A stretch of DNA of 32,000 bases. Origin: Nonlabens ponticola. GTDB lineage: Bacteria > Bacteroidota > Bacteroidia > Flavobacteriales > Flavobacteriaceae. The notes beneath the pieces were generated by a model. It did not search any database, was not told where the DNA came from, and worked only from the letters and a program-made list of their open reading frames with translations. The stretch spans positions 1,980,001 to 2,012,000 of the forward strand of contig NZ_CP034549.1 of NCBI RefSeq assembly GCF_003966335.1. Reading direction: 5' to 3'. The position numbers and the translations under genes were made by a program. Numbering within the stretch: the stretch's first letter is position 1; each line of letters opens with the position of its first letter. Below are positions 1 to 32,000 of the stretch, in pieces.

Positions 1-350
1 GGGTTTTTTTGTGGCTTGAATTAAATTTATTTTCTGTGGAACGATTCGCCTTCAGAGTTTTAAATAACAGCGATGAATTTTCCCATATACGGAACAGCCT
101 AATTAATGACTTAATTGAATTTGAGCGTATCATGGCGAAGACGATTCCTGTTGTGGATTTGCATATAAGTGACGACAGTTTGTTAGTGGCTCGCTGTGAC
201 GATTAGGGTGTTGGTACTTATAAGATTTGTAATGTTTAGGAATTTAACATTGCAAGAAAAGATAAATATGACTTATGTTCTATAATATATATTATGTCAA
301 ATAAATGAGCATCACTGACTAAGGTGACACTCCAACAATATCCTATTTAA

Positions 351-965
351 TTAGCGTGATGCAACAGCATCTACTTGCATCGACTTCGCTCTAATAATAT
401 ATCCATTAAACGATTGTCTAAGCGCAAAGGTCCTGTTCTTGAATTTTCCAATGCCAGGCGAATACTCTAACAATACTTTATTAGGTTCATTTGGCTGTGC
501 TGCATAAATATATTGAATGACTGAAGCAAGAAATCTATTGTCACCTTCATAGATATCAAATTCTACTTTGTATCTATTTTTATTAAGTTCTGGTGTGACT
601 TTTAGATTTCTTTTCAAACCTTGAATCTTGTGACGTTCGTTAGATTTCAAGGTTTGTTGTGGCCTATCATTATTTAAGAATTGACCCGCTGAACTATTGA
701 ACTCAAGCAACAATCCTATTGAATCATTATTCACGTTGACATATTGTTGAACAAACTGTGGAATTTTTTTCTCACCTAAATCATCTACATTAACTAAATC
801 TGCATCAAACTCAAAACCAATAAGATATTCTTGGTTTTGTACTATCGATGCTAATTCATCTAATTCCAATTGCGATGCGGATTCATCTTCAATTTTAGCA
901 CTATTACAACTGGTAATAGCAAAGACAAAAAAGATGAAACCGAAAAATTTATAAAACTGATTCAT
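351..965 (-). CDS. Hypothetical lipoprotein. Start trimmed to the internal ATG that gives MNQFYKFFGFIFFVFAITSC.
   Basis: Long ORF with an N-terminal hydrophobic signal followed by the lipobox-like ITSC. No recognisable catalytic motifs. Confidence 0.6.
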   Translation of the reverse strand: MNQFYKFFGFIFFVFAITSCNSAKIEDESASQLELDELASIVQNQEYLIGFEFDADLVNVDDLGEKKIPQFVQQYVNVNNDSIGLLLEFNSSAGQFLNNDRPQQTLKSNERHKIQGLKRNLKVTPELNKNRYKVEFDIYEGDNRFLASVIQYIYAAQPNEPNKVLLEYSPGIGKFKNRTFALRQSFNGYIIRAKSMQVDAVASR

Positions 966-1042
966 AATAAAATTTATATTGATTCCTAAAATAAAATGCC
1001 ACAAGTATCATTCCAAGCAAACTGATAGTAAAAGATTGATCT

Positions 1043-1612
1043 TTAATCTTGGCTTACAGAATTGATGGTACCTCTATACTCCATCCTAGTACGCTGATTA
1101 CTATTTACATAGATTACGGCATTCTTGTTGGCAAACAGAATGAGATCCACATTATAGTTCTCAGTTCCTTGATTTACCTCAAAGCTTATATCGTAACGGC
1201 GTTTATTATCATCAGCACTGATTTCATAATCATCTGGTGAATCTTCAAAAACAATTCCTGTGTCTCCATCAGTACCTGCATAACTACCTGCCTGACGGCG
1301 CTCACCATAAAAAGGCAAATTAGCCATCACTTGATCGTTGCCTATTTGCATGAAATGTCCATCGCCACTTATATCTATACGTGCTGCGCTATCGCCGGTA
1401 TTAGTCAATACCTGATTGATGACTTGCTGGCTTGCATAAGTATTGCTGGGATAAGCGGCCTGTGCTTCAATACGCAATTCACCGCTGTTGATCATAGCTT
1501 GTAATTCTTGCCATTCTTCTGTAGTTCCAGTTTTCTGTACACTGCACGAGCTTATTACAGCCAAAATCATTGATAAACCAATCCATTGTAAACTCTTTGA
1601 CATCTTTCTCAT
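1043..1612 (-). CDS. Lipoprotein, possibly DUF4251-like (Bacteroidota-specific)
   Basis: The signal peptide plus lipobox (LAVISSCS) is seen directly. The family assignment rests only on remembered resemblance (LPFYGERR ... SNQRTRMEYRGTI). Confidence 0.6.
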   Translation of the reverse strand: MRKMSKSLQWIGLSMILAVISSCSVQKTGTTEEWQELQAMINSGELRIEAQAAYPSNTYASQQVINQVLTNTGDSAARIDISGDGHFMQIGNDQVMANLPFYGERRQAGSYAGTDGDTGIVFEDSPDDYEISADDNKRRYDISFEVNQGTENYNVDLILFANKNAVIYVNSNQRTRMEYRGTINSVSQD

Positions 1613-1696
1613 CTTCTCTTTTTACCCAAAAGATAGCGAGTTAGCGTATATCTCTATGAGAATAACATCTTAAAATTCAAGAGGATGTGATCCAGC

Positions 1697-3562
1697 TTAT
1701 CTCTTAAGCGTAAAATTTCCTGAAATTTCCTGGTTGACATAATAAATACGATACCAATAATCTGCACTGGGTAATGGCTCATTATTGATGGTACCATCCC
1801 AAAAATTATTATCAGCATCAATCAAGGCAACTAGCTTACCATAGCGATCAAAGATTTCCACTCGAGCATCGGGAAAGGATTCAATATTTCCCAGAGTCCA
1901 TGTGTCGTTGAATCCATCTCCATTAGGCGTGAAAAATTGGTCGATTCCCAATTTATTGAAAACATCGCGCACAATGACACATCCATTAGAATCTGTCACC
2001 GCGATTCTAACTTGTAAGAGGTTTGCTATTTCAATGTTATTGCTTGTTTGAAAAGGCTCCTCATTGAAGCTATACAGGAAATCACCGTCGTTGGTTACCA
2101 CAGTCAAAACATCATCTACTTCAGCTATGGATAGAATTTGTGGTACCACTACTTCTCTCACTTCAAAGGTTGCCGTATCGCTACATCCTGCATCATTAGT
2201 CACTATAACGTTATAAGTACCTGCGGTACTTACGTTGATGCTAGGTGATTGCTCACCACTACTCCACTCATAACTAGCATTCCCTGTAAACATTGGGTTG
2301 AGTTCAATTTCTTCATTGGGACAAATAAGGAATGTACCACCTGAGAGCCGTGGCTTCTCACCAATGATAAATTCAATCGCTGCTCGCTCATCGCTGATAC
2401 AACCTGTGGCTGCGTCTCGATTTTGGGCATAATAAAAGCCAGTCTCACTTACCCGTAAAGAATTACTGGCAGTAACGATAGGTGTACCACCAACTGCTTG
2501 ATCAAACCACGCCACTTCTACACCATCATTTGCCTGAACTTCCAGCAAGCCTTCTTCTCCTTCACAAACGACGACCTCGCTTTCAAGTGCAATAGGAATT
2601 GGGACTTCGGTAACTGTATATTGAAATGCTTCAGAAATATTGGCGCACTCATTACCTACTAGATTAGCCGCATCTTCGGCTATTTTGATACGGTAAAAGG
2701 TCGTTTCTTCAATCATTTCAGTGATCAATACAGGATTGTTTGCACCAGCGATGTCATCATAGTTCTCTCCATCAATACTGGATTGCCATTGATATTCTGG
2801 TGAGTCAAATACGGCTTCCTGTGTGTTGACACTTAGTTCAATGGATTCTGCCATATCGCTACCGCATCGTCCAGAGGCAATTTCACCATTTTGATCACGC
2901 AGTTCTACAGCATCGCCACAGGTTTTAAAAGTGATGTCATCTATCGCCAGATCATTACCGCAACCGCCTTCACCTTCATTAATCATTTTTAGGATACAGC
3001 CATTTTGCCCAGCGCTGGTGGTAAACGTGAGGCCATATTGTATCCAGATGGGATCATCCTCTGCAAATCGTGGTTGCATAACACCTTCAGCTAGCCTATT
3101 AGTATCGGTCGCATCCCATATCTCAAAACGCACTTGCACGGGAATCTCGATACCAGCACAAGCATTAGGTGAGCCATCCAACAAATTGATAATCCAGGCA
3201 CTGAATTCATAATTTGTATCACCACACAAACCGTTAATGGTCGTTTGAAAAAATTGATCAGGCTCAAAAGATGCATTGACAATTAGCGCCTTCCCATCTT
3301 GATCGCCAGTGTGATCGCCTACCACATGAAGACTGTTGAGTTGTCTCAAATTGCTAGAAATCGTGTATTCACCATCCTGCGTTCCCGAGTTGACAAAGCG
3401 GTAGCTGGTTTGCATACTACTCAATGGCGGCCCACTTGTGGTACCTGACCCAAACGTTTCCTTAAATATATCCTCACTGGATGCACCGGTGCAAAATCCT
3501 AGTTGCGCTTTCGCGAAAGCGGAAAAAACAACCATCATCACAACGACCAGTAAATATCTCAT
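1697..3562 (-). CDS. Secreted T9SS type-B C-terminal sorting domain protein (adhesin-like, with a jelly-roll/CBM-like N-domain and Ig-like repeats)
   Basis: Signal peptide MRYLLVVVMMVVFSAFAKA-Q. The motif GNDLAIDDITF is typical of CBM-like domains in Bacteroidota surface proteins. The C-terminus FFTPNGDGFNDTW...IFDRYGKLV...WDG...LPSADYWY is the gliding-motility/T9SS type B CTD signature. Confidence 0.85.
   Translation of the reverse strand: MRYLLVVVMMVVFSAFAKAQLGFCTGASSEDIFKETFGSGTTSGPPLSSMQTSYRFVNSGTQDGEYTISSNLRQLNSLHVVGDHTGDQDGKALIVNASFEPDQFFQTTINGLCGDTNYEFSAWIINLLDGSPNACAGIEIPVQVRFEIWDATDTNRLAEGVMQPRFAEDDPIWIQYGLTFTTSAGQNGCILKMINEGEGGCGNDLAIDDITFKTCGDAVELRDQNGEIASGRCGSDMAESIELSVNTQEAVFDSPEYQWQSSIDGENYDDIAGANNPVLITEMIEETTFYRIKIAEDAANLVGNECANISEAFQYTVTEVPIPIALESEVVVCEGEEGLLEVQANDGVEVAWFDQAVGGTPIVTASNSLRVSETGFYYAQNRDAATGCISDERAAIEFIIGEKPRLSGGTFLICPNEEIELNPMFTGNASYEWSSGEQSPSINVSTAGTYNVIVTNDAGCSDTATFEVREVVVPQILSIAEVDDVLTVVTNDGDFLYSFNEEPFQTSNNIEIANLLQVRIAVTDSNGCVIVRDVFNKLGIDQFFTPNGDGFNDTWTLGNIESFPDARVEIFDRYGKLVALIDADNNFWDGTINNEPLPSADYWYRIYYVNQEISGNFTLKR
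3506..3521. repeat. Iterated palindrome copy 1, CGCTTTCGCGAAAGCG (16 nt, perfect), inside the T9SS protein signal peptide
   Basis: Read directly. It encodes S-AFAKA-Q on the minus strand. Confidence 0.95.
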
Positions 3563-3786
3563 AGGCGACTAAGATAAACAGGAGTTGCGGATTTCAAATT
3601 GATCAGCAGAGTTTTAAGTGGCAAGCCATACTGCTGACTCATAGTCGCTTAAGTACAAATCTCAACAAGTAACTTAAATATTGCGCAATTCAAACGTCTA
3701 ACAAATGCTTAAACGATTGCTAAAGAATATCTAAAGTGCCTTTTGTTTATCAACGCTAGCGGTATCTTTAAGTAAAATAATGATTT

Positions 3787-4089
3787 ATGAACGTAGTATA
3801 TAATTACCAACACGTCACAGGCAGCCAGGAACTTGAAGCCTATACAGAAGAAAGACTTAAAACAATTTTTGAGAGATATAATTGGGTGACCCGTGCAGAT
3901 GTATTTTTTAGAAATGAGAACACGTCCAGCCGCGAGACTGGAATGATCGCCGAGATACGCTTGAGCGCTCCAGGACCACGTCTATATGCTGAAGAGTCGC
4001 ACAGCACTTTTAAAGAATCAGTTGCCAAAGTAGTGCAACAATTGAAAACGCAGTGCGAGAAGCGCAAGGCAGACATGATATCTCATTAG
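3787..4089 (+). CDS. hpf: Ribosome hibernation promoting factor / RaiA (S30EA) family protein, short form
   Basis: 100 aa. The N-terminal pattern (xxVxxxHVTGSQELEAYTEERL) and basic C-terminus are typical of HPF/RaiA short proteins. Confidence 0.6.
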   Translation: MNVVYNYQHVTGSQELEAYTEERLKTIFERYNWVTRADVFFRNENTSSRETGMIAEIRLSAPGPRLYAEESHSTFKESVAKVVQQLKTQCEKRKADMISH

Positions 4090-4092
4090 ATT

Positions 4093-4494
4093 ATGATTTC
4101 TCTTGCAACTGACGAGCGAGAAATTGTCTTGCTCTACGACTCAAACAACAAGAATCATCGAGAGATTTATGCCTATGCTGTAGCGGCCAAAAAACCGCTC
4201 AATGCTATTGACGTCAATAAGCAGCATACAACAGGAACTCAATGGAGTGAGATTGCCAACAAACTTGATAAAGACGTAAAAGACTTGATCGATACAGATC
4301 ACAGCATTTTTATCGAGAAGCATGGTAAAAAAGTAAGTCTTACTAATGATGGTGCCATCAAATTGTTGCAAAATGATCCAGAGATGCTACTTTTCCCGAT
4401 TGCTGTTCAAGGCGATAAAGCAAAGGTGCTACATCTTTACGGTGACATGACAGACTTTATTGGACCTGATACCGCAGCGGTTAACATACCATAA
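4093..4494 (+). CDS. ArsC/Spx-like thioredoxin-fold protein lacking the N-terminal catalytic Cys
   Basis: 133 aa. The C-terminal AIKLLQNDPEMLLFPIAVQGDKAKV resembles the ArsC/Spx family tail. There is no CxxC or Cys near the N-terminus. Only 3 nt separate it from the upstream hpf-like gene. Confidence 0.45.
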   Translation: MISLATDEREIVLLYDSNNKNHREIYAYAVAAKKPLNAIDVNKQHTTGTQWSEIANKLDKDVKDLIDTDHSIFIEKHGKKVSLTNDGAIKLLQNDPEMLLFPIAVQGDKAKVLHLYGDMTDFIGPDTAAVNIP

Positions 4495-4520
4495 CTATTG
4501 AATTGAATGATCTATTAAAA

Positions 4521-4550
4521 TCCAGTCTTAAAGGCTGGATTTTATTTTAT
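4521..4550 (+). terminator. Rho-independent terminator after the ArsC-like gene
   Basis: Stem TCCAGTC/GGCTGGA (7 bp including one G-U), loop TTAAA, followed by TTTTATTTTAT. Confidence 0.6.
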
Positions 4551-4566
4551 ACTAACTTGCCCTAAT

Positions 4567-5550
4567 ATGATTATCTGGATCTCCTTTATTATCATGGTCG
4601 GTATCTTTTTGATATTAGACCTTTTTGTTTTTAATCGCAAGGCTCATGTTATTGATACCAAAGAGGCCAGCAAGTACACGGCACTATGGGTAGGAATCGC
4701 ACTGTTGTTCACGATTGCTGTTTATTTTATTTACGATTACGGCGCGGTAGCAAATCCAGACAATCTTACCGCCGGCAATGCTGCCATAAAATATTTGACA
4801 GGTTATTTGATAGAGCTCTCACTAAGTATCGATAACATTTTTGTTATCGCTGTGATCTTTAAATCATTTGCGATCCAGCAAAAATATCAGCATCGCGTGC
4901 TCTTTTGGGGTATTGTCGGTGCTCTTGTATTTAGAGCACTCATGATCCTTTTTGGTGTAGCGCTTATAAGTCAAGTTAGCTGGATGACTTATGTCTTTGG
5001 AGCGTTCCTATTATACACGGCATTTAAGATGTTGACCTCGCACGATGAGGAATTTGACCCTAAGCAAAGTGCTGTATATAAGTTGGCTAGAAAAATGTTC
5101 CCTGTGACTGACCGTATTGATGGTCAAAAGCTATTTGTACGCAAGATGGGTAAACGCATAGCCACTCCTCTATTTTTAGCACTGGTAGTTATTGAATTGA
5201 CTGATGTACTTTTTGCTCTGGATTCTATTCCAGCGATTCTTGCCATAACTGCAGACCCATTTCTAGTATTTGCCAGTAATATTCTTGCCATAATGGGATT
5301 GCGTAGTATGTACTTTTTCCTATCAAACTTGCTTGATAAATTTCAATACATACATTATAGCCTAGTTGCGATATTAGCTTTTGTAGGAATCAAGATGATC
5401 CTGGTACATCATTTTCACTTTCCAGAATGGGTATCTCTAGGCTTCATCTTTCTAGCTCTAGGTGTAGGAATGTTGTTCTCAAGCCTCAAAAAAACAACTA
5501 AAAAGGATGAACAAGAGTTAAAAGAATCGTTGAACACCACTAAAGATTAA
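4567..5550 (+). CDS. TerC family integral membrane protein
   Basis: Multi-TM protein with the TerC signature region YLTGYLIELSLSIDNIFVIAVIF and a second repeat LTDVLFALDSIPAILAIT. Confidence 0.85.
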   Translation: MIIWISFIIMVGIFLILDLFVFNRKAHVIDTKEASKYTALWVGIALLFTIAVYFIYDYGAVANPDNLTAGNAAIKYLTGYLIELSLSIDNIFVIAVIFKSFAIQQKYQHRVLFWGIVGALVFRALMILFGVALISQVSWMTYVFGAFLLYTAFKMLTSHDEEFDPKQSAVYKLARKMFPVTDRIDGQKLFVRKMGKRIATPLFLALVVIELTDVLFALDSIPAILAITADPFLVFASNILAIMGLRSMYFFLSNLLDKFQYIHYSLVAILAFVGIKMILVHHFHFPEWVSLGFIFLALGVGMLFSSLKKTTKKDEQELKESLNTTKD

Positions 5551-5625
5551 CAAAAACGACTAAATCATACGTTTAAACGATATTATTACCGATTATCTGT
5601 ATATTTGAGTAAATACATTCGGTAT

Positions 5626-5934
5626 ATGGTACATTTTAACTATTCACATTTAACGCGCAGTAAGAAGCTTGAAGACTTCATTGAAAGTTCATTAGCAACT
5701 ATTATCACTAATGATGTGCCGGTTTCTAGCGTCTATTGTTTCTTGAGTCGTGCCTTTGATCATCGTGATCGATTAAAAAGCACCTTAAAGATGCAGGTAA
5801 GACTAGAATCAAGTGACAGTTTTGTCCTTGAAAAGTCTGCTGGTAATTTTAAATCTGCCTACAAACAGATGGCTGAAGAACTGCAATACATGTTTAAGAA
5901 GTCTGATCCTGATCAGGCTCTGGCATCTGCTTAA
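5626..5934 (+). CDS. Second, divergent HPF/RaiA-like protein. Start trimmed from the TTG at 5605 to the ATG at 5626.
   Basis: About 102 aa. MVHFNYSHLTRSKKLEDFIESSL parallels the N-terminus of the 3787 gene, and the length and charge pattern are similar. Confidence 0.45.
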   Translation: MVHFNYSHLTRSKKLEDFIESSLATIITNDVPVSSVYCFLSRAFDHRDRLKSTLKMQVRLESSDSFVLEKSAGNFKSAYKQMAEELQYMFKKSDPDQALASA

Positions 5935-5940
5935 AAATTA

Positions 5941-5977
5941 AAAAATCCCAACATTGCGACATGTTGGGATTTTTTTA
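5941..5977. terminator. Strong bidirectional rho-independent terminator
   Basis: 10-bp stem ATCCCAACAT/ATGTTGGGAT with a 6-nt loop, an A-run upstream and a T7 run downstream. It lies between the convergent genes 5626..5934(+) and 6043..6807(-). Confidence 0.85.
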
Positions 5978-6042
5978 TTGTAGAACCTAAGCGTATTGGA
6001 CTGGAACGTGTAATGATACACTAGTACTACGTTTATACAAGC

Positions 6043-6807
6043 TTAGGACTTGAAAGCACCGTATCCACCGTCGGCCATTAGATTTGTAGCATTAATACTA
6101 CTTGCTGCATCGCTGGCGAGAAATGCTACCACTTTACCTATTTCCGTAGGATCATTGAATTGCGAATCAGGTATTTGGCTTTTCCAATGTTCCAAAGTCT
6201 CTGGACTATCGCTACCTACTTCTTCTAGTATGCTAGTTGCCGTATAGCCAGGCGAAACACTATTGACTCTTATTCCTTTATCGGCTAGATTAACACCTAA
6301 GGTGCGCGTCATTTGTACGATACCAGCTTTCGCCACATCATAACCTATATGATTTTCTGGACTCACTACATAATGTGCGCTGATGGAAGCAATGTTTACA
6401 ATTACACCACCATTACCACGCTTTATCATTTGTTGCGCAAAATCCCGGCAGCAAAAGAACGTACTGTTCAAATTAATATTCATCATTTGGTGCCAGTCAT
6501 CATCTGTATATTCTAAGGATGGTATATCGTTAGCTACTCCAGCATTATTTATCAAAATATCAATATCATGCTCTTTAGAAGCCTTATTGATTTGATCATT
6601 ATTGGTGACATCCAGAATGATGTAGCTTGCCTCAATGTTTTTGAGCTTCAATTGGTGCTGCGCATCCTTCAATTGATCTTCATCAATATCGCTCAAAATT
6701 ATATTGGCACCTACAAGACCTAGCTCGGTTGCTATTGCAAGACCTATTCCTTGAGCACTGCCAGTGATCAAGGCGCTTTTTCCAGAAAGATTAACCAGAT
6801 GTTGCAT
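6043..6807 (-). CDS. Classical SDR family oxidoreductase
   Basis: TGSAQGIGLAIA Rossmann motif, NNAG, catalytic S...YDVAK (YxxxK). Confidence 0.85.
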   Translation of the reverse strand: MQHLVNLSGKSALITGSAQGIGLAIATELGLVGANIILSDIDEDQLKDAQHQLKLKNIEASYIILDVTNNDQINKASKEHDIDILINNAGVANDIPSLEYTDDDWHQMMNINLNSTFFCCRDFAQQMIKRGNGGVIVNIASISAHYVVSPENHIGYDVAKAGIVQMTRTLGVNLADKGIRVNSVSPGYTATSILEEVGSDSPETLEHWKSQIPDSQFNDPTEIGKVVAFLASDAASSINATNLMADGGYGAFKS

Positions 6808-6808
6808 A

Positions 6809-7432
6809 TCAATCCTTATCTACATGTGCACGATCTACATAATCGCCGTTATAAGTGAATTCTTCTTGTTTTTTGCGAGAGCGTTCTTTGGTTTCTTCAC
6901 TTCTTAAATCCTCAGGCACTTCATCTAGTTCGCCTCCGTAGTAACCTACCGCGATTGCCGTAGCAACGTGAAAAGTGTCTGGAAACTTGAATTCTTTCTT
7001 AGCTTTCTCGTGGTCCACTCCAGCCATTTGATGTAATGCGATACCCATACTCTGCGCCTGGATTGCCATGTTTGCCGCAAATTGACCTAGATCATGCAAC
7101 GCATGAAAATTGTCCTTGCCATCTGGCGTTTTCTTATCAAACACTCCTAATAACAACACAGGAGCATTTTTTGCCCATCCTTGATTAAATTCAACAAGAA
7201 CGTCCATGATACGATCGTAGGATTCACTTCCTTTCACGCCCCATACAATATGCCAGGGCTGGAAGTTATTGCTACTCGCTGCCCAGCGACCAGCCTCAAA
7301 TAATGATTGTAAATCGGTATTACTTACTGGTGTATCCGCAAATTTTCTAGGACTCCAGCGATTCTTGATGAGATCATGTACTTTGTGATCTGTTGGTGTA
7401 TTCTTTAATACGTCTGTTTTAGGTTGACTCAT
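6809..7432 (-). CDS. Nitroreductase family protein
   Basis: RWSPRKFADTPVS ... AGRWAASSNNFQPWH is typical of the NfsA/NfnB-like nitroreductase fold. There is a 1-nt gap to the SDR gene. Confidence 0.8.
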   Translation of the reverse strand: MSQPKTDVLKNTPTDHKVHDLIKNRWSPRKFADTPVSNTDLQSLFEAGRWAASSNNFQPWHIVWGVKGSESYDRIMDVLVEFNQGWAKNAPVLLLGVFDKKTPDGKDNFHALHDLGQFAANMAIQAQSMGIALHQMAGVDHEKAKKEFKFPDTFHVATAIAVGYYGGELDEVPEDLRSEETKERSRKKQEEFTYNGDYVDRAHVDKD

Positions 7433-8149
7433 TTATAAATTTTTAGTTGATTCTTCTTTAGTTAAATTTCTCATGATTCTTTCTCTTTCCTCATCATCAA
7501 TCTCAAATTGTGGCTTACCATGCAGCGGCAATAAATGTTCAAAATCTACCGAAATACTGCGCAGACTCTCACGCAGTCCTAAGTCTGCCTGCTCGCTAGC
7601 GATAGGTGGTCGCTCAAAATAGTATTCATCCTTTTCATACGGCGACCCAATCGCACTATCTCCGGTAAACAAGGCTTTATTGAATTCACAATATATAGCT
7701 ACAGATCCTTTAGTATGTCCAGGCGTATGGTAAACCTTGATACCAAATGCATCAAATACATCATTAGGTTCATCAATCGCTGCTAACTGTGTGTTGTTCT
7801 TGTCAAGTGGATGTATGTAAATCGTAGTATCCAGATCCTTGGCAATGTTGTCGACATCATCATAGGCTTGTGAAATCAAGTCTGCATGGGTTAATAATAT
7901 TGCTTTAATGTGATAACCGCTTTCGCGAAAGCGTGCAATCTCTTCCTTGTGCTCTTTTATGACCGCATCAATAAGAATAATATCATGCCTGTTCTTGTGG
8001 CGCAACATGTATCCATTACCAAAGTGGTGTACGTGCTTATCGTACTTGAGTAAAAAAGTATCTGGTAAAATCTTGACCGATTCTCCAAAAACAGCTGTTC
8101 TCAATTCATCTAGCCTGCTATAAACATCTATGCGATCTACTTGTTCCAT
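7433..8149 (-). CDS. MBL-fold metallo-hydrolase with a degenerate HxHxDH motif
   Basis: The ILIDAV, HTPGHTKGS, LFTGDS and LLPLHG motifs are present. The canonical HxHxDH position reads THADLISQ. Its stop codon directly abuts the nitroreductase ATG (TAAATG). Confidence 0.7.
   Translation of the reverse strand: MEQVDRIDVYSRLDELRTAVFGESVKILPDTFLLKYDKHVHHFGNGYMLRHKNRHDIILIDAVIKEHKEEIARFRESGYHIKAILLTHADLISQAYDDVDNIAKDLDTTIYIHPLDKNNTQLAAIDEPNDVFDAFGIKVYHTPGHTKGSVAIYCEFNKALFTGDSAIGSPYEKDEYYFERPPIASEQADLGLRESLRSISVDFEHLLPLHGKPQFEIDDEERERIMRNLTKEESTKNL
7918..7933. repeat. Iterated palindrome copy 2, CGCTTTCGCGAAAGCG, inside the MBL-fold gene
   Basis: Read directly. It encodes A-RFRES-G. Confidence 0.95.
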
Positions 8150-8241
8150 TGTTTTTTATTTCAATTTACAATGCGATCACAATAGCTGCTTTGCGATTAA
8201 GATAGTTACAACAACATATTGAGATGGCTTTAACGTTGCGC

Positions 8242-10803
8242 TTAGGCAGAGTTGCGGCTAGCGTTAATATTGCCATAAAGAGATCTGGTCACCATCTTTT
8301 CATAAATCTCTCGTTGATCATTATTAGTATCACCCATTTCTTGAATTCGCTTTAGAGCAAATTGCTGTATAGTAAGCAACGGTAACACGATGTTTTCACG
8401 TGCCATGATACTCGCCTTTCCTGCTGGTTCATTTTCCATCAATTCGTTCATACCAGATAGTTCCAACATAAGTTTTTTGGTACGTTGATACTCTTCAAAA
8501 ATCATGGTCCAGAATGCACCATACTCTTTGTCGTCTTTCATATAACTAGTTAAACCAAAGAATGACTTAGTCAAACTCATCATACTGTTATTCAATAGCG
8601 TACGGAAAAACTTTGAGTTAGTATAGAGATCCTCTATAGCAGCCCATTTACCATTATTTTTCATTTTTTCAAGTGCTGTTCCTACGCCATAAAATCCTGG
8701 TACATTTTGCTTGAGCTGACTCCAGGATCCTACAAAGGGTATGGCTCGCAGGTCCTTAAATCGTAGCTCGCTATTACCACCACGTTTACTAGGACGACTG
8801 CCTATGTTTGTTTTTGCATAATATTTGAGCGTGCTCATATGCTCTAGATACGGCAAGAATTTATCATGCTGTTTAAAAGCCGTGTAGGCGTCATAACTAT
8901 GTTGTGATAATTCATCCATAGTTGCGCTATCTGCATCAGTAAAGTCATTGGCCTTGCTATCATAAATAGCGTTTGAAACACCACTACTCAATAGTTGCTC
9001 TAGATTGTATTGGCAACTTTCTAGTGTACCAAATTTTGAGCTTATCGTTTGTCCTTGAACAGTCAACTGTATTTGCTTTGACTCAATCTTGCTACCCATG
9101 GATGCATAAAATTCATGCGTTTGTCCACCACCACGAGCTGGTGGCCCACCACGACCGTCAAAGAAGATTACCTCAATGCCATGCTCTCGTGATACGGCTG
9201 TCAATGCTTCTTTTGCCTTGTAAATACTCCAATTAGCCATTAAGTATCCACCATCCTTGGTGCCATCACTAAAACCTAGCATAATATGCTGTTGCTCGCC
9301 ACGACGCTTTACGTGGTTGCGATAATTCTCATTAGAATACAACTGCCTCATCACATCTGGCGCAGCCTTTAGATCTGGCACCGTTTCAAAAAGTGGTACG
9401 ACATCGACGCTAGGTTTGTGCAAACCGCATAGTTGTAGCATCGCATAGGCTTGCACGATGTGTTCTACGTTTTGGGTATTTGAAATGATATAACGATGAC
9501 ATGCACGCTCACCATTGAGTTCTTGAATCTGCTTGATAGCTTTGATGCTACCAATAGTTTTTCTTGTATTCTCACTCTCAAAATCCTCTTCCTGCAGCTT
9601 ACCTGTCAAGGTAGTCAGATGGTTTAATCTTTGCTCTATGGGTAATTCCAGATAGTTGGATGGTAGTTTCGCTTTCGCGAAAGCAAACATATCATCAAAA
9701 ACTAATTCATGGATACTGCTGTCCTGCCTGATATCCAGCGCAGAGAAATGCAGTCCGAACAGCTCGATCTTATTGATGAGTGACTGCAACTTATCTGCAA
9801 ATAAGCCATTGTGTTTCTCATCTACCGTTTCCTTGATATCGCGTAATTTTTCCTGTAATTCCTGAGCAGTGAAGTTTAAAGTGCCTCTTTTCTCAATCGC
9901 TTGATATAACTGATGTTCCAGCTTCTTAAGAGGTTGTTCAACACCTGAAAATGTCAATCTGCGAGAGAGTTTGCGCAGATCACGGTAGTAATTTTTAATA
10001 ATGGTACTGCGCAACTTATGAGCCACGTCTAGTGTTATTTGCGTGGTCACAAATGGGTTGCCATCACGATCACCACCTGGCCAGAAGCCTACCTCAATCA
10101 GCTGATTTTTAAAATCAATGTTATTGGGAAGATTAGATTTTACGTAATCGTATATATTACCAATGGCGTGATAAAAGATATTCTCCAGATACCAGACGAG
10201 ACTCGTTGCCTCGTCAAACGGTGTGGGCTTTTCTTTTTTAAAAAATGGTGTCTTACCTAATTGCGCTAGTAATAACTTGACCTCTTTGATGTCATTTTTA
10301 CTCACGGCAGCGCTCAAATCATTTATAATTCCCAGTACTGATCCCGGATAGAATTGTGTAGGGTGTGCCGTCAGTACGGGCTTGATCTTAAGTTCCTTGA
10401 GATAATTGACTAATTCTTGTTCTTTTTGCAGCGCCTGTGCTTCTTCTTTAATGCTGCGCAGCGTACCGCGACCATCCAGATTTTGAACGGTTGCAAATGC
10501 AGCATCTTCTATCGCATCAAAAAGTACTACCTGACGTTCAATATATTGTATGAACCTGAATAGTTGCTGCTCGCGTTCTTGCTGCGTTGCCTCTCGCATG
10601 TAGCTGTCAAAGAAGAATTCTACAATTTCTGCAGGATTTTTTCCTCGATCAAAACCATCACGACATATCTGGCTAAAGAGCGGCAACAAGCCACCGGTAT
10701 TAGAAATTTTATCAAAAGGCAGCGTCATGAAAATACCATTGAATATCTGGTATTTTGAGGCTACTTCGTTCTCGAATCGTTGTAGTTTAGGTAATCTTGC
10801 CAT
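8242..10803 (-). CDS. ppc: Phosphoenolpyruvate carboxylase
   Basis: 853 aa with VLTAHPTQF, GFSDGTKDGGY and FFDGRGGPPARGGG signatures, and a C-terminal ...NINASRNSA-type tail. Confidence 0.95.
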   Translation of the reverse strand: MARLPKLQRFENEVASKYQIFNGIFMTLPFDKISNTGGLLPLFSQICRDGFDRGKNPAEIVEFFFDSYMREATQQEREQQLFRFIQYIERQVVLFDAIEDAAFATVQNLDGRGTLRSIKEEAQALQKEQELVNYLKELKIKPVLTAHPTQFYPGSVLGIINDLSAAVSKNDIKEVKLLLAQLGKTPFFKKEKPTPFDEATSLVWYLENIFYHAIGNIYDYVKSNLPNNIDFKNQLIEVGFWPGGDRDGNPFVTTQITLDVAHKLRSTIIKNYYRDLRKLSRRLTFSGVEQPLKKLEHQLYQAIEKRGTLNFTAQELQEKLRDIKETVDEKHNGLFADKLQSLINKIELFGLHFSALDIRQDSSIHELVFDDMFAFAKAKLPSNYLELPIEQRLNHLTTLTGKLQEEDFESENTRKTIGSIKAIKQIQELNGERACHRYIISNTQNVEHIVQAYAMLQLCGLHKPSVDVVPLFETVPDLKAAPDVMRQLYSNENYRNHVKRRGEQQHIMLGFSDGTKDGGYLMANWSIYKAKEALTAVSREHGIEVIFFDGRGGPPARGGGQTHEFYASMGSKIESKQIQLTVQGQTISSKFGTLESCQYNLEQLLSSGVSNAIYDSKANDFTDADSATMDELSQHSYDAYTAFKQHDKFLPYLEHMSTLKYYAKTNIGSRPSKRGGNSELRFKDLRAIPFVGSWSQLKQNVPGFYGVGTALEKMKNNGKWAAIEDLYTNSKFFRTLLNNSMMSLTKSFFGLTSYMKDDKEYGAFWTMIFEEYQRTKKLMLELSGMNELMENEPAGKASIMARENIVLPLLTIQQFALKRIQEMGDTNNDQREIYEKMVTRSLYGNINASRNSA
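9671..9684. repeat. Iterated palindrome copy 3, GCTTTCGCGAAAGC (14-nt core), inside ppc
   Basis: Read directly. It encodes F-AFAKA-K. Confidence 0.95.
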
Positions 10804-10855
10804 AGTCCTACTAAGGTAGGATTCCTGTCATAGACCACAATGATTTTAACGTGAT

Positions 10856-11107
10856 TTAGGCGGTAATTTTCTCTTGTACGATGCGCACGGCATCTTCTAC
10901 AGTTTGCATGTTCTCCATGTCTTTCTCATCAAGGATGATGTCAAACTCGTCCTCTACATCAAGAGCAATGTCCACAAGATGCGCGCTATTTATATTCAAA
11001 TCATTCATCAAGTGGCTATTGGATTTGATCGCCGTGGCATCGACGTCCTGTGGTAGATAGGTCTTGACAATGGTAAATAGCTTGTCTTGTATTTCTGCTT
11101 GAGTCAT
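10856..11107 (-). CDS. Acyl carrier protein (dedicated, non-canonical NSA in place of DSL). Start trimmed to MTQAEIQDKL.
   Basis: About 83 aa and acidic. DLNINSAHLVDIALDVEDEF aligns with the ACP helix II phosphopantetheine-Ser region. It lies 42 nt downstream of a KAS gene. Confidence 0.75.
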   Translation of the reverse strand: MTQAEIQDKLFTIVKTYLPQDVDATAIKSNSHLMNDLNINSAHLVDIALDVEDEFDIILDEKDMENMQTVEDAVRIVQEKITA

Positions 11108-11149
11108 GATTCTTATTCTTGCCAGCAAGATAGCATTCTATTTGTAAGA

Positions 11150-12430
11150 TTAGCCATCAATTTTTTGAAGAACTACACAGGCATTCACATCACCAAAACC
11201 GAAACTTGCCTTGATAACAGTCTTTAAATCGGCCTCGATAGTTTCTTTAGGAATTTTATCCTCATTAATAATTGCAGCTATCTCAGGATGCAATTGATCA
11301 ATATTACTATTACCATAAACCAGCTGATTTTTAAGCTGTAGGATCGTGCCAACTAATTCAATACTTCCTGCCGCAGCCAGGCAGTGGCCTATGTTTGACT
11401 TAAAACTATTAATGTAAGGAAAATTGGTTGCCGTTGTACCTAGAGCCTTCTTCCAATTCTCCACTTCAAAGGCATCTTTTCCCGTGGCTGTAACGTGACC
11501 GTTGATCGCGTCAATCTCATTAGCTTGAACGCAAGAATTTTCAAGTGCTGACTTAATTACGTTAACAACGGCATCTCCATTAGGCGCCGTCATACTACCA
11601 TCACCACGCTGGCCGCCAGAATTAATGTCGCCACCCAGAATTTCTGCATAAATAGTAGCTCCTCTTGATACTGCAGATTCTAAACTCTCAATAATCAAAG
11701 CGCCAGCACCACTACCAGGCACGAACCCTGAAGCATCTGCGGCAAATGGCCTGCTAGCGCTAGCCGGATTATCATTATACTTTGTAGGTAATATGCGCAT
11801 CGCGTCAAAACCACCCCAAATGTACGGCCCAGAATCGCTGGTGCTTCCTACCAGCATTTGGGTGGCTAGTCCGTATTTGATACGCTCATAGCCCATCAAT
11901 AAAGCTTCAGTTCCTGTGGCGCATGCACTAGAATTGCTGGTCACCATATTACCAGCACCCAATTCACCTGCAAGCCATGCGCTTATACCGCTGGTCATGG
12001 TTTGTATGACGCTCGTGCTACCTAATCTGCGCACTTTTCCTTCATCAATCAGGTTGATGGCTTCTCTAAACTTCTCGCCACCCGATTGACCTGTGCCAAA
12101 TATGACGCCTAACTGGTCATGTGCATGATCTGCTGGTGCGACTTCTAGCCCAGCATCTTTGTATGCCTCTTTACCAGCTATAATACCGTAAAGCATGCCG
12201 CTTGCCCTGAATCCTCGTTGTTGTAAAGGTGTTAGGTATTCATCAATCATTTCTTGAGATACCTGCGGCGTTCCAGCCACTTGACAGCCAAAATTCAAAT
12301 CTGCCAACTGCTGCTCAAATCTGATGCCACTGATCCCTTTTCTCAAGGCTGCCTCAAACTCTGGTACAGTAATAGCGTTAGGCGCTACAACGCCAAGACC
12401 GGTTACCACTACTCTATTATTTACTGACAT
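11150..12430 (-). CDS. Beta-ketoacyl-ACP synthase (KAS I/II, FabF/FabB-like elongating condensing enzyme)
   Basis: Active-site Cys in SNSSACATG, plus His motifs HVTATGKD and NIGHCLAAAG (C-H-H triad). C-terminal SFGFGDVNACVVL. Confidence 0.9.
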   Translation of the reverse strand: MSVNNRVVVTGLGVVAPNAITVPEFEAALRKGISGIRFEQQLADLNFGCQVAGTPQVSQEMIDEYLTPLQQRGFRASGMLYGIIAGKEAYKDAGLEVAPADHAHDQLGVIFGTGQSGGEKFREAINLIDEGKVRRLGSTSVIQTMTSGISAWLAGELGAGNMVTSNSSACATGTEALLMGYERIKYGLATQMLVGSTSDSGPYIWGGFDAMRILPTKYNDNPASASRPFAADASGFVPGSGAGALIIESLESAVSRGATIYAEILGGDINSGGQRGDGSMTAPNGDAVVNVIKSALENSCVQANEIDAINGHVTATGKDAFEVENWKKALGTTATNFPYINSFKSNIGHCLAAAGSIELVGTILQLKNQLVYGNSNIDQLHPEIAAIINEDKIPKETIEADLKTVIKASFGFGDVNACVVLQKIDG

Positions 12431-12557
12431 ATCCTGCTAATCTATAAACAATACAGCTTTAATCACTATATGAAAGGAAGTATGTACATGAAAATGTGAA
12501 GCGATTGAGATATTCTTGCAACATCTTGTGATTATCATTGCCCTTCAAAGTGCTATC

Positions 12558-13826
12558 ATGATTTTAAGATTCATATTCATATTTGTTTTCTCGGGTTATT
12601 CTGTATCTATAACCGCTCAGTCTTTCCAGATCAACGAGCTTGAATTTAGTGGTCTTGACAAAACAAAAGAGTCATTTTTAAGGCGTATTCTCAAGACAAA
12701 GCCAAAATCTAAAATCGACTCTACCAGAATTGCTATTGATCTAGAACGACTGAACAGATTACCAGGAATCGCAAAGGCGACGGTTACAAAGCAATTACAA
12801 TCTAACGGTGTGTATGATTTACTGTTTCAAATAGAAGAAAACTTCACTATAATTCCCGGCATACGAGTCAATACAGCGCCCAACGGTGATTTTGCATTTA
12901 GATTATCGCTGTTTGAATTCAATGCTCTTGGTGCTAATCATTTGATTGGTGGTTACTATCAAAACGAGGTTTTCTCATCCTATGGAGGTTTTATCGAGTC
13001 AAGGTATCTATTTACTAATAAATTAGGTTTAGGCATCAACTATCAGGATAACAACACCTTTGAAAATATCTTCTTTGATAATGAGACCGAGACTAATTAT
13101 AGATACCAAAGACAATCATTTGAAAGCTATCTCATGTATGAATATGACTTTCATAACAGAGCGGAATTAGGATTCGAATTTGCTGCCGATGAATACACCT
13201 ATGAGGATGGATTTATTAATGATCAACTACCAGAAAACCTTGAGGCAAACAAACTCAATTTACGTGGTCAATATGAATACATCAATCTCTTAAGAGACTA
13301 TCAATATTTCACAGGCTGGCGCAATCAAACAGACGTACGGTATGAGACTGGTGGTGATGGATTTCTAGATGATAATGTGATTATCACAAATGACCTTGAG
13401 AACTTCACACGCGTAGGTAAAAGAGGTAATTGGGCCACACGTTTGAGATTGGGTTACATGACCAATAATCAAACGCCATTTTCTCCTCTCATCATTGATA
13501 ATCAGCGCAATGTAAGAGGTGCAGGAAATGTTGTGGATCGCGGTAGCGCTAGTATCACTTTAAACACAGAATATCGACATACATTACTAGAAAAAGGCTG
13601 GTTTGTCCTGCAAAGCAATACTTTTCTGGATCTCAATACACAACGGCAAATCAATGAGGATTTTGGTAGTGCGTTTGATTCTACCAGTTTTAGAGCTTCT
13701 CCAGGATTGGGCGTGCGTTTCATTCATAAACGCATATTTAATGCAGTCATTAGATTGGATTACGGCTTTGGGATTGGTGAGAATGCGGCGAGTGGTCTCG
13801 TGTTTGGGATAGGTCAGTATTTTTAA
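12558..13826 (+). CDS. Omp85/BamA-family-like outer-membrane beta-barrel protein with a single POTRA-like domain. Start trimmed from the TTG at 12516 to the ATG at 12558.
   Basis: Signal peptide MILRFIFIFVFSGYSVSITAQ. POTRA-like INELEFSGLDKTKESFLRRIL...ERLNRLPGI. Alternating beta-strand pattern with aromatic C-terminus GIGQYF. Confidence 0.65.
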   Translation: MILRFIFIFVFSGYSVSITAQSFQINELEFSGLDKTKESFLRRILKTKPKSKIDSTRIAIDLERLNRLPGIAKATVTKQLQSNGVYDLLFQIEENFTIIPGIRVNTAPNGDFAFRLSLFEFNALGANHLIGGYYQNEVFSSYGGFIESRYLFTNKLGLGINYQDNNTFENIFFDNETETNYRYQRQSFESYLMYEYDFHNRAELGFEFAADEYTYEDGFINDQLPENLEANKLNLRGQYEYINLLRDYQYFTGWRNQTDVRYETGGDGFLDDNVIITNDLENFTRVGKRGNWATRLRLGYMTNNQTPFSPLIIDNQRNVRGAGNVVDRGSASITLNTEYRHTLLEKGWFVLQSNTFLDLNTQRQINEDFGSAFDSTSFRASPGLGVRFIHKRIFNAVIRLDYGFGIGENAASGLVFGIGQYF

Positions 13827-14267
13827 TCAGCCTTTCAGGATCATGCCGCTTAGGAATCCTTCGGCTATTTTTTGTTCATTCTCATCGAGCATTTGCACAG
13901 CAACCTTGAGTTTATTGAATTTAAAATATTCTTTCCTAGCACTAACAATCACGGTCGTATTAGGTAGTACCAGATTAATAAAATTAACGTGAGCCTCTGT
14001 AAAGACAAATTGTGGCTTTATCGCTCTTTCCTTGACAAGATGGCTGCCCAGACAGGCCAGTCCAATTTGCGCCATACATTCTTGCAGGATGACTCCAGGC
14101 GTTACAGGTTTGGTATTAAAATGGTGTTTGTAGAAGTATTCGCTTTCGCGAAAGCGGTACACGCCAATTACATGGTCGTTAGATAGCTCCAATATCTTAT
14201 CGACAAACTTAAAACCATCACCGTAAGGCAAGTTGGCTACAATTTTATCGTGGTCATCAAGAATCAT
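13827..14267 (-). CDS. FabA/FabZ-like 3-hydroxyacyl-ACP dehydratase (hotdog fold)
   Basis: YFYKHHFNTKPVTPGVILQECMAQ matches the FabZ catalytic motif (HF..P.PGV...E..AQ). 146 aa. Confidence 0.85.
   Translation of the reverse strand: MILDDHDKIVANLPYGDGFKFVDKILELSNDHVIGVYRFRESEYFYKHHFNTKPVTPGVILQECMAQIGLACLGSHLVKERAIKPQFVFTEAHVNFINLVLPNTTVIVSARKEYFKFNKLKVAVQMLDENEQKIAEGFLSGMILKG
14141..14156. repeat. Iterated palindrome copy 4, CGCTTTCGCGAAAGCG, inside the dehydratase gene
   Basis: Read directly. It encodes Y-RFRES-E, about 6 codons before the catalytic HHF motif. Confidence 0.95.
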
Positions 14268-14275
14268 AGGTGTAG

Positions 14276-15055
14276 TTAAATTAAGGATTCACCACCATCA
14301 ACCTTGATGATCGTACCGTTGATAAAGTCACTTTCTGGACGACATAATACATACACAACGTTTGCCACATCTTCTGGTTGTGTGAGTCGATTCATGGGAT
14401 TGCGCTCTAAGCTATGCGCCTTGAGCTGCTCATAATTAGGAATGCGTTGAAGACTTTCGGTATCAGTAACGCCGGCCTGTATGCAATTTGTGGTGATGCC
14501 GTGTCGTGCAAATTCTAGTGCCATGTTGCGTGTTATGGCTTCTAATGTTGCTTTGGCAGCGCTGACCGCAGCGTAGCCCGGCATTGGTCTTTGATTTCCC
14601 TCGCTAGTGAAACTTATGATACGTGCTGGATTGGCTATAAGTTCTTTGCTTATCAATGCTTGCGACCATTCATAAAGACTGATGCCCATTGAATGTACGG
14701 TTTGCTCAAAATCGCCAACATTTAGCGGATTGTCGCCGGTCATGGGTTTTAAATTTCCTTTGGAAATACTATGTAATAGCAAATAGATTTTTCTTTTATC
14801 CAGAAACGCGGTGACTTGCTCTATGATGGATGGTAGCTTGATAGATGATGTCGCATCTGCATTGATGTATAAATGTTGTGCGGCATGTTCGAGAGTATCA
14901 AATCGTGCTTGAATAGTGTTTACTTGAATTCTAGATGCGCGGTAAACAATAATCAATCTCATACCATGCGCTGCCAGCTTTTGAGCACTCGCAAAACCTA
15001 AACCGCTGCTGCCTCCTAAAATCAGGCCTACCTTGCCATCCAGATCCTTTACCAT
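14276..15055 (-). CDS. SDR with an enoyl-ACP reductase (FabL/FabI-like) Y-x6-K signature
   Basis: GGSSGLGFASA nucleotide-binding motif. PGYAAVSAAKATLEAITRNMALEF...NCIQAGVTDT and C-terminal NGTIIKVDGGESLI resemble B. subtilis FabL and E. coli FabI rather than the FabG YxxxK motif. Confidence 0.6.
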   Translation of the reverse strand: MVKDLDGKVGLILGGSSGLGFASAQKLAAHGMRLIIVYRASRIQVNTIQARFDTLEHAAQHLYINADATSSIKLPSIIEQVTAFLDKRKIYLLLHSISKGNLKPMTGDNPLNVGDFEQTVHSMGISLYEWSQALISKELIANPARIISFTSEGNQRPMPGYAAVSAAKATLEAITRNMALEFARHGITTNCIQAGVTDTESLQRIPNYEQLKAHSLERNPMNRLTQPEDVANVVYVLCRPESDFINGTIIKVDGGESLI

Positions 15056-16104
15056 TGCAATAAAATACGTTGCGCAGTAAATCCAGGCCCAAAGCTGAGC
15101 ATCAATCCATGATCGCCAGATTTCACGTCTTTTCTTCTCATAAAACGATCCAATACAAAAAGTACGGTGGCGCTGCTCATATTACCGTAAAGTCTCAAAA
15201 CTTCTTTAGTATCATCGATATTTTTCCCTAAATCGCTGAACAATACCTCAACCGTCTGTACGATTTTCTTACCGCCTGGATGAAAAATCAGATGATCAAC
15301 GTTTGCAATTTCCAGATCATTCTTTTCCAAGAATGGATGTATAATCGCTGGAAAATGGCTTGCGATGGTCTCTGGAACCGACTTGTCCAATACCATCTTA
15401 AGACCGCTATTAACAAGATCAAAACCCATCATGTGGGTCGCGTCTGGAAAGTGGTACATCTCATGCGCTTTTACTGTTGGACCGCTGGTATGATCATCAG
15501 ATGAGAGCAACACACAAGCACAACCATCACCAAAGATCGCTGCACTGACCATATTTGCCATGGAATAATCATTTAACTGAAACGTAGCCGTAGGCGCTTC
15601 AATAGCTATTACTGCTGCTTTTTTACCTGGATTTGCTGTGAGGAAATTAGTTGCATAAATAAGACCTGATATTCCAGCAACGCAGCCCATTTCAGTTACC
15701 GGTAATCGTACAATGTCCTGACGCATGTGCAGATCATTGATTAAGTACGCATCGATGGACGGAATCATAATTCCTGTGCAGCTCACGGTAATGATGTAAT
15801 CAAGATCCTGCGCTTTCCAGCTAGCTTGATGGAGTGCTTTTTCAACAGCCTGGCGCGCAAGAGGAACTACTTCTCTCTTGTAGATGTCGTTGCGGTCTTG
15901 AAACGACGTTCTCGTGAATACTTCAATAGGATCCATGATAGAATATCGCTTGTCTACTGCGGCGCCCTCAAAAATCTTGATGGTCTTGCGTCGCAGGCGT
16001 TCATCTTGATCTGCGAGCCATGTTTCCACAAACGGTAAAATTTCGGCTGTTTCCTTATAGTATGCTGGTGTGACCGTAGCCACCGTTGCTATTTTAACGC
16101 TCAT
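15049..16104 (-). CDS. Type III polyketide synthase (chalcone/stilbene synthase family)
   Basis: Cys-His-Asn triad contexts VSCTGIMIPS, FHPGGKKI and YGNMSSATV, plus C-terminal SFGPGFT. 351 aa. Confidence 0.92.
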   Translation of the reverse strand: MSVKIATVATVTPAYYKETAEILPFVETWLADQDERLRRKTIKIFEGAAVDKRYSIMDPIEVFTRTSFQDRNDIYKREVVPLARQAVEKALHQASWKAQDLDYIITVSCTGIMIPSIDAYLINDLHMRQDIVRLPVTEMGCVAGISGLIYATNFLTANPGKKAAVIAIEAPTATFQLNDYSMANMVSAAIFGDGCACVLLSSDDHTSGPTVKAHEMYHFPDATHMMGFDLVNSGLKMVLDKSVPETIASHFPAIIHPFLEKNDLEIANVDHLIFHPGGKKIVQTVEVLFSDLGKNIDDTKEVLRLYGNMSSATVLFVLDRFMRRKDVKSGDHGLMLSFGPGFTAQRILLQW

Positions 16105-16804
16105 TAATCGGGATCTCCCATATATAACGGAACGACCACTTCCATGTCAATCGGTCATTGGTAATACTGCATTTATCGGCATATCTCTTAAAGTCTGAAC
16201 GCTTAAATCCTGATGCAATAGAGATAAGTCCATCATGCCTAGAAATACGATGCTTGATAAAAATAGGACTAAAAAACTTAAAGAAATAGAATGCAAGAAT
16301 ATTCCTATGCAAGTCATTGATGATGATTCTAGTACTTGTAATCTCTTGAAATTTGTTGAGAAATTTCGGTATTTGTTCTTCATTAAAATGGTGCAATGTC
16401 AACGTACATAGCATGATATCGCAATTCAATTGTTCTGGTGGTGTTTTGAGAATATCGCTTTCGCGAAAGCTAATACGTGAATAATTCTTACACTTCTCAC
16501 GAGCATTTGAAATAGATTTAGTGCTCAAATCAACTCCTATGTAATCAATATTATCATGTGCCAAATGATCACTTAAATATCGCAACATAGCACCGTCGCT
16601 GCAACCCAGGTCGATAATCGTGTAAGAGTCTTTTGGATTATTTTGAAGAGCTTTCTTGACAGCATTAAGTGTAAACTTATAACCACCTAGATACGTATTT
16701 ACTTTGTTAACGTCATTTACAGCATGACGCAGCTGCTCTTGGCTAATGCTGGGATCGTCCATCATTTCAGGCAATGTACTGCGCTTACTCGAACTATATA
16801 TCAT
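16094..16804 (-). CDS. Class I SAM-dependent methyltransferase
   Basis: Motif I IIDLGCSDGAM, with motif post-I/II spacing (YIGVDLS). Overlaps the T3PKS start by 11 nt. Confidence 0.85.
   Translation of the reverse strand: MIYSSSKRSTLPEMMDDPSISQEQLRHAVNDVNKVNTYLGGYKFTLNAVKKALQNNPKDSYTIIDLGCSDGAMLRYLSDHLAHDNIDYIGVDLSTKSISNAREKCKNYSRISFRESDILKTPPEQLNCDIMLCTLTLHHFNEEQIPKFLNKFQEITSTRIIINDLHRNILAFYFFKFFSPIFIKHRISRHDGLISIASGFKRSDFKRYADKCSITNDRLTWKWSFRYIWEIPINER
16457..16470. repeat. Iterated palindrome copy 5, GCTTTCGCGAAAGC, inside the methyltransferase gene
   Basis: Read directly. It encodes I-SFRES-D. Confidence 0.95.
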
Positions 16805-17916
16805 GCAGAAACTGGTTTGCCATGTGTTTTTCTAATAATCAATTTTAAACTAGACGGCACTAGTTTGAGAGCATTGTACATGATTCTTGTCAATTGAGGA
16901 TTTATTAAAATGGACTGTATCCAGCGACCGTAACGCATACGATTACCAAAGTTTTTTTTCCAACTTTTTTGATATTCTGCAAGCATGGTTTTTCTTGAAA
17001 TGGTATTGTCCATATATTTCTTCACCAATTTACTCGCGATATGAGCACTATGAATAGCCATTGCCATGCCGTTGCCGCATAATGGATGAATCAATCCTGC
17101 GGCGTCACCTATGAATAAAAAATCGCTTTTAGTCTTACCACGCTTATCAAAGGATATTTGAGAGATACTTATGGGCTTGTCCCAAAGCGGTATGGCATTC
17201 TCAAAAAAAGCTTTCAAATGAGGATTTGCTGAAAGCACATGCTTATTAAATTGTTCTATTTCCTTGAATTGTTGAAAAGACTTGAAAGTCGTCAAATAAC
17301 AGAGATTAACAGCGCCTGATTCTACTCTAGATAATCCAGCATAGCCACCATTAAAATTATGCAGCTGCACCTCATTCCATGACATGTCATATTGATAATG
17401 CATCTTTACAGCAAGCCATTCGTTTTTCTTGAAAGCGAAATCTCTATCTAATGCCTTATCAAGAATGGATCGTTTTCCAGTAGCGATAATAAATTGCCTG
17501 CAAGAGAAACTTTCACGGTCCGTGGTAATCTCATGGCAATCATCAGTTGATTTTGCATTCAACACCTTTGCGGTGATGATCGTGGCTTTTTTACTTGCTA
17601 TTTTAAATAGTTCATGATCTAGGCAATATCTTGATACGCCATAACCTCCTAGCGGTAAATCATTTTGAATGAGATCACCATTGGTGGTTGACACTTTAAA
17701 CTTTTGAATGTGTGCGCTGGTTAATGTTTTTAAATTGACGCCATAAGATGCGAGCACGTCATAAATTTCGGCACTTAGGTATTCTCCACACATCTTATGA
17801 CGTGGATATTCATGAGGATCAATAAGTAAAACTTGGTATTCTTGAGATAGCTCAATAGCAGCACAAAGTCCAGAAAGACCACCACCAGCAATAATAATAT
17901 CGTATGAATTCACCAC
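16801..17916 (-). CDS. FAD-dependent oxidoreductase/monooxygenase (geranylgeranyl-reductase/UbiH-like fold)
   Basis: N-terminal DIIIAGGGLSGLCAA dinucleotide motif and GDAAGLIHPLCGNGMAMA flavoprotein motif. ATGA stop/start overlap with the methyltransferase gene. Confidence 0.85.
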   Translation of the reverse strand: MVNSYDIIIAGGGLSGLCAAIELSQEYQVLLIDPHEYPRHKMCGEYLSAEIYDVLASYGVNLKTLTSAHIQKFKVSTTNGDLIQNDLPLGGYGVSRYCLDHELFKIASKKATIITAKVLNAKSTDDCHEITTDRESFSCRQFIIATGKRSILDKALDRDFAFKKNEWLAVKMHYQYDMSWNEVQLHNFNGGYAGLSRVESGAVNLCYLTTFKSFQQFKEIEQFNKHVLSANPHLKAFFENAIPLWDKPISISQISFDKRGKTKSDFLFIGDAAGLIHPLCGNGMAMAIHSAHIASKLVKKYMDNTISRKTMLAEYQKSWKKNFGNRMRYGRWIQSILINPQLTRIMYNALKLVPSSLKLIIRKTHGKPVSA

Positions 17917-17956
17917 TACTCAAAGATAGTGGTAAGCAAACTTAAATGAGGTTCAA

Positions 17957-18175
17957 TTAAGCTTCAGAAGTTTCAGATTTCTCTGTAAAATACCTGCGTT
18001 GTATCAACTTAAGAATCAAGTAGATAACAAGTAGCGAGCTGAAAAGTCCTAACAGTAATCTTCCAGTGTACCCTAATGTTCCCTCGCTAGGTCCAAATGC
18101 TACTAAAAGAGAGAACAGAATTGTCAGAAACCATAGAACGTATCTAAAGTTATCTGCTTCATCCATAAATTTCAT
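17957..18175 (-). CDS. Small two-TM membrane protein, function unknown
   Basis: 72 aa with two hydrophobic helices. It sits in the gap between the E1 and FAD-oxidoreductase genes on the same strand. Confidence 0.45.
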   Translation of the reverse strand: MKFMDEADNFRYVLWFLTILFSLLVAFGPSEGTLGYTGRLLLGLFSSLLVIYLILKLIQRRYFTEKSETSEA

Positions 18176-18238
18176 AGCTATAGTTTTAAATGGTTACTTA
18201 GGGGCTGCGTAAAAATAGCAAATGCAACCTGTAAAAAT

Positions 18239-20224
18239 TTAATACTCCAGCAGTTTTTTTACAGCAATTTCTAGCTTTTGTTTAGGTAAATACTGATTTT
18301 CTAATCCTTTTTCAAAAGGTATAGGCGTATCTATACTACCTAACCTCATTACTGGAGCATCTAGACTTTCAAAACAGTGTTCACCTATCCATGCCGCTAT
18401 ATCACTAGCAACACTACCTGTAAGGTTATCCTCACATAGTACAATAACCTTACCCGTTTTCAATACACTTGTCTCAATGGCTTCATAGTCTAGAGGCTGC
18501 AAACACCTTAAGTCAACTAAATCGATATCGTAGTGCATTTTATCGATTATTTCTAATACCCAATGAACGCAGGCACCATAGGTGATGACGGTTAACGCTT
18601 CACCTTTGTTAATTATCTTGGCTTTTCCTAGTTCGATTTTATACGATCCTTGCGGTACATCGCCATAAACAGAACGATACAATGCCTTATGCTCAAAAAA
18701 TAAGACTGGATTAGGATCTTCAATAGCTGCTTGTAATAAACCCTTGGCGTCGTCTGGAAATGCAGGGTAAACAATCTTGAGTCCAGGAATCGTGTAGAAC
18801 CAAGCCTCATTTGATTGTGAATGGAATGGCCCAGCGCCAACGCCAGCACCACACGGCATCCTTATAACGACATCTGCTGGCTGTGACCAGCGGTAATGTG
18901 ATTTGGCTAGATAATTTACAATAGGATTAAATCCACTACTAACAAAGTCTGCAAATTGCATCTCTACAACGGCTTTCATTCCTGCGATGCTCAAACCCAT
19001 TCCAGTCTCGACTACAGCGCTCTCACAAATAGGTGTATTACGCACTCGATCTGCGCCAAATTCTTCTAGAAATGCCTCGGTTATCTTGAAAACACCACCG
19101 TAGTCAGCGATATCTTGTCCCATAAGAACCAAATCAGGAAATTTACGCATGGATTCCAGCAAACCATCTCGTATCGCGTCGATAAGTCGGATATTGGTGA
19201 TGGAGTTACTAGGTTCACTTGCAGTAAAGCTATATGGTGCGTACACATCATTTATTTCTTGCTCGATGGTTGATGATGGTAACGCTTTCGCGAAAGCGGT
19301 ATCCAAACCATCATTAATATGCTGTTTAAATTCTTGTGTAAAATCATCAATCATCATACAAGTGAGCATTCCTTGATCAAGCAACTGATCTTCTAATCGA
19401 CTGATTGGGTCAAGCGTTTCCCAATGAGCTATAAGGTCATCAGGAACGTATGCAGTACCACTGGCTTCCTCATGTCCACGACGCCTAAAGGTTTTAAATT
19501 CTAGCAGCACCGGTCGCGGATTTTCTCGAATATCCTCGAGAAGCTTACGAACCTGATGATAAACCTGCAGTACATCGTTACCGTCGATTATACGAGACTC
19601 CATGCCGTAACCCACTGCCCTATCTGCAAGATCCTTGCAAGCGTATTGCTGGCTGGTAGGCGTACTCAAACCGTAACCATTATTTTCAATACAAAACATA
19701 ACGGGCAATTGCCACACACTTGCAATGTTTAGCGCTTCATGAAAGTCGCCTTCGCTTGTGCCGCCTTCACCGGTAAAAACGATGGTCGCTTTTTTCTCGG
19801 CTCGTATTTTGTGAGCTAGGGCAATTCCATCTGCGACACCCATTTGCGGTCCTAGATGAGAAATCATCCCAATGATTTTGTGCTCTTGAGATCCAAAATG
19901 AAAACTGCGATCGCGACCCTTAGTAAACCCATCTGCCTTTCCTTGCCATTGTGCAAAAAGCTTCCATAACGGAATATCTCTAGTTGTAAAAACGCCCAGA
20001 TTGCGATGCATGGGTAGTATGTACTCATCGTCATTTGCTGCCATGGTCACACCTACTGAAATTGCTTCTTGCCCAATACCAGAGAACCACTTGGATATTT
20101 TTCCTTGTCTCAATAGAATGAGCATCTTCTCCTCTATCAATCGAGGCAGCAGCATTGCTTTATATAATGCTAGTTGCTGGTCGTGTGAAACCACAGACGA
20201 GCGTTCTTGATGAGTTTGTTGCAT
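18239..20224 (-). CDS. 2-oxoacid (branched-chain/pyruvate-type) dehydrogenase E1 component, fused alpha/beta subunits, TPP-dependent
   Basis: 661 aa. The N-terminal half carries the E1-alpha TPP motif GEGGTSEGDFHEALN...NNGYG. The C-terminal half is an E1-beta/transketolase-like pyrimidine-binding region (DRVRNTPICESAVV...PCGAG..GPFHSQS). Confidence 0.88.
   Translation of the reverse strand: MQQTHQERSSVVSHDQQLALYKAMLLPRLIEEKMLILLRQGKISKWFSGIGQEAISVGVTMAANDDEYILPMHRNLGVFTTRDIPLWKLFAQWQGKADGFTKGRDRSFHFGSQEHKIIGMISHLGPQMGVADGIALAHKIRAEKKATIVFTGEGGTSEGDFHEALNIASVWQLPVMFCIENNGYGLSTPTSQQYACKDLADRAVGYGMESRIIDGNDVLQVYHQVRKLLEDIRENPRPVLLEFKTFRRRGHEEASGTAYVPDDLIAHWETLDPISRLEDQLLDQGMLTCMMIDDFTQEFKQHINDGLDTAFAKALPSSTIEQEINDVYAPYSFTASEPSNSITNIRLIDAIRDGLLESMRKFPDLVLMGQDIADYGGVFKITEAFLEEFGADRVRNTPICESAVVETGMGLSIAGMKAVVEMQFADFVSSGFNPIVNYLAKSHYRWSQPADVVIRMPCGAGVGAGPFHSQSNEAWFYTIPGLKIVYPAFPDDAKGLLQAAIEDPNPVLFFEHKALYRSVYGDVPQGSYKIELGKAKIINKGEALTVITYGACVHWVLEIIDKMHYDIDLVDLRCLQPLDYEAIETSVLKTGKVIVLCEDNLTGSVASDIAAWIGEHCFESLDAPVMRLGSIDTPIPFEKGLENQYLPKQKLEIAVKKLLEY
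19283..19298. repeat. Iterated palindrome copy 6, CGCTTTCGCGAAAGCG, inside the E1 gene at the alpha/beta junction region
   Basis: Read directly. It encodes T-AFAKA-L. Confidence 0.95.
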
Positions 20225-20372
20225 GATTAAATATAAACTTATCGTCCTTATGATATTATTGAGGCACTAAAAATTACTAACTAATGATAAACAGATTCGC
20301 CATATTCAAGAATGTTAACGCTTCATTTTATAGAAATGCCAAAGAATGGTATCTTTAAATTATAATCTAGTG

Positions 20373-20391
20373 TGACTGCAATATGCAGTCA
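20373..20391. promoter_or_regulatory. Candidate operator or 5-prime hairpin: perfect 19-bp palindrome TGACTGCA-ATA-TGCAGTCA
   Basis: 8-bp perfect arms, 20 nt upstream of the 20411 ATG, flanked by TATAAT on both sides. Confidence 0.25.
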
Positions 20392-20410
20392 TCTATAATG
20401 ATTTTACTAC

Positions 20411-21361
20411 ATGAACAATATCCCTAGCGTCGATCTAGCCGACTTTTTGAGCGATGATCCAGAGAGAAAGAAAAAATTTATCAGTGAAATAGGTAAAGCT
20501 TATGAAGACATAGGTTTTGTTGCCTTGAAGAACCACTTTCTATCTGATGAGTTGGTTGAAAAATTATATACTGAAGTTGAAAAGTTCTTTCAATTACCTG
20601 TAGAAACCAAGAAAGGTTATGAACGTGAGGAAATAGGCGGCCAGCGCGGTTATGTGTCTTTTGGAAAAGAGCATGCCAAGGGCAAGAAAGAAGGTGACCT
20701 CAAGGAATTCTGGCATTTTGGACAAGAACCAGCTACCGATGCCGATCTAGGTGAAGAGTATCCTGACAATGTTATCGTTAAGGAACTACCAGACTTTAAT
20801 GAGACCGGTATGGAAGCTTATAGGATGCTTGAGAAAACAGGTATTCATGTCTTGAGAGCATTAGCACTTCACATAGGATTGCAAGAGAATTATTTTGATC
20901 ATTGGGCAAGCAATGGGAATTCCATCTTAAGACCTATTCACTATCCACCTATAAAATCAGAGCCGGAAAACGCTGTGCGTGCTGGAGCTCATGGTGACAT
21001 TAACCTTATTACTTTATTGATGGGTGCAAGTGCGCCTGGACTGCAGGTTCAAAATCGCAATGGCGACTGGATCGATGCTATAGCTCAAGAGGACGAACTA
21101 GTTATCAATGTAGGTGACATGTTACAGCGGCATACTAATAATAAACTGCGATCCACGATTCACCGCGTGGTGAATCCACCGCGCGAGCTGTGGCACACGC
21201 ATCGCTACAGCATACCGTTTTTCTTGCATCCACGCAGCGACATGCGCCTGGATTGCCTAGAAGAATGTATTGATGAGGATAATCCTAAACATTATGAAGA
21301 CATCACCGCTGGTGAATTCTTGCATCAGCGTCTCGTAGAGATAGGATTGATTAAAAAGTAA
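20411..21361 (+). CDS. 2-oxoglutarate/Fe(II)-dependent oxygenase (isopenicillin N synthase-like family)
   Basis: HxD...H facial triad contexts (AHGDINLITLL, RSTIHRV) and the N-terminal non-haem dioxygenase region. 316 aa. Confidence 0.85.
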   Translation: MNNIPSVDLADFLSDDPERKKKFISEIGKAYEDIGFVALKNHFLSDELVEKLYTEVEKFFQLPVETKKGYEREEIGGQRGYVSFGKEHAKGKKEGDLKEFWHFGQEPATDADLGEEYPDNVIVKELPDFNETGMEAYRMLEKTGIHVLRALALHIGLQENYFDHWASNGNSILRPIHYPPIKSEPENAVRAGAHGDINLITLLMGASAPGLQVQNRNGDWIDAIAQEDELVINVGDMLQRHTNNKLRSTIHRVVNPPRELWHTHRYSIPFFLHPRSDMRLDCLEECIDEDNPKHYEDITAGEFLHQRLVEIGLIKK

Positions 21362-21383
21362 CTTAATCTAACTATATAACAAT

Positions 21384-21409
21384 AAAGCCCGATCTCGCGA
21401 TCGGGCTTT
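21384..21409. terminator. Bidirectional terminator hairpin between convergent genes
   Basis: 11-bp stem AAAGCCCGATC/GATCGGGCTTT with loop TCGC. The flanking T/A runs are weak. Confidence 0.6.
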
Positions 21410-21430
21410 ATCATTTGATACAAAATCACT

Positions 21431-22483
21431 TTAATTTTTAAGCGATTCCATATCAATTACAAATCGATATTTCACATCGCTATCAGTAACACGATCAAAT
21501 GCAGTATTGATCTCTTGCATGTCGATCATTTCTACATCACAAACAATGTTATTCTCACCGCAAAAGTCTAGCATCTCTTGAGTTTCTTTGATACCGCCAA
21601 TGAGTGATCCTGCAATTGACTTGCGACCCATGATGATGTTACCACCGTTCATAGGCTCAAGTGGCTCAATAGCACCTACCATGACCATGGTCGCATCTCT
21701 ACCTAGCAGTTGCAAGTATGGATTAACATCGTGCTTTACTGGTACAGTATTCAAGATGAAGTCAAAAGTGCCACGATGCTTTTTCATTTGCTCGTCGTCC
21801 TTTGAAATAAGAACGCCGTCTGCTCCTAGTCTTTTGGCATCATCTGCTTTTTCTGGTGATGTTGTGATCATGATGGTTTCTGCACCCATAGCGGCTGCAA
21901 ACTTAATTCCCATGTGACCCAAACCGCCTAAACCTACCACACCTACTTTATCACCTTTTTTAATCTTCCAGTGATTAAGTGGTGAGAACGTTGTGATACC
22001 AGCACATAATAAAGGTGCGACTGCTTTGATGTCAAGATTGGTTGGGATCTTGAGAACAAAATGCTCTCTTACCGTAACGCTGGTCGAATAACCACCAAAA
22101 GTATGACCACCCAGGTGTTTGTCTTTACCATTATAAGTTCCTACCATACCATTCTCGCAAAATTGCTCAAGATCATCCTCGCATGCGCTACAGGATAAAC
22201 ATGAGTCCACCATACAACCTACACCAACTAGATCGTCCACTTTAAAGTCAGTAACCTTGTCACCTACCTCTACTACCTTACCAACGATCTCGTGACCTGG
22301 AACGATTGGATATTTTGCATTACCCCAATCGTTGCGTGCCGCATGAATATCGCTGTGACAAACACCACAGTATAAGATATCAATCTTGACATCATTATCA
22401 TTGAGTTCGCGACGTTCGATCGTCATCTCTTTTAAATCTGCATGCTCATCTTGAGCGCCGTATGCTTTAATAGTACTAGACAT
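21431..22483 (-). CDS. Zn-dependent NAD(P) alcohol dehydrogenase (cinnamyl-ADH/YahK-like MDR)
   Basis: GVCHSDIH catalytic Zn motif, structural Zn Cys cluster CLSCSACEDDLEQFC and GLGGLGHMG Rossmann motif. Confidence 0.9.
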   Translation of the reverse strand: MSSTIKAYGAQDEHADLKEMTIERRELNDNDVKIDILYCGVCHSDIHAARNDWGNAKYPIVPGHEIVGKVVEVGDKVTDFKVDDLVGVGCMVDSCLSCSACEDDLEQFCENGMVGTYNGKDKHLGGHTFGGYSTSVTVREHFVLKIPTNLDIKAVAPLLCAGITTFSPLNHWKIKKGDKVGVVGLGGLGHMGIKFAAAMGAETIMITTSPEKADDAKRLGADGVLISKDDEQMKKHRGTFDFILNTVPVKHDVNPYLQLLGRDATMVMVGAIEPLEPMNGGNIIMGRKSIAGSLIGGIKETQEMLDFCGENNIVCDVEMIDMQEINTAFDRVTDSDVKYRFVIDMESLKN

Positions 22484-22552
22484 ATTTTGTTTATTAGATG
22501 GTATCGAGTGATACCTTTATTTGAATTGTTATTTTTAAAGTTATGTTGTTAC

Positions 22553-22566
22553 GCTTTCGCGAAAGC
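22553..22566. repeat. Iterated palindrome copy 7 (intergenic), GCTTTCGCGAAAGC, preceded by TTGTTAC
   Basis: Read directly. It lies 21 nt upstream of the ATG at 22588 and 69 nt from the divergent ADH start. Confidence 0.95.
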
Positions 22567-22587
22567 TAAATACCGTAAATTCATCGC

Positions 22588-22935
22588 ATGAAACTACTTG
22601 AGATACTCACCTATTTTTCTGCTATATCTTTCTTTTTCTTTGGAATAACTTGTCTGGTGACGCCGCATATGAAACTGGAATTTACCAGATTTGGCTTGAC
22701 GACACGACAGCGTCAACTAACAGGTGTACTGCAGTTAATAGGTGCCGCTGGGTTGTTATTCTACCAGTATAACATTGTAGTGACGATGGCCGCAGCGGCT
22801 GGACTATCATTACTCATGCTTTTAGGATTCTATGTGCGTCTTAAAATCAAAGACAGCATCTATCAAAGCTCGCCTGCATTGATCTATATGTTGCTTAACG
22901 CGTTGATAGTTTTCCAGATCTGGCAAGGTCTCTAG
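22588..22935 (+). CDS. DoxX-like small membrane protein
   Basis: 115 aa with 4 TM helices. EFTRFGL...GVLQLIGAAGLL...GLSLLMLLGFYVRLKIKD...PALIY follows the DoxX-like pattern and is homologous by eye to the next gene. Confidence 0.55.
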   Translation: MKLLEILTYFSAISFFFFGITCLVTPHMKLEFTRFGLTTRQRQLTGVLQLIGAAGLLFYQYNIVVTMAAAAGLSLLMLLGFYVRLKIKDSIYQSSPALIYMLLNALIVFQIWQGL

Positions 22936-23309
22936 ATGAATATTGTCGCTAGCGACAATACTAGAAATAATGCTGCTGGAAATGATTTCTTGATTGGGTC
23001 ACCTACTTTAAAGTGCATTGAAATGGCAACTGCCATAAGTAAAACAATTCCTGCAGCGCCAACCCATTCTACACTTGGATAAAAAATAGAGATCAACAAT
23101 AATACGGCGCAAAAACATTTAATGGTTCCCACGATGATCATCATACTTTTTGATAAGCCATAAACAGCAAATTCCTCTCTCATGTTAGTGGCATCTTGCG
23201 CACGAAACTGACTATTCTTATTTCTATTAATTAGCCAAACGTTGAGAATACTCAAACCAACGATGAGTTTGAAAATGATTTCTAAAATTTCTAAAAAACT
23301 GTAATCCAT
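22932..23309 (-). CDS. DoxX-like small membrane protein (paralog of 22588..22935)
   Basis: 125 aa. EEFAVYGLSK...AVLLLISI...GAAGIVLLMAVAISMHFKVGD...PAALF parallels the convergent neighbour. Confidence 0.55.
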   Translation of the reverse strand: MDYSFLEILEIIFKLIVGLSILNVWLINRNKNSQFRAQDATNMREEFAVYGLSKSMMIIVGTIKCFCAVLLLISIFYPSVEWVGAAGIVLLMAVAISMHFKVGDPIKKSFPAALFLVLSLATIFI

Positions 23310-23373
23310 GGTTGTTAGTTAAGGGTAATACTACTAAGGTATAATTCAGGCAGAGGCATTATTGTAAATTAAT

Positions 23374-23406
23374 TCACAAAAAAACCGCTGAATTTTCCAG
23401 CGGTTT
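23374..23406 (-). terminator. Rho-independent terminator of the OmpA-like gene
   Basis: Stem AAACCGCTG/CAGCGGTTT with a 7-nt loop. On the minus strand it is followed by a T7 run. Confidence 0.8.
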
Positions 23407-23428
23407 CTGTTTTACATTTTGGATTTTC

Positions 23429-24115
23429 TTATCCTTTCACTTCTTGTTCTGCTTCACGACGCATTTCTTCACCAGCTACAATACCTATCTCTACACGACG
23501 GTTTTGTGCTCTACCTTCGGCCGTCTCGTTGGTTGCCTTAGGATCAGTCTCACCAGAATATGTTACTGCCATACGTGATGACGCAATGCCATCCTCGACT
23601 AGATAGTCTCTTACGGCAAATGCTCTTTTTCTAGATAACTCTAAATTATAAGCTGCATCACCTGTACTATCGGTATGACCAGAAACTAGAATTTCTGTAC
23701 CTGGATAATCATTCATTACACTTACTAACTTATCAAGTGTAGCTTTTGAACCTGCATTGAGTGTAGATTGATTAGTGGCAAATTTGATACCGCTACCTTC
23801 ATCAAAAGTTACAACAATACCTTCACCTACTCTTTCAACTTCGGCACCTGGAAGCTCTTGCTGAATTTCCTGCGCTTGCTTGTCCATTCTACGACCAATC
23901 ACATTACCCGCAACACCACCTACAACTGCACCGATAACGGCACCTTCAGTTTGATTATCACCATCACCAACATTGTTACCTATGATAGTTCCTAAAATGG
24001 CACCACCAGCGGCACCTATGGCGGTACCACGTTGTTGCTTATTACTATTTTTTATTGATTCACAACCAGTAAATAATACTACTGCCATTGCGATACTTAA
24101 GATTCTTGTTTTCAT
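23429..24115 (-). CDS. OmpA-family lipoprotein with an N-terminal glycine-zipper region
   Basis: Lipobox LFTGCES, a Gly-zipper (GAAGGAILGTIIGN...GAVVGGVAGNVIG) and an OmpA C-domain (SGHTDSTGDAAYNLELSRKRAFAVRDYL...NRRVEI). Confidence 0.9.
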   Translation of the reverse strand: MKTRILSIAMAVVLFTGCESIKNSNKQQRGTAIGAAGGAILGTIIGNNVGDGDNQTEGAVIGAVVGGVAGNVIGRRMDKQAQEIQQELPGAEVERVGEGIVVTFDEGSGIKFATNQSTLNAGSKATLDKLVSVMNDYPGTEILVSGHTDSTGDAAYNLELSRKRAFAVRDYLVEDGIASSRMAVTYSGETDPKATNETAEGRAQNRRVEIGIVAGEEMRREAEQEVKG

Positions 24116-24140
24116 GTTTATTGTTTTATTAAGGGTAAAA

Positions 24141-24620
24141 TTATTCTGCTAATTTTCTAAAATTCATACTTACTATTACCGTGCGACCATCAACTAAAAC
24201 ACTTTGGTTCCATGTCATGCTATTTTCTGTGATATTCTTTACATTGACACGGTATCCTGCGTCAGTCTCGCTCTTGTAGTTATCGCCAGTAGGCTTGATC
24301 AACAGATCACCTTCAATGATGTCCTTTGATCCAGGTACAGACCAGATAAAATTGCGCGTTCCTGTAGTACATGATGGGTCTTCAATACTGTAATTACCTC
24401 GATTATTATTGGCAACAAAATACCACATGCTACCTTCAAAACATTGGCCAGTAACATCCTGCAATAAGGTAGATTCAAATTGACCGTTACCGCTGTAAGT
24501 CACGCTATCGATAGTCCAGTTACCACCTACATTATTTTCGGTTTGTTTTACAGCGTTTTTGGTACCACAGCCTACAAGAAGTAAGGCCGCAAACAATGAT
24601 GTAAAAAGATACTTTTTCAT
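24141..24620 (-). CDS. Lipocalin-like lipoprotein
   Basis: Lipobox LLVGCGT. GNWTIDSVTY near the N-terminus is typical of the small lipocalin-like domains of Bacteroidota. It is 25 nt upstream of the OmpA-like gene. Confidence 0.55.
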   Translation of the reverse strand: MKKYLFTSLFAALLLVGCGTKNAVKQTENNVGGNWTIDSVTYSGNGQFESTLLQDVTGQCFEGSMWYFVANNNRGNYSIEDPSCTTGTRNFIWSVPGSKDIIEGDLLIKPTGDNYKSETDAGYRVNVKNITENSMTWNQSVLVDGRTVIVSMNFRKLAE

Positions 24621-24765
24621 AATTCCTTTTTAAGTTAAAGTAATAGCAATATTATAAGGATCTAAAGCATCCATTACAGTGTTTAACTATGTTTAACAGC
24701 AATCAGTTAAAATGCCATTAAGGGATCAAGAACTTATAAAATCTGGTGAACTGTCCGACAAAATG

Positions 24766-24773
24766 TACCTTTG
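24766..24773 (+). promoter_or_regulatory. Candidate Bacteroidota -7 promoter box TACCTTTG (TAnnTTTG)
   Basis: Exact match to the TAnnTTTG consensus, 20 nt upstream of the ATG at 24793. No clear -33 TTG was seen. Confidence 0.3.
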
Positions 24774-24792
24774 TGGTAATATTTTGATTATT

Positions 24793-25719
24793 ATGAAAAA
24801 TCTATTGCTACTACTCTTATTAGCTGCTTGTATAGGCTGCGAAACACCATCAGAAAATGAAAAGAATGAAGTTGATAGCACAACTAATGAAGTAGCTTAT
24901 GAACCATCAACGGCACCAGCTAGAAATTTATCTCAAGATTTTAAAGATTACTGGTATGCTGGCGTTGCAGAGATTTGTAGCTATGAACTTAATCAATCAC
25001 GCTACGGTCAAAACCGACCAGGTGATGCTGTTCTGATTTTTGTGACAGAGCCCTTTAATCCTGTAGATCAAGTAAAAGCAGATGCACAAAACGACACGAA
25101 TAGATCAGTTCTAAAACTCAACGCCACGCGCAACTTTAATACTGGCATCTATCCATATACTATTATGAGTAGTACCTTCTTACCACTTGATAAACAAGAC
25201 AACGCCATTAAGGTGGCTACTTCCATTCAAGAATGGTGTGGACATACTTATATGCAACTTAATAATCGACAGGATCAATACGATGTAATGTTGCACAGCT
25301 ATTTTCAAAGTGAAGGAAACAAAGAATTTGCGGTCGATAATGTAATGTTGGAAAATCAAGTCCCTAGTCAATTGAGACTAGATCCTCGGTCAATGCCAAT
25401 TGGTCAAATAAAGATGATACCATCTACTGAATATCTAAGGCTGGTACACAAAGAAACTAAGGCAATGGATGCAACAGCAAGCCTTATTGAAAATCAAGAT
25501 AATTTGATCTATAACATTAAATACAACGACGATTCTCGCAGCATTGCTTACACTGTAGAATCTGCTTTTCCTTATAAGGTTATGTCATGGGAAGAAACCT
25601 ATCAAGAAAGAGGAAGAACAGCTACCACGACTGCACAGCTCAAAGAAACCTTACGTACTGCCTACTGGAGTCAAAATAGCAATGAGTATAACTACTTAAG
25701 AGATAGCTTGGCTTTATGA
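24793..25719 (+). CDS. Hypothetical lipoprotein. Start trimmed to MKNLLLLLLLAACIGC.
   Basis: The internal ATG gives a canonical signal peptide plus lipobox, and a promoter-like box lies inside the longer ORF. I do not recognise a family. Confidence 0.65.
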   Translation: MKNLLLLLLLAACIGCETPSENEKNEVDSTTNEVAYEPSTAPARNLSQDFKDYWYAGVAEICSYELNQSRYGQNRPGDAVLIFVTEPFNPVDQVKADAQNDTNRSVLKLNATRNFNTGIYPYTIMSSTFLPLDKQDNAIKVATSIQEWCGHTYMQLNNRQDQYDVMLHSYFQSEGNKEFAVDNVMLENQVPSQLRLDPRSMPIGQIKMIPSTEYLRLVHKETKAMDATASLIENQDNLIYNIKYNDDSRSIAYTVESAFPYKVMSWEETYQERGRTATTTAQLKETLRTAYWSQNSNEYNYLRDSLAL

Positions 25720-26279
25720 ACATGAATGACATTTTGAGTAACAAGGAGCTAGTACTCTCTATCATTGTATTGATTATTGCCTTTGTCACGCATAGAATCG
25801 TGATATGGAGCGCGGCCAAAATAAGTAAAAAGGTAGAGCGATCTGCCCTGCGCAAACAGTACCTCAATAGATATGTAGGCTACATTATCTGGACGCTTGC
25901 AACGATCACTATTGTTTTTGTTTGGGGAATTTCACGCGATGGTTTTTGGGTCGCATTGGGATCAACTTTTGCCGTTGTCGGCGTGGCATTATTTGCCAAC
26001 TGGAGTATTTTGAGCAACGTTACGGCAAGCTTCATTTTATATTTCACGTTTCCGTTCAAGATTGGAGATCGTGTACGCATTCACGATAAAGATTTACCGG
26101 TAACAGCTATTATAGAAGACATCAAGGGATTCTACACATTCCTGCGCACTGCCGAAGGTGAAGTCATCACCTACCCTAACAACTTACTATTACAAAAGGG
26201 CGTGAGTATTTTAAGAGGACGCAAGGAATCTATTTTTGACATTGATAAAGATGAGGAAACTGACCCAACCGCTAGATAA
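25716..26279 (+). CDS. Short MscS-family mechanosensitive channel-like protein
   Basis: Three TM segments followed by FKIGDRVRI...G.IEDI...LRTAEGEVITYPNNLLL, the MscS beta-domain signature. At 187 aa it lacks most of the C-terminal cytoplasmic domain. ATGA overlap with the upstream gene. Confidence 0.65.
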   Translation: MNMNDILSNKELVLSIIVLIIAFVTHRIVIWSAAKISKKVERSALRKQYLNRYVGYIIWTLATITIVFVWGISRDGFWVALGSTFAVVGVALFANWSILSNVTASFILYFTFPFKIGDRVRIHDKDLPVTAIIEDIKGFYTFLRTAEGEVITYPNNLLLQKGVSILRGRKESIFDIDKDEETDPTAR

Positions 26280-26284
26280 TTATT

Positions 26285-26608
26285 ATGGATTTAAAAGATC
26301 AACTTAAGAACCTATTTCCAGAGCACGAGGTGCCAGAAACGCCACTAGAGGAAAAAAGTAATGTATGGATGCAGGACGACCCGTTAGAATGCAGATTTGA
26401 AAAACGCAAGGGAAAAGTCAACACCATCATCGCTGGCTACACAGGTGCAACTGCTGACTTTAAAATTTTGGCCAAAGAACTGAAAACAAACCTAGGTGTA
26501 GGCGGTAGTTTTAAAAATGATCAGATAATCATTCAAGGTGATTATCGTGATAGAATAATGGAATTACTCAAGGAGAAAGGTTTTAAAGTCAAACGTGTAG
26601 GTGGCTAA
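26285..26608 (+). CDS. SUI1/YciH-family translation initiation factor-like protein
   Basis: 107 aa. KRKGKVNTIIAGY...LAKELKTNLGVGGSFKNDQIIIQGDYRDRIMELLKEKGFKVKRVG is the SUI1 fold signature. Confidence 0.85.
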   Translation: MDLKDQLKNLFPEHEVPETPLEEKSNVWMQDDPLECRFEKRKGKVNTIIAGYTGATADFKILAKELKTNLGVGGSFKNDQIIIQGDYRDRIMELLKEKGFKVKRVGG

Positions 26609-26612
26609 AACT

Positions 26613-26641
26613 AAAAAACCACGCTGTCTAGCGTGGTTTTT
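26613..26641. terminator. Bidirectional rho-independent terminator
   Basis: Stem CCACGCT/AGCGTGG extended by A/T pairs, loop GTCT, with an A-run upstream and a T5 run downstream. Confidence 0.8.
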
Positions 26642-26662
26642 CAATATATATTAATCGGTAGT

Positions 26663-26851
26663 TTATAATGTACCGTTTTTCTCTTCTAGCTCCTTACGTT
26701 TTGCTTCCTTTTTCATTTTACGCTTCTCTAGCGCAACACCAGTAATCCAATATGGAATAGCAAATGCTGTCAAGAATATCATTAACCAAAATCCCAAGGT
26801 CAATATTCCCAAAAATGCTAGAAATCCTAAGTACTGATCAAATTCGAACAT
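26663..26851 (-). CDS. Small membrane protein with a Lys/Glu-rich tail. Start trimmed to MFEFDQYL.
   Basis: 62 aa with two TM helices followed by KRKMKKEAKRKELEEK. Coding status is uncertain. Confidence 0.4.
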   Translation of the reverse strand: MFEFDQYLGFLAFLGILTLGFWLMIFLTAFAIPYWITGVALEKRKMKKEAKRKELEEKNGTL

Positions 26852-26963
26852 AACAAATCGTTTAAGTCCTGCAAAGATAAGGGCTTTGAGCAAGAATCAA
26901 AATGTGCGTAGAGCATTTATTCACAAAAAAATGATGAAATATGTTAATAAGGCTTGTGATTGT

Positions 26964-26983
26964 TACGCTTTCGCGAAAGCGTA
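26964..26983. repeat. Iterated palindrome copy 8 (intergenic), the longest form, TACGCTTTCGCGAAAGCGTA (20 nt, perfect)
   Basis: Read directly. It lies 86 nt upstream of the fumC ATG and shares the left flank TTGTTAC with copy 7. Confidence 0.95.
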
Positions 26984-27045
26984 GTCACCTAAAATCCTAC
27001 CATCACATTAAGAGATTTTTTAAACTACCAACCTAGTCATACCGC

Positions 27046-27053
27046 TATATTTG
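27046..27053 (+). promoter_or_regulatory. Candidate Bacteroidota -7 promoter box TATATTTG upstream of fumC
   Basis: Exact TAnnTTTG match, 16 nt upstream of the ATG at 27069. No convincing -33 element. Confidence 0.3.
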
Positions 27054-27068
27054 TGAAAAATCAAACCA

Positions 27069-28463
27069 ATGGAATACCGCATAGATAAAGACACGATAGG
27101 TGAAGTAAAAGTCCCAGCCGACAAGCTATGGGGCGCGCAAACACAGCGTTCTCGAGAAAACTTCAAAATAGGACCGGCCGGCAGCATGCCACTTGAAATC
27201 ATTTACGGATTTGCTTACTTGAAAAAAGCAGCTGCTTACACAAATGCTGAGCTAGGCGTGCTGAGCGAGGAAAAACGTGATCAAATTGCAGCGGTTTGTG
27301 ATGAAATATTAGACGGTAAGCATGATGATGAATTCCCTCTTGTGATCTGGCAAACAGGATCAGGTACACAGTCCAACATGAATGTGAATGAGGTGATTGC
27401 CAACCGCGCACATCAACTTGCTGGGAAAACCATAGGTGAAGGCGAGAAAACCTTACAGCCCAATGATGACGTGAATAAATCACAAAGTAGTAATGATACG
27501 TTCCCGACAGGAATGCACATTGCGATCTATAAGAAGGTGGTTGAACAAACCATTCCTGGAATCATCCAGCTACGTAACACACTACATAATAAGAGTATCG
27601 AATTTGACGAGGTAGTGAAAATAGGTCGTACACATATGATGGATGCGACACCATTGACGTTGGGACAAGAGTTTTCTGGGTATGTATCGCAATTGGATCA
27701 CGGTATCATCGCACTAGAAAATACGCTAGACCACATGAGCGAACTCGCGCTGGGTGGTACGGCTGTTGGCACAGGACTCAACACACCAGATGGTTATGAT
27801 GTTAAGGTAGCCCAATACATCGCAGACTTTACTGAACTGCCGTTTAAAACAGCAGCCAATAAATTTGAAGCATTAGCGGCACACGATGCTCTTGTAGAAA
27901 CTCATGGCGCTCTCAAGCAGGTGGCTGTATCATTAAATAAAATTGCAAACGACATAAGAATGCTTGCCAGTGGTCCACGCAGTGGTATTGGAGAAATTAC
28001 CATTCCAGCAAACGAACCTGGATCATCCATCATGCCTGGTAAGGTAAACCCAACACAATGCGAGGCTATCACTATGGTTTGCGCGCAAGTTATGGGTAAT
28101 GACGTGACGGTTACTGTAGGTGGAACACAAGGTCACTATGAACTTAATGTATTCAAACCAGTTATGGCAGCAGCTGTCTTACAAAGCGCTACTTTAATTG
28201 CCGATGCATGCCGCAGTTTTGAAGAAAACTGTGCGGCTGGTATTGAACCCAATCACGATCGTATCAAGAATCTACTCGATAATTCTTTGATGCTAGTAAC
28301 AGCCTTGAATACAAAAATAGGTTACTACAAAGCCGCTGAAATTGCTAATAAAGCTCATGAAGAAGGAACTACTCTTAAAGCTGCAGCCGTCGCAACTGGC
28401 TACCTAACTGCTGAGGAATTTGACGAATGGGTTAAACCTGAAGACATGGTCGGTAGACGATAG
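27069..28463 (+). CDS. fumC: Class II fumarate hydratase
   Basis: 464 aa with [15 protein letters not shown] (fumarate lyase signature), [12 protein letters not shown] and SSNDTFPT. Confidence 0.95.
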
Positions 28464-28481
28464 TTTGAAACAAATCATATT

Positions 28482-28515
28482 AAAAAGTCCAGCAAATGCT
28501 GGACTTTTTTATTTT
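28482..28515. terminator. Bidirectional rho-independent terminator between fumC and the ccs gene
   Basis: Stem AGTCCAG/CTGGACT with loop CAAATG, A5 upstream and T6ATTTT downstream. Confidence 0.8.
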
Positions 28516-28536
28516 CATGTATGGATAAATTCGCAA

Positions 28537-31500
28537 TTACTTCAACCTCTTATTCCCGTAATACTTCTTCTCTCGCCATCTAGCAAATCCTGCTATAACG
28601 CCTATTACAACTAGAGAAATGACTATGGCGTTATAAGAAAAGATCTGGTCACCACTTGCATAGCTATGTAATCCTGATAGATAAAAATTCACACCAAAGT
28701 AGGTCATCAAAACGCTGTAGAAAGCGAGTATGGACCACAAGTTAAAGGTCCAGCGACCTTTCAAACCTGGCACCAGTCTCAAGTGCAATACAAACGCGTA
28801 TACAAATATGCTGATGAGCGCCCAGGTTTCTTTAGGATCCCAACCCCAATAACGACCCCAAGATTCATTTGCCCACATGCCGCCCAAGAAGTTACCGATG
28901 GTAAGCATTATCAAACCTACCGTTAAAGCGATCTCATTGATATAAGTGATCTCTTTGATATTAAGATCCATGATATCCTTATTCTTTGCTGTGGTAAAAA
29001 TCATAAGTAAGAAACTCACGAGACCTAATATCATTCCCAAAGCAAAAGGGCCATAACTTCCCACAATGACAGCCACGTGTATCATTAACCAATAAGAATC
29101 CAGTACCGGCTGCAAGTTAGAAATAGAAGGATCTAACCAATTCCAGCTTGCTACCATCAAGATGATGGCAACCACTATGGCCGTACTGGCTATGGTCATT
29201 TTACTCTTGCGACCAAAGGCTAAACCAAAAGCCATCGTTGCCCAAGCTACGTAAATTAAACTCTCATAAGCATCAGACCATGGTGCGTGACCGCTTAAAT
29301 ACCATCTTATAATAAGAGCGGCCATGTGAACTACAAAAATCCCGATGATCACGTATTTATGAAATGTTATTGCCCAACCTATCTCTTTCATAGGTTTGAT
29401 AATCTGCGTTATTAAAAGGATCAACATGAAGATACCAAACCAGTAATACCACAGATGCAGTTTCTTAAAGACATCGTACTTATTATAAAGAATCTCTGCT
29501 TCAATTTTGTCTTCTGATGGCATGACGTCTTCACCATAAGCACGTTGAAATTCAAATAGACTGTTCAAAGCAGTATTTGCCCTTAAGTAATCACCACTTT
29601 CTTTGCCCTGAGCGAGCAATGTCGTGTAAGCTGGAACAAAGTCTCTAACAAAATTATAATCGCCTTCACGCGTATATCCAGCTTCTTCTAATTCAGGTCT
29701 CGCATACCATCGATCATTTTCAGAATCTGGTTTTGGGAATATCTTTAAAATGTTTCCTGTCACTACTTGACTTAATATGGCAAAAGCAAAATCTGTCTGG
29801 ATAAAATCTTTTTGAAATGCTGTTTTAATATCAGATCTATTGGCCTCATCAAGATAATCGTTGAGTACATAAGGAACGCGCTCGCCATCTTTATCTCTCA
29901 AAAAGTCCATCAAACTGGCATATTTTCTAGAGCGATCTATCTGCAAAATATCACGTATGCTATCGTTACCTCGTTTCAATTTAATCAATGGGACTTCATA
30001 CCATAGTTGACCCAACTGCATCATACTGATGATGGTTTGCTCTGGTGTCAATTTCACAATGCTGTCGCCTACCTGCGCTTCATAATAATCACGTTCAGAT
30101 ACGCGTCGTAAAATCTCCGATGCCAGCGTACTCATAGGCTTCATACGACCTTCGTCCTGTACCACTACTCTACCAAAACGTTCTGCTTGGGCTTCTGGAA
30201 CTAGGTTCAAGACAATAATGCTATCCAGTAATCTTCTAGGTATTTCTGGATATACTTCTGGAGCTAGAGATTCTGCAGGTTCTGGGTTATTGTACAAATG
30301 TTCTCCTGAGTCTAGATTGGTACTTTGACCATCTCGATTTTCAAACGATGTATCGTTATCTTGAACTTCATGATTATGTCCGGTGTGATCTTCCTGCACC
30401 ACTTGTTGTTGTGCATGGTTATGACCAGTATGATCTTCATGATCTGTCGTTTGTGCAAACGATAATCCACTAGTCATTAATATTGCAATCATGGCCAGCT
30501 TTTTAGCCTTGCGCTTTTCTACTCTATTGATAAGCCTGCGCAATTCACCAAATCGTGTATTAGGATCGATTATCAATGCCAGCAACCCTATGTACAATAG
30601 ATAATATCCAGCATAAGTAACTGTCTTACCCCAAAAATCATGATTGACAGATAGATGTGTTCCACCTTCATCATTATCAAATCCAGACTGGAAAAATCGA
30701 TAGCCTTCTTTATCAAGTACGTTATTCATATAAATGCGTTCCTTCTTTTCGGTGCCATCTGGATCGATTACCGTTACCTGACTTTCAAAAGAACTGTATC
30801 CTTTTTCAGTACCTGGATATTTATTGGCGATAAAATCATCCAGCTGTATTTCAAATGGCACCGTACGTTCTCTTGATCCGTAGCGTACATACACATCCAT
30901 ATCATCCAGTTTAAAGCTGGAATAATCTGTCAGCATTCCTTTACCACCACGCAATTCTAGCGGCTGGACATCATCGCCCACAGCGATGGTTCCAAAAAGT
31001 CCTAGTGCTTTTGCTTCGGTAGGTTCTGGGCTTTCAATGATACCAACCTCACCTTCAAGTATAGGATCAGGTATCACAAACTGCATTCCTGCAACACTAT
31101 ATAGGGATCGCAATTGCAATGGCTGTATGGAATCCTGGAAGACCTCGCCTTCTTGCTGGTCTGCCATGCGCATATAATCGCCAGCAAATGGCGTTTGCAA
31201 TTGATAGCCGTTCCAGTTCTCAATAATGTTGATCACGCCTTCTTTTTCAGCTAGATCTGGATCAAGATTCACACCGAATAATACACCATGAATACTTGCT
31301 TTCTCACCATCCTTGAGAAGGTGATCATGCCTGTTTCCGCCACCAGCCTCAACAATTTTCAGGAATCTGTCACCACCATTTTCAACCGGTTTTAAACCTT
31401 CCACGGCATCATAAATCAAAGAATCTACCGTAATCACGATGTCCTTATCATAAAAATCAAATGTCTCCTTGCGCTTGTAATCATATTGTGAGATGAGCAT

Positions 31501-31932
31501 CTCTTCCATGACCTCACGTTGCATGGGATTGCCATCTGGATCAGTTCCCTGGATGACAACGTCAAAATAGGTTTCGGTACTCAGGAACGTATCTTCTACA
31601 GCACCTTCACGTATCAACATCATTCCTTCAAAAGATACGTATCTAGTGATTCCAGCGCCAATTATGATAAGAATCCACGACAAGTGCAGTGTCAGCGTTG
31701 CCCACTTTTTCCACTGCCATAGATTATATCGCTTGATATTGTAGATAAAATTGATCATTAACCACAGCATCAACAATGAGAACCACCACTCATTATATAC
31801 CCAAAGCTTTGAGGTAGGCGTGTCATAAGAATTCTCAATAAAGGTTCCTACGGCCATGCTTATCGCAAAAACCAGTAGCAAAATAGACATCGTTCTTGTA
31901 GAAAATAAAAACGCCTTGATACGGTCTTTCAT
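28537..31932 (-). CDS. ccsBA: Fused cytochrome c biogenesis protein (system II ResB/CcsB-like N-half plus CcsA C-half). Start trimmed to MKDRIKAF.
   Basis: The N-half has ResB-like TMs and a large periplasmic domain. The C-half is a multi-TM CcsA with the WWD motif WGRYWGWDPKETWA. A His-rich linker lies between the halves. About 1131 aa. Confidence 0.85.
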   Translation of the reverse strand: MKDRIKAFLFSTRTMSILLLVFAISMAVGTFIENSYDTPTSKLWVYNEWWFSLLMLWLMINFIYNIKRYNLWQWKKWATLTLHLSWILIIIGAGITRYVSFEGMMLIREGAVEDTFLSTETYFDVVIQGTDPDGNPMQREVMEEMLISQYDYKRKETFDFYDKDIVITVDSLIYDAVEGLKPVENGGDRFLKIVEAGGGNRHDHLLKDGEKASIHGVLFGVNLDPDLAEKEGVINIIENWNGYQLQTPFAGDYMRMADQQEGEVFQDSIQPLQLRSLYSVAGMQFVIPDPILEGEVGIIESPEPTEAKALGLFGTIAVGDDVQPLELRGGKGMLTDYSSFKLDDMDVYVRYGSRERTVPFEIQLDDFIANKYPGTEKGYSSFESQVTVIDPDGTEKKERIYMNNVLDKEGYRFFQSGFDNDEGGTHLSVNHDFWGKTVTYAGYYLLYIGLLALIIDPNTRFGELRRLINRVEKRKAKKLAMIAILMTSGLSFAQTTDHEDHTGHNHAQQQVVQEDHTGHNHEVQDNDTSFENRDGQSTNLDSGEHLYNNPEPAESLAPEVYPEIPRRLLDSIIVLNLVPEAQAERFGRVVVQDEGRMKPMSTLASEILRRVSERDYYEAQVGDSIVKLTPEQTIISMMQLGQLWYEVPLIKLKRGNDSIRDILQIDRSRKYASLMDFLRDKDGERVPYVLNDYLDEANRSDIKTAFQKDFIQTDFAFAILSQVVTGNILKIFPKPDSENDRWYARPELEEAGYTREGDYNFVRDFVPAYTTLLAQGKESGDYLRANTALNSLFEFQRAYGEDVMPSEDKIEAEILYNKYDVFKKLHLWYYWFGIFMLILLITQIIKPMKEIGWAITFHKYVIIGIFVVHMAALIIRWYLSGHAPWSDAYESLIYVAWATMAFGLAFGRKSKMTIASTAIVVAIILMVASWNWLDPSISNLQPVLDSYWLMIHVAVIVGSYGPFALGMILGLVSFLLMIFTTAKNKDIMDLNIKEITYINEIALTVGLIMLTIGNFLGGMWANESWGRYWGWDPKETWALISIFVYAFVLHLRLVPGLKGRWTFNLWSILAFYSVLMTYFGVNFYLSGLHSYASGDQIFSYNAIVISLVVIGVIAGFARWREKKYYGNKRLK

Positions 31933-32000
31933 AGTAGAATTTAAACGGCTGCAAAGATACTTTACAAAAGCCTTAACACCATGCCTTGTAGGTCGCATGT

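What the first reader, a model, noticed from the sequence alone, without database searches (positions are those of the whole stretch)
3506..26983. Hyper-iterated perfect palindrome (core GCTTTCGCGAAAGC): 8 copies in 32 kb, 6 of them inside unrelated genes
The 14-mer GCTTTCGCGAAAGC occurs at 3506-3521, 7918-7933, 9671-9684, 14141-14156, 16457-16470, 19283-19298, 22553-22566 and 26964-26983. Four copies are the 16-mer CGCTTTCGCGAAAGCG and one is the 20-mer TACGCTTTCGCGAAAGCGTA. For an AT-rich sequence, a specific 14-mer with 8 G/C should appear far less than once in 32 kb. My rough hand estimate is of order 1e-4 expected copies, so chance is excluded. Sequence identity stops at the palindrome edges, so these are not fragments of a larger dispersed repeat, MITE or IS end. 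Six copies lie inside functionally unrelated CDSs: the T9SS surface protein, the MBL hydrolase, ppc, the hotdog dehydratase, the methyltransferase and the E1 dehydrogenase. That placement is unlike REP/BIME-type elements, which are intergenic. The nearest conceptual analogues are cyanobacterial HIP1 (GCGATCGC), the DNA uptake sequences of Neisseria and Pasteurellaceae, and the in-frame Rickettsia palindromic elements. I know of no described function for this motif. The centre contains TCGCGA/CGCG, so possible roles include a methylation or restriction-type target, a binding site for a dimeric protein, an uptake or recombination signal, or a cruciform/RNA hairpin (ACGCUUU-CGCG-AAAGCGU).
Basis: partly seen in the sequence, partly recalled or inferred. 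Interest (0 to 1): 0.85.

Follow-up and report, generated by a model that had tools for sequence, protein, structure and literature searches.

The report
Hyper-iterated palindromic genome tag in Flavobacteriaceae
A 14-16-base palindrome occurs about every 3,000 bases in the genomes of the marine bacteria Nonlabens and Dokdonia, even inside genes, and has stayed letter-perfect while the surrounding genes diverged, so it is a selected DNA signal that behaves like the 'self-DNA' tags other bacteria use for DNA uptake and recombination.

Summary
GCTTTCGCGAAAGC occurs 8 times in the window, which is Nonlabens ponticola; 2e-5 to 2e-4 copies are expected. The motif is not local. It is hyper-abundant, about 1 per 3 kb, across Nonlabens and Dokdonia, and absent from 1.13 Mb of other Flavobacteriaceae. 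The invariant core is TTTCGCGAAA and the consensus is TTAC-GCTTTCGCGAAAGC-GTAA. About 70% of copies lie in CDS, in all three frames (AFAKA, xFRES, LSRK). They arise by substitution, not insertion. Orthologues with 47-81% protein identity keep the motif nucleotide-perfect: 0/364 core mismatches against 28% in the flanks. Copies repel each other: none lies within 500 bp, 14 lie within 1.5 kb where 66 are expected, and the gap CV is 0.44. Each arm carries about 25 nt of strand-asymmetric flank, C-poor and G/T-rich 5' of the site. In one-sided Dokdonia copies the skewed flank sits only beside the intact arm. Prophage-like contigs carry the motif at a lower density. Nonlabens phage P12024S has none. 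I found no paper that mentions the motif. The best reading is a flavobacterial counterpart of cyanobacterial HIP1 and of uptake-signal sequences: a selected, dimer-recognised self-DNA tag, probably acting in DNA uptake and/or recombination. The function is inferred, not shown.

The parts
3507..3520 (.). Copy 1. 16-mer CGCTTTCGCGAAAGCG in the T9SS-sorted protein gene (1697-3562, minus strand), codons 15-19 AFAKA at the end of the signal peptide.
   Evidence: Nucleotide-perfect in the orthologues of L201, L202 and L204, whose proteins are 47-61% identical.
7919..7932 (.). Copy 2. 16-mer in the MBL-fold hydrolase gene (7433-8149, minus strand), codons RFRES at about aa 73.
   Evidence: Conserved in L203 and L204 at about 60% protein identity.
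9671..9684 (.). Copy 3. 15-mer, with the extension on one side only, in ppc (8242-10803, minus strand). Codons AFAKA at aa 374, in a variable linker.
   Evidence: Present in one Nonlabens subclade. Absent without a clean indel in N. xiamenensis, N. spongiae and Dokdonia.
14142..14155 (.). Copy 4. 16-mer in the FabZ/ApeI-like hotdog dehydratase gene (13827-14267, minus strand), codons RFRES at aa 38.
   Evidence: Dokdonia encodes TFSRES at this position with different codons.
16457..16470 (.). Copy 5. 15-mer in the SAM-dependent methyltransferase gene (16094-16804, minus strand), codons SFRES at aa 112.
19284..19297 (.). Copy 6. 16-mer in the fused E1 alpha/beta dehydrogenase gene (18239-20224, minus strand). 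Codons AFAKA at aa 310, in the inter-domain linker.
   Evidence: AFAKA is present in 66 of the 120 listed homologues, including all ten named Nonlabens species. A subset of Dokdonia instead has xFRES 25 aa downstream, and no sequence has both.
22553..22566 (.). Copy 7. Intergenic, TAC-GCTTTCGCGAAAGC-TAA. It lies in the 104-bp divergent region between the alcohol dehydrogenase gene (21431-22483, minus strand) and the ORF at 22588-22935 (plus strand).
   Evidence: Not terminator-like.
26967..26980 (.). Copy 8. Intergenic, the 20-mer palindrome TACGCTTTCGCGAAAGCGTA (26964-26983). It lies 89 bp upstream of fumC (27069-28463, plus strand) and 359 bp downstream of the yciH/SUI1 gene.
   Evidence: The ssDNA fold gives -8.6 kcal/mol. 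Not terminator-like.

Best explanation
**What is shown.** The eight copies belong to a genome-wide, lineage-specific DNA-level signal of Nonlabens and Dokdonia (Flavobacteriaceae).

- The invariant core is TTTCGCGAAA. It is extended by GC(G) on both sides in Nonlabens and on at least one side in Dokdonia. The consensus is TTAC-GCTTTCGCGAAAGC-GTAA.
- New copies arise by base substitution wherever the local sequence tolerates the motif: variable protein linkers, signal-peptide ends and intergenic DNA.
- Copies are then held nucleotide-perfect by selection, or by a selection-like drive.
- Copies sit about 3 kb apart and are strongly excluded from each other's neighbourhood.
- The element is built of two directional half-units fused head to head. 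Each half-unit is about 25 nt of C-poor, G/T-rich flank, followed by (TTA)CGC and then TTTCG.

**What is inferred.** The palindromic core is probably read on double-stranded DNA by a dimeric, highly sequence-specific protein. I think the site works as a 'self-DNA' tag for genetic exchange, as the flavobacterial counterpart of cyanobacterial HIP1 and of proteobacterial uptake signal sequences. It would favour uptake and/or processing of conspecific DNA, and it would define where 3'-ended single strands are generated. On each side of the site, the strand that ends 3' at the site is the G/T-rich, C-poor one. That is the composition RecA-type recombinases prefer and that surrounds Chi. Under this reading the centre, CGCG/TCGCGA, is probably methylated.

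**Confidence split.** About 0.9 that this is a selected HIP/DUS-like DNA signal. About 0.35-0.4 that its role is self-recognition in uptake or recombination.
For: **Abundance and lineage**
- The window has 8 copies against about 1e-4 expected.
- Of 120 genome blocks returned for the word, 85 are Dokdonia, Nonlabens or unnamed Flavobacteriaceae MAGs, many with 2-3 copies per 8 kb.
- Loci chosen through ppc or E1 rather than through the motif have 32 core sites in 122 kb (Nonlabens) and 21 in 67 kb (Dokdonia). Other Flavobacteriaceae have 1 in 1.13 Mb.

**DNA-level maintenance**
- Core mismatches are 0/364 in the 26 directional pairs of motif-bearing orthologues. Near flanks differ at 28% and farther sequence at 31% (alignments).
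- AFAKA is encoded by motif DNA in 15/15 cases and FRES in 14/14. The 1.13 Mb control has 0 AFAKA and 1 FRES.
- Perfect: 1-mismatch: 2-mismatch counts are 30:0:3 in unbiased loci.

**Substitution origin in tolerant positions**
- The ppc copy lies in a variable linker.
- A gain in the KAS gene is gap-free.
- In the E1 linker, the AFAKA site (Nonlabens-type) and the xFRES site (seen in named Dokdonia strains) are mutually exclusive.
- Some copies sit at signal-peptide ends, and coding copies are biased towards the 5' part of genes.

**Regular spacing**
- No neighbour lies within 500 bp, and 14 lie within 1.5 kb where 66 are expected (P = 9e-15). The mean gap is 3.06 kb with CV 0.44.

**Flank asymmetry tied to function**
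- In the 5' flank, C is 0.10 against a background of 0.19, with G and T enriched. This holds in coding copies of every frame and in intergenic copies.
- Chance copies in other taxa and other viruses lack the skew.
- In 26 one-sided copies the skew exists only beside the intact arm.

**Behaviour on mobile DNA**
- Prophage-like contigs carry the motif at about 1 per 10 kb or lower, including inside head-protease genes.
- Nonlabens phage P12024S/L has none, and it avoids CGCG.

**Literature parallels**
- HIP1 is conserved by selection and periodically spaced (PMC5861425).
- HIP1 boosts natural transformation in a methylation-dependent, Chi-like way (bioRxiv 10.1101/2024.09.10.611283; 10.64898/2026.06.24.733823).
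- USS/DUS lie 34-65% in ORFs, at poorly conserved residues, inflate their cognate peptides, and fall sharply in frequency from perfect to one mismatch (PMC2817400, PMC1939737).
- RecA prefers TGG-type G/T-rich ssDNA resembling Chi (PMC3763553).
- Natural competence exists in Flavobacteriaceae, in Riemerella (PMC8383284, PMC7965970).
Against: - No experiment or sequence evidence here shows uptake, cleavage, binding or methylation at the site.
- Natural competence is not reported for Dokdonia or Nonlabens, and Flavobacterium johnsoniae was not competent (PMC7965970).
- Known DUS/USS are 9-12 nt and non-palindromic. Chi sites are 5-8 nt, asymmetric and co-oriented with replication. This motif is 14-22 bp and symmetric.
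- No partner protein, competence gene or DNA methyltransferase was found in the window or the fetched loci.
- Regular spacing and strict conservation fit a chromosome-architecture site equally well.
- The G/T-rich flank could have a mutational cause rather than a selective one.
Confidence: 0.4

Rival explanations
1. Architectural site. The palindrome is the binding site of a clade-specific nucleoid-associated or ParB/Noc-like dimer. Its roughly 3-kb lattice organises the chromosome through looping, topology or condensin loading. The flanks would be the protein's extended footprint.
For: - The core is an exact palindrome, and covariation extends the symmetry only to positions ±1 and ±2.
- Spacing is strongly regular with an exclusion zone.
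- Individual sites are conserved over long periods.
- Arm and flank are coupled, as expected if each monomer has its own footprint.
- HIP1 periodicity has been read in the same way (PMC5861425).
Against: - Known architectural palindromes (parS, NBS, matS, SBS; own knowledge) have tens of copies, not an extrapolated 700-900, and do not invade coding sequence at this rate.
- Site positions are not conserved between the two genera.
- A keto/amino strand skew over 25 nt is an odd footprint for a duplex binder.
- No candidate protein is known.
Confidence: 0.25
2. Repair by-product. The word accumulates neutrally because a methyltransferase acting on CGCG/TCGCGA, together with a very-short-patch-type or other sequence-directed mismatch repair, biases conversion towards the motif. 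This is the older proposal for HIP1. Nick-translation patches would produce the flank skew.
For: - The centre is CGCG/TCGCGA.
- The Nonlabens phage avoids CGCG 5-fold, along with GGCC and CCGG, which suggests CGCG-specific restriction-modification in the hosts.
- The 25-nt scale of the skew is close to the length of a short repair patch (the patch length is own knowledge).
- HIPs are linked to orphan methyltransferases (PMC4390886).
Against: - TCGCGA and CGCG outside the motif occur at or below expectation in the hosts.
- Specificity spans 10-16 bp, longer than any methyltransferase or Vsr site.
- A mutational bias predicts neither mutual exclusion within 1.5 kb, nor a lack of one-off intermediates, nor zero copies in a phage that replicates in these hosts.
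- For HIP1, conservation argued for selection rather than biased repair (PMC5861425).
Confidence: 0.1
3. Single-strand hairpin signal for replication. On the lagging-strand template the palindrome folds into a hairpin. Each strand contains GCGAAAGC, known as an unusually stable DNA mini-hairpin (own knowledge, Hirao et al.). The hairpin would serve as a primase or PriA entry site or as a fork-restart site, roughly every Okazaki-fragment length or two.
For: - The consensus 22-mer folds as ssDNA at -7.3 kcal/mol.
- Positions -1/+1 and -2/+2 covary (z = 2.8 and 3.3).
- The motif is orientation-independent, and spacing is regular at 2-4 kb.
- Flanks that lack C on one side and G on the other cannot form G-C pairs within themselves, so they would not compete with the hairpin.
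Against: - One-sided Dokdonia copies keep only a 3-5-bp stem yet are retained and spaced like full copies.
- There is no copy-specific stem extension beyond ±2.
- The 14-mer alone is weak as a hairpin, -2.1 kcal/mol with z = -0.2.
- Sequence-specific chromosomal priming hairpins have no precedent.
Confidence: 0.08
4. Mobile or selfish repeat. The copies are miniature REP/REPIN-like or MITE-like elements spread by a RAYT or IS200-type transposase (note TTAC 5' of the core). Alternatively they are in-frame insertions like Rickettsia palindromic elements.
For: - The layout is a short palindrome preceded by a conserved tetranucleotide (TTAC/GTAA), superficially like REP with its GTAG head.
- There are hundreds of copies.
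- Copies occur in prophages.
Against: - About 70% of copies are inside CDS, in all frames.
- Presence versus absence is gap-free or lies within variable linkers, with no target duplication and no fixed inserted length.
- Copies stay at orthologous positions across deep divergence.
- Copies repel rather than cluster.
- Flanks differ in sequence between copies.
Confidence: 0.03
5. Gene-level function. The motif acts as a peptide (AFAKA/FRES), an mRNA hairpin, a transcription terminator or a transcription-factor operator.
For: - About a fifth of frame-0 copies double as signal-peptide ends...AFAKAQ.
- Sites are enriched in intergenic DNA and in the 5' part of genes.
Against: - All three frames and both gene orientations are used, and the peptides differ between frames.
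- Synonymous positions are frozen.
- No copy has a terminator tail, and the window has no Rfam match.
- The host genes are functionally unrelated.
- A copy number of hundreds is too high for an operator.
Confidence: 0.02

Closest known systems
HIP1 (GCGATCGC), the highly iterated palindrome of cyanobacteria
   Same: Both are palindromic words over-represented by orders of magnitude, and both occur inside and between genes. Both are conserved between orthologues by selection rather than by coding constraint and show non-random spacing. Both have a centre that looks like a methylation or restriction site. For HIP1 the function was long unknown and is now linked to natural transformation and Chi-like stimulation (PMC5861425, PMC4390886, bioRxiv 10.1101/2024.09.10.611283).
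   Different: The sequence and the phylum differ. This motif has a 10-bp invariant core and a 14-22 bp consensus, against 8 bp for HIP1. Its density is lower, about 1 per 3 kb against up to more than 1 per gene. It shows kb-scale mutual exclusion rather than 10-90 kb periodicity. It has directional, strand-asymmetric flanks of about 25 nt and one-sided variants, which the HIP1 papers I consulted do not mention. Cognate methyltransferases are not identified here.
DNA uptake signal sequences (USS of Pasteurellaceae, DUS of Neisseriaceae)
   Same: Both are lineage-specific words shared by related genera and present in hundreds to thousands of copies. Both have many copies in ORFs, in tolerant and poorly conserved positions, and both inflate their cognate peptides. 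Both fall sharply in frequency from perfect to one mismatch. Both are rarer in recently acquired DNA. Both consist of a core plus a one-sided compositional flank that forms a directional unit (PMC2817400, PMC1939737, PMC7811141).
   Different: USS and DUS are 9-12 nt and non-palindromic. Biased uptake and the ComP/type IV pilus receptors are demonstrated for them. No uptake data exist here, and competence is unknown in these genera. In Nonlabens two units are fused into one symmetric site.
Chi (crossover hotspot instigator) sites
   Same: The density is about one per 3-5 kb. Both are tolerated in coding sequence and both would act as a 'self' mark. The G/T-rich context lies on the strand that would become the 3' tail (PMC3763553; own knowledge for Chi density).
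   Different: Chi is 5-8 nt, asymmetric, read on ssDNA by RecC or AddB, and co-oriented with replication. Individual Chi sites are not conserved at orthologous positions over deep divergence. This motif is palindromic, and its one-sided copies in L325 show mixed orientation.
REP/BIME/REPIN elements with RAYT transposases
   Same: Both are short palindromes with a conserved flanking tetranucleotide, present in hundreds of copies per genome.
   Different: REPs are extragenic, imperfect, often clustered or paired, and spread by insertion. This motif is mostly intragenic and exact, its copies exclude each other, and it arises by substitution.
Rickettsia palindromic elements (RPE)
   Same: Both are palindromic repeats found inside protein-coding genes without destroying them.
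   Different: RPEs are 100-150 bp insertions that add a peptide segment. Here no length change accompanies gain or loss.
Dimer-bound chromosomal palindromes (parS, Noc-binding site, matS, SlmA site)
   Same: Both are 12-16 bp perfect or near-perfect palindromes read by a dimer and distributed along the chromosome.
   Different: Those sites number from a few to tens of copies and are regionally restricted (own knowledge). This motif has an extrapolated 700-900 copies at a regular spacing.

Membership tests
Highly iterated palindromes (HIP; type member HIP1) | A short palindromic word over-represented by orders of magnitude relative to compositional expectation, genome-wide | tested here: met
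   The window has 8 copies against 2e-5 to 2e-4 expected. There are 53 core sites in 189 kb of loci not chosen by motif, against 1 in a 1.13 Mb control. Whole-genome counts were not obtainable.
Highly iterated palindromes (HIP; type member HIP1) | Occurs both within and between ORFs, in several reading frames | tested here: met
   Of 143 pooled copies, 96 are coding (52 AFAKA, 24 xFRES, 20 LSRK), 33 are intergenic and 14 are ambiguous.
Highly iterated palindromes (HIP; type member HIP1) | Sites conserved between related genomes beyond what coding constraint explains | tested here: met
   Core mismatches are 0/364, against 28-31% in the flanks. Synonymous positions are frozen.
Highly iterated palindromes (HIP; type member HIP1) | Cognate (orphan) DNA methyltransferases recognising the inner sequence | not testable with these tools
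   No complete genome or methylome was available. The only hint is indirect: CGCG avoidance in Nonlabens phage P12024S.
Highly iterated palindromes (HIP; type member HIP1) | The sequence GCGATCGC in cyanobacteria | tested here: not met
   The word is different and the phylum is Bacteroidota. The motif can only be a new HIP, not HIP1.
DNA uptake signal sequences (USS/DUS) | Competent cells preferentially take up DNA carrying the motif | not testable with these tools
   This needs uptake or transformation assays. Competence is known in Riemerella only (PMC8383284, PMC7965970).
DNA uptake signal sequences (USS/DUS) | Lineage-specific hyper-abundance with copies in tolerant coding positions and inflated cognate peptides | tested here: met
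   Compare PMC2817400.
DNA uptake signal sequences (USS/DUS) | More even spacing than random, and lower density in recently acquired DNA | tested here: met
   There is an exclusion zone and the gap CV is 0.44. Prophage-like contigs carry about 1 per 10 kb or fewer, and the lytic-type phage carries 0.
DNA uptake signal sequences (USS/DUS) | A short (9-12 nt), non-palindromic, oriented core | tested here: not met
   The core is a 10-bp palindrome and the usual form is a 14-16-bp palindrome. One-sided 12-mers (TTTCGCGAAAGC) do exist in Dokdonia.
Chi sites | A 5-8 nt asymmetric sequence co-oriented with replication | tested here: not met
   The motif is palindromic. The one-sided copies in L325 point both ways.
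Chi sites | Attenuates RecBCD/AddAB nuclease and stimulates RecA loading | not testable with these tools
   The only support is the G/T-rich 5' flank, which is suggestive (PMC3763553).
REP/REPIN (RAYT-mobilised) | Extragenic location | tested here: not met
   Six of the 8 window copies, and about 67-77% of pooled copies, are in CDS.
REP/REPIN (RAYT-mobilised) | Clusters or inverted doublets, and spread by insertion | tested here: not met
   No neighbour lies within 500 bp. Gain is gap-free.
MITE / Rickettsia palindromic element | A fixed-length inserted unit, with terminal repeats or a target duplication for MITEs, that appears as an indel against empty sites | tested here: not met
   Empty orthologous sites have the same length (KAS, hotdog, MT, E1) or lie in a length-variable linker (ppc).
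Intrinsic transcription terminator | A G+C-rich hairpin followed by a T/U tract | tested here: not met
   None of the 8 copies is called by the scan. The 3' flank is A/C-rich, not T-rich.

The most novel reading that the evidence does not exclude
Nonlabens and Dokdonia may possess a previously unknown genome-marking system, built on a 16-22-bp palindrome made of two directional half-units. Each half-unit is a specific arm plus about 25 nt of C-free, G/T-rich flank. The palindrome is installed and policed at about 3-kb intervals, even within essential genes. It would act as the recognition or cleavage point of a dedicated dimeric enzyme that generates RecA-ready 3' tails on both sides. That would make it the first uptake/recombination 'self' signal in Bacteroidota, mechanistically distinct from DUS, USS, Chi and HIP1.
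Probability: 0.3. Interest if true: 0.9.

Novelty: new variant of a known kind. Interest (0 to 1): 0.8.

Why it matters
Hyper-abundant genomic words with demonstrated or suspected roles in self-recognition are known from only a few lineages: Pasteurellaceae, Neisseriaceae and cyanobacteria.

- This would add an ecologically important marine clade. Dokdonia and Nonlabens are model proteorhodopsin flavobacteria (own knowledge).
- The example is unusually clean. The word is long enough that every copy is unambiguous, the half-unit architecture is resolved, and a spacing rule is visible even in 20-kb loci.
- It shows how strongly a DNA signal can reshape a proteome. AFAKA and FRES peptides exist almost only as its translation.
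- It offers a direct handle for experiments (pull-downs, methylome, transformation assays) on an open question: what are highly iterated palindromes for?
- Practically, adding the motif to donor DNA might make these hard-to-engineer marine Flavobacteriia transformable, as HIP1 does for cyanobacteria.

Tried and rejected
- **Organism look-up.** An exact-protein look-up of the fumC ORF found nothing. The organism was identified through ppc instead.
- **Metagenome scan.** The single metagenome scan with ppc returned only distant Flavobacteriaceae at 55-61% identity. I used these loci as a negative control rather than as orthologues.
- **Long imperfect hairpin or extended inverted repeat.** Rejected. 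Arm-to-arm complementarity exceeds chance only at ±1 and ±2. Native flanks fold barely better than chimeric flanks, -7.94 against -7.70 kcal/mol.
- **Terminator or RNA family.** Rejected.
- **MITE, RPE or REP insertion.** Rejected.
- **Peptide-level selection.** Rejected.
- **A short inner restriction or methylation site as the driver.** TCGCGA and CGCG outside the motif are not enriched.
- **Other iterated palindromes ('dialects') in other Flavobacteriaceae.** No other 12-mer palindrome recurred in the control loci.
- **A secondary sequence motif in the flanks.** Only modest GATG/GATGA enrichment appeared, probably from C-free codons. The 3-nt periodicity of T in the flanks is largely a codon-position effect of frame-0 copies, so I did not use it as evidence for a RecA or AAA+ filament.
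- **Cross-genus conservation of individual sites.** Not found. Site positions are genus-specific.
- **Literature.** The motif string, HIP with Flavobacteria, Dokdonia/Nonlabens with palindromes, and Dokdonia methylome all returned nothing.
- **Partner protein.** I could not search for one because no complete genome was accessible.

Full report
**1. Observation**

The 14-mer GCTTTCGCGAAAGC occurs exactly eight times in the window, at 3507, 7919, 9671, 14142, 16457, 19284, 22553 and 26967. It occurs 0 times in 100 dinucleotide-preserving shuffles, and the window has no 1- or 2-mismatch variant. Markov models of order 0-5, trained on related DNA with the motif masked, predict 2e-5 to 2e-4 copies per 32 kb. 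Five copies are the 16-mer CGCTTTCGCGAAAGCG, and one of these is the 20-mer TACGCTTTCGCGAAAGCGTA.

Six copies lie in minus-strand genes: a T9SS-sorted protein, an MBL-fold hydrolase, ppc, a FabZ/ApeI-like hotdog protein, a SAM methyltransferase and a fused E1 alpha/beta dehydrogenase. Three are read as AFAKA and three as (R/S)FRES. Two copies are intergenic.

**2. Where the motif occurs**

The ppc protein is 100% identical to that of Nonlabens ponticola, on a 2.87-Mb contig (taxonomy). I scanned one genome per species (GTDB) for the 14-mer.

- 85 blocks come from Dokdonia, Nonlabens, strain BBFL7 or unnamed Flavobacteriaceae MAGs, and many hold 2-3 copies.
- The remaining blocks are mostly singletons from unrelated, mostly G+C-rich taxa, as chance predicts.
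- 1.13 Mb of ppc loci from other Flavobacteriaceae (55-61% ppc identity) contains no copy at all and no other recurrent 12-mer palindrome.
- Loci fetched through ppc or E1, so not chosen by motif, contain 6, 7, 2 and 7 copies per 22.5 kb in four other Nonlabens species, and 4, 2 and 5 copies in Dokdonia sinensis, an unnamed metagenome-assembled relative (L324) and Dokdonia sp. Asnod3-C12.

The same word in dozens of independent assemblies rules out an artefact.

**3. The real unit**

I pooled 145-166 copies. Position -1 is C in 83-84% of copies and +1 is G in 81-84%. The consensus continues as TTAC...GTAA.

The inner 10-mer TTTCGCGAAA is the invariant part.

| Source | Length | 10-mer sites | Full 14-mers | One-sided |
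|---|---|---|---|---|
| Nonlabens loci | 122 kb | 32 | 30 | 2 |
| Dokdonia loci | 67 kb | 21 | 11 | 10 |
| Control Flavobacteriaceae | 1.13 Mb | 1 | 0 | not scored |

'One-sided' means the GC(G) extension is present on one side only.

Beyond the consensus, about 25 nt on each side show a strand-asymmetric composition. The 5' flank is C-poor (0.10 against 0.19 background) and enriched in T and G. The 3' flank is the mirror image, G-poor and A/C-rich. This holds for coding copies in each frame and in either gene orientation, and for intergenic copies. It is absent from chance copies in other taxa and other viruses.

In the 26 one-sided copies the skewed flank is present only next to the intact arm (C 0.106, T 0.407). 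Next to the truncated arm the composition is background (C 0.175, T 0.30). The element is therefore two directional half-units fused head to head. Each half-unit is a C-poor flank, then (TTA)CGC, then TTTCG. The flank composition is maintained together with its arm, so it is not a relic.

**4. Not a mobile insertion, and not a peptide or RNA signal**

*No insertion.* In ppc the motif sits in a length-variable linker, where Dokdonia sinensis has ...NAKAE.... In the KAS gene of Nonlabens sp. YIK11 the motif replaces PEFEAAL with SAFAKAL without any length change. The empty site in the window matches the 14-mer at 8 of 14 bases. At the hotdog and methyltransferase sites, Dokdonia encodes TFSRES and TFSRQN with different codons and the same length.

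*Independent gains in one linker.* I examined the 120 listed E1 homologues at the inter-domain linker.

- 66 carry AFAKA at about aa 310, including all ten named Nonlabens species.
- 19 carry xFRES 25 residues downstream instead, including the named Dokdonia strains that have a site. DNA confirms the motif in Dokdonia sp. Asnod3-C12.
- None carries both, and 35 carry neither.

*No peptide or RNA role.* All three frames are used, at 52:24:20 copies. Every AFAKA (15/15) and every FRES (14/14) in clade loci is encoded by motif DNA, out of 256 and 144 possible encodings respectively. The 1.13-Mb control has 0 AFAKA and 1 FRES. So the peptides are by-products of the DNA word. About a fifth of frame-0 copies double as signal-peptide ends (...AFAKAQ), and coding copies are biased towards the 5' part of genes. 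No copy resembles an intrinsic terminator, and the window has no Rfam match.

*No long hairpin.* Complementarity between the arms exceeds chance only at ±1 and ±2 (z = 2.8 and 3.3). Native flanks fold only marginally better than chimeric flanks.

**5. Maintenance**

In the 26 directional pairs of motif-bearing orthologous copies that could be aligned among Nonlabens species, the core shows 0 mismatches in 364 positions. The adjacent 24-nt flanks differ at 28% and farther sequence at 31%. Host proteins are only 47-81% identical. Of the alignable sites, only one differs in presence between species.

Perfect copies outnumber one-off variants 30:0 in unbiased loci and 137:13 in the sampled blocks. 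Three-mismatch words are at background frequency. The signal is therefore very sharp, and each site is long-lived within a genus. Site positions differ between the two genera.

**6. Spacing**

With the 10-mer core (14-mer version):

- No copy has a neighbour within 500 bp.
- 14 neighbours fall within 1.5 kb, where 66 are expected from the rate beyond 2 kb (Poisson P = 9e-15).
- In loci not selected by motif, the 33 gaps average 3.06 kb with CV 0.44. A random process gives CV 1.
- Counting the one-sided Dokdonia copies fills what looked like long gaps.

**7. Mobile DNA**

A scan of viral contigs gave mostly chance singletons. Several contigs with portal, major-capsid, protease and terminase genes carry 2-3 copies each, with the typical C/G extension and C-poor flanks. 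Some of these copies are inside head-protease genes. The density is about 1 per 10 kb or lower.

The cultured Nonlabens phages P12024S and P12024L (35.7 kb) have no copy even at 2 mismatches, where host density predicts about 10. These phages strongly avoid GGCC (0 observed against 35 expected), CCGG (2 against 34) and CGCG (9 against 44). This suggests host restriction-modification systems, one of which probably acts on the CGCG at the motif centre.

A general mutational bias of the host replication or repair machinery would be expected to leave some trace in such a phage. Slow accumulation on resident chromosomal DNA fits the data better.

**8. Interpretation**

*Shown.* This is a selected, lineage-specific DNA-level signal. 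It has a dimer-like symmetric core, directional half-units, regular spacing, a substitutional origin in tolerant positions, and a lower density on recently acquired DNA.

These are the population-genomic hallmarks of two known groups of signals.

- Uptake signal sequences have many copies in ORFs, at poorly conserved residues. They inflate their cognate peptides, fall sharply from perfect to one mismatch, and have a core plus a one-sided flank (PMC2817400, PMC1939737, PMC7811141).
- HIP1 is conserved by selection and non-randomly spaced (PMC5861425). It is now reported to raise natural transformation in a methylation-dependent, partly Chi-like manner and to co-vary with DNA-uptake genes (bioRxiv 10.1101/2024.09.10.611283 and 10.64898/2026.06.24.733823).

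*Inferred.* The strand that would end 3' at the site is G/T-rich and C-poor on both sides. RecA prefers this composition, and it surrounds Chi (PMC3763553). My best mechanistic guess is a self-DNA tag acting in uptake and/or recombination, read by a dimeric protein and possibly methylated at CGCG. Natural competence exists in the family, in Riemerella, but is untested in these genera (PMC8383284, PMC7965970).

*Rivals.* The main rival is a regularly spaced binding site for a chromosome-organising protein. A methylation/repair by-product, a replication hairpin, a mobile repeat and a gene-level function are progressively less compatible with the data. Details are in the rival explanations.

**9. 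Novelty**

No paper in the searchable library contains the motif or describes an iterated palindrome in Flavobacteria. I classify it as a new variant of a known kind, a highly iterated palindrome or uptake-signal-like word. It has three features that the HIP1, USS and DUS papers I consulted do not describe:

- a 10-bp invariant core with a 14-22 bp consensus;
- half-unit architecture with strand-asymmetric flanks;
- a kb-scale exclusion zone.

**Limits**

- Genome-wide numbers are extrapolated from about 0.9 Mb of sampled loci.
- ORF calls in pooled loci were heuristic.
- No partner protein, methylation or function was tested.

Noticed in passing
L325:8550, 14251, 19536, 20290, 21223; L323:16377, 20468, 21186; L324:8814, 9745: Dokdonia genomes have a 'dialect'. 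About half of their sites keep TTTCGCGAAA but carry the GC(G) extension on one side only (TTTCGCGAAAGC). Nonlabens sites are almost all symmetric. The one-sided copies fill the gaps in the 3-kb lattice and have the skewed flank on the intact side only.
   Followed up: yes
window 18239-20224 (E1 gene, aa ~310); L325:11013: In the E1 alpha/beta linker, Nonlabens carries the motif in frame 0 (AFAKA). Some Dokdonia carry it 75 nt downstream in frame 1 (xFRES). No sequence among the 120 listed has both. These are independent gains in the same tolerant linker.
   Followed up: yes
L326 and L327 (Nonlabens phages P12024S/L, JQ823122/JQ823123): These phages almost completely avoid GGCC (0 observed, 35 expected), CCGG (2 against 34) and CGCG (9 against 44), and each encodes a DNA methyltransferase. 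This points to several 4-base restriction systems in the host, one of which overlaps the motif centre.
   Followed up: partly
L226, L240, L257, L293, L318/L321, L282, L290 (IMG/VR contigs): Prophage-like contigs with portal, capsid, protease and terminase genes carry 2-3 copies of the motif each, some inside head-protease genes. I did not determine whether they are integrated prophages of Dokdonia or Nonlabens.
   Followed up: partly
window 10856-20224: A conserved biosynthetic cluster lies on the minus strand and is syntenic in Nonlabens and Dokdonia. It contains an acyl-carrier protein, a ketoacyl synthase, an ApeI-like hotdog dehydratase, an SDR, a type III PKS/FabH-like enzyme, a methyltransferase, an FAD-dependent halogenase-like enzyme and the fused E1 dehydrogenase. 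It resembles flexirubin or aryl-polyene type loci. Three of the eight palindromes lie in it.
   Followed up: no
window 3507-3520 and pooled loci (for example L015:5484, L026:4855, L057:5241, L089:1667, L103:3355): About one fifth of frame-0 copies coincide with the C-terminal end of N-terminal signal peptides (...AFAKAQ / ...AFAKAYSQQ). The DNA word has been accommodated in the AFA-type signal-peptidase region.
   Followed up: partly
all copies, both strands: Each strand of the motif contains GCGAAAGC. I recall this as an extraordinarily stable DNA mini-hairpin (Hirao et al., own knowledge). Every one-sided Dokdonia copy retains it on one strand. Its significance is unknown.
   Followed up: no
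control loci L121-L200 (for example L133, L191): The 12-mer palindrome TTACAATTGTAA occurs 17 times across 15 of the ppc loci from other Flavobacteriaceae. It may be a conserved operator or a coding word near ppc.
   Followed up: no
L203 (Nonlabens xiamenensis), whole 22.6 kb: This species has a markedly lower density than its congeners: 2 full copies plus 1 one-sided copy. It also holds a symmetric double variant, GCTTTGGCCAAAGC, at 911. This suggests lineage-specific weakening or change of the signal.
   Followed up: no

Follow-up and report, generated by a model that had tools for sequence, protein, structure and literature searches.

[quoted passage not shown] In srs-operon homologues whose products are 51-63% identical to the S. 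griseus proteins, srsB encodes a methyltransferase of the ICMT family (PMC6669644). The hierridin (hidABC) genes of picocyanobacteria such as Cyanobium sp. LEGE 06113 encode a SAM methyltransferase, an FAD oxidoreductase and, last, a T3PKS; the starter is a fatty acyl thioester, and HidC has been proposed to take it as acyl-ACP (PMC6836626, PMC8086630). HidA is able to methylate 5-pentadecylresorcinol, and hydroxylation is proposed to be the task of HidB (PMC6836626). The type I PKS CylH provides the chain for CylI, which is also able to use ACP-bound substrates, and ACP-bound thioesters are the presumed in vivo substrates of ArsB and ArsC (PMC8086630).

We analyzed a locus of the marine flavobacterium Nonlabens ponticola within a window of 32,000 nucleotides. 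It belongs to an operon that is widely conserved yet uncharacterized and that joins a T3PKS and two tailoring enzymes to a private fatty-acid kit. The initial annotation knew of no characterized product for this architecture in Flavobacteriia, and none turned up in the searchable full-text literature. Judging from sequence, we see about an even chance that the cluster makes a membrane-associated phenolic lipid, derived from an alkylresorcinol or alkylpyrone, with the FAS-like module supplying the T3PKS.

Organization of the cluster

The open reading frames of the window and domain searches gave the same eight genes, with the same positions and identities, as the initial annotation:

16801-17916, minus strand: FAD-dependent oxidoreductase (FAD), GTG start, Pfam FAD_binding_3
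16094-16804, minus strand: SAM methyltransferase (MT), class I Methyltransf_25/31/12/11
15049-16104, minus strand: type III PKS (T3PKS), core enzyme, Chal_sti_synt_N/C
14276-15055, minus strand: FabL-like SDR, probable enoyl-ACP reductase (ER), adh_short_C2, best NCBIfam model FabL
13827-14267, minus strand: FabZ-like hot-dog 3-hydroxyacyl-ACP dehydratase (DH), FabA/FabZ hot-dog
12516-13826, plus strand: POTRA protein, putative outer-membrane (Omp85-like), outside the conserved cluster
11150-12430, minus strand: elongating beta-ketoacyl-ACP synthase (KAS), ketoacyl-synt N and C domains
10856-11107, minus strand: acyl carrier protein (ACP), PP-binding, within ORF 10856-11128

The junctions were read directly in the sequence, and the overlaps and gaps first reported for them are right. 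FAD and MT share an ATGA overlap, MT and T3PKS an 11-nt overlap (ATGAGCGTTAA), and T3PKS and SDR a 7-nt overlap (ATGGTAA). SDR and DH are separated by 8 nt in the window. The stop of the Omp85-like gene (13826) abuts that of DH (13827), and this insertion splits KAS and ACP from the other cluster genes in N. ponticola. Over all loci, median intergenic gaps were -4 to +17 nt, with the exception of SDR-DH (116 nt). The FAS-like module has no ketoreductase (KR), acyltransferase (AT) or initiating ketosynthase.

Conservation of the cluster

We found that the PKS half and the FAS-like half are inherited together, as tested from both ends. Anchoring on the T3PKS gave 80 genome loci, 77 of them informative for the collinear block, and 76 of these 77 had the genes arranged as FAD-MT-T3PKS-(ER)-DH-KAS-ACP, all on one strand. 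In the reverse test, with metagenome loci anchored on KAS, the PKS part was upstream in 61 of 64 informative loci, and ACP came after KAS in 73 of 74. The trio and KAS, ACP and DH, which the initial annotation had joined from one window, form one collinear Flavobacteriales unit; its neighbors vary, and the named genera that carry it number more than 15. We read the gene set as a single biosynthetic cluster of the operon type and as ancestral to many Flavobacteriales.

In a Flavobacteriales lineage at 59% identity, the order is T3PKS-SDR-DH-KAS-ACP-PPT and each gene overlaps the next. Flavobacterium johnsoniae, a genetic model species, also has the cluster, in an arrangement like that of this lineage. 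A gene for an AcpS-type phosphopantetheinyl transferase (PPTase) comes after ACP in most lineages (51/80 genome loci and 59/62 metagenome loci). There is none in the N. ponticola window, from which the initial annotation could not see this family member. A private ACP with a PPTase of its own is a usual mark of a dedicated pathway.

The nearest T3PKS cassettes outside the Flavobacteriales (35-47% identity) never occur with the DH-KAS-ACP module, and DH-KAS-ACP triads that lack a T3PKS occur rarely, in a few Bacteroidota (L089, L091, L094, L109). It follows that each of the two halves can work without the other: the module can be separated, and adjacency by itself is no proof that it feeds the PKS.

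The T3PKS and its tailoring enzymes

The T3PKS matches Chal_sti_synt_N/C (E 1e-20) and is 100% identical to 'type III polyketide synthase [Nonlabens ponticola]' at NCBI. In a PDB sequence search it matched Mycobacterium tuberculosis Pks11 over its full length (residues 9-351 against 9-352, 161 bits). THNS and CylI came after Pks11, CylI as fourth best (139 bits), and Steely1 was within the five best. The triad C141/H275/N308 is invariant in 79 orthologues, and C141 aligns with the Cys that is replaced by Ser in the Pks11 variant 4jat. The residue equivalent to G256 of CHS is Phe (Trp in Pks11 and Steely1, Tyr in THNS, Leu in CylI), and the type of cyclization cannot be read from the sequence. 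The full-length match to Pks11, a long-chain-acyl enzyme, and the relatedness to CylI would favor a phenolic lipid.

MT is present in all 80 loci (median 38% identity). It matched Methyltransf_25/31/12/11 in Pfam (E 1e-16 to 1e-11), and the same domain scan gave no ICMT or PEMT match. It is a class I (Rossmann-fold), SAM-dependent enzyme, predicted to O-methylate the phenolic ring.

The FAD gene is present in 77 of 80 loci, and its product is predicted to be a ring hydroxylase. Its NCBIfam score was 105 bits to GG-red-SF (cutoff 159), followed by QhpG and LodB-type monooxygenases. The AF2 model (pLDDT 87.7) shows a fold shared by group-A flavoprotein monooxygenases, by halogenases and by geranylgeranyl reductases (GGRs); the best matches were phenol halogenases, flavin monooxygenases and GGR (TM 0.70-0.77), and this modeled fold does not separate a hydroxylase from a reductase or a halogenase. 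The motifs PRHKMCGE and GDAAGLIHPLCGNGM also occur in the FAD genes of T3PKS cassettes from other phyla (L081, L086, L087), to which the enzyme is 22-25% identical (E 1e-14 to 1e-16). This homology would also support the phenolic-lipid reading.

The initial annotation matched the trio to SrsABC. The three enzyme types do correspond, and the FAD gene of a T3PKS-ICMT-FAD cassette with srs-like order (L086) encodes a homologue of the window flavoprotein. However, methyltransferase class and gene order do not correspond: SrsB-type enzymes are ICMT-family membrane proteins whereas the cluster MT is a soluble class I enzyme, and the srs order is PKS-MT-FAD rather than FAD-MT-PKS. In addition, Srs takes its starters from acyl-CoA pools, and no FAS parts are dedicated to it. 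Srs is thus an analogy only. Because MT is class I and not of the ICMT type of SrsB, hidABC is the closer analogue, with a T3PKS, a soluble SAM methyltransferase and an FAD oxidoreductase, the T3PKS being last, the commonest order. A T3PKS relative at 45% identity adjoins the same two partner types (methyltransferase and FAD), among neighbors that we take to be cyanobacterial. Unlike the flavobacterial cluster, Hid has no dedicated KAS, ACP, DH, ER or PPTase; its two tailoring genes are in the other order, and MT and FAD are likened to HidA and HidB by gene type, not by sequence.

The fatty-acid-building module

The SDR scored best against FabL in NCBIfam (151 bits, cutoff 328), and B. subtilis FabL (3oic) was its best PDB match. 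It keeps a conserved YAAVSAAK, with the Y-x6-K spacing that we take to be the FabI/FabL signature. It is present in 42 of 80 loci and missing from the Flavobacterium species sampled; ER is an optional, dispensable member of the cluster. DH has a Pfam FabA domain (E 2e-11; NCBIfam FabZ 48 bits, cutoff 113), conserves the His/Glu motif HF..PVTPGVIL.ECMAQIG, and is encoded in 79 of 80 loci.

KAS, encoded in 76 of the 77 informative loci, is a FabB/FabF-like elongating paralogue and not the housekeeping enzyme: it scored 269 bits against fabF (cutoff 494) and 245 against FabB (cutoff 630), and its best PDB matches are FabB-type (3u0f, 7pps, 1dd8). Its Cys/His/His and Lys have FabF-like spacing and are invariant in alignment A2. 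The alignments agree with the initial annotation on the Cys/His/His of KAS, and the PKS, KAS and DH all keep their catalytic residues.

The ACP (DLNINSAHLVDI) matches PP-binding, and every ACP model scored below its own cutoff. The initial annotation read NSA in place of the usual DSL; N-I-N-S-A is kept across the clade, and the phosphopantetheine-site serine is present. Conservation of DLNINSA(H/N)LVDI extends over 74 orthologues and also takes in L082 and, among the triads without a PKS, L089 and L109.

The module shares folds and catalytic residues with housekeeping type II FAS (FabF/FabB, FabZ, FabL/FabI, AcpP, AcpS): Y-x6-K in ER, Cys-His-His-Lys in KAS and His/Glu in DH. It differs in that all members fall far below NCBIfam equivalog cutoffs, the ACP has NINSA and not DSL, and the set is incomplete and lies in a secondary-metabolite-like operon. 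ArsABCD of Azotobacter vinelandii and the Steely fusions of Dictyostelium likewise combine a dedicated acyl supply with a type III PKS and the logic of hand-over from a carrier domain. Their supply is a multidomain type I FAS, whereas the flavobacterial proteins are discrete type II parts, without their own KR and AT and with a stand-alone ACP and usually a PPTase. In the cylindrocyclophane pathway, a carrier-bound elongated acyl chain also passes to a resorcinol-forming T3PKS, from CylH to CylI, but type I PKS modules carry out the elongation and the product is a dimerized paracyclophane (PMC6836626, PMC8086630). The flavobacterial cluster has no CylK-like gene.

Proposed pathway and alternatives

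In the proposed pathway, the private ACP would be phosphopantetheinylated, in most lineages by the cluster-encoded AcpS-type PPTase and in N. ponticola by one that must be encoded elsewhere. The ACP-bound acyl chain would be lengthened by KAS and then processed by DH and, where present, ER, with malonyl loading and ketoreduction borrowed from housekeeping FabD and FabG. The T3PKS would take the acyl-ACP as starter, add malonyl-CoA units and cyclize. MT would then O-methylate the ring and the flavoprotein would hydroxylate it, giving a methoxylated alkyl-phenol, hydroquinone or quinone. The hand-off to the T3PKS would be direct, from ACP and not CoA, and the starter may be unusual, as the initial annotation suggested. 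HidC, CylI and ArsB/C offer precedents for type III PKSs that are fed by a carrier or a PKS. Flow from module to PKS, ring chemistry, regiochemistry, chain type and cellular role are inferred from the genes.

It is possible, but rather unlikely, that the operon holds two pathways. DH-KAS-ACP(-PPT) would then be a lipid module in its own right, such as a pair like FabA/FabB that uses its own carrier to make an unsaturated fatty acid or another special one, and the T3PKS trio would start, like Hid and Srs, from ordinary acyl-CoA or from housekeeping acyl-ACP. Stand-alone DH-KAS(-ACP) sets with a D/N-I-N-S-A ACP motif occur in a Chitinophagales MAG and on other contigs, and the Hid-like and Srs-like cassettes closest in sequence do without the module. 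KAS has FabB-type structures as best matches, several homologues are labeled 'synthase I' by JGI, and DH followed by KAS is also the order in the Pseudomonas fabAB operon. However, DH has the His/Glu of FabZ-type and not the His/Asp of FabA-type dehydratases, stop/start overlaps cross the T3PKS-SDR-DH-KAS boundary, and the two halves are almost always linked, whichever of them serves as anchor (76/77 and 61/64 loci). Furthermore, the closest relatives of the PKS-less Chitinophagales KAS (65-68% identity) are PKS-linked (L092, L093), suggesting secondary separation rather than independent origin.

We consider it very unlikely that flow is reversed or hybrid, that is, that the T3PKS primes or gives an aromatic head group, or that KAS, DH and ACP build an aryl-polyene-like chain, the product being a polyenyl- or aryl-capped lipid and not a simple alkylresorcinol. 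An apparent Aequorivita version was classed 'T3pks-arylpolyene' by antiSMASH 3 (PMC6139392). The module has no FabH-type initiator, ER is missing in about half of the lineages, and precomputed Pfam annotations give ApeI/ApeP-like matches on several orthologous DHs. Against this, the ApeI-like match was not significant in a direct scan (E 0.23), and KAS scored higher with FabF and FabB (269 and 245 bits) than with the other KS models listed (173 or less) and higher against FabB structures than against the polyene-forming KS 6smo. Only one KAS is encoded, a CLF partner, a second ACP and LolA/MMPL genes within 10 kb are all absent, and 42 of 80 loci have the FabL-type ER. A type III PKS also normally releases its product as a free phenol or pyrone, and such compounds prime poorly. 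The flavoprotein, for its part, seems unlikely to be something other than a ring hydroxylase, whether a GGR-like enzyme that reduces a C=C bond in an alkenyl side chain or an atypical halogenase; in that case the otherwise unchanged pathway would end in a methyl ether lacking the extra oxygen and not in a quinone. Its best NCBIfam match is the geranylgeranyl reductase superfamily, and its ...K.CGE... motif has a conserved Cys; GGRs have a catalytic Cys in a similar motif. Phenol/pyrrole halogenases are its top structural neighbors, with GGR in the same TM range, some Nonlabens orthologues are named 'alkylhalidase homolog', and hierridin C carries chlorine that an unidentified enzyme adds (PMC6836626). 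On the other hand, the WxWxIP halogenase motif is absent, no invariant Lys lies in the conserved columns around residues 70-80, and a CGE-motif flavoprotein is also found in the T3PKS-ICMT-FAD cassette of srs-like order (L086). SrsC and HidB are described as hydroxylating partners in characterized systems (PMC6669644, PMC6836626).

The Omp85-like gene

We rejected the plus-strand gene as a member of the cluster: it is a Nonlabens-only insertion, found at the equivalent position in 3 of 80 loci (44-51% identity). Its antisense placement is as initially described; the name 'Omp85-like' rests on a single 26-bit POTRA match and a C-terminal Phe (...GIGQYF), and the protein had no barrel domain and no PDB sequence match. 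Its true start is likely the ATG near 12558, which would give a signal-peptide-like MILRFIFIFVF... N terminus.

Gene order and junctions of the cluster

We found that the cluster was laid out much as the initial annotation had described. Each ORF that it claimed was recovered at its coordinates in the ORF listing, and its gene labels were consistent with Pfam and NCBIfam assignments. The genes are:

16801-17916, minus strand, FAD-dependent oxidoreductase (FAD)
16094-16804, minus strand, methyltransferase (MT)
15049-16104, minus strand, type III polyketide synthase (T3PKS)
14276-15055, minus strand, FabL-like short-chain dehydrogenase/reductase (SDR), probable enoyl reductase (ER)
13827-14267, minus strand, FabZ-like dehydratase (DH)
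12516-13826, plus strand, Omp85-like gene with a POTRA match
11150-12430, minus strand, elongating ketoacyl synthase (KAS)
10856-11107, minus strand, acyl carrier protein (ACP)

The order is thus FAD-MT-PKS, then ER, DH, KAS and ACP. The T3PKS and FAD proteins had 100% identity to Nonlabens ponticola entries at NCBI. The claimed junctions could also be read directly off the DNA: FAD and MT share an ATGA, MT and T3PKS overlap by 11 nt, T3PKS and SDR overlap by 7 nt, and 8 nt separate SDR from DH. The plus-strand Omp85-like gene ends at 13826, 1 base ahead of the DH stop codon. Scans of the window gave no excess of sigma-70 promoter-like sites (24, compared to 23.2 in shuffled sequence, in a scan not built for Bacteroidota promoters) and fewer terminator-like sites than expected (3, compared to 5.7), with none at a gene boundary. 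No Rfam families or tRNAs were found in the window.

The PKS genes and the FAS-like genes are conserved together

We compared this locus to its relatives using T3PKS as the anchor. A collection with a single genome for each species gave at least 579 relatives, and the best 80 of these were analyzed by tblastn and ORF clustering. These best 80 came from Nonlabens, Aequorivita, Flavobacterium, Psychroflexus, Salinimicrobium, Salegentibacter, Zobellia, Winogradskyella, Polaribacter, Ulvibacter, Altibacter, Autumnicola and others. Among them the genes were in one order on one strand, FAD-MT-T3PKS-[SDR]-DH-KAS-ACP, with short junctions within the block and flanking genes that varied between genera.

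Occurrence of each gene among the best 80 of at least 579 loci
MT: 80/80
DH: 79/80
FAD: 77/80
KAS: 76/80
ACP: 74/80
SDR: 42/80

Three of the four loci without KAS stop at a contig edge, so KAS was present in 76 of 77 informative loci. SDR was missing from the sampled Flavobacterium species.

In the reverse test, a metagenome collection was queried with a KAS alignment that was headed, by design, by a sequence from a locus without a PKS. T3PKS or the cluster SDR was present in 61 of the 64 loci that had enough upstream sequence, and ACP followed KAS in 73 of 74. That is, the claim that KAS and ACP are co-conserved with the PKS operon passed a strong comparative test in both directions.

The cluster is widespread among Flavobacteriales. 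The full set was present in Brumimicrobium glaciale, which we take to be a member of the Crocinitomicaceae, and the cluster was present in the genome of Flavobacterium johnsoniae (locus L172). A divergent Flavobacteriales MAG lineage (L082), with a T3PKS 59% identical to that of the window, had MT-MT-T3PKS-SDR-DH-KAS-ACP-PPT (PPT, phosphopantetheinyl transferase), with successive gene overlaps from T3PKS on and the FAD gene 6 kb distant. The two tandem class I methyltransferases ahead of its T3PKS are at 8597-10004, and an MbnP-MbnP-MauG-MauG block follows downstream at a distance of a few kb (15811-19994). In F. johnsoniae, a TetR regulator and a 4HBT/acyl-ACP-thioesterase-like protein are encoded upstream of the cluster (L172, 8588-9714), and a 535-aa AprA-like protein with AprA_N, WHD_AprA and Methyltransf_36 domains is encoded downstream (15575-17182). 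AprA is the apratoxin loading-module methyltransferase and builds branched starters.

These results are best read as one operon that would make a tailored phenolic lipid from a starter built on a private ACP. The tie between the PKS half and the FAS-like half is genomic only.

A phosphopantetheinyl transferase usually follows the ACP

An ACPS-family phosphopantetheinyl transferase (PPTase) of ~165 aa was encoded directly after ACP in 51 of the best 80 of at least 579 genome loci, for example at 13235-13726 in L012, 14866-15378 in L172 and 10526-11158 in L090. It was next in 59 of 62 loci in the KAS-anchored metagenome test. The gene was missing from the Nonlabens, Aequorivita and Zobellia loci, and six-frame searches of the 32-kb window (tblastn with the 51 orthologues, and an HMM) found none. 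In the window, a PEP carboxylase gene takes up the usual PPTase position downstream of ACP (region 8242-10855).

The Omp85-like gene is an insertion

The Omp85-like gene is an insertion and not a member of the cluster. Among the best 80 of at least 579 loci it was found at this position in only three others, all Nonlabens. The protein had one POTRA match (26.4 bits) and a C-terminal Phe, with no barrel-domain match and no sequence match in the PDB. As listed, the ORF starts with TTG at 12516; an in-frame ATG 14 codons downstream opens the signal-peptide-like sequence MILRFIFIFVFSGYSVSITAQ. If this ATG is the true start, then a divergent intergenic region of ~127 nt (12431-12557) separates the Omp85-like gene from KAS. 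In N. ponticola, this region must hold a separate promoter for KAS and ACP, unless these genes are reached by antisense read-through.

Several genes on the FAD side recur in other loci. A gene for a fused alpha/beta E1 of a 2-oxoacid dehydrogenase (18239-20224, minus strand) is directly upstream on the same strand and was present in 33 of the best 80 of at least 579 loci. This E1 may be a branched-chain enzyme, in which case it would provide branched acyl-CoA primers. It is adjoined by a 2OG-Fe(II) oxygenase gene (20411-21361, plus strand; 36 of the same 80), and both genes were missing in the sampled Flavobacterium species. About 5.5 kb upstream of the FAD gene in the window are genes for an OmpA/glycine-zipper lipoprotein (23429-24115) and a lipocalin-like lipoprotein (24141-24620), both on the minus strand. 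Genes of these two ORF clusters (c11 and c14) were present in 28-29 of the best 80 of at least 579 loci, and the pair directly precedes the FAD gene in Aequorivita, Psychroflexus, Salegentibacter, Zobellia and others. YceI genes flank the T3PKS cassettes of other phyla (L081, L085-L088); YceI has a lipocalin-like fold and binds lipids. The lipocalin-like and YceI neighbors may represent a lipid carrier that repeatedly partners such clusters, or may reflect synteny alone. A 72-aa ORF resembling a two-helix membrane protein (17957-18175, minus strand), 40 nt upstream of the FAD gene, had no family match and was found in only four Nonlabens loci among the best 80 of at least 579.

The FAS-like proteins are paralogs of primary fatty acid synthesis enzymes

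All of the FAS-like proteins scored far below the NCBIfam cutoffs for their housekeeping counterparts: KAS had 269 bits for FabF (cutoff 494) and 245 for FabB (630), DH had 48 bits for FabZ (113), SDR had 151 bits for FabL (328), and ACP had 46 bits for its best model (71). They are therefore paralogs of primary FAS enzymes and not the primary FAS itself. Their active-site residues are kept. KAS has the Cys, two His and Lys in FabF-like spacing, and DH has the FabZ His/Glu motif. SDR has YAAVSAAK, with the Y-x6-K spacing that we take to be the FabI/FabL signature, and its best structure match was Bacillus subtilis FabL; it is probably an ER, optional in the cluster. The motif region of ACP reads DLNINSAHLVDI, with the serine kept, and its N-I-N-S-A motif marks the clade as a whole. 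The module contains no KR, AT or initiating KS, and so must borrow housekeeping enzymes.

The best-scoring models for KAS were FabF and FabB, and its best PDB matches were FabB-type. Together with the order of DH then KAS, as in the fabAB operon, these matches would be compatible with a role in unsaturation. DH was also considered as an APE-type dehydratase and rejected (ApeI-like match, E 0.23, not significant).

The T3PKS and its tailoring enzymes

The T3PKS belongs to the bacterial type that uses long-chain acyl starters. Its top matches among solved structures were Pks11, with which it aligns over its full length, THNS, CylI and Steely1. The Cys-His-Asn triad (C141/H275/N308) was invariant in 79 orthologs and six distant relatives. 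The cyclization mode cannot be read from the T3PKS sequence. The residue equivalent to CHS G256 is Phe in the window enzyme, Trp in Pks11 and Steely1, Tyr in THNS and Leu in CylI; this position was uninformative, and prediction of a resorcinol or a pyrone from it was dropped. The top-scoring representative in the full-library search (P0121) was a 4818-aa green-algal protein model from Cymbomonas tetramitiformis (KAK3233920.1) that holds 12 separate type III PKS-like stretches; it is a giant protein of tandem domains or else a fused array of genes.

The flavoprotein aligned over its full length with several FAD proteins of T3PKS cassettes outside the clade (E 1e-14 to 1e-16), and the motifs PRxKxCGE and GDAAGxxxPxxGxGM were common to all, including that of L086, a T3PKS-ICMT-FAD cassette in srs-like order. 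The window and L086 proteins are both FAD_binding_3 and share the CGE and GDAAG motifs, with only 22.5% identity. The predicted structure was confident (pLDDT 87.7). Its fold neighbors, all with similar TM scores, included PHBH and other flavin monooxygenases, phenol halogenases and geranylgeranyl reductase. A function call from fold was dropped because halogenases, monooxygenases and geranylgeranyl reductase fell within one range (TM 0.70-0.77). The halogenase motif WxWxIP was not found in the flavoprotein. By analogy, our best guess is that it would be a ring hydroxylase.

Comparison to known systems

The initial annotation had matched the trio to Streptomyces griseus SrsABC. The type of T3PKS bore this out; the methyltransferase, the gene order and the acyl supply did not. 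One actinobacterial cluster has three core genes with 51-63% identity to those of the S. griseus srs operon, and its srsB encodes an isoprenylcysteine carboxyl methyltransferase (ICMT) (PMC6669644). In contrast, the window MT matched only class I methyltransferase families in a Pfam scan, with no ICMT or PEMT match. It is a class I Rossmann enzyme and thus not an ortholog of SrsB. Furthermore, srs has the order PKS-MT-hydroxylase and no dedicated acyl supply, whereas the window has FAD-MT-PKS followed by ER, DH, KAS and ACP.

Compared by Pfam class, the closest described analog of the trio is hierridin hidABC. Like the clusters defined in PMC6836626, the trio is a compact set of T3PKS, soluble SAM methyltransferase and FAD-dependent oxidoreductase, an agreement at the level of Pfam class only. 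Clusters of the hierridin type yield an O-methylated, ring-hydroxylated monoalkylresorcinol. The hierridin methyltransferase methylates 5-pentadecylresorcinol in vitro, its FAD-dependent oxidoreductase is the proposed ring hydroxylase, and an acyl-ACP thioester is the proposed starter for its T3PKS (PMC6836626, PMC8086630).

Carrier- or PKS-fed type III PKSs, established or proposed, include CylH-to-CylI, ArsA/D-to-ArsB/C and HidC. Steely is likewise fed by a carrier or FAS. ArsABCD uses a multidomain type I synthase (ArsA/ArsD), with the acyl chain passed directly from carrier to T3PKS, whereas the window has discrete KAS, DH, ER and ACP proteins only, and no multidomain synthase was found within 10 kb among the clustered ORFs of the best 80 of at least 579 loci. 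No description of a type III PKS supplied by discrete type II proteins was found in the literature searched. Aryl polyene (APE)/flexirubin clusters have a KS/CLF pair, a KR, two dehydratases, LolA/MMPL export genes and an ApeI-type DH. In contrast, the window has a single KAS, and CLF, KR and export genes are absent from the neighborhood. An apparent Aequorivita version of the cluster was labeled 'T3pks-arylpolyene' in an older antiSMASH run (PMC6139392).

One pathway or two

The T3PKS cassette is not confined to the clade. In a full-library HMMER search, T3PKS identity dropped from 60% in Flavobacteriales MAGs to 47% in a Planctomycetota MAG and then to below 45%. Of seven out-of-clade relatives, five adjoined a FAD_binding_3 protein as well as a methyltransferase (class I or ICMT), one had the methyltransferase only, and one had neither adjoining; a YceI gene was near the T3PKS in five. 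KAS, ACP and dehydratase were absent in all seven. Based on these three-gene cassettes, we infer that the FAS-like module is a Flavobacteriales-specific addition to a widespread phenolic-lipid cassette. A 146-aa gene of the Planctomycetota cassette was considered as a relative of DH, and no relationship was found.

The module also occurs apart from the PKS. Exceptions to the linkage were a Chitinophagales MAG with DH-KAS-ACP alone, a contig with GT2-DH-x-KAS-DUF1295, and three short contigs, and the ACPs of such triads keep the D/N-I-N-S-A motif. Thus, DH-KAS-ACP(-PPT) is a separable evolutionary unit. This separability sustains the less likely alternative that DH-KAS-ACP and the T3PKS trio are separate pathways sharing an operon. 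PKS-linked loci (L092, L093) contain the closest relatives (65-68% identity) of the KAS from the PKS-less Chitinophagales MAG, suggesting a secondary separation. The DH-KAS(-ACP) sites without a type III PKS are L089 (8506-10582), L091 (7956-11232), L094 (1284-2998), L109 and L101; one such set precedes a DUF1295/steroid-reductase-like membrane protein.

Returning to a single operon, its conserved unit exceeds the three-gene phenolic-lipid cassette known from actinobacteria and cyanobacteria, adding KAS, a dehydratase, an ACP and usually a PPTase. If the module feeds the PKS, the 'FAS plus type III PKS' logic of Ars and Steely would have a counterpart built from discrete type II proteins, and acyl-ACP recognition by type III PKSs could be studied in a defined system. 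F. johnsoniae is a standard genetic model and has the cluster, so the relationship between module and PKS should be experimentally accessible.

A more specific version of this pathway seems to us improbable. DH and the FabB-like KAS would act as a FabA/FabB-style pair on the private ACP, introducing a cis double bond, or some other unusual feature, into the chain, and T3PKS would take the chain directly from ACP. The methylated and hydroxylated product would be an alkenyl methoxy-hydroquinone/quinone, a redox-active membrane lipid, akin to actinobacterial polyketide quinones, alongside menaquinone in many Flavobacteriales, several sampled ones being from cold habitats. If true, this would be the first type III PKS system fed by a type II FAS, and a marine group of ecological dominance would gain a new class of lipid. 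In the ocean, Flavobacteriales rank among the principal degraders of organic matter from algae.

T3PKS clusters are the second most frequent class of biosynthetic gene cluster in Flavobacteriaceae, at ~0.39 per marine-clade genome and in all Sediminicola genomes, and the cluster described here is among the commonest Flavobacteriales 'T3PKS' matches in genome-mining surveys (PMC7440613, PMC12613372). One study states that an Aquimarina T3PKS family has no MIBiG match (PMC9860996). The full-text literature searched, which covered few subscription journals, named no product or mutant phenotype for a flavobacterial T3PKS cluster.

Elsewhere in the window, a 1153-aa ORF (28537-31998, minus strand) that reaches the window edge has ResB-like and CcsA-like (cytochrome c assembly) domains joined within a single polypeptide.
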